DNA of 64,000 bases from Amoebophrya sp. A120 (taxonomy: Eukaryota; Protista; Dinoflagellata): assembly GCA_905178155.1 (NCBI GenBank), contig CAJINV010000002.1, forward strand, positions 8,939,412 through 9,003,411. Reading direction: 5' to 3'. Both the position numbers and the translations under genes were made by a program. The notes under the pieces were generated by a model, which worked only from the letters and a program-made list of their open reading frames with translations, was not told the DNA's origin and ran no database searches. Positions 1-64,000 of the stretch are shown here, one piece after another (position 1 is the stretch's first letter; each line of letters begins with the position of its first letter).

Positions 1-315
1 TCTTGCCGTCGCGAGCCCAGAGGTTTTTGTTTTCTTTATCGACCTCTTGAGACGTTTTCATGTCAGCCAAGACATTTACTCTAGCTTTGGTTTTAGAAAT
101 TTTTTCCGGCGACGCACCGTACTGCTTCGACAACTCGTCAACTTTGGCCAGTAACCGCGATACCCGCGCCGCGGACTCGTCCGCGCGGGTGGGCGGTCGA
201 TGAGCTGATTTTTCCGATGAGATTTTCATGCTCAGATGTCATTCTACATCACTCTGCACGTACTTAGGAATCTTCACAAACACCCGTCATTAAGAAAAAA
301 ACAGCTAGTACTTAC

Positions 316-3300
316 CCTCTCCGCGTGAAGACGCCAATTCCTGCTTTTTTTCTACGCAGCCGTGAAGAGCGTTTCTTTCCGTTTCTCGCCCTCCTGCACC
401 CGCAACATACTGGTCCCGCAAATCGAACACTGAATACTTTTTCGCCGGTTTCAAAGTTTCCGCATCGTCCTCGTAGAAATTCTTGTTTACGTCAGACTTA
501 CTTGATGTCTTATTTTCAACGTTTGATGCAGTTGGTCTTGCTTTCTCGCCGACTGCCTTCCTCGCATCTACTTGTTCTTTAAACGCATGCAGCTCCTGCT
601 TCCGCTGCAAGTACTCGTTTCTGGCCTTGTCGAGGGGGGAAGTCGTTGTATGATCCTTGTCATTGTACACGTTCTGCGCGAAGGCGTCTTGGAAAACACG
701 GTCACTCACATGGTTCCTGTTTAATACGTGGCTCTCCTTGCTGGCATGTAATTCTCTCTTGCGAGCATCCTTTTCCGCATCTACAGCTCTGCCCGGCTGC
801 ATCACAACCTCCAGTGGTGATCGTTTTGGGAGTTCTTTCCGCTTGTTGTTCTCAAACCCTTCGACTTCCCGCGCGGCCTTTTTGTCCTCCTCCCGCAAAC
901 GCAAGGCGATGGCGTCGATTCGCGAGGAAATCGCGACCCCCTGGTCGTCTTTTCTGCTTTGCGGCGGGGGAACTGACTTCGAGGTGGTCTTCGACGATGA
1001 AGAGGAGTCGACAACAACCCGCTCCCGTTGAGAATTAAGAGCTTTCTTGTCGGAATCCGGAGCACCATTTTCATCCCGTATTTGCAACCCTGGTGATCTT
1101 TGTTGTTGCGCTGTAGGTAGAATCTGCTGGTGCTTCTTCTTTTCCACGATCTTCTTGGAAGCGGGAGAAGCTGGGTACTGGGCCTGCTTTCGGTACATTG
1201 CCATCTTGGCGCGAACTTCATTTTCCTTCTCACTGCTCTTCTTCCTCATCTGAAGGTCTGCGTACCGACCAGGCTCGCGGCGGCGCGGCGGGTCTTGCAC
1301 CTGCTCCAGAGCGACGTTGTAATCCCGAGCTAAGAGTAAATTTCTTCGACCGTGGTCGCGATTCAACATTTGGTTCCTTTGTTCCTTCTGATTTGGCTTC
1401 CTCTCGTCCGCTGCGTTGTTCTGCTCCTGCTTCGCGTCTGTACCGGGTAGATCTGTCTTCTCTGGAGGTCCTTTCCGGTGGTCGAATATTTCTTCACTAG
1501 TCTTTTTCACCGGTGTAGATTTGCTGGAACGCACGACGACCCTCTTCACCACACCCGCACGGTCATTCGGATAATGCTCAATCCGTTTGGACGACGCAGG
1601 CCGCTGCTGAGGACGGTGCAAAACCTTTCGCGGAGTGGACCTGCCAGCAGGGTAGTGGTTGCTCTTGACGTTATTGCTTGGCGGTTGTGGCTTGTGGTCG
1701 TGCTGTATTTTTCTTTGCTGTCCGGCGACCGTGGGCTTTTTCTCTACTCGCCCTTGCTCAACCGCATTCATCGCATTCGGAGCGGTCCTCGGATCACTCA
1801 CGTTTTCCTTGTCCAGAACCACAAGCGACGCAGCAGGTGCGGGGGCAGCAGCAGCAGCTACTGCTGCTGCAACTCTGTCCAACTGCTCTCGCCGATGATC
1901 TTCAGCAATCTGCCCGTCCCCGTGCCGCTTCATCTGCTTTTTTGGGTTTAGTATTTCGTCCTGCTGTTCTGGAACCCTTTCTTCAGCGGGAACCACCACC
2001 CCCGCCTGAAGACCCTGTGCTTTCTTCATGCTGTTCTTTTCCGCATCAAGCGCCTGCGCCCGCTTCTTATCTTCCTCCAGCAATGCAAAAATCTGCTTCC
2101 GCAAAATCTGCTTATTCAGCAGGTCCCGCGCTTTCGGGCGTTTCCGCGGGTCTAGTTGCAGACACAGGTCCACTATCAAATGGAAAAATGTCTGGGTCTG
2201 GAAGAATGCAACTTGTGATGCTGCATTTGGATTCCAGAAGAATCTGTATTGCATGAGTACCAAAAGGAATGTAACATTTGCTACGCGGGGGAGAGGGCAT
2301 TTGTCATGCGGAATAGGCACCAAGAAGCTCTCAAAAAATCTGTCATGCTAGAACATGCATCACAGACATCAGGGCTCATGCAAAACGTGCATGACAAGTG
2401 TCAGAATCTTCCAGACCCAGACATTTTTACAGTTGATATCCACCACTTGCTTCAGCTCATCCAGTTTCGCGACATCAAGTTGATGCGAAGATTCGTGTTG
2501 TACAGCCGGGATATTATTTCGTCCAGTTGCACCTGCAGATGAGGACGAAGATGAACTGTTTCCCGGTTTCAACTTTTCGTATTCGCCTTTGAGGATTTTC
2601 AGGACCAAGCCCTTCATGCTTTCGTCGTCAAACGCGTGTTTTAACGTGATCATCTCGTACAAACAGCATCCAATGGCCCATATGTCGGACTTGTAGTCGT
2701 AGGGCTGTGCCTGGCAGATCTCGGGGCTCATGTAGAACGGCGTGCCGATGGCGGTTTTCGCAACGTCAGACGTGTGGGAGAGAACCCGCGCGATGCCGAA
2801 GTCCCCGATTTTCACGTTTTCGAAATTCGGAAGAACTACTGGAGGGTTGTTTTCTGACATCAGTGAAGACATTGCGACTTTGGTCAAAAAGATGTTCTGC
2901 GTCTTCAGATCCCGGTGCAGAATTTTCTGGTCGTGGATGTACTTCACGGCAAGTGCGATTTGCGTGAACCAACGGAGAATCAAACTTGCGGGAAGAAACT
3001 GCTTCAACTTTTTCTGCTTCCGAATCCGAGTGTACAGGTCCCCGTTCGTCGCATAGTCCATGACCAGACACAGAAGCTTCTGCGGGGACGCGGGCCGGTG
3101 ATCATTGTAGTTACCTCGCTCGTTGTCTGGGTTGGTTGTCGTTCCCGCTTTGTCTGCGGAAGTAGATGACCCCGTCAGGAAAGAATCACGATATCTGAGG
3201 AAACATCAATTGAAGAGGCTGCACATTTTCATATTATTTCACACGGTCAGTGTTGCATCACTCCTCCAAGAACAACATACACGTCCTCCTCGAGAATGCT

Positions 3301-3656
3301 GGATCATGATAGCACTTACGACAAAACCATTGTTCTCCTGGGCGTTCTACTTCATGCAGTACGCACAAAAAGATGTAAGCATCGAAAAATGAACACCAAA
3401 CCTACCTGATGATGTACGGATGCCGCAGCCTTCCCAGCACCTGCACCTCGCGATACGTATCATTCTTCTCTTCCTCGGACATTTTGGACAAATCGATCAC
3501 CTTCTGGATGAGCTGCTTCTCCGAGTGCCGGTCCCGCACTAGCCAGCATTTCCCGAAACTTCCCTCGCCCACCAACTTAACTTTCTCGTACCGCGACGAG
3601 CTGTTGGCGCTCCCGGCGGCAACTACCGGGGCCTGCTTGCTTTCAAGGCTCGGCAT
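316..3656 (-). CDS. NIMA-related (NEK1/4-like) Ser/Thr kinase with long charged low-complexity tail; 3' part continues off the left edge
   Basis: Motifs [52 protein letters not shown]. Exons 3656-3406; GT-AG intron 3195-3405; exon to ~2439; TIR element 2174-2438 whose removal gives [16 protein letters not shown]; exon to 316; GTAAGT donor at 315. Confidence 0.93.
2174..2438. mobile_element. Introner/MITE-like non-canonical intron (265 bp), TAT...ATA family A
   Basis: 32-bp TIR TATCAAATGGAAAAATGTCTGGGTCTGGAAGA / TCTTCCAGACCCAGACATTTTTACAGTTGATA; direct repeat TCCAC at 2169-2173 and 2439-2443; close inverted copy at 31888-32149. Confidence 0.93.
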
Positions 3657-4993
3657 GGCAAATCGTGCCCGATGGGGGCAAGTGTGACTTCCGATAGTAC
3701 AGGAACAGCAGCTTTAACAACGGCAGCTAGTCTCTGTGCAGCCCTGAATGTTTTCTTCTTTTTCTCACCACATTTGCTGCGGCGAACCAAGACCAGGCGG
3801 AGAAAATTCCTACTGCCGAATCATATTTGTTTGAGGTCTGCCATTACCGCAGCAAAAATCTTTGTCTGCGCATTGAAGCGACACCGGACGAAAGACCCAC
3901 CACGCACATTCGCTATATCAACTACGTACACTACTTTGTTTCCCCTGAACTTTTTCTCTCTCGCCTCTTTGGCATAAGCGGTTCCTTTTGGATTCTCTCA
4001 TCCATGCTTGCTCTCATTCGTGGAAAAAAAATCCTCCCCCATCCACTCGCGCCGAAAACACTGAGCTAAGACCTTTCATTCCATCAAAACTCCTCGGCTG
4101 AACTACCCCACCTAGCAAAAAACACAAACAGACACTGATGTTGCTCTACACGGGAAAAGCCGTGCCAAATGTCGCTTGTCGTTTTGTCCATTTTAGTCGT
4201 CCCAAAGTACTTTTATAAACTTTAACTTTTCTCAGTCCTGGGGTGCATGAGCAAACAGCAAGCTGTTGGTCGACTGAGAGGACCGGCGTGTATTCATAAT
4301 ATTATGGGGTTTCTGCTCGGTCTCAACATGATCCCGAGGTCGATACTATCAGAGGCGTCGCCAAAAAGTTCAAGTTGAACTCCTTTTTTTCACTGTCGTG
4401 TATTTCCTTTTCATTGGTGGCCATTATGTTCTCAAGAAAAATTGTCGCTTGCTTCTACTGGGAAGCCGTCAGAGCACCCCAGAATTTGATTGTCCCTTCA
4501 CTGAACGGCCTCGAATTGAAATGGACAAAAATTCGCGTGAATATATTTGCCGTCCAAAACAAGAAAAGACCATTTTTGCCATTGAAAAAGTCTAAGACCC
4601 CTTGCTTGCCGCAAGTGAGGCAAGATATTTGTCAACTGTGTGCGAATGTAGCGCAACACTGCGCCGCAGCACATTCTTCCACAGACCAAAATCTTCCGTA
4701 CGACCTGCACCTCCGAGAGATGACAAGTCTCGCTTCGCATTTGTACTTGTTTTTGCACCGATCAACTGCTGTTCTACTTGATCACAACTACACAGCAAAA
4801 TTTGTTGAGCTTCGAAAGCCACACTCTACTTACCAAGAAATTTGCAACGCAAAATTCTGTCTGCAACTGGCGAAGCAAGCAAATTGATTTCTCCGCGATA
4901 TTTTTTCCACGACCTGTGCAGCGCAACTTAATACTTACTTTTTACAACAGTTATCGCGTTCTTTCGGTCAGTTCGACCTGCGCCAACTATACT

Positions 4994-7914
4994 TTATTTT
5001 TGGTTTCTGAATGTGTCTCGCCACTCCGAGACGGTGAACATTATTTGGTTTCGGACCGCCTCGCTGACATTGGACAACTTCGCGTACTCTGACAGGGTTT
5101 TGCCGATCTTGGAGCTTTGCATCAAGGGCACAGTCATCGTTTTCCGTAACAGGTCGATCTTCGCGAGAGCGTCCTTCTCCTTCACAATCGTAGCATCCTG
5201 GTTATCGATAGCGTCCTGCAGCATTTTCTGGGTTTCCTCTAATGCAGTTTTGTTGTCCGTGGCCTGCAAGTTCGGATCATACTGCCGCGGGTCCACGAAC
5301 CGAGAGCCGGCCGTAGAAGAGGATTTCACATTGCCAGTACTCGCCTGGCTAGAACCATTGGAGTGCTGGCTAGGGTTATTTTTCCGGGCAGGCACAGGAG
5401 CTCCGCGGGACGTAGAGTGGTTGCTCGGAGACTTCAGGTCTGTGTTTTTATTCGCAAAACTACATCAAAAAAACCGGTAAAGCTACCGACGGCCGCTCAA
5501 CGATTCCATTCTGCATGACAGAAATGCAAATCCAATTGTATGCAGCAGTATCTTCCATGAAGATCTCATTGCGAACAACACGGTCGGAGGAGCACGTCCA
5601 ACACTACAATACCAGAGTCCATCCGGGTCGGCGCCAAGCAGCCACCGGTTGCTGTGGTTAACTTCGTGCTCCACTGTGCGGAGAACTTTTTCGCAAAGTT
5701 TTCCCGCATCTTTTTCCCGGTGGCGATGCTTGGGGCACCGAGTTCGTCGAAGGTGATGGATTCCTTGCGAACGCCGAACTTCTGCTGCATCAGCCTTATC
5801 AATTCTTCCTTCTGCGCCAGCACCCGGAGCTTCACGGATAGCTTTTTTTCAAAACTCTTCGACCCCCCTGTGTACCACGCGTCCCACTCCAGTGTGTTGG
5901 TGGAGAACATCTAAAGTAGATTTTCGTGCAGTTACAACATGCAAAAAATCATCTGATGTGTAAAACTACACGATCTGATTTTCATCGTGATCAACATCAT
6001 CTCCTTTTTAGACGCTGAGCGGCAATTCATTTTCATTCGTACAAAATCACATAGTACCCACGTTTTCCACTCCCTAACGGCCTCGAGAGTCAAATTCGAA
6101 TCGCGCTCGTCGCTGCGGCTGGTCTGACTCTCTTCCGCATCTCTGTCCCCACCGTTCATTTTTTTCCGTCGCTTCTTCCCTCCGACATCGCTGCCTGCGC
6201 CCCCCGCCACGGTGGGATTCCGGATAACCTTACAGATAAAAAAATGAAACGTGACGCACGATCGTCAAGACTTTTCGATTGACATTATTACTGGCAACTG
6301 GAACTCCTGCACCGATGATGTCAACAGGCAAAGATTTTTCCCGCTGCACGGAATTTTGCTAGGTGATTCACTTCTACCTCTTCGGCGTAAGTACACTGAA
6401 ATGTCGATGTGAAACCAAAGGTCTTATTCATTTGATACAAAGTCGAAAGCCTCCTGCGCCTCTGCGACGGGTCTGCGCACTCGTTTTGCGGGCAATAAAT
6501 GGTCTAGTGCCATGGTTAAGGGGTTTATCCGCGCAAAACCCGTCTGAGTCAGAGTCAAGCCGGTGAAAGACCGGTACGGAACTTTTCAAAATATTTTGAT
6601 GCATGAAAAAAAAACTCCGAGAACAATCAATCACGGATCATTTCTTCTCTCTTCACCGGTTCGACTCAGACTCGGGCAACATCTTTGTGGGTGGATAGCT
6701 AGCGGATTCGGCTTCGGTCCACCCGTAGCGTTGCTGCTTGCCGCTGCGCCGGCCGCCACCTTTTCCGCAGCGGCTTGCAGCCGTTTCTGTGCCGCAAGGC
6801 GCGCCGCGCCGGTTTGATTGTTGATAAAGCCGACTGTCTGCTGCGGGTTCATCTTCAGGCCTGGCAAAACTCGCCCGTTTACCGTTATTTCCTTGGAAGC
6901 ATTCTTCAACAGGTCACTGGCGCTGACAAAGTATCCACTGCAAAAAAAAAATGTCCTCCACATGCTGAAAAATTCGAATGCCAGCTGCTTCAGAAAGCGT
7001 AAAAGTGACCTTTAAGAATCACCGCCCACAGTAGACTGACTCTGTATTGACTATGCAGATGAAACTTCCGGCAGCCCGATGAGGAGGACAACCGACATGC
7101 TATTTTTGCAGGGCATAGCACATCATTCTCATCAGCGCCCTCCCACTGCCACGTACAAAAGATCGAATTCCCGGGTTTGGTCGACCGCCAGGTAATCTCG
7201 CTGTTGCTGCTGGCTTTGAGGTCCGCGCGCCAACCCGGATGCATTTCCACAGTATCGCCAACTTCGGTGAGCACGTGCAGTTGGGGCACTGAGTTGGTGT
7301 GTGGTTTGACTCCTTCTCCCACAACAAAGAACACGCACAGTGCGTCAAAATGAAAACACGTGATCCAACGTGGACCATCAACATTTGGAGGTTGATATCC
7401 ACCGATCATTTACTAGATCGAATAAAGACAATGACAATTTGTAAATGCCGTTCGAAGTTTTATTGCTTTCTTGCGTAAATCGAGAAAACAGTATCCGAAA
7501 GGTCGTGTTAGAAGTCTTTACGCCTTCAACAAAATTTTCTTCAAAAGTCACAAAACCCAGCAGTATAATACACGTAGCCAATTTCGCCGTGTTTCCGGTG
7601 ACTGTGACCAACCCCAGCTTCTGGTTGCTGTGCAGCCACATTCCTTGCAGGTCCGCGATCGTGAGCTTTTCCAGCCCGGGGCCGCTGTTGGAAGACGAAG
7701 AGTTTTTTGACACATTGGCTGCCCGCGCTGCCATCAGCATGTTGTGCTGCGTGGCACGCCCCGGCTGCTGCAGTACTGCAGGTATCTTATTGGCCCCCAG
7801 GCGCGACGAGGAGGACGAGGATGACGCAGCGACCGCAGGTCGGGCCACGGATACAGCACCTCCTGGTCGTCCTGCCCCCGGGGGGAGCGTGGTAGTTGTA
7901 CTGGAAGCTGCCAT
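4994..7914 (-). CDS. Multi-exon hypothetical nuclear protein with C-terminal TFIIS N-terminal (LW/Med26-like) helical bundle
   Basis: Chain of minus-strand ORF pieces (7378-7914, 6990-7409, 6631-6963, 5932-6210, 5566-5910, 4994-5395). The last reads MTVPLMQSSKIGKTLSEYAK...VSEWR, matching the TFIIS-N pattern. GT-AG intron 5911-6057 resolved; other junctions not. Confidence 0.6.
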
Positions 7915-10534
7915 TCTCGCAAATGTGCTCCTGCTGTCGCTGGCGATTATAGGAGAAGAAAACGATCAAAAAGTATGGGAGCGTCGCGGACGAGCAGCTG
8001 GGCTTCGAAGTCGGTTGTGTAGGCTGGATTGTTTTGTAGTTCGGGGGCGTGTCGCTCGTGTTTTCTCTTTTCCTCGGGCACCAGCTGTGCACTTCTATTA
8101 CTTGACTGTTCTTAACGTGTTTCGTTGAAAACCTGGTGAATTCGCAGATGTAGTCCGACGCGGTTTTGTATTTCCCTTCACCTTCTTGACTTCTCGCAGC
8201 AGTACACAACACAACGACAACACCGTCGAGCAGGTGCTGATTGTGAAATCAGTCTTTCGACTCAGGCAAGTGTCAAAAAAAAGTGTGCGCCGGGCAGAGT
8301 CGTGAGAGTCTCGACGGAGAAACGCTTCTACTTAGGACTGCTCTTTGCAGGAATTCGACTGTTCGTCTCGTCGTCGTCTAAGTGCTTTAGCTGAGGGTTC
8401 AGGACCAGGAGTATCCGTACGAAAAGGTGTTTAAAGATGGAAAGTTACGGAAACACTATTTGCACTCAGGTACTTTTAGGTGAGCGAAAATTCGGTATGT
8501 TCCTTAGGGCTGAGGCTGACAGACATAAGCGTTAGTTTTCTTGCAGCGGTAGAGCAAGACTAATTAGTGACGCGCGAAGAATTTTGTTCTCTTCGTGGCA
8601 CAAGAGAGATAGTGCCTGAAAAGCGATGACATGCACATAGGCGCGACTACGAATTTTAAATGAGAGAGAGGAAACGTCGTTGTGTTGCAAAAATGAAAAT
8701 TTGAATTTGTTGTACAGTACTGAGACTTCATGAATGACTAGAACTTGCACGGAAACTATCCGTAGAGGTAGAAGACTAATTCATTGCTACAATTAAACTT
8801 TGTTCGAGTACTTTCGAATTTGGATGAAAAAAACTGCAGGACTGCAACAAGGTATTGGTAATGAATCTCATGAATGCTTTGGCATCTATATGCGCCAAGC
8901 GTCTACGTCACACCGCCTCTTTGCAACAAGCTGCTCATCGAAAAAATCATTGAGGCGATCGTCGAGAATTGGCAGAGACAAAATAATCCTGCCAAACTAA
9001 ATCTATGAATCTCATCCGCGCATGCCACAGATGGCGGGTAGCACAGGACTCGTGTGAACGCTACCCGCCCTTGGACAGCGACAGGTGCAAAAAAGTGGGC
9101 TGCAGCCCCTGTTGGTCAAGAAATGAAGCGTACTCTTACTTCTACAAGCTATTACTTAATGGCAGCAACTACAACCGTCTGGCGTGGCTATTGACATGCA
9201 TGATCTCAGTCTCAGATGGAACTGCGTGGGCACACGATAGTGAAGTGTAATGATCGCAGTCGACATACTTACGTGTAGATCATGATGGGTTAGTCTTAGC
9301 CGCTGTATGAACGGTCAAACTGATTGAAGCGAAGTCGCTTCTCTTTTCTTGTTGCGCTTGCGATCATCTACGGAATACAAAACTTAAGCGACCTTTATCT
9401 TCAAGCTGATCAATTGTGTTTTTCCTGCACATAGTACTGTCTGCCAAGGTCGCAAGCGCGGCTTCGTGTCAGACATATCAAAGACAGTGCTCTCGTCTGA
9501 CTTTCAATTCTATTTTTCTCAGTATCAGGCTGCGAGTGACAATAGCACACATGTCCTCATTTCATTCTGGCCTGAATACCATTTCTCGTGATTGGACGAT
9601 TTCTGCTTGATCCCTTCCGGTGCAAGAAATCCAATATCCGTGTGTTCCTACAAGATAGTCTGCCTCGACCTGGATCCTCTGGGCTCCAGATAACGCAATC
9701 GCTTCGTGGGCGTTTCACGGGCTTGGGCAAGGCGCGCGCAACCGATATTTCTTCACAGACCCACACGAGATTCACCATGCGTCGCCACGTCCGCAGAGTC
9801 GAAGAGCAGCCGAGACCAAACAAGGAACAGCAACGAAGAGCGACACCAGACGATCACAAGCAAGACACATGTTTTTGAAGAAGGGCGACGATCGGAAACT
9901 TTTGAAAAACAGGAACAGAAGCAGTAGAACAATGCGCTTTATTCAGCGATGAATAAAGTAGAGGCTCTGCAGGCCCACGCTTGGAATGAAACAGGCCACC
10001 TGCGCTGGCAAGCGTATATTTCTCGTTTCCTTTGTTAATACCTGATTTTCTTTTTCTTCGAAGCTTCTTGTCTAGGTTGACAACTCGATAATTCCTACTT
10101 TCGTCCGTGATCACAGCGTGTTAAACAGGTGCAGCCTCTACAGGTGAAGGCCGTAGATGTTGCAGCACAGGAAAATACAATTTCTCAAAACCTTGTTCAG
10201 AACAAGGCTAGAGGCAAGAATTCTTTTTTTCTAAATGTTACGTGGGGGTGATACAACAGACACAACGTCGCAGGAGGTAGGTACAGCTTTAAAGATCTTT
10301 TGGAAATCTCACGTCGCAGCACAGAATAGGCTAGCGGTAAGAACATCAAGAAGGTACTTATTTGGCAAGTTTTGCTTCGTCGTTTTGCGAAATGCGAGTT
10401 TCCATGCATCTAGTGTAAAGGGGCGCCCACAGCAGATGTTGAGTGGAAGCTGAAGGATGGTACTTCTACAAGGAAGCCGAAAGGAATGAAACACCAGATA
10501 ACCACGCAGTGGAGCGGAATTATCATGCCGTCTT

Positions 10535-11474
10535 CTACACTGCTTGTATACTGGTGTCACTCACGCCGAGCTCCTCAGATTCGAGTACCCTGGAGTAATC
10601 CGTGCTTGGTTGGTGTACTACAGCATGAACAACATTCGACGCCGCTCCAAGTCCGATCAGCATAAAGATAAAACTGCCCAAAAGCACGATGAGCACCAAA
10701 ACGGAAAGCCCCGACATTCCAGCCATACCTGGTGGTTTTTTCTTCTTGATGTGAACAAGGCCGAGTGAGATGCAATAGAGGAGGCCCGCTGGGAAGCAGA
10801 AGTTCGCATCGTAGTCAAGAAGTCAAAAAAAAACATTGTATGTTCTATACGGTGTTGCGGCGTCAGCTCCACACCGCCGATCACAGTTCTCCATTCCGGA
10901 TTTGCGTTTTTATTGAGGAAAAACGCCCACGCACCGCCGAGCTGTTTTTGATAGAAAGATGTTTTTCTCCGGTCATTTTTCTCATTGCAGAATTTTTGCT
11001 TTTCTTGTGTGCATTCGCGAACCACACAAAACATCAAGATACGCATATCTATGAAATTAATCTCAATACTGCCAAGATGCACAGCAGGCTTGTTGGGTTC
11101 ATGAGCAGACCGAACCCTAGTATTCCCGCGTCCACAACGGCGTAGTTCCAACGGAAGTAGCTCAGATTTTTCGTCACTTGCATCACGTTCAGGCCCGTGG
11201 GCTTCGCCACCGCGCAAAATTCGCCCAGCCATGGTCGGATCACGATTCGGCTGTTCATCGCGCTCTGCAAAGCCGTGGAGCCCGAGGAGGAAGCCGTACT
11301 AGCGGAATCCATCACGCCCTGAGGGATGGCGGATTTTACCGACTCAAAGAACGTGTTCAGAGAGGGATGCAGCTGCGGTCTCCCAACCATCTCCTGCATC
11401 TCAATCTCGTTGTTCGCATTCACACCGCCGGACGAAGGGCCCGAGGCATACAGCTGGTTCGGAACGACGCTCAT
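10535..11474 (-). CDS. PRA1 family (prenylated Rab acceptor) protein, ~229 aa, 3 exons
   Basis: RPWLGEF...NLSYFRWNY and C-terminal VVHAVVH motifs plus hydrophobic hairpins. Exons 11474-11070, 10941-10851, 10728-10535 are joined in frame by GT-AG introns. Confidence 0.88.
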
Positions 11475-12284
11475 TTTTCCTTGCTTTATTTTCCAGCTTT
11501 TGGCAAGAATGCCAGTTCTTCTTCTTGTTCTTCCAGGGGGGTACGTCCGGCGTACTAAACCTGCTTGATCTACGAGGTGCTATAGCCAAAAGAAGAGAAA
11601 CTATGAAGCAAATGCGACTACGGGAGCTGCTTCTAGGGTTCTTTCGGACTGCGTCAATAACAGCGTGGTAGCTGCAAACAAGACGTATTTGATAAAGATG
11701 CAGCTAAAAGTCAAACCATCGAGCTGAGCTCTACTTTCTCTGTGACTACCTTTCTCTCAGCGTCGTTGGCAAGAACGCCAATGCACTTCCTTAGCCTCAG
11801 TGTCACGAGTTGGAGTTCGATCACGCTATGCAGCGTCACCCGAGGAGCGGCACGACGAACACTCGAGCTACACAAGTTCCTGCTTACACGAAGTCGATAA
11901 CCTTCGCGACACCGTCGTTCGTTGTTGTATTTGGTTTCCCCTATCAACTCAAATTCTACATGTTTTTCTCCTTTCTGTTAAAGAGAGACCGATCTTCATC
12001 TTGGATACATCATGTACATCATTTTTCTAGAAATCTCGTGTCGAAAAAGAAACTCAATTTATGCACAACAAACGAATCTCGATACTGTAATTGTTGAAGT
12101 TGAAGTGGAAGTTGAAGATAGTTCGATTCTACAAAAACATCTACAAGCTCTGGGTCGTGACCCTGCTCATGAACAGAACTAACATAGTTTTGCCATCAAT
12201 TTCAATGAGTCTGTACCAGTACAAGCACTGGCCGAGTTCATCTTTGCCGGAGCCGATTCACCACATTTACAACATTCGCCGGCT

Positions 12285-15200
12285 TCACTTTACGCGGTCA
12301 CTCCGCCCGTAGTCCGTCGTACTCTGATGGCGCAGCCCAAAATTTCGCGTTGCCTGCGACGCAAACTGCCGCGCGTCCCGGGCGGCCGACTCGTCAAACA
12401 TCATGGTGTTGCGGCGCCGCATCAAAGCAAGTTCGAACTCTCGGTCCTGCACACGCTCCTCGTGGTTCCTCGTGCGCGCCATGATGTGGTGCATGGAGTT
12501 TTGCATTTTCAGCAAATCCTGCTGAGATGGCGGCTCCCGTTCCCTTCTCTCCGGTCCACTGTGTCTGCCAAGCTCCACCATATAACAGTGCACAACTCCC
12601 CCTCCCCCTCATTTGTATAGCATGAACGGCAATACAAGCATCAGCAAGAATGCCGGTTTTGCATGACAAATTTGCAGTGGAGTATGTATGGTGGTATTTG
12701 GGCTACCAGAACTTGTCATGCAAACAGTGTCAAGAGGCAAAGGGTGGATTGGGTATTTTGCATGACGAATCAGGGGGAGGGGGAGTTGTGCACTGTCATA
12801 CTCCACCCCGTGCTGTTCGTGTTCGGATTTGAAGGCAGGCGCGCGTGGACTACGCAGCACTTGTTGTTGCTGTCTCGGAGTAGCAGCGCTCCGTGCGGAC
12901 CTTGGCGTTGCTTGTGGTTGTAGTTCCGCAGCCGTTTTAGTATTTTGTTCGGATGAACCAGCAGCGTGGTTTCTATGATGCGGATGCCCACCGTCGTGCT
13001 GGTGCGCTCCGTGCGCAGAGGATGCTATGACTGCTTCGTCGTCGTGCCTGTTGGTGATGTCCAATGTTGGATACTGATCGGACGCGATGCTTCCGTAGAT
13101 ATCGTTCTCTGGTGCTCCAAAAACGGTAGGGTGAGACCTGGTCAAACGCGGAGCAGCGTGATGCCCTGCCGCGATTTGGTGCGCCCCAGCTGTCTGTTTA
13201 TTCTCTTGGTCTTCATACAGTAACGCGCCGTAATTTTTCCCGCCCATGGCGACGTGCGGGGCGGAGTTTTCCGGCGTGTCCCCACTTGCACCTCGTGGAA
13301 CCAGGTTTGGGCTGGAGACCGTCCCCGCGAGAAGGCGCTTCTTCGTCCTCTCTCGCCTCTTGTTCGCGTCCGCCTGGCATTGATCCCGCGCAAGGCCCAG
13401 CAAGTCCGCGGAGTCCTGCTCGGCAATTTGGTCTTGCTCCTTCAGCATCCTTAAAGCCGACATGAGCGGCAACGCAAGAAACGACGCGGCTGTCTCAAGG
13501 GCGCTCCTCGTTCGCTCCGCATACATGTTCAGCGAGGAAGCGCTTCTTCCATTCTCAAGCTCGGACGACTGTGGCACGGTCCGACTGGCGAGCGAATGCC
13601 CGCTGCTGCGGCTAAGCATGCTCGCACTCGTCACCACATTCCGCCCCGCCTGCATTCCCGCCTGGCGCTGGTCCTCCGGAGTAACCATTTTTCCGTGCAA
13701 CTTCTCATCCGCCTTCGCGTTCTTCGCTAGAGACAGTAGTTGTGGCGGCTTGTAGCCGAAAAGGGACCGCCGCAAATAAAAGTAGAACAAGTAGAGCCGA
13801 CTCCGTCTGGCGACCGCACCCCGGCCCGTGGAGGCAGCAGAGATGACTTTGGGTAAATCCTGTTTCCAGGTGCCGATGGTGATCAAATTGTTACCGTCGT
13901 CGTCCATGACGTCGAAGAGTAAGCGCGTAATCTGCAGGCACCGCAGAAGCTCCACTTCCCCGCGGATGCAATCGGTCACGTATTCCGCCACCTGATAGCG
14001 GGAAGGAGATCGTGTTCTCATTCTGACAAGCTCAATGCCACCGTCCTATACGAAAAACTAAACGAATTTCAAACCAAATACCTTATGACACAGCAGCAAG
14101 CTGCTATCGGCGTCCGTCTCGTCCTCGGGCGGCACGAAACCGAAATCTTGCCCCATGTACTTGTACAAGGCGACCAGCTCCAACTCTCCCAGGCAACTCG
14201 GGGCCGCCGGGTCCTCTTCGGCAATCTGCATCGCGTGGTAGAGAAAAAAGTGGTCCGCGTTATGCATCAGCAGAATGCACCAGCTGATCCAGATCACGCC
14301 CGGGAACATCGCTAAAAAGACCGCGACGATCAGGTAGTTTTCGACAGAGAGGTTCAGCGGATTGTCTTCCCCGCTGCTGTACACGGCGATCACCGTCCCG
14401 ATAAAGTAACAGGCCGGCACGACCCACCGGGACACGCCGTCCAGGTCCTGGACCAATAACGGCCCCAACCGCTGGTACAGAATCTCGCCTATCATCACCG
14501 CCAGGACGCAATTCGTCATCACCAGCGTGATATACAGCAAGGCCGCGTCGAAGTGGGACAGTTCGAACATGGTATCCGGCGCCTCCTTATCCTGTGCAAA
14601 AGTATCGTACTCGTAGTAATCGCAGGCATGCATTACAAATCTTTTTCCTAAGGTCAATCAGCATTACAAGTTCCATTTCTCATGCGGAGAAAATTTGTAA
14701 TGCAATTCATACTAGAAGAACTAGTACGATACTTTTGCAATGCATACTCCTCGGTCGCAAACGCCTTGAAGTTACCGAATGCGAGAAAGGCGAGGAACCC
14801 GGACATGAACCGCGGCATAATGTTCGACGGGTGCACGATAAACGTCGAGAACGCAAAAATCGTCAGCAGCGCCGCCGGAACCCAAATCCGGTAGCGCATC
14901 AGCCCCACCGCGCGGGCGACAGTAACCTTTAACGTCGCAACGGACGTGGCCGAAGCGTCCGAGGTGGTTGTGGTGTTGGACCGAGTTAGGAGAAAACTGG
15001 ACTTTTTCGGTTCCCAAATCCGCACCCAGTGGTTCTCGGCGACAATTGCGGGGACGCCGGGGGAGAAGTATGGAATGTTGAAGTTATCCGGCCGCAGAGC
15101 AGTGAGCGCCGCTTGCAAATGGGCGGGGGAGAAAGCGAAGGAAGATGAAGCTGTACTAACAGCATTTCCACTACTTGTAAGTCCTTGTGCTGTCGCACTC

Positions 15201-18025
15201 AGCTCCAAAATGGCGCTCGTGAACTCGCCGTAGTAATCGCTGGAGAACACCGTCGCGGTTTGCGGCTCCGCGACAATGGTCATTTCCTGTCGGTCGAAGG
15301 GGTATTGGGTCCAATTTGGGTACACCGGGCAATCGTTCACCTGCACCGAGTAACTGAATTTCACCAGCGGGTAGAAAACTTCCAACTTTTTCCCATTGAT
15401 CGGGATCTCCAGTACGGATCGGCAGTCCTGGATGGTCATGCGCGGGAGAAAAACCGTCTGCTGCGCCTCAGCGAGGTTCACCGTGTGTGTCTCGTAGACG
15501 CCGTTCGCCAACATGGTGCGCAGGTCGTGAAAGACGATCTCAATCTGCAGTCTCGCGGTAAAAATGGTTTCCTCGTACGAACGAAACTCCTTGTAGGACA
15601 GGTGCAGATACTGCATCACGTTTTCTGATGTTGCTCTAGGAAAAGAGACTGAGCCCTGGGCTCCTCCTGCGCTTCCCAGATTCATTGCCCCGGAGGAGCC
15701 GTAGGAGAATTCGTTTCTTTCTGACGTAGGCATCGAGTAAAAATACCGATTCTCTTGTTCACTCGACAATGAAGAAGCAGCCGAAGCGCCGGTGGAGGGA
15801 GCCCCGAGGAAGATGTCGCATCTCCTACCAAAGTAAAACGGCAAGCAATCGCAATACGCTACTTGCGATGATGTTGAAGATGTTGTACTACCTGCGGCTA
15901 CGCTTCTGTCACGTGATACCAGCAGTTCGGGAACCAAACCGTAGGGGAACGAACTTGACCCAGATGAATGCTGCTGAGTAGAAGAGCCAGAGAGAGACAT
16001 CTCTCGGCAAAACCCGTACACACAGGTGCCGTTGCGTGTATCCAGCTGCTGACAGGGCGAGGAGGCTGCGGTTGTTGGGAAGGTGAGCTGCTTCGTTCGC
16101 GTGATGGAAAGTGCGAAAGAAGTAGCGGTCGAACTGGCTGTTAGTATTTCCATGTAGTTCTGAAAATTCACTATCGGTTTCAACACCGCGGTACTTGGTG
16201 TAGACGAAGACGAAAAAGCAACGTTGGACACGTAAACCCGCATGGATGAAGCAGTGTTCCCACTCGTCGTTGAACTACTTGCCGACTGCATCATTTGCGC
16301 CGTACTTTGATACCGCAGGTTTTCCCGCCCGGACACTTTGCTGGAAAAAGCCTGCTGCGCAAAAGCGTCTGCCAAACTCGATGCCGCTGTCGTCGCATTC
16401 CCGATCGCCATCAGAGCGGCACTGGCCGCGTCGTAGACTAATGGAAGTGAATTTTCGCACAGCCCCGGCGGCGACAGCCGCTCTTCCGGCAATAACCACG
16501 TGGGCGCAGCGGCAGGTTTTGCGGTCGTGGTGCTTCCAGACAGGGTGGTTGACGAAAAGATAAAACTCGCTGGTAGCTTCAATGGACTACTAGTCGCACT
16601 TCTCTTTGCCCACGTGTTCTCCAAAAACTCAGTCGAAAATTGGGCGCTTTCTGCGCTGGTCAACAGCGTGTTTCGAATGTCGAAATTTACCAGCCCGTGA
16701 AACACACTGTCGACACTTTTCGACTCTTCACCGAGCGACTGGCTCATAGACCCGTAATTCGTTGAGGAGGCCGAAAACAAATCCTCGCCTGCATCTACCG
16801 TGACAAATACGAAGTCCTCGTGTCGCTTTCGCAAACGTTCGCCGACGGCTCCTACACCCGTTGCGTTCCCGACATGCGAAGCCGTGCTCCTTTGCAAGAA
16901 TTGGAACTTCCTCGCTTTTTCTTGAAAAAAGCTTCGCAGCACAAGGGGCGCGCCGTTCAGAAGTAAAACGACGAGTTGCACTGCGGAGTTCTGTAGCTCG
17001 GTTAGGACGTAGTCAATTTCAGCGAGTAAGTTATCATAATCCTCCATGGAGTAAGAATCAGCAGCTCCTTTCGGCAATTCGAAGCGAAGAACAGAGCCGC
17101 TGCTGGTTGTCGCGGCAGCCCCTCCAGCGCTGCTCTCCACTCCCTCTACGAACCGGTCGCCGAGTATTTTCGCGGAACCAGACGCGCGAAGCGATACGAC
17201 CGCAATCTTCGCTGGCGATATTGATGTATTTGGATTTGCATCCGCTGTGCCTCCATCACCTACAATGCCCGCAATCGGTACAACTGATTGAAAAAAACCG
17301 GCGATTTGCTGGACTAGAAACAACAGCGGAGTCGTCGCGTCACTCCGAACCGTATTCGAATCGTAGAAGAGAAACTCACTTGTGTAATTCTGTCTCTTCA
17401 CCACTCCCGTCCGAGGCAACGCGTCTTCTAACCGCTCAACGCCAAACGGAACCAGCGCCACCGCATTCTTCTGCTGCGCCGCCAGCGCGCTTTCGAAATA
17501 CACCTGCGCCGCCTTCAGCTCGTCGGCGCTGGACGGCCCGAGGAAGGTGAGAAATTGAGTCGTCGGAGAATTCACTCCAAAAGTCGTTTCCACGACATCG
17601 TTCAGAACTGTGTAACTTCGTCCTGGAACCACGGGTGCGCCGCTGCTGGTCTGACTACTTGTAAAGGAGTCCAAATCCACGCTGGAAATGGCAACGTCGT
17701 CAGTCACTGCGTTATTTGCCTCGGAGCTCGTGTAGTCGTCAAAAGCTAGCTGCGCCGTAGCTGCGAAAACCCGGCAACACCGCTGCGTTCGAAACGGACA
17801 GACGAAAACGAGCTGCGAGCTATTGGTAGGAGTCCCTTGCTGCGCTGACACGAGTTCTGCTGCTTGGAAACTACCGAAGAGAAAGGTGAGGAACAAGCAG
17901 CGGTACGGGAGCCAAGAGGAACGCATTTTCTTTACCATCAACAACAAAGTACTTTCCGAGGTCGCCATAATTTTTGCAGAAGTTGATGAAACAAATTTGC
18001 GATACCACATGATAGAAACTCTCAC
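12285..18025 (-). CDS. Cys-less (Pro-loop) pentameric ligand-gated ion channel-like protein with N-terminal periplasmic-binding/Venus-flytrap-like domain, EGF-like module, extra TM helix and C-terminal EF-hand
   Basis: Signal-like CLFLTFLFGSFQAA; FLGPSS and VYDAA motifs; CVYGFC...CDCLPFYFGRRC; YPFDRQ loop; pre-M1 Arg; M1 WVPAALLTIFAFSTF; M2 PRFMSGFLAFLAF; M3; M4 DGVSRWVVPACY; fifth hydrophobic helix; DDDGNNLIT loop. Interrupted by TIR elements 14588-14746 and 12581-12800 and a GT-AG intron (donor at 14081). Confidence 0.82.
12581..12800. mobile_element. Introner-like element (220 bp), TAT...ATA
   Basis: ~37-bp TIR TATAACAGTGCACAACTCCCCCTCCCCCTCATTTGT / ACGAATCAGGGGGAGGGGGAGTTGTGCACTGTCATA; flanks CACCA / CTCCA (one mismatch); removal of 225 nt joins ORFs 12609-14021 and 12285-12593 in frame. 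Confidence 0.9.
14588..14746. mobile_element. Introner-like element (159 bp), TAT...ATA, in the channel M2-M3 loop
   Basis: TIR TATCCTGTGCAAAAGTATCGTACT / AGTACGATACTTTTGCAATGCATA; direct repeat CTCCT at 14583-14587 and 14747-14751; removal of 164 nt gives FKAFATEEAPDTMFELSHFD. Confidence 0.9.
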
Positions 18026-18380
18026 TCAAAAAACACAGCGGACACACAACTTGCAGTCTCGGCCTGGTGGCGTTCGTTCCTGAGTCTACTTTTACACATT
18101 AGATTTCCGGTTGAGCAGCAAAAAATTTTGTATGTGCAGCAGAAGTTGTATGTGCCAGCACTGACAGCGCACGATCAAACACGAGACCGTCACACCAGCA
18201 GCACCGATACAAAAGTATTTGCCGTATCGAGAAGCTGCGCACTATCTTTGCCCTTAGCGACCAAGACGACATTGCAAATCACGAAAGGACGACGACGCCG
18301 TCCTGTCACAGATTTACAATACGACGAGCCCAACGACCCATGACACAACACTTAACGACAACGTTGCCTCCCTTTATCAA

Positions 18381-18716
18381 CGATGCCTTAGACCTTTCTT
18401 CCCCACATCGTCACGACGATCAAGTCCGACTCTCCTACCTGCTATACCGAAAAAGTTCATGTTGGTGCAGTTTTACTTTGTATCCTAGTTGCGACGCATC
18501 CAATTGGCAGCACTAGCGCCCGCTATTCAATCCAAAACTTGTTCCATCACAGCCATGACAATGTTGGTTGTCGACAACATTTTCCTTCGATTTTTTGGAC
18601 TGCGAAAATTGGTACAGTACAAACGAAAGCTAGCCACATTGTAAGCCAATCGCTGGTACTGAAACTGACACAGAGTGCCTTTTCTTTGAAAATCTAAGTA
18701 TCAGAACTGTTGTGAA
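18381..18716. repeat. Dispersed intergenic repeat, copy A (similar to ~28620-28935)
   Basis: Shared blocks ATGCCTTAGACCTT, CATCACAGCC, TGTCGACAAC, GACTGCGAAA.TTGGTACAGTACAAAC and TATCAGAACTG in the same order. Confidence 0.8.
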
Positions 18717-20141
18717 AGTTGAGAACAGTAAATAGCTTTACGTCTCAAATACGGCAAGTACAAAACCATTTACGGTGGACGAGGAATGCAGATGCACAGC
18801 ACTTCCGTCGTCGCATAGATATGAAACTACAATCTCCTAATACCATACGAGCGGAAGTGCCACTATATATATATAACAATGTAACGGCACGAAAAATTGA
18901 CACACGTAGAATTCAGAGGGTGCCATTTGTAGTGTCGGTGCGCTCCAACCAATACTAGGCTCGTTGCGTTGAAGTTAGTTGAAATGCATTTACTCATACA
19001 TTATTATATGTGTTACGGATGTAGTTGCGGCTGGACTTTTCAATCACACGTCCTCCTGTCCTCTTCGTCGATAATCCATTCTGTTGAGAACCCACACCGG
19101 ATCCTCCACGTCACTTTCCTCGAACGGGATAGCCACATTTGCGTTTCGCTACTCAGGCATCACCGCGCTGGCACTGAGGAAAAGGCACGAAGACTCGAGA
19201 AGTTGCGACTCGTGAGGTCGCAAGCGCACGAAATTCTCTTTCGTTGCCAGCCGCTCTGCGATGAGCGGCGGGATGGCCCCGACCCCGACTGCAGCCGGTA
19301 CGAGAGCTACCCGATAGGGGGAAGACTTGTCCTGTTCGAAGCGACTACAACACTCTGGTATACTCATGCGACGGCTACAGTAGATCCACTGAAATGCGTA
19401 GACCGGAGCCGTTGGATCCAAAGAAACCTCGTGACCGGACTCTAGGTTGCAACAACTGAACTCGCGTAATTGCAGAACGGCTGTACTTCAGTGGATTCTC
19501 TCGCGTCCTCTGAATTTGAAGAAAGCAGGAACAACAATTTTCACTGTACCACAAGAGAAAGACAATGTAGGACAAGCTTTTGCGGTACTGTAGGAGCACA
19601 AGAGAAAGACAAAGAAGAAGGATAGCAGCTCGTTTGTACATTTAATTTAGTCGCTCAAGTTCAAGTTTTAGCTAGTACGTGTACGGTATAGGAGAATATA
19701 TACACTTACAGTGGTTTTAGGCGAATTTCAGAGCGCCATGGATGCTCAGGCGAATTTCAGGGCACCATAGGGGCTTTTCATAAATAACAGGTGCTTTACA
19801 GACGTGGTCGTCGCGGTGAAAGTGCCACCTTACATAATTGGATCCGAGGAAAACACTCTCAGGTGTACATGATTTGACAAGGTTTGTACATTCAAGACAA
19901 CTACAGGGTAGGTACAGGTACATCAAGGAGTACAACGAGGACTGCAATTTTACATACTTAAGTACGTGCTGACTCCGAATACACATTGGTTCATCTTGAC
20001 ATAAACTCCAAAAATCAGGTCGGGTGGGGGTACTGCAACAATTCAATGAGTCGAGATTTCGAACTTTCCCAAGAGCTACAAGTATGAATCCACCTTGGTA
20101 AGTAAAGAATTCTTTTCTTGTGCGTCTCAGATACGTGGGAT

Positions 20142-20720
20142 TTAGTCGTCCCGCCCTGTCTCATTCTCGTGCTTTCCGGAGGGCACAGATGAAACCGAGT
20201 CGGAACGCTTCAGAGCAGATTCGCCTCCGTCTGTCCCGCCGTCCTCGTTCTTTGTTCTGTCGCCGGGTGTGTATCGATCGCCCTGGTATATGTGCGGCAA
20301 AAAGTCGCCAGTTGGATAGGTATCCGTATCGGGTGACACGACGCTGTCTGGAACACTCTTCAGTATTTCCGCTACGGATCGCCCAACGCTTTCGTGGAGT
20401 CGTGTATTCTTCGCGAGCGGCCAATACATGCCTCTCATCTTTTCCGGGAGTCCGTCTATCTGGGTTAGTCGTTCTGCTTCGCTGTCCTCGAGGTTTGCAA
20501 CTTGTCCAATTGCTTTCGTCATCGCCACGTAGATGTCATCGAGGAGGATTGCTCTTTGAGAGGTTGCTTTGCTGTACCGGGCTCGTACTTGCCCAAGGTA
20601 ACTAAAAACGGCACGACGCAGCTCTGCTTCTGTCTCCACGACGTGCTTGGCCGACGTGTCTAGCCCTTCGTCCGCATGGGCGTCCAGTGCAAATATGTCT
20701 CGGTCTGCAAAGGTGCACAG
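20142..20720 (-). CDS. Hypothetical protein, probable terminal exon; 5' part unresolved
   Basis: ~190 protein-like codons ending in a stop at 20142; no recognisable motif; upstream sequence is repeat-rich. Confidence 0.4.
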   Translation of the reverse strand: MCTFADRDIFALDAHADEGLDTSAKHVVETEAELRRAVFSYLGQVRARYSKATSQRAILLDDIYVAMTKAIGQVANLEDSEAERLTQIDGLPEKMRGMYWPLAKNTRLHESVGRSVAEILKSVPDSVVSPDTDTYPTGDFLPHIYQGDRYTPGDRTKNEDGGTDGGESALKRSDSVSSVPSGKHENETGRDD

Positions 20721-21419
20721 AAGTACTGTACCGCTATCAGTAGTTTCAGTCATACATATATTTTGTTCTGATCTTTGAAAGAGGCTTCCGAACTTTTGCG
20801 GAATATCTTGAAAAATTTTACCAAATGCTAACACAGAAGTACCCCGCACCACCCGGCAATCTGCCCGGAAAGCGACCCATTAATTTTGGGTAGTGTTCGC
20901 GAGTATTCTGCGAAATGCTTTCAAACATTCTGCGGAATCCGTGCAAATACCTCGCACCATGCAGCAGGAAACGCCTCAAGAAGCAACCCGCTTCCGTGGC
21001 TCTTTGCAAACATCCGGGAGGGTGCTCCGAGATATTAACCAGGATAGATGCTCTCGAGTTAACAACTCCGAAAGAGTGGGTCTGGGTGACCGCGCCTACT
21101 TTGGAATTGATTGATGTAGCAATACGCTGCACCTCTGGCCAATTATCAAAAGCAGGATGAGGCTAAGCGCTGCCAGCTAACGGAGACAACACCGCTCCGG
21201 GCAACGACGTGCGGGTCTTTCGGTTTCCCGTTCGATCGTTGCTCGTGTCGTGTGTTGTACGGCCTGGCAATGTCGAAATTACACACAAAAGCAAGGCAAC
21301 CCGCGTGCCGCGTGTCATATCCCCCCCAAAAGAAAAAAGGAAGCCGCGCGCAGCGTGCCCACAGTCTGCGTGCAGTGCGCGCCGGTGCGTCGAGGCCCCC
21401 CGGCCGACGGACACGGATG

Positions 21420-21940
21420 TGCGTGAGGCACTTTGTGGAGGTGCTGCGGCAACGCAGCGGCGCACTCCACGGCTGCGCAGACTCCACTCCGCGCGGACGT
21501 GCGTCAAGCATTCTGCTCAGGTGCTGCTGCGCAAGCAGAGGCCCACTTTGCGGAGGTGCTGTGCGCGCCGCACTGTACTCAGTTGCTGCTGCGAAAGCAG
21601 AGGTCGGTGCACTTTTGCAGATGTGCGGGCCGCACTCAGCTGGCTTCAGTGAACGCAGCCGTCGCATTCTGAAGAGGAGCTGCCGCTCATGCGGAGCTGC
21701 ACTCCACAGAAACACGGATCGTGCTTCGAGGAGGCGCTGCCGCGAAAGCGGAGGTGCACTCCACCGAGGTACACGCTACGCTCGGTGAAGGTGCTACCGC
21801 TAACCGGAGGTGTACTCCAAAGACGTGGGCGCCGCCCCCGGAAGAGGGCGACGACACAAATAACGCCATCCAGTGGAGACGCGCGTCGTCTGGTGTAGAG
21901 GTGCTGCCGCGAGGTGGAAGCAAGTGCACTCCGTGCGCAA
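21420..21940. repeat. GC-rich degenerate tandem repeat (GAGGTGCTGCYGCGAAAGCRGAGGTGCACT-like unit)
   Basis: Recurrent GGTGCTGC...GCGAAAGC.GAGGT...GCACT(T/C) blocks at ~21438, 21519, 21582, 21731 and 21898. Confidence 0.65.
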
Positions 21941-23539
21941 CGACCGCGTTCTCCGCTAGCAGCGCCAAGTCCCAGGACTTGAGGTCGCTGCCCACACACA
22001 AAAGACAGAGCGCCGGCTTTCTCGGGTGCGAAGCCGACGTTCTACACACGGACCCTAGAGGTCTTCCACGCAGTCGCTGTTCGAACGCGCACAGCCCTTC
22101 AGCAGGTGCGCGTGCGTACGGCTGGACGCCGCGCAGCAAAAGACGCTGCGCCGGCCGCAGGCGCCGACAAGGCTCGCGCCCCCTAAGGACGCTCGCGATT
22201 TTTACGTACTCATCCGGGTGAGTATGAAAAATATCGCCAGCTACTGGCAGTTTCCATACTCGTCAACAAGTATGGTAACGGCCAGCCTGGTAAGGCCAGT
22301 GCGCCAAGATGGCCCTCACCGCGCGTGCGCGCAGGGCCACGTTGCTTGCCCGTCCTTTGTATCGGTGCAGCCTACAGGCGCACTCGACGTGTTGAGCAGG
22401 CCGAAACAAAGAGGTCGAAGATAGGTGCGTGAGGGACATACCGCGACCTTGATATGTTAGTCAGTTGAGGCCCATCTGTGTGTGTTTTCGTGCCAGTTCC
22501 TGCGCGCCCGCCCGCCCGCCCACTGGTCGTGAGTTATCGCTTGTTTTGGCAACATACTCACCCGCCCCACCTGTTTGTGTGCAGTAGATCCCTTACTCTC
22601 GTTGTGATTGCGGAGCACTAACTTCTATGCAAATCCCTGGCATCAAACTGCTCCGCAATCTTCCACAGGAATATTTGCGAATACGCGCCGAAAAAGGTAG
22701 CCCTTTCAGTCGATTGCCACACGCTGAGGGCTGTTTGCGCAGACGTGGCGCAAAGCCGAAAACTGCAAAGAACCCGCGCTAATGCTCCCCCGATGGACCT
22801 GCCTACTCGGCCGCTTACCGCATGCTGTGGAGTGAGCGTTTGCACATCTCCCACAGAATACGGCGACGCAAACCGCAGGCTCTTCGCGAATTATATTCCC
22901 GGAAGGGGCCCGCAGCTTGGGCCGATTGCAACAAGCTGTAGGCACTTGGCGAATATTGATACTCCGCGGAATCTTCCGAGATACTTACTCGGAATGCCCC
23001 AAGGCATTCCGCAAAACCTTTCCGAATATTTCCCGAAAGAGACCGCCTCGTGGGCCGATTTCCGCATGCTGCGGGATTGGAAATAGCAATAGTTTGCAAA
23101 TGAAACGCAAACATTTTGTTAAGACATAGCTTTCGCTGCTCTGGTGTTCCACTCATCCAGACCTAGACATTTTTGCACTACATAATTGAGAAACGCAACC
23201 GTAACAAAGTCTTGACCTGTGTGTTAGGTTGAACAGCATGAGTGCTGCAAATTCATTACTGTTCTTCTCTGTCTTTCTTTTTTCTTTTGCTATTGGGCTT
23301 GAGAACACTCGCACACACTTGCACGCGTCTGCTGCGCTGGGCTCGTTGGTTGTCAACAGCTGCGCGACTCCCCCGCCTGCAAGTAAGCAAGCAAGTGGCG
23401 CCAGTCTCTTGCTGCGCTACATCCTGCAGGCTCAGCTCATTCAGGTCCATCAAGATTCTCACGCGATTCCATCGCATTCCAGGAGCACGGTCCGCTTCGT
23501 AGCTAGCTAGCTCATTCGGGATCTTGGTCGAGGGTGCAA

Positions 23540-23825
23540 ACTTTATCTAGGATGGATCTTCTGGATAAAGTTTTGCTGCAGGATCTACCAAAGAAATGGG
23601 AGCAGGGTCGCTTCACGAGCTACAGAGCCTGGGTAGAAATTTTATCTAGGACGGCGGTCCTGGATAAAACTTTGACTCGGGGCCCAGCAAGTGAGCGCCC
23701 TGATCCTGGTACACCCACAGGCTGGGGGGGCCGTCGCGCCACCCGCCACAGAGCCTGGGCAAAGATTTTAGCTAGGGCGGCGGTCCTGGATAAACCTTTG
23801 ACCCGGGACCCTGCAAGTGAGCGGA
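23540..23825. repeat. Three diverged tandem copies of a ~100-125-bp unit
   Basis: TTTATCTAGGA...CTGGATAAA..TTTG at ~23541, 23642 and 23767; ACAGAGCCTGGG at 23622 and 23748; GCAAGTGAGCG twice. Confidence 0.8.
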
Positions 23826-24589
23826 CGGGCCTCGTCAGTCATCTCACCACGGAACGGGCCGCACTTGGGGCGATCGCGTTACGTGTGTGCGAGACCGATT
23901 TCCATGACCAACGCCACCAAATCGCGTTGGTTGTGGACAGCGCAGCTCGATCGGTTATAGAATGAGCCACCTCCCCATGCGTCACTTCTCCATCATGGGA
24001 AAACACTTCCCGATTGGTGGGGACGCACTGCTTCAGTAATGGTGTGGCAGCGGGGAAGTCAGCCCCCACTTCCCCACCATCTGGCGACAGCAGTACAGTG
24101 GCGCCCGCAGCTGCGCAGCACGATCCCCGCGGCAGCCACCTGCTCTCATGCATGCTGGCACGAAAGTGAATGTGAGGCGAAGCATGCGGCGCGCGGCATT
24201 GCAAAGGAGTGCACAAAGCGAAGCACCGAACACGGAAGCACGTGGTTGGCAGGACAAAGACGACGCGGGAAGAAATGAAGCGTCGCCGCCATCCGGCCCG
24301 CCCGCGCCGTCGCACCGGCGGCCCCCCTAGGCAAACGCATGGTGAGCGACTCTACGCATCACCAACCCAGCTGCAGGGAGGCGATGCAGATTCAGGGGCG
24401 GTCGGGAAGTGAGGCACTTCGGGAAGTGATACGTGGAGAAGTGAGAAAAGGGCCTGGGAAAGTGACACACTCCCTTAGCGAGTTGCGCCTGCGCATGCGC
24501 ATGCGGTCCGTGTTTGTAAGTCATTAAAACACATTTTGCAATCGCATTGAAAGTGATTCGCAACTGGAACTTGAGTATGAGTGTTAGCA

Positions 24590-27500
24590 TCAAAATATAT
24601 AGACGTGACTACCTATCTCGGTCAGCGACAATAATGGTTCTGATGCTTTATTCGTTTGTTTTGCACTTAGGTTCAGAACAGCGCCCAAGTCGTCCTCCAC
24701 CCAGTCGTCCCAGTCGTTTTCGAGTAGCGCAGCGGCGGCTTGTTCCTCTGAATCAACAGCTTGGTCGTGTTCGTCCTCCTTGGGACCGGGGTTCTGTGGT
24801 GGTGTTTCATTATGTTCTTTTCCTGCACTTTTTTCCTCTTCTTCCGCGGCGACATGTTGATGATGTTCATGTTGTTGATGCCCTCCGTTGCCAGCCATAG
24901 GTCCTTCTTCCTTCGCCATCGTCTTCTCTTCCTTCGCCAGGTTTTGTTCTCTTCCTTCGCCATGGTCTTCTCCTTTTTCTCCAGCAGTTGGCTGGTCAGC
25001 GCCAGTTCCAGCAGCTTCTTTTTCTTCCTCACGTGCCTTTTTTTCTGCAGCTTCTTTTTGTTGCCTTTTTCTTTTTTTTTCCCTTGCGCGTGCGCGCATC
25101 TTCTTCGCGAACTTCTTCCCGTCGTCCGATTCCAAAAATTCTGCTTTCCGGTGGTCCATTTGTATCACTGTCCAAATCGCGTATCGCATGGCGTATTCCA
25201 CCCGCCCGCGTGCATATGCCATCTGCCTGCTTTCTCCGTTTTCTGGCCTGGTTGACGCTGTTTTCACCCTGGTCCACGGCCGCAGAAAAAAATCATGGAG
25301 CGGCAAATCAGGGTTCCGCCAAGGTGCGTCAGCGAATTTCATCTCATTCATTCCTCTTTTGAAGCCCGCGAAAAATCCTTGACTTTTTTTGCCATTCATC
25401 TCAAGCGCTGAGTAATCCCCGTCCCCGACTGCCACTGGTGGAACCGGAGAAACTGGGAGCAGGCTGAGACTCGCTTCCGCAGCTTCGTTTTCTTCGATCT
25501 CCACGCGTTTCGCCGCTCCCGTCGTAGGAGTTGGAGCTTTCACTTCCTGTCCTTCTTCTACCAAAGTCGCGTCGTCGGCTTCTGCAACTACTTTCTTCTT
25601 GCTTTTTCTTTTCGTGTTTTTCTCTTTCACAGCTTCATGACCGGCGAGGGCGTCTTTGACAGTGGCCTTTCTTTCTTGTTGCGAAGGCGAAAACGTAGAG
25701 GGAAGCTTGTCTATTTGACGTGGATGCAAAGGCGAAGTTTCGGCGCCGGACGACCCTGCGTGATCCGGACCGACATCCGTCGAAAATTTTTGCTCTTGCA
25801 TCACACAAAAGATTGCTAGCAACTTCAGCACACTTATCGTGATGTATCTTTATGAAAAATACGGCAACGAGATCTGTTCGAAAATTTGTTAATTTCGCGG
25901 AACTGCACACGGCATGCAGGCACATCAGCGTCTTGAACGCTACACAAGAAAGAGCAGTAGTCGTCATGGTCACTACAGTCATATGCAGCAATCTACATGA
26001 GAAAAGTACGAGGAAGTACTAGCAATTTTCTGCATGATAATACTGCCCGCGCGCGCACCAGCTTTGTTCTTTTGGGATGATGAAATTGCTCGGTTTTCAT
26101 GGCTTCCAGCACTGGTGTCGGGAAGAGAAGATTGTGCTTGAGCAGGAACAACCACGCCGTCGAGGAGTTGGCTGAATTTTCCACTTCTGTCCTTCACTTT
26201 GTGACCCTTGGCATCAGCAACGAGAACTTCTTCGCTTGTTCTTGCACTGGTGGAAGCCGTTTGTTGTTTTCCAGAAGATTGCTGGGAGTGTTCACCTTCA
26301 TTCAACGCCGAAAAAGTGCTTCTCGCCCGCGTCTCAGGGGCCGGACCTGCATCAGCCAGTGTAGGGGCGGTGTCCAAGTTCTTGCTACTTCCAGCAGCGT
26401 CGGTAGATGCAGACATCGTGTTCACTTTTTGTACTTCCTCTGCTTCGTGCATCGATGCTCGAGACGCGAATGCTGGATCTCGCCTTTTATCAGGCTTTTC
26501 TGCATTTTTTTGCAGCTGCTTCCCCGCACCGATAGCGACAGGTCGTTCGTCCACCTCCTCGACGTCACTTGCATCCAAGCGGCTTCCTGTAGAGGATGTC
26601 GATGTAGTAGACGTTGCATCTGGTCGTTCGTTTAGGCTGGAAGCTGCCGCACCATCGATTCGTTTTTTACCTGTTGCATAAGGTTATAAATGCAGTTGAA
26701 AGGAACAACGCCAAGCGCATGATAAATGTGCGAGTGGAACTTTTGACTGGACGCGGAAGTTGCAAAAGCAGGACAAAAAGCAAAAACAAAATAAGGGAGT
26801 ACCCCTCGTTTCCTGGTCCGCCTGATTACGGTGTGCTTGGTCAATACGCGATGAAGTGATTTCGCTTTCAGTCGTGTCCGCAACATCGTTCGCAATAGCG
26901 TCCAGTGCGGATGAAGGAGGAGATGAAAGCCTCAGGGACGGAAGGTCCAGCGCGTTGTTATTTTTCTCCTTCGAGAGGACTGCCGTTGACAATCTCCTCG
27001 CAGAGTTGGTGGCGTCCAAGGCGTCCGACGTATCCCTCGTGTTCCCGAGTGCCGCTGGCCTGCTGCTCGGAACCGTGTTTGCATCTGGTGCTGCGCCCTC
27101 CTGCTCGCCGCCCTCCTTCCCTCTTACAGGACTTTCTTGCTGCGCTTTCTTGGACGCATCGACGGAGATCATCTCACCCGTGGTGGAAGCGCTCGTCGTA
27201 CTGCCGACTTCGAGAAACGAAAAAGCTGGCTGAAGCACTCCTGCCACATCCACGTCAGCAGTTTTTTCTTGTAGTACGCCAGTGGTGTTTCTAGTTGTTT
27301 GGCGCTGGTGCGTTCTTTGCGTCGACGAAGATGCAACGTCGCTAGTCATTTGTTCTTGTTCTCCTCCTCCAAAAAAAACAGACAGCGGAAACCACGACGT
27401 GGGATCAAGCCATCCCGACCACGAGCTTGAGGGTTTACCAGCGCCCGCGGGGTGCGCTGCAGAAGCGCCACTCATCGTAGAAGCGTTACCGTCTTCCGCA

Positions 27501-27814
27501 GCAACTTGTTCGCCCCTTGCCGCGGCTGCCCGCTCAACCGCAAGGCGCTTTTCCGAGCGGAGCATGTGCCGCCGCGCATGAACGAGCGTCGGAAAGGACG
27601 TAAAGTCGAGCATGGCCAGGAACAAGAACGCAATGCAGACCATCATGTAGTTCCTCCTGGTCGTCATGTTGCAAGGGTTGTTTTGTAGTGGTCGTGTCAG
27701 TCGAATGTTCGCTGTGCTTCGTCGCACCATGGAATATCCTCTTCCTGCTGGTCCACAACCGGATTTATCAGGCGGTTTGTGTTCTGTGGTGGACAAGCTA
27801 GAGATCCCCCTCAT
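24590..27814 (-). CDS. Hypothetical secreted low-complexity protein (3 exons)
   Basis: Signal-peptide-like MMVCIAFLFLAMLDFTSFPTLVHA. ORFs 26684-27814, 25979-26578 and 24590-25831 can be joined in frame by GT-AG introns at ~26672-26857 and ~25795-26044. Charged coiled-coil near the C-terminus. Confidence 0.65.
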
Positions 27815-28204
27815 CTTAATTGTTACTTGGTTCGATCGGCAGATCTGATCAAATAACTTCTTGGAAAAGGACTAAGTACGTGTCTCAGCATTCAAGACAG
27901 TTCGTTGGCGAGTTAAGTATTTCGGGATGACGACTAGACAAAATGTCTCTCTCGATTCTGCCTCTGCCGGAAAGAAAAACGAAACCCGTCAGTATACGAC
28001 TTTCTCTCTACAACGAGGTGCTGCGCTGACTCGCCACACCGCTCAACCCGTACCCGTACAATAACCACAGACCCCTCGTCTACCCAATTTCTCATCACCT
28101 GCCAAAAACTGGTGCGACTTTCGAAACCTGCTGTACTCATGACGCCCCAAATCGGTGGCTTCCTCTCGCTCCTTTTCACTCCTCGTGGTCCTCGTCCAAC
28201 TTTT

Positions 28205-28935
28205 CCGGTGAGCTTACGATGCTTCATAGAGCCGGCCCTGTACACTTTCACTCCCTCGTCTCTTGCTCTTGGTGCCGTCTGCAAAGAAAAAAATAAATAG
28301 CTGCTGTATCTATGGCACGAACATGATGACACTCGTTCAACTTAGCGATCCTGCTCGATTTATGTACGCGCCACCTCCTCGCGTTGGTTGTTACATATAC
28401 ACTCATCGCGAGAGCGGCGTCTCCTTTCCGATCTGATGGCACACAACATCAAATGCGCTGATTGCTATTGTTTGAAAATTGCGCGATTGGATTGGCACTG
28501 CGCTGAACCCCTCTCTCCACGAACCAGTCACTTCTTCCCCCTCCTCGCTCCTCCTCTACCCGGTGCAAATGTGTCTTGTATTTCAGCTCGCATGCCAACG
28601 GTTTTGTCTTCCCCTATCGACAATGCCTTAGACCTTCTCTTTTTCCCAAAAGCTTTTATCACGATGAGGCAAGATTTGGCTTTCGTACGAACTAGTGGAT
28701 TTACTAGCAGTGACGATGCATCTATTCAACAGCACTAACAAGCTGGTGTTCCACCCAACACTTGCATCACAGCCGCAGTGTCGAGTGTCGACAACTTTTC
28801 CCTTTTTTTCTTTAGACTGCGAAACTTGGTACAGTACAAACAAATACAAAGGTCAAATTGATCTACGTCACCAGCATGATCCCGTCAGGAAAGAGCGCCT
28901 TTTCTTCGAAAGTACAAATATCAGAACTGCTTTGA
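28205..28935. repeat. Dispersed intergenic repeat, copy B (longest; left part ~ copy C, right part ~ copy A)
   Basis: CGGTGAGCTTACGATGC.TCATAGAGCCGG and CATCGC.AGAGCG.CGTCT...TTTCCGATCTGATGG are shared with 36982-37245; the right part is shared with 18381-18716. Confidence 0.82.
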
Positions 28936-30360
28936 CGGCCTGTGACAGTCGGAGATTAATACAGTTTCGTTTTTACATACAACACGCAAATACAAGGTCA
29001 TCTGCGGAGGAGGAGGTACTAGTATCATTTCCGCCGGTACAAGCAACATGATCTAGACGAGGTGGTTGCGGGTAAAATAGTTTGATATAGTAATGCTAAT
29101 TCCTTTTCATTTGGTACATTTTTCAAAACCACAGAAACTGAAACTTTTTAATCGTGATACAAAGAGTGAATGCGTTTGTACATGCGCATATCACGTCTAT
29201 TTAGAAAGCGCCAAGACAAATTTCCATTTCATCAAATGTGTTACTGTCACCAATTTCCGCCGTCGAATCTGCTATTCGCAGCGGTGAAGAACCGATTCTG
29301 ACCAGTACAGTACCGCTCTACCCTGCTCTTCACGTCCTTCCGCTTTCGTAACTGCCGTGCTTTGGCGTATAAGCCACACGTGGAGAGAGAGTGGACCCTG
29401 CTTGCCGTCGAAAACCGGGTCTAGGCTTGGTTCTCGATTTTGGTCGGCACCTTGTGCAATTAATCTCGCAGCCTCTAACTTTGGTTCGTTATTCTCATTT
29501 CAAGCAGAGAGGCACGGACTTGCATCTGGAGTACAGTACCTTTTTAGCGCTGCTGATATCGTCACTGCCGAACAACGATTCCAGGCACAGCGTCCTCGAG
29601 CTCCAGCGGCAGGTCCTTAATTATCTGCAAGATGAACAGTGCAAAAGTCGCTATCGCGATGGTTCTTCATTCGTCTGCAAACCTGTGAAGTGAAAACGAT
29701 ATTTCTCATGCGGTATGCGAGATCATAGCCGAACAGCAGACGCTGAGAGAGCTGTATCCACTAAATATATTAGTGTTGCATTCTATCTTCGGAAGATGAA
29801 AGCAAAATGCTTACCGAAACTTCGGCATTCAAACAAGATGTGCTTCGACTTCGTAGAGACGCTCTGCCGTCGAAATCTGGTAGAAGGGGCCGTGGTGTCA
29901 TGCCTTCCTTCGTTACCGGAGAGACAATTTCTATCTAATACCATCAATCAGGGGAATCGCGAGGGGTGAAGGGAAGGGTAGAAGCCGCACAGGAAGAAAC
30001 TCAGGGTGACGAAATCCATCCTGCTTTTTACGAAACAAAGTGAGTCCCGTTATCCAACGTCATCCTGCTAAGCGTCACAACTGTGGGGGTGATTAAGAGT
30101 GAGGGTGTGTGGTGCTTGGTATGGTTCTGCGACTGCTTGTTCATTCTGCAGGCGCAAACCTGTGATGTGAAGCAGGTGATGCAAATTCAATTTACCTGCA
30201 GCTGCAGTGTCCTCGCAACGCACCTGTACAAAACAATACAGCACAAACTGGTAGGCATGCATCTGGTAGATTTTCTTGGCCTTTTCCAGCAGCACCAAAC
30301 AAAAGTGAAAATTAGAATTTTTACTGTTGTACCAATATCATTCTTTTCGTCTGAACGAAG

Positions 30361-33300
30361 TCAGAAATCCAGCTCGTCCTCGGATTCGTCATCCAAATCC
30401 GGCGGCCCGAAACCCCAGTTCTTTTTCTTTATGAAACGCAAAAATCCAAGTTATCACGTGACGCTCGTTTCGTGATGCGATGAAAGCGAAAGAATAACGA
30501 TCCTCATCTAGCTAGCCAGATTTTACGCATGATGGAATACAAGAACAGCGCTTCCACTTTTACATGCGTGTGGAACTCCAACTCCAACGTATCTTTGCGC
30601 ATTGCTACTCGCGAACGTCAGTGAGGCAAAGAAAAGTAGTTTTTTTTTCGGGATATTCCAGATATTGAATTGGGTCGATGTCTCCTGGCTATCCTAAGGA
30701 AATATAAGTCGACTCTCATCAAGCAGTCACACAGATACCCTTGGAATCTGACTCGATCTTTGGTCGCTCCACGGTGCAGCCTTGTTTTCAAGCTTAGATG
30801 TTCAAAAGAGCGCGATCAGATTCTGGTAGTGGCTGCATAGAAGAGGCACAATAATTCAGGTGCAGCACATGAAAGATGCAAAGGACGACACAGATTCTTA
30901 TGACTGCGCTCATTAAAGATTCGACCATAAATTTCGCTAGAATAGTGCACGAAGGTTCCGTACTCCAGCACTTTCCCAGCACCCGCCGAGAGACTCCGGG
31001 TCTATCATCATCATCATCATCAACGCGTTAGCCGGGACTTTTGTTCAGAAGTTCTCGTCAAAAGTAACTGATCGTTCGGATCGGGGCTGTGCGTACACCA
31101 TTATCAATTTTTCTTCTCCTTTTCGTGGGGGGTGGCTAATCTATCTGACGCTGTGCGTTCCGTCAGACTCTCTCACGAACCACACTCCACCCACGCTTAC
31201 TTCCTCCTTGCCCGAGTTTTCGCAGAAGAAAGTGTCCGAAATTTCGAAAACGACATCAGGGTTGTCTTGAAGATGCCATCTCCGTTGTCCGTGCGCCGAT
31301 GGTGTCCACTTTTTTCCGTGCAAAGCATTCACCATCTCCTGCCGCGCATCTTCTTGTTCCTTCTTTTGCTGTTCCAGCCTCTTGCGACGTTCCTCCTGTG
31401 CCTTTTGCGTCTTTATCGACTTCTTCCCGCGCTCCGGCCCCTTCCTGGTTTTTGCCTGTTCCCGCCGCGCTGTAGCGTAAGGTCTGCGCTTGGTCAGCAG
31501 CTCCCTTACCACTGGCCCGGTCGGCCGCTGCAGTGCGAGGTCATCGAGGCTAATCCCATAAAAATCCAGGTCGGCTGCTACCAGCTTGCCCCAGTGCGTC
31601 TTTTGATCGATTTCTTCCTTGATACGGTCTAGAGACCCTTCGCCCGAAGAGTCGCGCGCCGCATGAGCGACCCAGGCGATGCGCTTCTCCCTAATTTCGG
31701 TTTCGATCGTTTGCACACCGAGGGCCCGGCACATGTCTTCGGTGCTTGGAGCATTTTCCCAATTCCACAGCCCAAGAATATAGCGAAGGGTGTGGCGCTG
31801 GAATTCACGCAAGGTCTTGGCATCGTGTTCATGAACCGACCAAACTTCCGCGTTGTACAGTGCGATGCTGATGCACAAAGCCCGGTCTATCAAATGTAAA
31901 AATGTCTGGGTCTGGAAGATTCTGAGACTTGTCATGCACGTTTTGCATTGGCCATGATGTCTGTGATGCATGCCCTAGCATCACAGATTTTTTGAGGGCT
32001 TCGCGATGCCTATTCCGCATGACAAATGCCCTCTCCGCATAGCAAAAATTGCATTCCCTTTGCTGCTCATGGAATACAGATTTTTCTGGAATCCAAATTC
32101 AGCATCACAAGTTGCATTCTTCCGGACCCAGACATTTTTGCACTTGATAGGGTCAACCAGGTTGCAACTCCGTTTCCAGCGGCCGCTTCGACAGCCCGAC
32201 GGCGCTCCAGCTCCGCCAGCATGTTCACGATTTGGAGCTGCAGCTGCTCTTGACCCTCCTCGTCGAGCTGCAGCACTTGTTCATCCAGCTGATTGGGATC
32301 TCCGTCTACTTCATCACCCGGATCATTCGCATTGTGGTCCCAGTGTATGGAAGGCAGTAGAAGTTGCTTTCTCTTTTTCACAAACTAACTGCCGGCTACC
32401 GATTTGTATTTGCCTGTAAGAAAGTCATGCCATGAGAAAACTCGCGTTGAAAAGTGGAGAGAAAGCAACCATTCCAGCACTTCATACGATCGCTTCCCAG
32501 CATGTTGCTCTCGATGTCGGCCACGTCCTCGCCCTTCAACCGTTCCAGCTCCTTGCGCCGGCGCTGCCACCAGCCGTACAAGAAGTAGGACACGAGTAAG
32601 CTCGCAGTAACTGCCACAAACAGAAACAAGGCCATCAAGGAAAAGTCGCTCGGGTGGTGGTCGAAGCGGAGCATGACCAGGAACGAGGTGTAGAAGTTTT
32701 GGAGTTGTTTCCAGGCGTATTCACCCACGGCGGCGAGGAAATCGTAGGCGTCGGTGAGACAGGCGGCGAAGGTATCGGAATGATGCTGCGAGCCATGCGG
32801 AATTCGATGCGCTGCTGCAGGTTCAGGTACCCCATGTGGCATGTCTTCGAGCAAACCGGCCGCCGCGTTCGTTAGTGAAAATGTGTTGGAAGAAGCCGGA
32901 GTTGCATGCAGCGACTCCGCGGTAGCACTCCCAGGACTTGTCGAGGAGTACAACAACTGCGACGAAGAGCCGTTGTCGGTAACAGCTGTGGTTGTACTGC
33001 CTTGTCCCGACATGTTTGATGTCGTGGCCGAGGAGCTCGCCGTTGGCTTGGGCTTGTTGACGGAGGCCGACAATGATACCGCGCTTGCCCCTCTTCGCGA
33101 TGAACTGGATCCAGATGTATGTTCGCCATCTTCACCTGGGTTTTTCTTCACCTCATCTTCTACCTTTGTGCCCGACGTCTTCGCCCGAGTCGCTTCCTCC
33201 TCGTCGTCGATGTGGACGCTCGACGTTTTCATCTTTCCTGCCTTTTCTTTCGCGAAAGTGGACACGCTGGTGCGACTTCCATCTTTACCGTCTGGATTCT

Positions 33301-36300
33301 TCCTAATCGACGAAACGGAGGGGGAAGTGGAGGGCTCTTCTTGCTGCAGAGACGACGGTGAGGAGGAGCTGGCAAGTGCGCTTTTTGGAAAAGTACTGCC
33401 GCCACTCCGATCCTGATTTTCTCCTTTGGATTTCAGCCTTTCCTGATCGTGGACGTTCTGCACGAGCTCTATCGCACTGGACAAGCCGTCTACCGCAGCC
33501 GTCACATGGTTGTTGGCCTTGTCAGGATGGACGGTGGCAATGTTGGAAGAAGTACTACTCTCGAGAAAAGTATGATCATCTGTAGAGGTCGCAACGAAGC
33601 TGCTGGATTCTTCAGCTTCACCTTTTTTTACCGCTGTTGTGTCTTTTTGTTCATATTTGAACTCCGCCGCCTTCGGAAAATACCCCTTTCTCTGGATATC
33701 GTCCAGCAGTTCAAGGCTCGCCACACTGTGGTCGATGTGCATTGCTGCGACGCCAGCCAGCGCATACACAGCGGCATCACTAGCGTCGGGACGCAGGCCC
33801 TTCAGGATCGCAACAAGTCGCACTGCGAACTTCTTCGTGATCGTGCCGTTACCCCCTTTTTCTTTTCGCGCCTTCTGCTTCGTGACCCACTTATCCCTTG
33901 CGGCATCCAGACTGTCGGACAAATCTTTTCGCGTCAGTTTCAATGTCGAATTCTCCTTTATTAGAGACATCACATTCTTTACTGCTGCCGTTTGGTCTGC
34001 ACTCTTTAAAGCATTCCACATTCCGGTGAGTGCATCGTAGATCGCTTCTCCCACAGGTTTACAGGGGAATTTAGTCGTGTCTGCACTTTCGGTGCTGACC
34101 TTGTCCTTCATCTTGGCGTTGGTGTTCTGTGCGCCGTTTGCAGCATAGCTAAACTCGTCCTTGTTTCCGAAAAATGCAGCAATCGCCCCGTCTAACATTG
34201 GCTGAGTCAACGCCTTCGAGTCGGTGTTGGTAAAGTACTGCGTCGCGACAGTCGTGAGTTCCGAAATTACGCTATCCTGGGTAGAAACGTCCCCACCCCA
34301 GAATTGTCATGTTAAAGGAATTGCAGCACACTTTGCGACCCCCCCCCCCTCTGCCCCCGGCCACAGATGGCTTGACACGAAGGGGGGCTACGTCAGGCGG
34401 ACACCAAAGTACCCAAAAGTTGTCATGCAGATTTGCAATTACAGAAAGATTTGCATTTGTAACGCGCATCCCCATGAGGGGCATTTCCAATCGTGCTTCG
34501 GCATTTGTAATGCTTAAACCGACCGAAACCACAGAGAAACGCGCCTTGCAGGTTCCCCTTCCGCATATGGTCGGGCGTCCAAAGCACGGAGTCAGACGGA
34601 CCACAAGTGCCATCGTCATCATCCTCGAGCACATTTCCACACCTCTCGCTAAGTTGTCTTTTTTTCAGGTCCTCACTCGCAAGCACGCGTTTATAGCTCG
34701 CCAGGATTCCGCATTTGCAATGCTGTACACAAGATAAGCGAATGGGTCGGTGATGCGGCTTTCCTGGCTAAACTGCACTAGAATACAGAGTGGGCGTCTC
34801 TGACGTCTCAAATCGATTCGAAATGACGATGATCGAAATACGAATCGTTGAGATGTCTCTGACAGTAGAGGAACTTGTCATGCGTAACTCCCAAAACTTC
34901 TGGATTTGTGTTGGTAAGTACCAATCCGCACGGCTGCGCCGTGGGGAAAACCATGCCTCGACCCTTCAGATTTTTTCAGCCGTGTATGAAAAATATGCAG
35001 AGCCAGTTGTTTTTTCGCTGTGGTGATTTCCTCCGGCCCTTGTTCACGATGAGAAAACAGTGAAAAAACAAACAGGCTCACACATGTTCTTCGTTCTTTA
35101 TTTGTTGACTGCAGTCGTTTTCGTTCTCTATTTGCTCACGCATGTTTTTCCTTCGTTTTTCTGTGATTTGCCACTTGAGTTTTCCGATGGAGAGCAGTCA
35201 TGTCAGACTACGCACGACAGCAAATTTTTTAGCTGCGGCGCTTTCGCAATCGAATGCGATAGCGTGCCACCTCCTCAAACACTGTTACTTGGTCCGAACC
35301 CGGCGGTCGGGTTCGCAATGCGCTGACTGGCCGCGCATCGCGCTCTTCAATTGCAGCGCGTACAGCTCAAAAAAGGTCAAAACTAGCGCAGGCGCTACTG
35401 TAGGCATTTTGCCTCTACTGTCTGTAGGCGCCTACAGTAGATATAGCGCACACAGGACAGCGGAAAAAAGCGAAGAGCTTCTGTAGGCTCAACAGTAGAC
35501 TTTTTCGCTTTGCTGTAGGTGCCTATAGTAGAAGGGTCTACTGGAGCTTTTTCCAAGTTCTTCAGCAGGCTCTACTGAAGGTTTTCGCGTCGTGCGCGTA
35601 AAATTTTTCGAGGCATTCTCCAGTAGACTCGCCTGCAGAAGGTTCAAAACCTTCAGAAGCCTTGTCCAATAGTTTTCCACTTTGGCACTTTTGAAACCAA
35701 AAAAAAATGCTACTTTTGGCAAAAATATCCATAGCTGTAGGTATACACCTTCTGAAGGTTTAAAACCTTCAGAAGAAATTTTTTGGGGCCACTTCTACTG
35801 TAGAGTTTATGCAAGGTCTACGGTAGACTGAACCCTACTGAAGGTTTCAAAAATTAATTCTTTTCTTGCAAAAAGGATTGAATTCTGCTTCAAAAATTCG
35901 ATATTTTTTTACGTCTGTTTTTTTGACCTTCAGAAGGTTTCTGCTGCCTTCTGTAGGTCTTCTGTAGAGTTTCCTTCTGGAGAATCTCTGATTTTTTTCC
36001 CCTATACCTAGTACTTCAATATGTTTCCAACTTGACTCTGGGGTGGGGACGCTTTTGCTCAGGATATTTATGGTCTGGTACTGATCTCCCTTCCGGCAAG
36101 ATGTCCTGTAAATACTCACCGACGTTCTCTAAAATGAGTGGTCCAGACACACCCTGGGCATGTTCTACCTTCTCTTTCAGCTCCGGATCTTCGCCCTGGT
36201 ACTTTTCCTTGAGATACTTCCATAGCTCTAGTAGCTCCTCGTCCGTGAAGCGTCGTGTCTCGTTCTCTTTCACCTCAGCAGCTGCCCGATTCACCTCAGC

Positions 36301-36445
36301 AGCTGCACCGTGATGAGCTAGTGCGGTCTCGAAATCTTTCGCTAGCTTTTCGAGAGATTCATGAGATAGCTCACCTTTCGCGCTTTGCCCAGGCATGGTC
36401 TTTGCGTTTCTTGCAAGTTCTCAAAGCCCTCGACGAGAAAAACTG
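30361..36445 (-). CDS. Hypothetical single-pass membrane protein, multi-exon; true start probably further upstream (~36.6-36.95 kb)
   Basis: ORF 36016-36396 joins 32396-34272 in frame after removing 34273-36066 + 5 nt. TM segment LMALFLFVAVTASLLVSYFLYGWW followed by RRRK. Further exons near 32155-32340 and ~30950; terminal exon NWGFGPPDLDDESEDELDF* at 30361-30420. Confidence 0.6.
31008..31883 (-). mobile_element. 5'-truncated non-LTR retrotransposon (RTE-like LINE) 3' fragment
   Basis: ORF RALCISIALYNAEVW...LREFQRHTLRYILGLWNW...IREKRIAWVAHAAR resembles the post-RT region of RTE-clade ORFs; stop at 31141; (GAT)6 tail at 31004-31021; duplication GGTCTATCA at 30999-31007 and 31884-31892. Confidence 0.85.
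31888..32149. mobile_element. Introner family A copy, inverted relative to 2174-2438; original left end at 31003 displaced by the LINE
   Basis: Same TIR and internal sequence as 2174-2438 in reverse complement; original duplication GGGTC at 30998-31002 and 32150-32154. Confidence 0.92.
34273..36066. mobile_element. Long (1,794 bp) TAT...ATA element of the 56835-57113 family with internal expansion
   Basis: Ends TATCCTGGGTAGAAACGTCCCCACCCCAGAATTG / GACTCTGGGGTGGGGACGCTTTTGCTCAGGATA match each other and the ends of 56835-57113. Flanks TACGC / TTTAT are not duplicated. Confidence 0.8.
35385..36010. repeat. Array of short palindromic motifs (CTACWGTAG, CCTTCWGAAGG) inside the long element
   Basis: For example the near-perfect palindrome CTTCTGAAGGTTTAAAACCTTCAGAAG at ~35749-35775; many CTACTGTAG/CTACAGTAG/CCTTCAGAAG variants. 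Confidence 0.7.
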
Positions 36446-36981
36446 AAAGATCGAGATAGATGCACTGGATGATATCTATCAATCATTTCCCCACAACAGG
36501 CGGCCGAATTGTTTTCTGTGCTCTTTCCAAGTTTCTAGCTTCAGGAATTTCGACTTTGTAGTTTATTGATCTCAAAAATCGTACGGAGGAACTGCTGCGA
36601 TCATTGCAGCCCCTCTTCACTATTTTCGACACTTTGTATATCCTCACTCATTCATTCACAATCTAATGTAAGTCTTAGATTGTCCCGCGGCCAACAAGGC
36701 TCTTTTTTATCCCTCTAATAGGAATGATTTGCCCTTAGAAAGACAATTTAGTGCAAGCTTCTTAGACGAAAACTAATTGTCCGGCACGCTTGAGATGCTG
36801 CCCTCGTTCTGTCATTGATTTCCTGGAGGTTGATTGTCTGCGCTGGATTGCATTGAGAGCCAGGCATCTCGAGCGACGCAACACCACCCGTTTTAGCAGT
36901 GAAGGGACAACGACGACGATTGGACTCGGAGTCAAGACAGCTGACGCTCAATGATCTCTATGGAATCAACTCGCTTTGGTA

Positions 36982-37450
36982 CGGTGAGCTTACGATGCCT
37001 CATAGAGCCGGTTCCTTTACACTCGAACCCCATCCGAATCGTCTTTCAGTGCCGTCTGCTTGACGTACGAGCGAAGAAAGAAAGAAATAAGTGCGTGACA
37101 AGAACACAGCGGCATTCGATTTCAATCAACTCAGCTCTCCTGATTGACTTAAGTATGTACGCACCAACTCGCGCTGGTACAGCTTAGATTACAATAGATT
37201 GATACCTCATCGCAAGAGCGTCGTCTTCTTTCCGATCTGATGGTGGAAACAAACCGCAGCAGTGTCTATTTGCAATTACGTGATTGGATTCAGCGTGAAT
37301 TCAATAGGATTGGCGCTGCGCCGAACCCTTCTCTTTCCATAAACCAGTCACTTCTTTCTTTTCCTCCCTCCTTCTGCAGTAGCTGCAAATGTGTCATGTA
37401 TTTCTGCCCGCATGCCGACGATGGTTCCCGGATTGTGCCCCACATATATC
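36982..37450. repeat. Dispersed intergenic repeat, copy C (similar to 28205-28620)
   Basis: Collinear blocks including AACCAGTCACTTCTT and TGCAAATGTGTC.TGTATTTC.GC.CGCATGCC.ACG. Confidence 0.82.
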
Positions 37451-37645
37451 GTCGACGCGCTGTCGTTGGTCCCGACTTCTTTCAGCATGTCAAAGTAATT
37501 GACAATCAGCAACAGCTCCATCACGTCGCTGGCGGACACCCTGTGATAGAAATTGCACAAAGTACTTGTTTCTTGTCTTTACGGATTTTTCATGCAAAGG
37601 CCGCATCGTCACAATCTACAAACGCAGCAACCGGCTACAACATTA

Positions 37646-38855
37646 TCAATACTTCAGCCTGGACTCCGCCTTGTTCCCGATTTCTATGAGATCCGGGTGT
37701 GTCAACGCTTCTGGTGGGAATAAAGAGTCCGTGTTTTCCACCCCCACATCGGTCGGCATACGCAGCTCATTCGCGTCATGCAGCAGTGCGTGCGCCGCCA
37801 CGTCGTCTCGCGCCTCGGTCCGAATTTCCATCGTCGCCCTGATATGAATAACGGAAATTCTTGGTGAACTTGAGTAGCTATTCAAAAAACTGTAGTGGCA
37901 CCATGCGGACCAAAAACGACGCGCTTCCTACTTCCTCAAAACAGACTTTCTTATACCTTCTGGAAAACCTAGGTCTTGACCCGGAGTTGTTACTTGCCAC
38001 CGCTGGGTCTACCAAAACTAATTCCCCTGAAGCACTGCCCTCCGCCGTCGGCGACCCCTCGCTCTCCGCGATCGCCGAGTCCACGTCTCTTATCGCCGCA
38101 TGTTCCCGCTCGAACGTTTTCACCCTTTGCGCGTGCACCAAATCTAGTTTTCTTTTCAGCTCGCTTTCGTCCGTTTCTAACAGTTTATGCATGGACATCT
38201 CCATGCCGCGCAGCAAAGCCACCCGCTGCCGCCCCATGCCGACGCCCAACAACCGCTTGCGCTCCGACTCGCCCTCGGCCCGTTTCACCACCAGCATTTT
38301 CTCCGCTTCTGCTTGGTCGGTCGTCGCTTGTCGCAGCCGGCGTAAGGTTTCGATTTGGTTCATCGCTTGGAAGACCTTCGCGGCGGGCATGATTTCCTGC
38401 ACTAGAACTGCGACCAGCTGGTAGCCGTAGCTCGTCATCACCTGCGTTAGGCGCGCGCGGACGGCGGCAATCAGCACGTCTCGGTCGTTGAACACCTCGT
38501 CGAGCATCCGCGTGCAAATCACGGATCTCACTTCGTCTTTCACGTAACTCCCGATCTGCTGCCTGACGTTGGTGAACTTGTAGAACGCGTCGGCCGCTCG
38601 TAACCGGTCGACCAGGTACTGCACCTCGAGCCTGATGTGCACAAACACATTGTCCTTCGTCTTCGCCTCGCAGTCCAGCGTCAGGCCCATCTGCCGCGTG
38701 GACAGCGTCCCGGCCAGTTGGCACATGCAGGGCACGGGGAAGCAGGCCAGGCCGGGCGGCTGCAGCCGGTTGAACTTATTGAAGTACTCGACCACCCCGA
38801 TCTCATCCGCGGAAATGGTCACGCAGCAGGTGCACGAACACAGACTGGAGCCCAT
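37646..38855 (-). CDS. SPFH/band-7 domain protein, HIR (hypersensitive-induced response)-like
   Basis: EAKTKDNVFVHI, DAFYKFTN, AMNQI...AEAEKMLVVKRAEGESE...LLGVGMGRQR; acylation-like N-terminus MGSSLCSCTCC; GT-AG intron 37839-37956. Confidence 0.9.
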
Positions 38856-39303
38856 CTTAGATACTAGGGTGACACAAAAACAAAGGCAACGAGCTTTATT
38901 CTAGAACGCCATTCTCACAGACGACAATCCACTCTACTATCGTGACGCAATTTACCTCGCTTTTGTGGAACGGTTGCAACTGACTTCTCCAACCCTCTCT
39001 GCTTCTTATGTAACGCCGCGAGGCACGCACGCATGCAGCTCTAGTCACTCTACAAGAACGACATCATAAACAAAAACCCGTGCACAAAAGCAAAACTACT
39101 CGGACACAGTTGAAAACATTCGCTGCAGCAAAGTTGTGGGGATTTTTCCAGCCGGGGACGCGATAGTTCGTTTCTTTGTATCCGTTCGATTATTAGGCCG
39201 AAGCCGGGAATAGAACGCGTACGCGCTATTGTCCTGAAAAAGAAGTTGAAGTGTCGTCGGAAAATAGTATAAAATTCGGAGTCTGCTTCACTACAGTTCC
39301 CTG

Positions 39304-42300
39304 TCAGCAAAGTGTCGCCAGTATGTCACGCAAGACTGCTTTTCTTGCTTCGACCACGTCGAGCTCAAATTGCGCGATCGCGCCGGAGCCGGAATTCGCA
39401 GTGATGTTCTTTTCCTCCGCCATCTGCAGGCGAATTTCCTGTCCGAGTACCGCTTTTAACGCACGAAGTGCCAAATCGGACCCCGAGGCGTTCACGTCCA
39501 GGCTGTTTTCTTCTGACTCTTGCCTAAACCCAGTGGCCAAACTCATCGCTTTCTGCTGTCTTTTCACCTCCAAAATCTTCTCCAGACCCTGTTGCAAGAT
39601 TTGCGCCACTTGAAGAACGGACTGAAAATTCGTCAGGGTGACCTGCTGCGGCTGTTGCTGCTGTTGTTGTGGACCTGTAAATACGGAAAAACCACTCCTA
39701 CAAACAGTGATTGGATTCAGTGTTCTCCCCTGCTCCAGGTTGTGTTCCAGCGAATTCTCCTGACTGTTCAACTGGAGCACTCTGCACTGCAGTTCATACT
39801 CCTTCGCCACTGCCTGCAGTAAGGTGAAGAGAATGTGCGCTAAGTTCGACACAAACGGCGACCGCTGTTTTTTCCCGTTCACTAGCTGTTCTGACTTGTA
39901 GGTCTGGATTTTCTTCCCGAGTAAAATGTTCATGACGGAAGACAAGTTGGTTTCGGTAAACAGCAATTCCAACACCGCTTTGGTCACCATGACGATCACG
40001 TCCGGGAATTGGAGTTGAAGATTTAACTTTTCCAACAGCTCCGGAATCGGCAGAATCTCCTCCGCATTGCCACCGGAGGTGAGAAACATATTTTCGATCG
40101 CGGACTGTTGCTGCTGATTGGTCAGGCCGGCTTTCAGCGGAGTGTTTGATGTCGCTAGCGTCGCGGGCGAGGACGCCGTCGTGCTGGTCGCTGACGTTGC
40201 ACCGCCGAAGGTCGGCGTCCCGTACCGGTTGAGCAGGTCGGAATTCTGCACCAGAGTGCTGTTTCCACCAGCGTTTGGCGGGGAGGAAAGCAACGGGCGC
40301 TGTACAACAGCAGAACTGCCGCCTGCAGCGTTCGTAATCGCCTGCAAAAGCTGCTTCTCATGCAACAGGCAGTGCAGACTCCCGGTGCTCCAGAGTTGGA
40401 CAAGGAAAATCCGCAGCAGCGCGCCGAACCGGTTCTGCCCCTCGGGGTCCGGGATTTTTAGCAGGAAAAGAATTCCCTGCAACAGCGTCGTCGTCGTGTT
40501 TGACCCGCCGCGGAAGAGGAAATCTACCCAACTGAAGGGCCTGGCTTCAACCCGGGTGGAGTAGTCCACGAAAACGGAACTGTGGCCGCCGCCGAAGCCG
40601 CAAACCACCAACCGTGTCCACGCGGACGCGACGGTGCGAGTGAGAGAAAGAAGAGATGTGACCACCACCGGCTCGAACGAGGGAAACGCTTGCAGCATGG
40701 AGTTTGCTGGGTTACATGTTGAGTTTTTCCCCGTGGGGTCCTGCTGGTGTTGTATCAGATGCCAATATCGTTCAAAAACCGCAACGGTTTGCCTCACCAA
40801 CGTCGGAATCAGCTCGGATTGGCAGATCAAACGGCAGAGTTCATTCTGCAACAACTTCTGCTTCCCGTTTTCCGTGTGCGCGAACATGGAGAGGAAAACG
40901 TGCTTGTAGAACAACTCCACGTGGTGGGGGCTGGATTTGGGAAAAGTCTCGTTGATCAAGCTGCAGAGCTCCTGGATAAAACTCAGCACATTCTGCTCGT
41001 TCAAATGCTGGGTCTGTCCGGTGCCAGACGTGCTGGACCAGAAGCCGTCCGCAGCCTCGGCGCAGGCGCCGAGCGTGCGGATCGCGGAAAATCGGATGTT
41101 GAACAGCCAAATGCCCGCTTCCCGGTCGTAATCATCGCGTCTGCAGTTCGGATTCTGGTCGTAGCACTGGCGACTCGCACTGCTGCTGGCCGAGGAGCTC
41201 GCTTGGTCTGCCCCGCTTTCGCCAACGTTCGTCCCCTGCTCAACCGTTGTGCTACTGGTGGTTGGCTCGGTGCTGCCGTGCGTCTTTTCGCTCCCCATGA
41301 TCATCAGCCACTCCGTCTGCTCCACAAAGGCCTGGTTGGTGAGCAGCCAATCCGAGGGGTAGGCGTGGAAGAAGGACTTTAAAAGCTGAAACAGATTCGG
41401 CAAAATCTGCCTCACCAACTCCCCCGCGGGGTTGCGCTGTACCACGAACGCGTTCGGCTTTTGCGCCTCATCACCGTCGGCGGTGGTGCTTTGCTGCTGC
41501 TGTTGCACCGGCTGGCCTTGGCCGTTATCCGCCGCCGTGTCCGCCTTCAAAATGTAGGGACTGATGTTCGCGCTCGTGTGCTTCAGGATCATCAGATACG
41601 ACTGCAACGCTTGCGAAACCAGCTTCGCGTCCTGGAAATACAACGACTTGTGCGTGTGCTTCTCCGGAATGGACGCACCGCTGCTGCTGGCACTCCCGCC
41701 CTTCTGCGAAACCGCCGCCGCCTCGCGCTGCGGGAGAAGGGCGTTTCTCAGCAGGTTTTCTTCGTTGCAGCAGATCCGCGCAATTTTCCCGCTCGTCCAA
41801 TCCTGAACGGTGCCAGAGCTGGCGAGCGTCACGATCTCCCTCTGCTTCCGGAAATCAGAGCTTGCCGCTGCAACGAGTGCCTGGGTCAATAGCTGCTGGT
41901 TGTTCTTCGTTAAGGAAGAGTGCACCTTCTGCGCTTTCGTCATCAACGTGTCCAAATGCACCAAAACCGCGTTCTGCCCGTTTTTACAGATCGTCGTCAA
42001 ACAGGTCAGCGCCTTGCGCTGGAGCTCCATCTGTACTAGAGACGCCTGCTCCGCGGCGGAGATAGGACCGGTCGTCGTTGTGTTTGCCGCAATGCCCATA
42101 GAATTCTGTGCAGTGGACGTCGCGATCTGGGCTTCTATTCTTTGGAACAAATAGTCCATGACGGGCACCACCACCTGGGGCCGCACCGGGTAAATCGTAC
42201 TGACCTGCCCGACAAATTCCAAACGCACCGTTTCTAGCTTCAACCATGGTGGCTGGTTCTGCTCGCCGCCCTCGTAGGCCGGCTGCTGGTGTAATCTGCT

Positions 42301-44423
42301 TTGCTGCTGCTCTACCAGCATCGTGTTTTCGTATGCGACGAGCTCGTTGATCAGCGACAAAACGTTGTCCACGCAGTTCCCCGGGTCCGCGACCAGGTTC
42401 GGGTAGGTGGGCGGCGCCGCTCGTTGCTGCCGGCCCTCTTCGAGGTGTTTCTTGGACGCTTTCATCTCCTTCGTCATCTTCGCGATCAGGTACGGTGTCA
42501 GCCGGGTCAGGAAGCCAAGAGACGCTTCCAAGGCGGGGATCTGTGGTGATGTGGGATTTGCATAATACGTGTTAGATTTGTGCATAGAAATAAGCTGCAA
42601 GTGTAGCATAGATACTGAACTCCACATCCAGAACACGACGTAACATAGAAGTCAAGTCAATCCAGAAGATAAACCTCCCTATCACAAATATTCTATACCT
42701 TCACTGCCGTTTCCACGACTTGATCCGCACCTTCGTTAGTCAAAATTAGCCTGACCAGCTCCCGCACTTTCCCCACCAAAGGTACGAAAAACTTTTCGCC
42801 GCCGACCTCGGACAAGGTTTGGAGAAACAGGTAAACGCAGTTTTTCAACATTCCGAATTCCGAATTCGCGCTGTAGTCCAACAATTCCTGCTCAATCTGC
42901 TTGGACTGCTGCAACACCTGCAGCCACTGCAGTGCCTGGATTTCGCTCCCCGTCGCGGATTGCAGACATTTCGCGATCAACGGGTGCAGTTTTTGACTAG
43001 AATTTTGAGTCTGACCGACACTGTTCACGTTTTGCTGGTCCATGACTGGCGGCTTCCACATCCGCAGTAAACACACCTCCACGATCTCGTCCAGCTTCAG
43101 GAACGACGTCATGTTTTCCGACAAATCCTTCCACGGCTTCGCCAGTGTTTTCAGCGCCAGAAACGCTTCTGACGCGATGAAGTAGCTCGGGTAGCGCGCA
43201 GAGTGAAGCAGCAAGGCGCGCCAGAGAATGGAAATCGGGTTGGATTTTGGTTGTGTGGATGGGTTATTGGCGTTTCCCTGCTCGTGCAAGAACTCTTTGT
43301 TCAAGGATTCGGCGTTGGTCAAAACGAAATCTTTCACAATCGTCACGATCTGCCGGTGCTGCGCGAGCATGTCTTCCTGCTGCACGAAATTCGAGCTGTT
43401 CTGTTGCGCGTGGACCTGCTGCGTCATCGAAGAGCAAAGTTTGTTCAGATTCTCGCACAGCCGGCGGACGTCGTCCTTCTGGATCACCGTCGGCTGCTGT
43501 TGCTGTTGTCCCGCATTGTTGCTACTGTTTCCGCCTCCGCCTCCCTTCGTCTTGGCGTACAGAGGAGTGACCGACCACTCCGCGAAAGTCAAAATCACCT
43601 CCTCGCGCTCCTTGTCGTCGTCGCTCTTCTCTAGAATGCTGATCAGCGCGTCGTCGAACTTCTGGGAAAGAAGGTACGCCAAGCCCAAAATTGGCGTGAA
43701 TGCCTTGATGAAAAGAATCTTCTCCTGATTTGAGATGTTCGGGAACGCCTGCATCCACTGGAACATCATTTTTCCTCGCTCCTTCAAGCTATTCTGCAGC
43801 TCCTTCTTCCGCTTCACCGGCAAATCCTTAACCGGCATAACGCCGTCGCCCACAGATTCCGCGAGTAACCGGAGGACAAGCACTGCTGTGTTAGGGTCTT
43901 TGTTTACCTGGGGCGAAGCTGAATTCGCTGCATTTACTGTAGCTCCAGTCCCGCAGTTCAAGAGCGAGTAGCTGCTGTTCCCACTAGCGTCAAAGAGTTC
44001 CGGCCACTCCTGGCGCTTGGCGATTTCCACCAGACAGGACGCGTACTTGGTCAACACAAACTTCATCGGCTGAATCTTCTCCGGAGAGACCTGGGTGAGC
44101 AGGAACTGCTTCACGAGAACGCGTTCATTTTCCGTCCATTTGCTCAAGTAGAAGGCCTTGATCGCCTTCTGTAACAGCTGGAACGCAAAGTGCTGGACCG
44201 CCGGCTTGTATTGGCTGGTTTGGGTGTCCGTCAGCGTCATCTGCAACAGTTGAAACGCGATGTCGTGGGTCTGCTCCGACGACTCCAAACCGATCAGAAA
44301 CTGCTGGGCCTCGCGCCTTTCGTTCGGGGGCGTGCGCGGCTCGTGGGTGCGCGCCAGGGCGGATAAAATCCGGTCCAGCAGCCCCGGAGCCAAAAGCTGC
44401 TGCTGCTGTCCGGGGGCGGCCAT
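39304..44423 (-). CDS. Importin-beta-family karyopherin, exportin-5-like (~1,650 aa)
   Basis: N-terminal ERREAQQFL...QHFAFQLLQ...W...VKQFLL and KFVLTKYASCLVEIAKRQEWPEL (IBN_N/Xpo1 pattern); GT-AG intron 42541-42698 joins the two ORFs in frame. Confidence 0.72.
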
Positions 44424-45355
44424 GGTGTCGCGGAACGGGATACTCAGAGGCGTCAGGAGTGCGAACTCTGCTTCTCCTTTTCAACGTATAAGTCCGTGCG
44501 CTACAGCATTGTTCTCATGCGGTCGCTGTCCGGTCGAAGCGGTGGACCCGAACTATTTAAAAATCATGATTTTGTTCCTATTCAAGTACCTAACAGAATG
44601 TAGTCTTCACGTTGGGTGATTTTGTTTTTGAAGTTATGAATACGCTTGGATAATCAGTGTGTGAGTTGAGGGGTCACGTAAAAGATTGAAAAACATAAAC
44701 TGGTCGCCAATACAACTGAAAATAACGATGGGTATGTTCATAGTGCCTGAAATGAATAAAAAAGAAGCGAAGTGATGAAAAAAACTTTTGCAAAGCATCA
44801 GATTGCCATGCTGATCCAGTGCGGGTTCTGTTGAGGAGCTTTCCACTTGCAAAAACAGGTTTCGATCGATCTAGACTTTCACGTTGATCCTCAGTAGTTG
44901 TGGTAGATGAAGAGCAATATGCAATTTGCATTGTTCAAGGCTGGCTCCTTTGTCATCTCCGTTTTTTGTTTTCTTGATCCAGCTCATCACTTGAATCCCG
45001 ATCCTGTGAACCGGCTGTATCCCCAACGATCTTCTCTGCGACTGAACAAGGGAGGAACCACACACGCATTGAACAAAGTAAAGGCCGTCCGACCCCAAAT
45101 CTCGATGGGAAAATAATGTTCGTCCCACTCATGCGATGATGGAAATAGTGTCGTCTTTGATGTAATTTCTTTGAAATCGATGCTCTCACTTGTCGCCGTT
45201 CAACCTTGCTGTTTCTATGTCATAATCGAAGAGAAAAATCCCTCTCGTGTGATACTGTGATACGTCCTACTTTCTGTGATCAGCACACCGAGGTCACCAA
45301 AAAAGCAGCGACCTCAACTCTGCACAAAGTAAAATACTCTTTCTCTACTGCAGAA

Positions 45356-47449
45356 CTACCAATCTCCGCCGTACCCAGCCGTCCCGCCATGCCTGCTGCC
45401 CGTGATCAACACATCTGACTTCGTCGACTCGCGCTGCGCGGTCTCCAACTTCGGACAGGCCGCCACGCGGTGCCCGAGCCCGCCGCAGTACACGCAGCCC
45501 TTGACACCACCGATCTCGGCCACCTCGTGCCCCGGGGGAGGCACGATTTTTTCCAGCACCGGGTGAATCTTCTGCTTGGACTCCTCCAGCACCGCTTTCA
45601 AATCGAGCAAAATCCCGTCCGTGCACTGGATCTTGTTGATGAACGTCGTGGCCACCCCCGCCTGCCCCCTTCGACCCGTCCGTCCTATTCTGTGGATGTA
45701 ATTCTCGATCTCCTTGGGCATGTCGTAATTGACGACGTGCTGAATGGCGAGCGGGAAATCCAACCCCTTGGACGCGACGTCCGTGCCGATCAGCACCGAT
45801 TTCTTCCCGGTTTTGAAGTCGTTGATGCTCTCCAGCCGCTCCTGCTGGTCCATGCCACCGTGAATCGCGACCGCGTCGACCCCCTTCAACAACAGGTACT
45901 CGTGGACATCGTCCACGTCCGCCTTGTTGTCGCAGAACACCAATACCGGCGGGGGGGTTTTCGACAGGGAGTCCAATACCGCCTTGTGCTTGTCCTCCTG
46001 CTTCACATAGGCGATCTCCTGCAGAATGTCCAAGTTCGCGCTCCCCGCGCGCCCGACGTTCACCACCACCGGGTTCGTCAGCATACCTGCGGCGAAGTTC
46101 TGGATCTTGCGGGGCATGGTCGCGGAGAACAGCAGCGTCTGCCGCTGCCCGGAAAAGTGGTCTAAAGTTATCCTGACCTCCTCCTCAAAGGTCGCGTCCA
46201 CCATTCGGTCCGCCTCGTCCATCGCCATCAGCTGGCACTGCTTGAGGTGCATCTTCCCCATCTGCAACAGCCCGTTCAGCCGGCCCGGCGTCGCGATCAC
46301 AATGTGCACGCCGCGCTTCACCGTGTTGATCTGCGGGCCCATCGGCGCGCCGCCGATCAGCAGCGCGAACTTGATCTGCCGCCGGTTGCGCCGCCACAGC
46401 TCGGACGTGGTGTCGTTGTGTAGGTGGTACAACAGAAATTTCAGGTTCTCCTCCGTCTGCACCGCCAGCTCCCGACTGGGCGCGAGCATCAACCCAAACG
46501 GGCCTTCCCCCTCGGACATGGGCTTCTTCAACTCGCACTCCATCGCCTTCATAATGAGTGGTAGCAAGAAGCACATCGTTTTCCCACTACCCGTGAACGC
46601 GATCCCAATTAAATCCCGCCCTGCTAGAGCTGCGGGGATGCCCTGCATCTGAATTTGAGTCGGCTTTTTGATCCCCTTCGCGACTAGCGCGTCCACCAAG
46701 CCCTTCGGAAACCGCATGTACTCGAACTTCTTCAGCGGCGGGGGTAGGTCCGCGCCCGCCGCTTCGAACATAAACATCTCGCGCAGCTTTTCGTTTTCCG
46801 CCTCGGACTGCAGGCGGTGTTTCGCGAGCGGCCTCCACTGCCCGATGGCTGGCATGGGTTCCTTGTATTTGATCCCCTTCGCGTTTTCCTGCCGGGACAC
46901 GAGCGGTGTTTGGTACTGCAGTTGCTCCATGATCTTCGCTTCCGACTCCTCGATCTCCCTCCGCAGCTGCTTATCCTTATCCTCGCTGTTCGCCTCTTCT
47001 TTCGCGCGAATCTCCGCGGACTGGGCCAGCAGCGAGCTTTGTCCGGTGGACCGCTCGGCGAGAATTTTTTTCAGTTTTTCCTCCAGCTGCTCCTTCTCCT
47101 TCTCCTCGTCGTCTTCGATCAGTTCCGCTTTTCTCCGAAGTCTATTCAACTCTTGATTTCTCTGTTTCTTCCGCTCCTTCAAAGGGACGTAGGTGGGTTC
47201 ATTTTTCTCATCCTCGTCTTGTTCATCTTCGCCATCAAGAAGATCCTCCTCGTCCTGTTCTCGTTGCCGGCGCTCCTCCTCCTCACGGAGACGTCTTCGT
47301 TTCCGGTACTCCTCGATGACCTTCTGCGCATCCTCCTGCTCGGTGTTTCCTGCTTCCGAATTAGTTGCACTTTCACCGGGTCGCTTGGATGAGGGTCTAG
47401 TTGTACTACTTCCCTGCTTCGGCGGCAACGACGGCGGAAGCATCGACAT
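45356..47449 (-). CDS. DDX41: DEAD-box RNA helicase DDX41/abstrakt
   Basis: PTQIQMQG, GIAFTGSGKT, PSRELA, DEAD, SAT, TDVASKGLDFP, HRIGRTGR and C-terminal zinc knuckle GCVYCGGLGHRVAACPKL; intronless. Confidence 0.95.
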   Translation of the reverse strand: MSMLPPSLPPKQGSSTTRPSSKRPGESATNSEAGNTEQEDAQKVIEEYRKRRRLREEEERRQREQDEEDLLDGEDEQDEDEKNEPTYVPLKERKKQRNQELNRLRRKAELIEDDEEKEKEQLEEKLKKILAERSTGQSSLLAQSAEIRAKEEANSEDKDKQLRREIEESEAKIMEQLQYQTPLVSRQENAKGIKYKEPMPAIGQWRPLAKHRLQSEAENEKLREMFMFEAAGADLPPPLKKFEYMRFPKGLVDALVAKGIKKPTQIQMQGIPAALAGRDLIGIAFTGSGKTMCFLLPLIMKAMECELKKPMSEGEGPFGLMLAPSRELAVQTEENLKFLLYHLHNDTTSELWRRNRRQIKFALLIGGAPMGPQINTVKRGVHIVIATPGRLNGLLQMGKMHLKQCQLMAMDEADRMVDATFEEEVRITLDHFSGQRQTLLFSATMPRKIQNFAAGMLTNPVVVNVGRAGSANLDILQEIAYVKQEDKHKAVLDSLSKTPPPVLVFCDNKADVDDVHEYLLLKGVDAVAIHGGMDQQERLESINDFKTGKKSVLIGTDVASKGLDFPLAIQHVVNYDMPKEIENYIHRIGRTGRRGQAGVATTFINKIQCTDGILLDLKAVLEESKQKIHPVLEKIVPPPGHEVAEIGGVKGCVYCGGLGHRVAACPKLETAQRESTKSDVLITGSRHGGTAGYGGDW

Positions 47450-48081
47450 TTGATTGAAACTTGAAACGATGAAATCAGATTTGGGTTTTGACTCGTGGTA
47501 CAGAGTATTTCTTCATGTTCTTCAAGATGGTGAAAATTAGTGGGGAAAAAAAGGATACTTAAAAAGCTAGAGAGGAAATTGTAGGACGGGTTATTGCTTT
47601 TCTTCCCTTGGTCTCTGCGAAAATAAGGATAAAGGATCAGAATGTAAAAGTAAATTACATGTATCCTTTCGCATGAAAAACGTACACAGTTTCTGCAAGA
47701 AAGACAATTTTTTTTGCGACATTTTCGAATCAAACTTCATGCTGTGCTCTTCGACAGCAATTAGAGGGCTGAGATCTGTTTCTCACAGGGCTTTCTTAGT
47801 TTACGAATCGATTTGAGATCGCGTCACCCATGCCCTGCTCTTTCTAAGGTGCCTTTCGTTTCAGCAGATCAACACGCTATTTTTGAACACTGAAAAGGAA
47901 AACCAGCTATCTCTTTTACTCCGCGAACAAAAAAAGGATGTTGCGACGACCAGCAAAAGGACACTGCTCCGTCGGTTTTGAGTACTTCTATGTACAAATG
48001 CTAGTCGTGAGTCGCGGTCGCTTCTACTGTCGTGATCGTGAAGGTATTACGAGTGAAGAAATTTTGTCGAAATCAAGTTCC

Positions 48082-51000
48082 TTATCCACCAAAGAGTCGA
48101 CTTTTTTCATCTGCATCCGTGACCAGCAGGCTCTGCATCCATTCCGCGCTCCCAGGCGGAATTGCAATCGTCCGACCCAAGCGACTGTTGTCGGCAGTCT
48201 CGTCTATTGCCACCAGAACGCCCTCCAGCACGTCCGAATAGTACGGGCAAGTGGGTTGTGCTGCTTTCGAAGTTGTCGCACCGCCGTTGCCTGCCTTCTT
48301 ATGCGCTAAATCGCTGTTCTGTTCCTTATCGAGTAACTGTCGCCAGAGGGGTAAGATCCAGTGCCACAGAAGCGCGCTGCCCGGCTGGCGGTACAGCTTC
48401 TCGGCAAAGCGGACAGTCGCTTTTTGTCGCTTTTGGGCTGGAGTCAGTGGTGCTGCCTTGCCCCTAGTACTCCCAACCGGTTTAAGAGCGAACAAAGCGG
48501 GCGACGACGCAGGATCTCTCCTGGTCACGGCAAAGGTTTGTAGGCTCACGCAAAATGCTTTGAACTCCTGAAACAGTCTCGTCTCTGCTGGGTCAGCTGG
48601 CTTTCTGCGAACGTTTCCGTGCTGATGTCCAGCAGCTGCAGATGCATTTTTTTCAGCAGCTGTTGGAAACGTACTCGTTGCTGTATTTTTTGCGGAAGAT
48701 ACTTCTAACAACACCATCTTGCGGATAATTCTCTCCAATGCCGCATTCGCTCGTCGCTTGTCTTGCTGGGTCACGGCGTTCAGTAACGTGGCAAACTCTT
48801 CGGAAGAAGAACTTCCCAGTGATTCTCCGGCTGTGCTGTTCCCACGACCTCGGAAGAAATTCAGCTCTGTCTCGCTACTGCAACTTGCCGTTACAAACGT
48901 GCCCGCTGCGGCGTTCCAAGAAAGATGCTGTTTTCCCACTAAAAGAAACGGTGTGCAGGCTGGAAGCCGCGAAAAGCCAAGGCGAACTGTTGCGTGGCCG
49001 CCTGGGGAACTACCGGTTGTTGTACTCTGCGCGACTACATCCTCGACAACCCCGGCTTTGCTCAGCAAACTTCTTACATTCGTTTGAAAATGCAGCGTGA
49101 TCGGTTCTGGAGGCGGCGCAGCTTGGTTTCTACTTCTGGCTTGATTTTTTCCCGTTTTCAGCGTCTCCTTCGGATCCACCGCTTCCTCCGGCATTTGCAG
49201 CCCGTTGTAGTTCCAGCAATACACAAACCCGCCGGTCGTCAGGATCATGAACCGTTTCTCGCACGCGGACACCTGGACCTGTTCCTGTCCGAACGGCACA
49301 CCAGCGCTTTCGCTGTTCTGCAGACGATTTCCGTAGAACTCGGGCAGCACGGTCTTCAGCGCGATCGGTAACCCGGTCTGGGTGTGGAACACTTGGAAAT
49401 AAATGAAGCCGTCACTCTCCTCCACACTGTAAACGTTAAACTTCGCAGCACGGTACACAAACACGGTAAGTATCTTCGAGGCGAAGATTTTTAGCACGCG
49501 GATGTCCTTTTCCACCGGTTCCAGCCACACCGGGTCGTGCTGGTGCAGGCCAACCAGCCTGTGGTTCTCGTAGCAGATCGTCCAGTCCGGATCCCCTTCG
49601 GCCGTCACGGCCAAAGCAGCGGAGGTCGGTGGGGTCGTTTGGGGGCTGGGTGCGAATGTAGTCGATGAACTGGCATTGATTTCGTGGCTCGTGGGACCTA
49701 CTCCGCTGCCGTTGCGGCACCGGTTCCGTGTCCGCAGAACTTTCTCGACTAACGCCTGCCCGTAGTCTCGTTCCCCGTCGTCGGTTGATGAAGCTGCTGG
49801 CGCGGCAGCAGGAGGGGAAGCAATTGCTTCGCAGACTGCTTCGAGCTGGGCCCGGACCTCAGCGTACGACTGCTTTTCTGGATACAGCAATGCATGTAGG
49901 TACTCGTCCGGAATAGGCAAAAGCTCGGATGCGCTACTATCGGATTTTGCAGCCGACCCCTTTCCCCGGGCCGTACGGTGAATGTGGTGGAGCAGCAACT
50001 CCCGAAGCGCCACTTCGTGAGCCACATACGGATCTTGCACTGTCGTGGAAGCTCCGGATAGGTGGTAGTTTTCTGCCTCAGTGTCCGATGGCGCGCCCCC
50101 GGGGCCAGTTTGTCCCTCTGCGAAAATCTTCTTCTCGTTTTTTTTGAGCCAACCAGCACTAGCAGTATCTTCTTGTTGTACAGCGCCATAGTTTTTTTCC
50201 GTACCACCTTTAGTGCGTCCACTGTTCAACACTTTTTCAAAAACCGCACGGAGTTTCTGCTTCCTGCGCTCAACAAGCTCTGTGTCCGTCGATGCTGAGT
50301 CCGGTTTTTCTGCATCGTACTTGCTGGCGCGGTTCTTCGCGAGCGCAACGTCTCCTGCAAGATGCTCCGTTTTCGCATTCGCTTTTTCCTCCCGCTGCCG
50401 GCGATACCGTTCCGCTTGCAGCTCGTGCACAATCTCGCTCCGGATGTGCGACACCTCGGCCTCTGTGAGGTGGTCGACGGCGATATGAAAAGGAAAAATC
50501 CCCCCCTCCCCATATCAAAAAGGAAACCTGTGATGCTGGATTTGCGCACACAAATGAGATTTGTATTGCAGGAAGGCATTGCGGTCAGATCCCCAGGCTA
50601 GGTAGGGGCGTATGGGTCTACTTGTTCAGCATTGCAAACGGCTGACCTTTAGGCCCAGCAGCATGACAAATCGCTCCCATAATGGGGCGGAAGCTTCTGC
50701 CCTTGTCTTCTTGCTAGACAAATGTGATTTGTGACCTCAAATCAGCAGCGCAAATTTTCGGAAAGATACCTTTTCGATATGGGGAGGGGGGATTTTTCCT
50801 CTCAATAGGCGAAACTTTTCGCAGCGTCCGACAGAAGATCTTTTAGCTCGCTCAACTCTCGCCCTTCTCTCCGCGTGGGCTGTCGCAGCTCTGACACCGC
50901 TGCACCAGACGCGAAGGACGCGTCTTGGTTGGACGAAAGCGAGGGGAAAGATCGAGACTTACCCGACACTCCGGCCTCGTGACGCTCCGCAGCCAGCAGA

Positions 51001-51718
51001 ATCTGCTGCAGTTTCTTTTCCTTTTCCTCCCGAGATGCGATGGAAACGAAAACGCTGCGGTCTTCGTCTGCTTTGAAAGGGGTGCTCCCTGCCCGTTCCA
51101 ACTCTGCTTTGTCGATGAATTCAGGCAGCCGGAGCAGCCCCGTCGCTGCGTCATAGGTTTCGTGATACAGGTCCAGCTTCTCCTCCTCCCGCCGACGGGC
51201 GAATGCCAGGCCCTTCTGTTCAAGCGACGCAGTTCCGGCCAGAGAGGCTCCCAACTGCGGCGCTGCGGCGTCTTTGCCGAGCTTCGTGCCGTCGGAAAAC
51301 AGCACATCGTGCACGCTGGGCGCTTCGCCACGTCTCACCGCCTCACGCTTCGCTTCGTTCTGAAAGATTTCACATGATTCACTTGCTGACAATGAGCATT
51401 TCTTTGCATGCTATTTCGGTGGCTCCCAAGTTGTTCAAAAGAATTCAATGCGCCTACTGAAGATGTTATGAAGTTATTGTATGATGACTCGCTTCCGGAC
51501 TAATGCTACGGCTAGTACAACAAGAAATATAAGTGTGCAAGCCTTGTAAGTACCTGCTTCACTCGTTCGTCGACATCAGGGAAAATAGGTTTTCCGAATT
51601 CGTGAGCCTTGCTGCCTCCCCCTCCGCCAAGCACCACGCCCGGACCATCAGAATCGTCAGAATCCTCTTCGATCACATCTGCCACTACCCGCCGTTTCGC
51701 AACTCGGTTTGTGGCCAT
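48082..51718 (-). CDS. Hypothetical protein with a region resembling the HIRA C-terminal (Hira) domain
   Basis: Exons 51718-51554; GT-AG intron 51360-51553; exon to ~50808; TIR element; exon to 48082. Segment VFHTQTGLPIALKTVL...FMILTTGGFVYCWN recalls the Hira domain; no N-terminal WD40 seen. Gene model solid, product tentative. Confidence 0.55.
50484..50807. mobile_element. Introner-like element (324 bp), TAT...ATA
   Basis: TIR TATGAAAAGGAAAAATCCCCCCTCCCCATATC / GATATGGGGAGGGGGGATTTTTCCTCTCAATA; direct repeat GGCGA; removal of 329 nt gives KSFAVDHLTEAEVSH. Confidence 0.92.
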
Positions 51719-52869
51719 CGTGTTTGCTTGCGACGTGTGAAATTATATGAGGGACACGATTACGTCTGTATTGATGAAATGAGATGAAACACCTTTACTT
51801 CGGCCGCCATAGTAAGCAAGTAACTCTACGTACTGCTAGGTAGTGGCAATCGCCACGAGCGCCACTAAAAAAAAATTGTTCGTCCAAGAATAGCTTACAT
51901 TCGTATCGTAGACATATTACACAGTAGCCTGGAGGTCGTACATGTGTTGCTAGCTGGAGATCACGGAAGTCGTGCGATCCAATGCAACGACAAAGTCGTT
52001 ACTTTGCTGAAGTGACAAAGGAAGAGCCAATAGCGTTATGCACACGACACAGATCGTTGAACTTGCGATCGGAAAGCGAAGATGGAAGAAATATTTCAAA
52101 AAGATCACTCCGGACCGAATTCTTACCACTCACTGCGCGATCAATTTGCCGCAGCGGAGACCTGTCGTGTCAAAGACCCTTTTTTTTCCGGCCACACTGC
52201 TGAGCGTCTCATTCTCCAACATGTACATACTTTTATTCAAAAACCACTGCTGCGATAATTTTTGCGTCGCGTCGAGTAAAATCATTGACCTGGATCAAAG
52301 CCAGGCTCAGTTCCTGCGATAAGCAACATAAACGCTGCAGCTATCTTTGCATCCAACGGCAAAATTGGATACTGCTCCTTCATGGTGATGTGATACGAAA
52401 GCGATAGATTCTCAGAATAGGTATTTTTTGACTGTTCTAGGTGACATTAAACATTTTTAAACTTTTCAACGTTGCGCTGCGTTTTTTCTCCGTGCGCTTG
52501 CTCCCAACGAGATTACTTCTACATCCGCGTACAAACTGTTGCCGAAGCCGCATGCACTTCTCGTGCTTTCGCGTTGTTCCTTCGACATTCATTCGACTGG
52601 CGCCCGGCTCGTGATAGATCACGGGCATACGAAATTGAATGTCATCCCAGCCGCGTGCGAAGAAAGAGCACCACAGGCGCATCGGCATCACGAAGAGCAC
52701 AAATGCGAGAGTAAAAGTGCCGTGCGTCCGTACACTCCACCGTAACCGTAGCCGTACGCAGTTCCGACCATGCAGCACCGCACGTCTCTTTCCCTGCTAG
52801 AAGTAGAAGTAAGTAAATACACGCCGGAATTTTTGTAGAAGAGTCCTCATCTCGTCCGTCAAAAATTTC

Positions 52870-55433
<2,564 letters not shown>

Positions 55434-56112
55434 TTTCTGCTGCTGAAATGGAAAAGAAGCAAGTACTTGTTGTGGGAAAAACGATCGACTTTTCTTGGAA
55501 GAAGTAAAACTAGAAAAACACTTGAAACGGCAAAACTCTAGTACTTTGCGAACTTCAGATAATGCTGACGATATTAGCACTGGCGGAGTTTCGGAAATAG
55601 TACTCTTGCGTCCTTCGAAAGAAGCCAACTGCGAGTAGCACCTACGCGCTTGGCGCACGAATCGTATTTTTACTTTCTGCTCATTACAAAGGCGCCCAAG
55701 AAGTCTTGTGCTGATCATAAACCTCTATCCTATATTTTTCGATTTGAATGCATTTCTTGGAAATTTTTATGCATCCGAAGAACCACAAACGAGCCTTTTC
55801 ATAAGTTGGCGGGAATTTCTTTTGCGCGATCTGTTGGATCTGTTTTTGACAACGAACGTCGAGTAAAGAATATCAGATCTTTTGCCGCACTGCACTGGAA
55901 AAAAGATCTTTTCGGCAGGAAAAGACAGACCTCAATGAGCAGTCGGTTAGGAGATAAAGATCCTGTATGCTTTGATCTTTTCGTCGGAATGACAAGGAAG
56001 ACACCTGTCGCACAACTCTAGAAAAGTTTACTTCGTTACTCCTTCTGTTGGAAATACGCACGAGCGCTCGAACAGACTCTAGTTGCACCCGAGCAACCAC
56101 ATTCTCCTCCCA

Positions 56113-57938
56113 CTACCCCTCAGCGCGACCTATTTGCAATTTCATAAAGACCACGTCCTCGCCTGAAAGAGATGACCCACCGTTCACAGCAGTGTGTTTT
56201 GTTTTGCTTTGCGAAGGAACTGCAACAGCATTGTCCAGTAGTGCGCTTTTTGCGAACTCGTACGCGCCGAAGAAGATAAAGCCTCCCGCCCCGACCCACA
56301 AAACCCGCGGGACCACGCCGCAAAAGAGAGCACTGAATCCTTCCTCCGCTACGATCTTCCGCAGCATGCCCCGCATCGTCATGTCGCGAATTTGTCTCGT
56401 CTTCGCCGTCATCAGCCTTGTTTTCGCAACGTCCATAGGGCACGTGAAAAAGGCCGCGATCGCGCCTCCGAAACTGCCGCACGCTGCGCCGATGTATCAA
56501 AGTGAAAAAAGCCCCCACCCCAAAGCAAAATGGAAATTTGTGATGCTGATTTGCGGTCACAAATCGCGTTGTAATGCTAGAATGGAAGAGATGCGGACTG
56601 TAGTGCTGGCTGCCGCAGAAACGCCTTGCGGCTTTGGCATGACAGAAATTTCCTGGAAACGGGAAACAGCATAACAAACTGCCTCCAAACGAGGGAACAA
56701 CTACGTCTCTTGGCCTTCTAGCAATACAAATCGATTTGTGTACTCAAATACAGCAACACAGATTTCGTTTTCGATATGGGGAGGGGGGATTTTTCCTCAC
56801 AATACGATGAGCGGGTTGAGTTCCGCGACGGACCTATCCTATGTAAAAACGTACCCACCCCAGAGTTGTCATGCAATTCTGCATGCCAAAAAAGTTTCTC
56901 ATGTAGAGCCCTATGAGAAGCATTTTCTATTTATGTTTTGGAATTTGTTATGCTAGAATCAGTATTGTAGGCTAGATCTGTAATGCTTCTGAGCTAGCGA
57001 AACAGGATTACACTACGAGGACAAACTTGTCATGCCAAACGACCAAAGCTGTGTGATTTGTCTAGCAGATTTGCCAACGTGACTCTGGTGTGGGTACGTT
57101 TTTACTCAGGATAGGACCCGCACTTCCACACATTCACAGCGAGATGGAGTTTCAGCCCTTCGTAAATCGGAAACTGGATGAATGCAAACGGAACCTCCCG
57201 TGCGATGGTGGAGGATAAGCCCGCGTAGAACCCGCGCACTGAGCCCCGCCCGTTCCCGTCGAAAATCATCTGCGCGGTTTGCGATAGGGATTTCTCGGCG
57301 GTCACCTGCATCTTCTGCTTGATGTTTTCAGTCGGCACTCGAATCAAACAAGCAGCAATTTCCCCGGACGCCGCCGCCGTGGAATGCGCAAGCCACGAGT
57401 ATTTGCTGCTGAAGTGCATGGTGGAACTTTGCTCGATAGAAATTGGAGGTGTTTTCTTTCCGCTAGAGGAAGCAGTTGCTCCATCATGCTGTTGTCGCTC
57501 GTCGTGTGAACAGCCTTCGGCAACACCACTTTCCTGTCGCATTCGCTCATCAAACGCGTCCGCTCCCCCGTTATATCGGTGTTTGTACTTCTCATTCAAG
57601 TCATTTCGCCACTGCAAATGCCGCGGTGCGGTCACTGCAGTACTATTATTCCCAGTCGATAATTGCCTCGCGCTCGGCTTCACGGTCCAGTACTCGATTG
57701 CGGAGAGTAGTTTCGGTTTTAGGAATTCGTACGTGGCGAAAAACAGGGCGGCATTGGGCCACGATCCGATCGCCGTGATGGACAAGCCTCGGTAGATGCC
57801 GCTGAAGCCACCGCTTTTCCAGAAACCGTCTTTCGCCTGGAGACGTGTCTTCAGCGTGTCCATGGGGAACAGGGCAACGTCCACCGTCGTGCCGGCAAAG
57901 CCCCCGGCCAGAAGTGCAGTTTGTGTATCGACCGTCAT
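56113..57938 (-). CDS. Mitochondrial carrier, S-adenosylmethionine transporter-like (SLC25A26/Pet8)
   Basis: FPMDTLKTRLQ, RVPTENIKQKMQ, REVPFAFIQFPIYE, CPMDVAKTRLM, PRVLWVGAGGFIFFGAYE; two TIR elements flank a micro-exon. Confidence 0.92.
56495..56804. mobile_element. Introner-like element (310 bp), related to 50484-50807
   Basis: TAT...ATA ends; right TIR TTTTCGATATGGGGAGGGGGGATTTTTCCTC near-identical to 50771-50801; direct repeat CGATG; removal gives NPLIGAACGSFGG. Confidence 0.92.
56835..57113. mobile_element. Introner-like element (279 bp), related to 34273-36066
   Basis: TIR TATCCTATGTAAAAACGTACCCACCCCAGAGT / ACTCTGGTGTGGGTACGTTTTTACTCAGGATA; direct repeat GGACC; removal gives WKCGSVAELNP. 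Confidence 0.92.
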
Positions 57939-59595
57939 GGCTGAGTTCTCACGCACAAGTCCGCGTTCGCGTCATCTCTATACTGCGACAAGTACGCAAA
58001 GCGCGGATGTTGACGACTTTTCTTGTGTGCGGAACTTCTTGTTTGACGAGACTTCATGAAGCAATGCACACTCACGACCAACAAGAGACAAAACAAGATG
58101 CGGATGTAACGCAGAAAAAAGCGACATATCCGAAGCAGATGCGCCCAGACTTTTTGGGCGCCACGGCAACACGGCGGACCGAGCTAAATGCTTGAACACC
58201 ATCGCATTGAAAAAAAATGTGCTTCCACAGGTGGCATACCGCCAGGCGTGCAGCTTGCGCTTCGTGACCAAACGCAAAGAAATCACTGACAGATTGAGCA
58301 TTTGAAAAGCTGGCTCAGAAGAGCGCAAGTTGTGCTTCTGCGCTGTACATCCAATGTGTCTCGATGTGTACATAGCATACTCGGCGTCGGAGGTAGGAGG
58401 TTATACTTGGGGGGTAAGTACATTTCAAGATTTCGTAGAAGAGTCTCAAACTTGTTGTGCGAATGTTGACAAAAAATTCTCCCGTACAGACTTGAAACTA
58501 TTTCCTCCACGGAAGGATGTCGGCAGAAAAGCTCCAAATCCTATTTCCAAAATCACCGCAACGCTCCATGAGAGAGATTTTTAATTGTCTAGAAGCGGCA
58601 TACATGATGTCTTGTCGCCTCCATCAAAATCCACATATGTCGCTTTCGGAGAGCTGCACTTTCGCTGTTTTAAGAGTGAAACGGGTGAAATCTCAGCTAC
58701 ATAAAGTACTTACTACCAAATCCTGCTCTTCTTTTTTGCATCACAGCATCACTATCCCAAAACCTCCTGCTCTAGCCTCCACGTGGCTTTTCGTTCGGAA
58801 ACAGAAATGCTTCCTCATGATATTACCCAAAATCCATCATTTTGCATTTACTGTCGTACGGAAGACTTCTTTCCGTTCCCCCAATGTTGCTTTTATTTGC
58901 TTGCTTTTTTTCGAGATCAGATAGTAAAACTAACAGTGCGCAGTAGTTGAGCGATGTGCTATGAAAAGTAATCAAGTTGTTCTGAGCTAAATTGGTGTTG
59001 TCCTAGATAGTATACAAGGACCAGAGTTAGGACCAGTCCAAAATCATACTTCAGTGCCGCGGCTCCGATTGCACGCACAGCTGCCCAGAGTCGTCCCTAC
59101 CTGCAACCAAGGCCGCGGCTTCGCTCCGAAGATGCGCTTCAAAACTTTGAAGCATCTTCGTTCTTTCGGGGGCGCTCGTGGCTTCTTTGTTTACCCCTAG
59201 AACGAACGTCTTAGCTGCCAATACATACGTATACAGAAGCGATAGTCAGATAAAATCAGAATAATGTCAGGTTTAATTCCTAGTCGACACAAACTTCTCC
59301 GATAAAAAAACTGTGATCTGTGGTCTGAAGCAAGCATACTACTATTCAAGGCACGCTCGACTACTCACGCGCGACGTGTTGTAGTCGAGACTCGTTTTTT
59401 CGCCGCGATATCTTGCTCCGCGAGACAAACAGAAACAGCACGCAAGGAAAACCTTGATCATCTCGGAAGAAGAATCACATTTGATTTATCCCTGGTGCTA
59501 CTCCTGCAGTCCGTAGAATAAGTAACTTCTTCTGTGCACGATCAGTTTCCCTTCGCCGAAAGTTTCTTTTTTTCCTTTCGCTTCTCACCACAAAC

Positions 59596-62330
59596 CTAGA
59601 TGAGATCCGCGATGTCCATCGGCATCTCGTCAATCTGGGTGTGGTAGTGGTTTTCGATGTCCTTCATGTGACGAGCGTCCTGGTTGGTGACAAAGTTGAT
59701 GGCGACACCCTTACGACCGAAACGACCGGATCGACCGATACGGTGCAAGTAGTTCTCGATGTTGGCCGGCAAATCGTAGTTGATCACCAGAGAGACCTGC
59801 TGCACATCGATACCTGGTATGACGTAAATGATTGTATTTCTATTTCGATCGGATATTGCAACGTTCGAGAATAACAGCAGAGCATTCTCATTATTTGCTC
59901 TTTTGAAAAATAAAAAAGAGCAACGCACAGCTAATACAACCGAAAAGTTCTTTATTACCTCGTGCCAACAAATCCGTGGAGATGAGGACGCGACTGGAGC
60001 CGGATCGGAACTCACGCATAATGCGGTCACGGTCCTTCTGGTCCAATTCGGCGTGCATGATGCTGATGGTGAAATCGCGCTGCGCCATCTTGTCAGCCAG
60101 CCAGTCGACCTTCCGACGCGTGTTGCAGTAGATAATCGCCTGCGTGATCGTCAACGTCTCGTAGAGGTCGCACAGCGTGTCTGTTTTTGTGAATTAGAGG
60201 GAACGTTTTTTGATTTCGAAAAAAACTCTAAAAATCCTCTTACATCTGCTGTATTTTGGTATGCTGTGTCTGAGGTAGGATTTTTATCTGAGCGCAATAC
60301 TAACTTTTAGAGAGTGAGCGGAGTTGTCCTTGTCAGCCAACGAGTGTACAATATTTAGAACGATCGGCATTTTGAAGTGGACATGTGCCCCCAGCAAAGA
60401 TCCGTCCGCCCGTTCGCAACTTTCATCACACAGAGAAAGAGTCAACACAGTTAATGGTGCAGGATCACACAAAAGGAGGAAAAGTGCGCAATAACATTCC
60501 GCTCCGAGGTGCAGTTCTAAATCAAGCACTTTTCATCCATTACCGTTCCAAACATCAGCCAACGAGTGTACAATCTTTAGAACGATCGGCATTTCATGCG
60601 CACGAGCGCACAATCCGTCCGCCCGTTCGCTAATTTGCATCACGGAGAATAAGCTACAGGAGTTGCGCAAGCGACAATTATAGACCCTGCCTACAACGCG
60701 CGCTTAAATCTGTTGGATCTACAAATTCAGCCAACGAGTGTACACATTCGAACAATCGGCATCTCATGTGAAAATCTCCACACGATCCGTCCGCCCGTTC
60801 GCTAAGTTTGCATCATTTAGAATCTCAGCGCAGCGAGAAACCAGCACTAGAAACAACTCTATCTCTCCCTGCAGACACACATCCTGCGCCACACCAGAAA
60901 TCATTCACAGTGTGTGAATAGACACATCCAGCGCCAAGCCCGTGTGATATAGTTTCAAAAAAAACATCAATAAAAATACCGAGCTTCCAGTCCTCCTTCT
61001 CGATGGCGATGTAGAACTGACGGATACCCTCCAAGGTCAATTCGTCCTTCTTGACCAGAATTCGCACCGGGTTGCGCATAAACTTCGATGTCAGGTCCAA
61101 AATATCCGGAGCCATGGTGGCGGAAAAGAGAGCGACTTGCACCTGGTATTTGAATTTGAGTGCAATTACGATACAACTGCGACTTTTTCCGTATCCAAAC
61201 CCGAGCGCGGCTAGCATCTAAAAAATGACCGAACGGTAAAACAATCGCATCACAAATCAACAATATGATACGTTCGGCGGGAGGAACTTGAAGATGTCAT
61301 AGATCTGCTCCTTGAACCCACGAGACAACATCTCATCGGCTTCATCCAAGACGAACAACTGGATGTCGTCGACCTTCAAATGGCGTTTCTGAATCATGTC
61401 CATGACACGACCCGGGGTCCCGACAATCAGCTGCTGGCCGTCGCGCAAACGCTCCAAGTCGTCGCGGATCACGGTACCTCCGATGCAGGCGTGGGAACGA
61501 ACCTTCAAGTAGTCTCCCAAAGCAAGGGCGACCTGTGAGTGGGAGAAGGGTGGGTGGTTTTTTGGAACATGTCAATGTCAAGATGTGCAAAAAGACCGCA
61601 AGTTCGCGTTTCAAATTTAGATTTCGTAGGCAGGCATGGGGAACTATTCATATCCGGCGCACTCCTTCCTGCGCAAGAGTCAAGACTCTTAACACCTCCG
61701 AGACGCCGGCTCAAAGTCGGCGGACGTCCCTAGAAAGCATTCTAAATCGAACCACGCGTGCCTGAAGTGCACTTTATGTACCTTTTGGATCTGCATGGCC
61801 AACTCACGCGTCGGCGCGAGGATGAGCACCTGGGTGGTGCGTTCTGCATAGTCGATCTTCTGCAGCGATCCAATCACGAACGTGGCGGTCTTACCGGTAC
61901 CTGAATTGTTTTCAGAGATTATAGATTGATGCTGCACTGTCAGATGGTTTCATGCAAAAAAAAGTTCCTCATGCAACCCTGTCATAGAAAAACCGCGAAG
62001 AAGATTATTTGAGAAACTATGCGATACCGGACTGGGCCTGCCCGATGGTGTCACGTCCGATCAGGAGCGGTTTGATACCGCGCTGCTGAATGGCGGAAGG
62101 CTTCTCGAAACCGTAAGAGTAGATACCTGTAATTGAAGTTTTGCATTGCAATCGAACATAGTCATCAAATTCAATAATAATCTGGGTCTGCGTACCATTT
62201 CTCACTATGGAAGCACTTCTGTTGAAAAAATTTATATACCGCGCAACAAGTTTTCGTGCAAGGGCAGGTCGTCGAAGGATTCAATGACTTCGTCGACATG
62301 CTCAGCGTCATCCTGTTTGTGCTCTCCCAT
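59596..62330 (-). CDS. eIF4A: Eukaryotic translation initiation factor 4A (7 exons)
   Basis: [48 protein letters not shown]. Exons 62330-62240, 62126-62028, 61900-61782, 61532-61272, 61142-60980, 60180-59959, 59813-59596, all GT-AG. Confidence 0.97.
60333..60429 (-). ncRNA. Box C/D snoRNA, U43/snR70-like, copy 1
   Basis: GTGATGA (box C), then GCGAACGGGCGGA-CGGA (D' guide antisense to the 18S CCGCCCGT(C)GC region), ATGCCGA (C'-like), TGTACACTCGTTGG-CTGA (box D); intronic, host sense. Confidence 0.8.
60555..60643 (-). ncRNA. Box C/D snoRNA, U43/snR70-like, copy 2
   Basis: Same guides and CTGA; box C variant GTGATGC. Confidence 0.75.
60727..60816 (-). ncRNA. Box C/D snoRNA, U43/snR70-like, copy 3
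   Basis: Same guides and CTGA; box C variant ATGATGC. Confidence 0.75.
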
Positions 62331-63331
62331 CTTGTTCTAAATGAGAAAGAATGCAATGCAAAGGTAGCTTTAAAGAGTCAGTCTCCGTTGATTTAGAGAC
62401 TAGCTGAAACTGAGTGTTAGGAAAAATTTGGTTCAAATGGTAGAAATGAATCAGAGAGGTACTTGGAATTATTCCCTCCTTAGTTCGGGTTTAGTCCGCA
62501 ATTCCGAAGTTAGAGAGCTTCAGTTTGCAAGGTCGCAGATCTTCAGAATGTAGAGAAATTTCGAAAGAGTTGAGGCCCTTTTCTAGAGCGCCTATACTAT
62601 CTTTTAAAGAACTTGTGGATCGTCACCCTTGCAGAAATTCTAAAGATTTCGGGCACAGGCTAGAAACAGCTTTGTAGTGTAATGGTATTCGCTTCGCGAA
62701 TTGAGCTCAAGTTTTCTTTAACTGGGTGGAATGATTGACGCTTTTCTTTTCATGGCAAGGTCTCAAACAGATTTCGGATCAATTTTCGAAAATTTAGATT
62801 CCAAAGTGCGGATCGCTCTTTCCTGAGTGTGGATCTTTAAATCCGAAGGGACGTAGCGATTTTGGATCCTGCGATTTCAGATTTCCACAACAACACTGGA
62901 AAGTCACTTTCTTCAGTACAGATTTGAGTTCGTTTCTCTGCTCCCTGGGCGTTGCTCATGTGATAAGTAGAGTTCCTCTGTTCATTCTATGTTTTTCTCT
63001 GTGGCTCAAAACGCCAAAATATGAAACCTTGCTAGCCCTGTACACGGACTTGCACTCGAAACTGAAAGATGACGCGGCGGTTTGTCGAATCTAAATCTAA
63101 ATCCTATCTTGATCAGCTTACACGAGTCTAAATCGCCAACGGCGAAAATCTCCCGCGGCGATCCGAAACGGGCGCAAATTTGTAATTTTGGTAGCGCAGG
63201 AGGGGTAGAAGGCCGTCCTTTGCTGCGTTTGCCATCCTTGATTCACTCGACCGCCCGGCGATAGTCGTACCCGCAAAATCTAAATTCTCAAAAGGCACTA
63301 GACTTCCTGACGCTACGTGCTTCGAAAAACC

Positions 63332-64000
63332 TTACTGCCAGACGAGATCTTCTGCCTCTTCCACTACTCTGCCGGAGCTACCACGTTCGCCCCAATCAAT
63401 CCTAGATCCCAGCAGCGTCGCGGAAGGCTTTCCCTTCGCTTTGCTCGAAGAGCTTTTGCTTTGCTCGGTTTTGCCTGTGCTTTGCCTGCCACTGTCCTCA
63501 ACATGATCATCTTCCGACAAAACTACTGCAGCGTCAGAAGAAAACACGCGCAACGCCTCACCTTCCATTTTGTTCACGATGGCAACAATGTTCGTTCCAT
63601 TCGTTCCGAAGTAGTACGACTCCATGATTCCGTGGCTGGGCGTGTTGACGGGCACCGGCGTCCCCGGAAAGCGAAAGAAGCCCAGCTCGTCGTTAAACAC
63701 CTTCGCCGGCATCTTCACCGTACCCCTCCCGCCGTTTGTCTTGCTGTTTTCAATCAAGATTTTCTGCACAAAGTAGTCGCCGAGCTCGCGCATGGCCTTC
63801 AAGGCCGGGAACGAGTGGATGGGCTTCTGCAACGGGAAGTCGCTATCGTCAAAATCTTCGCGGTATTCGAAGGTGTTTTTCTCCGGGTGGAACTGGGCCG
63901 CAATCATGGGGTACTGCCGCGCTTCTGCCAACGCGATGAACCCTATATTCTTGCGGTCGTGCCCGAGGGCGATCACCTTCCAGAAGTTGTTTACCCGGGT
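63332..64000 (-). CDS. Gamma-glutamyl hydrolase (peptidase C26)-like, C-terminal part; 5' end outside the window
   Basis: FIALAEARQYPMIAAQFHPEKNTFE matches the class I amidotransferase-fold His-Pro-Glu motif context of GGH. Confidence 0.78.
   Translation of the reverse strand, partial: TRVNNFWKVIALGHDRKNIGFIALAEARQYPMIAAQFHPEKNTFEYREDFDDSDFPLQKPIHSFPALKAMRELGDYFVQKILIENSKTNGGRGTVKMPAKVFNDELGFFRFPGTPVPVNTPSHGIMESYYFGTNGTNIVAIVNKMEGEALRVFSSDAAVVLSEDDHVEDSGRQSTGKTEQSKSSSSKAKGKPSATLLGSRIDWGERGSSGRVVEEAEDLVWQ

Follow-up and report, generated by a model that had tools for sequence, protein, structure and literature searches.

Exons of several genes in the 64,000 nt of the Amoebophrya sp. A120 genome analysed here (the window) are interrupted by elements that begin TAT and end ATA, and the question raised by this locus is how such elements leave the transcript without the usual GT-AG signals. 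The class itself is not new. The elements are introners of the type published earlier for Amoebophrya, a marine parasite, and are non-autonomous DNA transposons (MITE-type introners) that reside in exons and are flanked by a 5 bp duplication. The GC content of the window is 51.1 %, against 51.2 % published for A120. Farhat 2021 (PMC7789003) gives roughly 30,000 A120 introners, reports that their repeats begin TAT-N7-AAA with the TAT terminus common to families (section 11), and states that >60 % of Amoebophrya introns lack GT-AG, leaving the removal route open; of the spliceosome, U2, U4, U6 and almost every protein are listed as present, and U1 was not found in either strain.

The window contains 12 introners (Table 1). 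Nine inverted-repeat pairs in the window scored ≥14; 12 block-wise dinucleotide shuffles gave none. The pair at 23643 was rejected as an element, as it is a tandem-repeat unit. All 24 arms begin TAT, and the full TAT-N7-AAA is found in 18 of them, including 13 of the 16 arms of the eight elements in the preliminary description. That description recognized TAT...ATA elements of about five families, and the coordinates and families of 2174, 12581, 14588, 31888, 34273, 50484, 56495 and 56835 stand, though the composite 31003/31888 is not one unit; the arms of 56495 match at only 15/24 positions. It missed four elements that have no intact duplication (6526, 6932, 30690 and 32346). Five duplications are perfect and two match at 4/5. 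The sixth perfect duplication claimed previously, GGGTC, belongs to the composite 31003–32149, which is not removed as a whole; the duplication matches at 4/5 for 12581 and at 1/5 for 34273, and the flanks of 31888 match at 4/5. The insert within the composite may be LINE-like, and no match supporting this identity was obtained in Pfam, in a search of longer proteins or in the Atlas. Among the proposed host genes, the kinase and the mitochondrial carrier were confirmed by Pfam; the third, a channel, has no Pfam or PDB match, and we take that label to rest on a Cys-loop-like motif.

Table 1. Introners and associated features of the window. k=1 denotes the 1+4 register.
Feature	Coordinates	Strand	Duplication	Intron	Removal from contigs	Remarks
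Introner, family A, 265 bp	2174..2438	-	5/5	2170-2439 (1+4), inferred	Joint 2168 to 2439 (270 nt) in 4/4 runs; ambiguous, k 0-5	Protein kinase gene
Old introner, 172 bp	6526..6697	-	1/5, decayed	6522-6698, inferred	Joint 6520 to 6698 (177 nt), one contig of run X3; k 0-1	
Old introner, 186 bp	6932..7117	-	1/5	6928-7118	Joint 6927 to 7119 (191 nt), one contig of run X3; k=1 only	Sole unambiguous 1+4 junction
Introner, family E, 220 bp	12581..12800	-	4/5	12577-12801, inferred	Joint 12575 to 12801 (225 nt) in 4/4 runs; k 0-1	
Introner, family B, 159 bp	14588..14746	-	5/5	14584-14747, inferred	Joint 14582 to 14747 (164 nt) in 3/4 runs	Large membrane-protein gene
Old introner, 255 bp	30690..30944	-	2/5		Contigs of runs X3 and X4 cease matching at 30946 (one edge listed); k 1-3 if 5 extra nt go	Now 3' of predicted stop codon
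Later insert, ~880 bp, multi-copy, (GAT)n tail	31003..31883	-			Retained in transcripts	9-nt flanking repeat duplicates the terminus of the 31888 introner
Introner, family A, 262 bp	31888..32149	-	4/5	31884-32150, inferred	k at least 1	
Old introner, 141 bp	32346..32486	-	2/5	32342-32487, inferred	Joined in transcript-like contigs; k 0-1	
Family C introner, expanded to 1794 bp by insertions in its interior	34273..36066	-	1/5	34269-36067, inferred	36067 joined to 34267 (1799 nt) in runs X3 and X4; k 0-1	
Introner, family D, 324 bp	50484..50807	-	5/5		Predicted	
Introner, family D, 310 bp	56495..56804	-	5/5			Arms alike only 15/24; mitochondrial carrier gene
Micro-exon, 25 nt	56806..56830	-				Flanked on both sides by introners (1+4 register)
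Introner, family C, 279 bp	56835..57113	-	5/5			Mitochondrial carrier gene

Transcript-like contigs, all from two samples of one study and taken as RNA on the guess of the search tool, cover nine elements, and at eight of these the element + 5 nt is missing; for the ninth (30690) one edge is listed. Thirteen joints are listed in positions 1–15600, with two more outside the list; two of the 13 join different elements, and all five non-GT-AG exon joints among the 13 correspond to TAT...ATA + 5. GT-AG introns and elements are both missing from the same contigs. In the 31003 region, contigs retain 30946–31883 and drop only 31888–32149 + 5 nt (X3 record 9 and X4 record 15), with the model length of 3356 equal to the contig coordinate. 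In the mitochondrial carrier gene, +5/+5 removal of 56495 and 56835 reproduces the annotated Amoebophrya sp. A120 protein P0001 exactly and gave the best average score against 117 homologues among nine offset pairs. Of the eight elements in the preliminary description, loss of element + 5 nt is seen in contigs for five (2174, 12581, 14588, 31888 and 34273), is predicted from P0001 for 56495 and 56835 and from the frame test for 50484, and does not hold for the composite. Deletion of element + 5 nt does leave the host frame open, though this fixes the offset only modulo 3, as +2 and +8 are equally open. Coverage in the raw RNA run X10 was limited to a 34-nt element end.

The register can be read from copies whose duplications have decayed: one cut falls 1 nt ahead of TAT and the other 4 nt past ATA, which makes the intron N-TAT...ATA-NNNN. 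Among the nine elements with contigs, k=0 is excluded at three and k≥2 at five, and k=1 is compatible with all nine. At 6932 the joint cannot slide and the intron ends are CT...TT; this junction comes from a single contig, flagged 'between: not known'. All genes with contig-read cuts are on the minus strand, and the 1+4 polarity is known from these alone. Among 94 oriented elements from related loci (see below), 34 begin with GT at this register and three have full GT-AG, and no consensus emerges at +1, -2 or -1. In Table S4 of Farhat (PMC7789003), NT opens all nine predominant A120 sites and TT all nine A25 sites; as AN, which mirrors NT, closes eight of the nine A120 sites, that table leaves room for mixed strand calls.

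The related loci comprise 147 loci (258,660 bases) from one public assembly (JACKZZ contigs) and are biased to family A because they were retrieved with the family A end pattern. They yielded 263 candidate pairs. Dropping 29 of these (nested pairs, pairs located within another element, and long pairs lacking a duplication) left 234 elements. The duplication is perfect in 180 of the 234 and 4/5 in 26, and the 263 candidates include 180 with a perfect 5 bp duplication and none with a perfect 6 bp one. A motif-free scan for a 5 bp direct repeat around an inverted repeat recovered TAT...ATA in 183 of 205 pairs, so that the single insertion signature across families proposed in the preliminary description is upheld. 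Neither a target consensus nor G/AG enrichment was evident in these duplications, and family A elements lie in both orientations relative to genes (18 : 19). Mismatches in decayed duplications are spread evenly over the five positions (7, 5, 4, 5, 3), and duplication identity correlates weakly with arm score (rho 0.18). Seven of the 12 window elements have 5–95 interior matches each among the 234, and the four old elements and 34273 have none. The flanks of 52 of the 234 were too short to orient the element; of the other 182, 94 satisfied the cut-offs, under which +5 had to be the best frame. In the frame test, +5 (mod 3) was favoured in 89 of 102 related loci. Together with the contig joints of the window, these loci show elements with TAT...ATA ends, a 5 bp duplication, no target consensus, insertion in either orientation, and loss of element + 5 nt in one register that fits all nine elements covered by contigs.

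As the two ends are mirror images, unequal variation between them bears on what recognizes them. A changed terminal triplet occurs in 16 of 238 arm pairs with a duplication of ≥4/5. Twelve of these, a small set, could be oriented confidently by the codon model, their splicing being assumed and the best frame of one (L080) being other than +5. The other four were set aside, L073 as a false internal pair and L001, L116 and L125 as weakly oriented; L001 would count against the pattern. The 5' T1 (intron +2) never changed, whereas its mirror base, the last A (-5), changed six times; the first A of ATA (-7) never changed, whereas its mirror base (+4) changed three times; and terminal position 2 showed 1 change versus 2 (A to G at +3). 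A Fisher test of the asymmetry gave p=0.012, or 0.018 after adding the three weakly oriented true pairs with L001 counted against, and positions in the interior of the arms are free of this bias (15 versus 12). On 20 held-out 3-kb chunks, the strand model called 18 clearly minus and two near zero.

Since U+2 and A-7 are constant in the oriented variants and their mirror bases are not, an asymmetry that follows predicted gene direction, we moderately favour removal by a relaxed U2-type spliceosome. The host spliceosome would read U+2 as donor and A-7 as the predicted branch point. The 5' side would present N-U-A-U, copying host GUAU donors apart from G+1, and would do so in either orientation because the element ends are mirror images; at the 3' side AUA would come after a U-tract. 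The spliceosome would need neither G+1 nor AG; the first A of AUA would serve as branch point, and the 3' cut would fall 7 nt further on. As 1+4 equals the duplication length, fresh insertions would be removed scarlessly. Arm pairing may bring the ends together, and a role in setting the cuts is not attributed to it. Host donors are of the expected kind, as all eight read-supported canonical introns begin GTA and five begin GTAT. A fixed branch at -8 has been reported in Entamoeba invadens. Several observations count against the proposal. An A at -7 is present in only four of these eight introns; the base 2 nt before A-7 is variable in the 94 oriented elements, where ordinary branch sites have U; and the arm pairing of 10–14 bp that persists in old copies after decay of the duplication fits a structural role. 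Loss of both G+1 and AG is also chemically demanding for known spliceosomes. The branch A and donor roles are predictions, and the single unambiguous junction (6932) is on one contig.

The strongest rival, which we regard as possible but rather unlikely, is a mechanism of the kind proposed for euglenid nonconventional introns: a nuclease and ligase acting without the spliceosome would recognize the paired arms in pre-mRNA, with one cut 1 nt upstream and the other 4 nt downstream of the stem. The retained pairing of old copies and the lack of consensus at +1, -2 and -1 would suit it, as would the paired terminal bases in the minimum-energy structure of nine of 11 folded elements, the failure to detect U1 in both strains (PMC7789003), and the precedent of euglenid introns, which pair from about +4 and -6 and leave as circles. 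However, on the predicted transcribed strand there is no excess of G-U over A-C arm mismatches (57 versus 70, p=0.29), seven of the 12 oriented terminal variants break the terminal pair, and the change tolerated is set by side and not by pairing. TIR-guided removal, as proposed in the preliminary description, is thus not demonstrated. Of 93 elements, 34, 32 and 49 have a mismatch at stem positions 4, 5 and 7, respectively, 6526 and 6932 are removed although their predicted folds leave the ends unpaired, and the conserved bases coincide with the spliceosomal U+2.

The remaining explanations fare worse. Precise DNA excision at some life stage, reminiscent of ciliate IES elimination and also raised earlier, would account for the TIR and duplication anatomy, and contigs drop rare variants; however, a DNA-like contig (run X1 record 7) spans 32120–36862 with no gaps and a depth of 44.6, as in its flanks, and keeps the two elements that it spans, with the provisos that this one run may be the window's own source and that 15 of 150 joints were listed. 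Moreover, GT-AG introns are missing from the same transcript-like contigs, and the end constraints track predicted gene direction, unlike the orientation of insertion, which is random. We know of no separate somatic nucleus in Amoebophrya cells, and consider excision very improbable. Reverse-transcription jumps across hairpins, in genes that are truly interrupted, are given equally little credence: stable hairpins between 5-nt repeats are a textbook setting for such jumps, and those here are stable (-43 to -135 kcal/mol), but 6932, 6526, 34273 and 32346 join at the same register without a usable repeat, and removal restores conserved proteins and is favoured at the frame-keeping offset, as noted above. 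Conventional splicing that uses GT/GC-AG sites close by, at differing offsets, is the least credible, and is already contradicted for elements with transcript-like contigs. The GT starts and occasional full GT-AG at the 1+4 register are in its favour, but the skips are exactly +5, the unambiguous site is CT...TT, and an equivalent GT/GC-AG register of any kind is available in only six of the 94 oriented elements, bearing out the earlier claim of a removal route with no need of GT-AG.

The elements have the features of MITEs, being short, with TIRs, a duplication of fixed length and no coding capacity. We infer that a single transposase mobilizes all families, and predict an integrase-like DDE enzyme acting in trans. 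Neither such an enzyme nor an autonomous partner with matching ends was found in the window or in the 259 kb of related loci: for the 1794-bp element, six of 27 listed ORFs were scanned in Pfam with no match and no transposase ORF was recognized, and ORFs of long elements in the related loci, read by eye, included no transposase. A search of viral contigs gave no matches.

Returning to the relaxed spliceosome, a more general form is put forward tentatively, at somewhat less than even confidence. The A120 spliceosome may dispense with G+1 and the 3' AG for most introns, using instead two bases supplied by the mirror-image TAT/ATA termini of the transposon, U+2 as donor and, at exactly 7 nt from the end, the branch A; the register would equal the 5 bp duplication, so that landing in any exon in either orientation is cost-free, and the apparent splice-site diversity would reduce to one rule, N-TAT...ATA-NNNN. 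The fixed register turns 'variable' junctions into one rule usable to re-annotate A120 introners. The reading makes predictions that can be checked in public RNA-seq, namely the two bases U+2 and A-7 and a single product, a lariat whose branch lies 7 nt from the end, and it accounts for spread through exons by the absence of a target sequence, insertion in either orientation and scarless removal. The 1+4 register and the unequal variation of the mirror-image ends were not found in print, though published logos may already show the register.

The window elements have the TAT start, direct repeat, non-GT-AG removal and families that Farhat (PMC7789003) described for A120 introners, and share with them TAT-N7-AAA repeats, direct repeats of 3–5 nt, RNA-seq-supported non-canonical junctions, a mean of ~240 nt, many families and no internal transposase. 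However, the text of that paper gives direct repeats of varying length and position, with splice sites that also shift relative to the hairpin, in contrast to the one 5 bp duplication and one 1+4 register found here, which the logos in Fig. 3 and S19–S25 may already show. In the 32 of 58 A120 rows of Gozashti et al. 2025 (PMC12130899) considered, most are TIR DNA elements of 100–350 bp, many with non-canonical sites, but duplication calls range from 2 to 6 and the register differs by family, with no single one; A120 family 38 carries integrase-like ORFs within its TIRs. IS3EU/GingerRoot transposons, compared by ends and duplication, likewise have TA..TA termini, and their enzyme is an integrase-like DDE transposase of the kind predicted above, but their duplications are usually 6 bp. 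Euglenid nonconventional introns also have transposon-like ends, non-canonical junctions and a paired motif at a fixed distance from the ends, but there it is CAG/CTG at +4/-6 with circles reported, whereas here it is TAT/ATA at +2/-5 and the ends vary asymmetrically. U2-type spliceosomal introns differ in their GT/GC-AG ends. The introns of Fritillaria borealis bear TIRs and TSDs, lack GT-AG, and are reported to be handled by a conserved U2-type spliceosome with a changed U2AF; they have AG-AN ends and U1 is retained, whereas the ends here are N-T...N-N and U1 is undetected.

All eight elements with TAT...ATA ends reported in the preliminary description were present at the positions assigned to them, although five rather than six of the 5-bp target duplications are perfect, those of 12581 and 31888 (elements are named by start coordinate) agreeing at 4/5 positions and that of 34273 at 1/5. 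An anchored inverted-repeat scan found nine TAT...ATA pairs with a score of at least 14 in the window versus none in 12 shuffles, and 16 versus 0.58 at a score of at least 12. Four further elements were recognised (Table), and the host genes of all window elements lie on the minus strand. The channel-like gene at 14750-15700, which has no Pfam or PDB match, presumably resembles a pentameric ligand-gated channel. The canonical intron at 6229-6438 is possibly an old introner turned canonical, judging by its 5' end.

Window elements, with k, the number of coding-strand bases that may be lost ahead of TAT (5-k being lost after ATA), and other features
Feature	Coordinates	Strand	k	Remarks
Element	2174		0-5	
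Element	6526		0-1	Extra, duplication decayed; minus-strand gene
Element	6932		1	Extra, duplication decayed; minus-strand gene
Element	12581		0-1	
Element	14588		0-5	
Element	30690		1-3	If 5 removed in all; extra, duplication decayed; minus-strand gene
Element	31888		1-5	
Element	32346		0-1	Extra, duplication decayed; minus-strand gene
Element	34273		0-1	1794 bp; family C ends plus internal insertions
Insertion in 34273	34914-36026			Many nested palindromes; family members elsewhere lack it
Later insert	31003-31883	-		Multi-copy; (GAT)n tail; 9-nt flanking repeat
Intron	6229-6438	-		GT-AG; its start, beyond the G, matches the family A end for 9 bases
Channel-like gene	14750-15700	-		YPFDRQ motif, then hydrophobic helices
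Family A arm	20680-20712			Decayed, no TAT; inside minus-strand ORF of 245 codons
Low-coding region	21400-24500			About 3 kb without clear coding signal; several degenerate tandem repeats (periods 62, 101-133, 126 nt)
Solo family A arm	23146-23184			Decayed; within 21400-24500
Dispersed repeat	28511-28600 / 37331-37420			Intergenic, two copies, 70-90 nt
Dispersed repeat	18559-18627 / 28776-28844			Intergenic, two copies, 70-90 nt
Co-oriented genes	37881-57938	-		Band 7/SPFH, DEAD-box helicase, class II (D/K/N) tRNA synthetase, SLC25A26-like carrier
Related locus	L060:1829-2108			Perfect 8-bp flanking repeat (5+3); removal of 1 nt before and 4 after would leave one extra codon
Related locus	L141:76-330			7-bp repeat within CTT run

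Contigs from four runs presumed to be RNA (two samples from one study) were aligned to 1-15600, and among the 13 exon joints listed, eight are GT-AG and five skip a TAT...ATA element plus 5 nt (270, 177, 191, 225 and 164 nt). For region 30500-50499, one contig in each of the transcript-like runs X3 and X4 joins 36067 to 34267 (1794+5) and lacks 413 nt between 32487 and 31883 (141+262+10), with the match ending at 30946; a gene model using these cuts is 3356 nt long, which is the contig's own coordinate. The first exon of the mitochondrial carrier gene that holds 56495 and 56835 shares 99 % identity with a protein labelled Amoebophrya sp. A120, and removal of both elements with 5 nt each yields that protein letter for letter. 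Raw RNA reads of run X10 matched only the 34-nt family A end (31888-31921), with a different flank, and this run contains family A but not the 31888 locus.

The composite 31003-32149, previously taken to be removed as a unit, was wrongly defined, because 31003-31883 stays in the transcript. This insert entered an introner at its 3' end, with terminal bases of that introner copied, and replaces the predicted C-terminus of the host protein. The 30690 element, which lies downstream of the insert and now past the stop codon, appears to be still removed.

As was claimed, the host frame is open once each element plus 5 nt is taken out, but frame alone does not tell apart extra lengths that differ by multiples of 3 nt. 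The value k=1 is the sole one that fits all nine elements with a k entry in the Table and, hence, the intron is N-TAT...ATA-NNNN. Host canonical donors with read support begin GTA in 8/8 cases and GTAT in 5/8. The predominant splice sites in Table S4 of Farhat 2021 (PMC7789003) start NT in 9/9 cases for A120 and TT in 9/9 for A25, which agrees with this register, though 8/9 of the A120 sites also end AN, so that mixed strand calls are possible. In A25, too, U+2 is predicted, despite a repeat that begins with TTA.

A scan with a family A end pattern yielded 147 loci, all in one related public assembly, and 263 candidate pairs, of which 180 have a perfect repeat of 5 bp, four of 4 bp and none of 6 bp. 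Dropping 29 nested or spurious pairs left 234, with duplications matching 5/5 in 180 and 4/5 in 26. In a scan using no terminal motif, 183/205 pairs with a 5-bp repeat had TAT...ATA ends. After training on the window, a codon model preferred +5 (mod 3) in 89/102 well-scored loci, on both strands. Among 94 oriented elements there was no target consensus, and an equivalent GT/GC-AG register was available in only six. Family A lies with and against the gene at 18:19.

The strand model used for orientation was correct on 18/20 held-out window chunks. Among 12 confidently oriented one-base terminal variants, intron position +2 (the 5' T) was never changed, versus six changes at its mirror, the last A, and -7 (the first A of ATA) was never changed, versus three at its mirror, +4 (Fisher p=0.012 for a small set, n=12, in which splicing of the copies is presumed). 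Interior arm positions are balanced (15 vs 12). Transcription-linked mutation bias does not explain this asymmetry, since the changes at the two ends are biased towards opposite kinds of mutation and the interior is even. The side-dependent variation suggests that the elements are probably removed by a U2-type spliceosome, which would keep U+2 and a predicted branch A at a fixed distance while the requirement for G+1 and AG would be relaxed. We prefer this to the main rival, structure-guided removal resembling that of euglenids (PMC11170887), which gains support from both the arm pairing retained by old copies and the missing ordinary branch motif but appears less likely: in the arms of oriented elements G-U pairs do not exceed A-C on the transcribed strand (57 vs 70), which counts against RNA pairing as what sets the cut. 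The 32346 and 34273 elements are kept in one gap-free contig of X1, a DNA-like run that may be the window's own source, and precise excision from DNA is very improbable, as is the reading of the joined forms as a cDNA artefact.

Farhat 2021 (PMC7789003) records 29,850 A120 introners with inverted repeats of TAT, seven variable bases and AAA, flanked by 3-5-nt direct repeats. As 18/24 window arms fit that motif, the element class and its TAT terminus are already known. Its text describes the position of the splice sites with respect to the hairpin as variable, and reports that neither U1 snRNA nor a transposase was found in A120. The fixed register and the U+2/A-7 asymmetry were not found in print, in a search thin on subscription papers, and Farhat Fig. 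3 and S19-S25 may show the register; this is thus a known class, now with a sharper, directly testable rule. No transposase was recognised in 34273 or in long related copies. The best candidate for the mobiliser is the A120 TIR family with integrase-like ORFs of Gozashti 2025 (PMC12130899), compared by its description over 32/58 A120 rows of file 8; in PMC9860276 Amoebophrya appears in references only. IS3EU/GingerRoot elements likewise have TA..TA ends but usually generate 6-bp duplications (PMC10045372) rather than the 5 bp seen here. For the proposed spliceosomal route, Entamoeba invadens, with its branch at a constant -8 (bioRxiv 10.1101/2022.06.08.495308), is a precedent for the predicted fixed-distance branch A in A120, and Fritillaria, where the spliceosome handles non-GT-AG introns (PMC13326754; PMC11282704), is one for relaxed splice-site requirements.

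Follow-up and report, generated by a model that had tools for sequence, protein, structure and literature searches.

Fusions of type I periplasmic-binding (PBP-I) domains with ion channels of the pentameric ligand-gated class (pLGICs) have been predicted in bacteria, and a function as chemoreceptors was proposed for them, according to the accessible text of the study (Tasneem et al., 2004, PMC549065). According to the available sections of one account, DeCLIC alone among pLGICs has an N-terminal domain that is partly characterised, and this domain appears to be regulatory rather than clearly a trigger of the gate (PMC12664993). In protists, pLGICs lacking the Cys-loop cysteines have been found in a survey that discarded the terminal domains and, in the part of the text available, urged their analysis (Jaiteh et al., 2016, PMC4795631). 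The supplements of that survey contain no occurrence of Symbiodinium, Perkinsus, Gymnodinium, Alexandrium or 'dinoflag', and two of Vitrella. Similarly, the available text of a survey of diatom channels does not mention an EF-hand pLGIC (PMC11085791), and neither 'ligand-gated' nor 'ion channel' occurs in the main text of the Amoebophrya genome paper (PMC7789003).

Here we analyse a gene on the minus strand of a 64,000 nt window (the whole stretch of DNA that was analysed) from Amoebophrya sp. A120. Its product, P0001, belongs to a family of dinoflagellate Cys-less pLGICs that join an N-terminal Venus flytrap to an EGF-like spacer and the pLGIC beta-sandwich, followed by five helices in the membrane and a pair of EF-hand-like units. 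An earlier note on this DNA, made from the sequence alone, had outlined this architecture and did not recognise it. The PBP-I-pLGIC fusion as such is in print for bacteria (PMC549065, accessible text); a literature search, with most subscription papers outside its coverage, returned nothing on this eukaryotic family or on any five-helix EF-hand pLGIC. Thus, a eukaryotic family of flytrap-pLGICs with a fifth helix and EF-hands is apparently undescribed.

Gene structure and transcripts

An open frame of 1123 codons extends from 18025 to 14654 on the minus strand, with its first ATG at 18010, and further frames follow down to the stop codon at 12285. When the exons are joined at the joints found in transcript contigs, the translation matches P0001 letter for letter (Table 1). 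The joints come from the runs X1 to X4, which are taken as RNA by inference only, X5 being DNA-like. Contigs of X1 and X2 skip 164, 90 and 225 nt, as expected from the earlier note, which had removed two elements with terminal inverted repeats (TIRs) and one intron; a single X1 contig of 4996 nt spans 11925-17399 including all three joints, and the 90- and 225-nt skips are among the pieces listed for X3 and X4. An unbroken X5 contig over 12775-14612 retains the 90-nt intron. Alternative lengths of 158 nt for intron 1 and 228 nt for intron 3 were ruled out by the RNA joints and the paralog alignment. Downstream, transcript contigs extend past the stop codon to about 11925.

Exon 1 is covered by contigs at 14747-17399 and 17390-18033. 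In each of the four RNA-like runs the contigs are interrupted at 17390-17399, within the N-terminal domain, and none bridges this site. A split into two genes at this position was considered and rejected: the frame is open, and in 13 homologs a single chain contains the domains. Read trimming is the likely cause of the break, given the uninterrupted frame and a 10-nt overlap at 17390-17399 that resembles what we take to be the start of a sequencing adapter. The RNA joints and the homologs thus bear out the earlier reading of a single polypeptide rather than separate genes. At the N-terminus, ATGs are found at 18010, 17968 and 17938 and, for Met29, at 17926, and hydropathy peaks at aa 38-56. 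The predicted signal-peptide-like stretch would start best at Met29, since the spacing from there to a conserved L-x-F-x-C motif equals that in the paralogs.

Within intron 1, the element at 14588-14746 has inverted-repeat arms at 14588-14614 and 14720-14746; the arms of the intron 3 element (12581-12800) lie at 12581-12616 and 12765-12800. Intron 1 can be read as GA-AG (14749-14586). The X5 depth on both elements is hundreds to thousands of times the background. Introns 1 and 3 therefore show the inverted repeat, the direct repeat at the junction, the splicing and the repetition in the genome that characterise introners. Introners with such features are known from Amoebophrya (Farhat et al., 2021, PMC7789003), and the two introns resemble those described in the available text in their TIRs, short direct repeats at the junctions and non-canonical ends, with no notable difference; this type of element has already been described.

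Table 1. Features of the P0001 gene in the window (positions are those of the window)
Feature	Position	Strand	Basis or remark
Complete gene of P0001 (Amoebophrya sp. A120), 1748 aa in four coding exons	12285..18010	-	RNA-derived joints
Exon 1: from signal peptide through flytrap, EGF and pLGIC extracellular domain to M1 and M2	14747..18010	-	open frame and contigs
Likely signal peptide, Met29-Ala56	17843..17926	-	hydropathy, motif spacing
Venus-flytrap / type I periplasmic-binding domain, aa 61-626, eroded, with Ser/Thr-rich insertions	16133..17830	-	
EGF-like spacer with six Cys, interrupted by about 39 inserted aa	15818..16054	-	alignment
pLGIC extracellular beta-sandwich: YPFD Pro-loop, beta9 Trp, pre-M1 Arg, Cys863/Cys894	14912..15616	-	
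M1 with Pro kink; M2 with Met -2', Pro -1', Arg 0' and Leu 9'	14747..14908	-	
Intron 1: 164-nt TIR introner with 5-nt direct repeat	14583..14746	-	high copy
Exon 2: M3, M4, M5, start of first EF-like unit	14080..14582	-	contigs, model
M3	14555-14466	-	exon 2
M4	14462-14376	-	exon 2
M5	14345-14262	-	exon 2, model
EF-hand-like pair	13827..14186	-	model helices, loop comparison
Intron 2: 90-nt GT-AG intron	13992..14081	-	skipped in X1-X4, kept in X5
Exon 3: EF region, followed by the SRLYLF helix (conserved) and a tail of low conservation	12801..13989	-	
Intron 3: TIR introner of 225 nt whose ends, TA..TG or GT..GT, are non-canonical	12576..12800	-	high copy
Exon 4: tail end and stop	12285..12575	-	contigs

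The channel core

The motifs named in the earlier note were all found where it had placed them on the minus strand, among them the YPFD Pro-loop (15304-15293). A Pfam scan of the spliced protein gave no significant match on P0001 itself, Neur_chan_LBD and Neur_chan_memb included, but many relatives match, and the channel and ANF families that the note expected appear in them; the miss is a limit of sensitivity and not a defining loss. A Sortilin match to P0001 (E 0.007) was below the cut-off and was rejected. A direct search of P0001 against the PDB sequences likewise gave nothing significant. With a family profile of 22 sequences, 769 distinct PDB sequences were matched at E<=0.01; the top of the list is made up of glycine, GABA-A and GLIC channels (best E 5e-26).

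A model of residues 789-1343, built on a 69-row alignment, reached a pLDDT of 84.3 and a pTM of 0.82. Foldseek returned only pLGICs among the matches listed, and VIA aligned the model with GluCl (Z 23.0, rmsd 2.9, 299 aligned), GABA-A beta3 (Z 22.6) and DeCLIC (Z 21.4). The pLGIC fold that had been proposed is thus supported by matches that reach Z 23 and include glycine receptors besides GluCl and GABA-A, and model and fold matches agree on a beta-sandwich extracellular domain followed by a four-helix membrane domain. All seven signature positions listed in Table 1 of PMC4795631 are present (Y903, P904, D906, W995, R1033, P1045 and Pro 23' of M2, the last encoded in exon 2), and five hydrophobic helices lie within 14908-14262 on the minus strand.

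The earlier note had described the Pro-loop as lacking the second cysteine. This is correct but incomplete, as the first is also out of register: the strict Cys-loop pattern C-x13-C is absent, with Val at Pro-8 and Met at Pro+6, and Cys894 aligns at Pro-10, versus the cysteine at Pro-8 in glycine receptors. Cys863 and Cys894 occur together in 7 of 22 rows, the first alone in 2 and neither in 13; the two probably form a clade-specific disulfide.

The positions -2' to 0' of M2 read M-P-R in P0001, not P-A-R as in anion channels. Across the 69 rows (2 gaps), Met -2' is found in 52, Pro -1' in 59 and Arg 0' in 65. Cation-selective pLGICs have an acidic residue at -1'; such a Glu occurs in 2 of the 69 rows, and P0001, with Pro at this position, has no acidic ring. 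The anion selectivity of animal channels depends on P-A-R, and a channel without its Pro proved to be cation-selective (PMC8536830, available text). To judge from these residues, the family pore would more likely pass anions than cations (about 55:45): the lean arises from the missing acidic ring and Arg 0' and is weakened by the absence of P-A-R.

The flytrap and the EGF-like spacer

For residues 61-742 the model has a low confidence (pLDDT 49.8, with 385 of 682 residues below 50). Even so, its best Foldseek matches are type I periplasmic-binding folds (E 2.5e-6) and the best VIA match has Z 15.5 (rmsd 5.5, 316 aligned), the matches being natriuretic-peptide and GABA-B receptors, LivJ-type proteins and N-terminal domains of glutamate receptors. 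The bilobed alpha/beta fold suggested by the earlier note is therefore recovered, albeit by a low-confidence model, and its GPSS and YDAA motifs are present within 16.3-17.8 kb. On a family profile built without P0001, the P0001 flytrap scores 30.5 bits, compared with at most 3.2 bits for 500 shuffled versions.

The intact small-molecule pocket that the earlier note implied is a different matter. Across family profiles the P0001 flytrap scores 26-33 bits, whereas left-out relatives reach 108-282 bits (for the Amoebophrya proteins among them, the profile contains near relatives). Aligned over some 450 aa, the flytraps of the paralogs share 38-44% identity; P0001 aligns with them in patches only. 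Its cysteines and the YDA motif are kept, but the S-S, G-x-x-S-P and D-x-W motifs of the family are changed, and the claim is not supported for P0001. Ser/Thr motifs of flytraps have a role in the binding of amino-acid ligands. In the family member P0013, the SS and S-A-S-T motifs are kept in register with mGluR7 (E 5e-8), and among solved structures its flytrap is closest to mGluR7/8; across the family as a whole, the pocket motifs vary. Fast divergence of a sensor domain may equally signal a new ligand, a point that counts against an accessory role of P0001 (see below).

Between flytrap and beta-sandwich, the six EGF-type cysteines of P0001 align with those of the family in a region modelled below pLDDT 50. 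They are indeed split, as the earlier note had seen, by a Ser-rich insertion. In a paralog, the EGF match in Pfam has an E-value of 5e-4, below the cut-off.

The fifth helix and the EF-hand-like tail

M5 corresponds to helix 380-407 of the channel model (residues 1168-1195) with pLDDT above 90. Solved pLGICs align only up to about model residue 375, short of this helix, and M5 together with the region of two EF-hand-like units has no counterpart in them. A hydrophobic peak at the M5 position was found in 42 of the 44 proteins tested, the misses being P0014 and P0101, of which the latter is due to a wrongly placed motif. The fifth helix proposed in the earlier note is thus a feature of the family.

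The same note had placed the tail in the cytosol. For the family, the distribution of charges agrees: per residue, the M4-M5 loop has 0.066 K+R and 0.151 D+E, and the stretch after M5 has 0.159 K+R and 0.088 D+E, the pattern that an outside loop and an inside tail would show. P0001 itself, however, has no K or R in the 20 residues after M5.

In place of the single predicted EF-hand there are two EF-hand-like units, with helix pairs at 433-447/465-476 and 482-496/506-522 of the model. The motif LFDVMDDDGNNLIT is present near 13.9 kb on the minus strand, and the second EF loop, DDDGNNLITIGT, lies at 13904-13869. The loop retains Asp1, Asp3 and Asn5 but has lost Gly6, and it ends at position 12 in Thr (Thr1296) and not in Glu. 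Of 14 relatives, 10 have a loop with Glu12, among them the other four Amoebophrya proteins; one relative has a doubtful loop, and P0008, P0014 and P0027 have no canonical one. Feedback by Ca2+ through P0001's own EF-hand, as the earlier note had envisaged, is therefore not borne out. The unit that bears the loop is the second in Amoebophrya and the first in several other dinoflagellates. The EF-hand matches of relatives in Pfam (E 1e-4 to 1e-5) are all below the curated cut-off.

The family in dinoflagellates

With the channel part as query, an NCBI protein search yielded 3 matches among 5162 candidates, namely P0001, P0002 (A25) and P0003 (A120). A profile of the first three sequences then identified 97 representatives (E<=0.001) among 1.84 billion sequences; 53 of the 97 were scanned for domains, many of the rest being fragments. 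Scans of 30, 3 and 25 proteins showed an ANF_receptor domain (E<=0.01) in 10, 2 and 1 of them, altogether 13 homologs that carry it ahead of the same channel. Nine of the 10 in the 30-protein scan also match Neur_chan_LBD, and P0015 matches ANF, EGF, both channel families and EF-hand. A source is named for 6 of the 13, and all 6 are dinoflagellates (Amoebophrya A25 and A120, Dinoflagellata sp. TGD, Gymnodinium smaydae and G. catenatum). With P0021 as query, 9 proteins were retrieved. As P0021 shows, this combination of Pfam domains will already be present in automatic catalogues.

At least four paralogs are present in A120 (P0001, P0003, P0004 and P0101). The membrane part of P0001 (M1-M5) is 44-55% identical to the paralogs, and among those tested P0001 is, by its sequence, the most eroded: its flytrap aligns patchily and Glu12 of the EF loop is lost, while the membrane part has that identity.

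A sister group that includes P0047 and P0051 has a signal peptide, the beta-sandwich, M1-M5 and EF-hands and lacks the flytrap. An Atlas cluster of 83 eukaryotic proteins (score 0.91 with the channel part) contains Neur_chan_LBD in 99% and EF-hands in 95%; the score of 0.85 for the N-terminal part is a lead only. In an unrooted ECD+TM tree of 34 chosen rows, made with a quick method, 17 flytrap/EGF proteins lie on one side of a branch with SH-aLRT 98. The flytrap group is unresolved in a membrane-only tree (53 of 69 rows; 4 changes). The flytrap-EGF unit is retained from syndinians to core dinoflagellates. Tentatively, M5 and the EF-hands may have come first and the flytrap-EGF unit may have been added once, as far as an unrooted tree can suggest.

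Discussion

We favour the interpretation, at about even odds (0.5), that P0001 is an accessory subunit that would co-assemble with intact paralogs as a heteromer, because of the number of paralogs and the erosion of P0001. In such a channel the flytrap would close on a small solute, which in P0013 and similar members would resemble an amino acid, and the EGF unit would relay the closure to the beta-sandwich. The conserved switch of Pro-loop, pre-M1 Arg and M2-M3 Pro would then open the M2 pore, and M5 would carry the EF-hands into the cytosol, where Ca2+ may tune gating through the intact loops of the paralogs. P0001, itself probably a poor Ca2+ binder, would contribute to the pore lining and alter the ligand or Ca2+ sensitivity of the heteromer. 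A more far-reaching version, which we regard as somewhat doubtful, is that flytrap closure of the class C GPCR type, and not an interface site, opens a Cys-loop-type pore, that M5 provides a cytosolic Ca2+ sensor and that P0001-like subunits tune heteromers in the swimming stage.

It is unlikely that P0001 acts instead as a homopentameric chemoreceptor, with its diverged flytrap binding a new, for example host-derived, ligand and its own EF-hand providing Ca2+ feedback. The intact, spliced frame with all gating residues, the persistence of both lobes of the flytrap with its cysteines and YDA, and the remaining Asp1, Asp3 and Asn5 of the EF loop would fit such a receptor, but the loss of Glu12 and Gly6 and the altered S-S, G-x-x-S-P and D-x-W motifs do not, and the family also occurs in Gymnodinium species, which we take to be non-parasitic. 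As to host finding, the example given in the earlier note, the results speak neither for nor against it. Equally, we see only a minor chance that the flytrap serves modulation or assembly, as in ionotropic glutamate receptors, in which case the usual beta-sandwich interface, pH or ions would gate the channel, or Ca2+ would do so from inside through the EF-hands, as in a Ca2+-regulated channel. The core appears to stand alone in the flytrap-less sister group (P0047, P0051), the 83-protein Atlas cluster pairs Neur_chan_LBD with EF-hands, and the pocket motifs are variable. Flytraps of glutamate receptors are regulatory rather than clear triggers of a gate, which, together with the regulatory N-terminal domain of DeCLIC, counts against the flytrap as gate trigger. 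On the other hand, loop C lacks a family-conserved aromatic residue (alignment inspected by eye), and the proteins with the flytrap-EGF unit, which range from syndinians to core dinoflagellates, fall on one branch of the ECD+TM tree (SH-aLRT 98).

That P0001 is a decaying duplicate, still transcribed and without a working channel subunit as its product, appears very improbable. Its flytrap is the most diverged of those tested, with many Ser/Thr-rich insertions, its EGF unit is split, and two introners have been inserted; yet 1748 codons are free of stops, both introners are spliced precisely and in frame, and the membrane domain keeps its identity of 44-55% to the paralogs. The branch of P0001 is also as long as those of the paralogs (0.57 versus 0.45-0.86 in the membrane-only tree and 0.89 versus 0.71-0.83 in the ECD+TM tree).

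Solved pLGICs end at M4, and only one N-terminal accessory domain, that of DeCLIC, has been characterised. The family allows one to ask whether gating of a pentameric pore by a clamshell sensor is possible, how five flytraps fit a five-fold channel and whether cytosolic Ca2+ can act directly on a pLGIC. Its members are candidates for fast chemoreception in dinoflagellates, including a parasite with effects on algal blooms. P0003 and P0101 are better test objects than P0001, and the flytrap-less sister group and the eroded P0001 are ready controls.

Comparison with known systems

GluCl, GABA-A and glycine receptors are the best matches in sequence and fold and share with P0001 the length of the M1-M2 loop, Arg 0' and Leu 9'; P0001 differs in the missing Cys-loop, M-P-R in place of P-A-R, a hydrophobic 6' and extra domains at both ends. 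Like DeCLIC (PDB 6v4a), P0001 is a Cys-less pLGIC with an added N-terminal domain, and the cores match with Z 21.4, but the structural match stops at M4. Ionotropic glutamate receptors and class C GPCRs likewise carry a flytrap on a membrane signalling protein, with an unrelated membrane part. The EGF spacer, small and Cys-rich, is reminiscent of the Cys-rich domain found in class C GPCRs. The flytraps of both act as dimers and would thus fit a five-fold channel poorly.

The N-terminal lobes of DeCLIC resemble other calcium-binding regulatory domains, with Ca2+ outside (PMC12664993, available sections). With the protist Pro-loop receptors, as described in the available text, P0001 shares the signature residues, the short M3-M4 loop and the lack of the Cys-loop disulfide (PMC4795631). 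The bacterial ART-LGICs of Magnetospirillum and Bradyrhizobium have the PBP-I domain before a Cys-less pLGIC in common with it (PMC549065, accessible text). Because the P0013 flytrap is nearest to mGluR7/8 and the nearest channel relatives are flytrap-less, our results suggest a fusion separate from that of the bacterial proteins, whose sequences were outside the comparison. Compared with these ART-LGICs, as far as they are described in that text, the Amoebophrya family is eukaryotic and has, in addition, an EGF spacer, a fifth helix and EF-hands.

EF-hand position and flytrap-less relatives

Across the family alignment, A3, the canonical EF loop lies in the second unit of the pair in Amoebophrya and in the relative P0007; several other members carry it in the first unit. 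Judged by these sequences, the putative working EF site is swapped between the two units across the channel family of P0001. Six relatives (P0047, P0051, P0035, P0062, P0075 and P0057) belong to a group of Cys-less pLGICs that lack the flytrap and have the fifth helix and the EF-hand loops. For cytosolic Ca2+ control of a pLGIC, this group represents a simpler test object. In the Atlas cluster, which combines Neur_chan_LBD with EF-hands, haptophytes are the most frequent source. The relatives with sources looked up include no named protein from Symbiodiniaceae, Perkinsus or apicomplexans.

Contig break and introners

Within the gene, the RNA-like contigs of four runs all break at a single adapter-like 10 nt motif (window 17390-17399). 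This break is likely to be a trimming artefact, and artefacts of this kind could split gene models. In the DNA-like run X5, the introners at 14583-14746 and 12576-12800 were both present in very high copy, and apparent joints linked the ends of the two elements (12800 to 14588). These joints probably reflect misalignment of related elements from elsewhere.

Genomic neighbourhood

Upstream of the gene, RNA-like contigs cover 18187-18700, where no long frame is present; this transcribed-looking stretch is likely to be the 3' end of the adjacent gene. In the Pfam scan, 10 of the 15 window frames had no match, and no further channel gene was seen among these frames beside that of P0001.

Window frames with Pfam matches
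Feature	Position	Strand	Evidence
Protein kinase	2369-3205	minus	Pfam match
PRA1	11049-11579	minus	Pfam match
Band 7/SPFH	37878-38900	minus	Pfam match
DEAD-box helicase	45356-47512	minus	Pfam match
Mitochondrial carrier	57102-57971	minus	Pfam match

The window (1-64000) has 16 stop-to-stop frames of at least 250 aa, and every one of them is on the minus strand. This agrees with published reports of unidirectional gene clusters in Amoebophrya.
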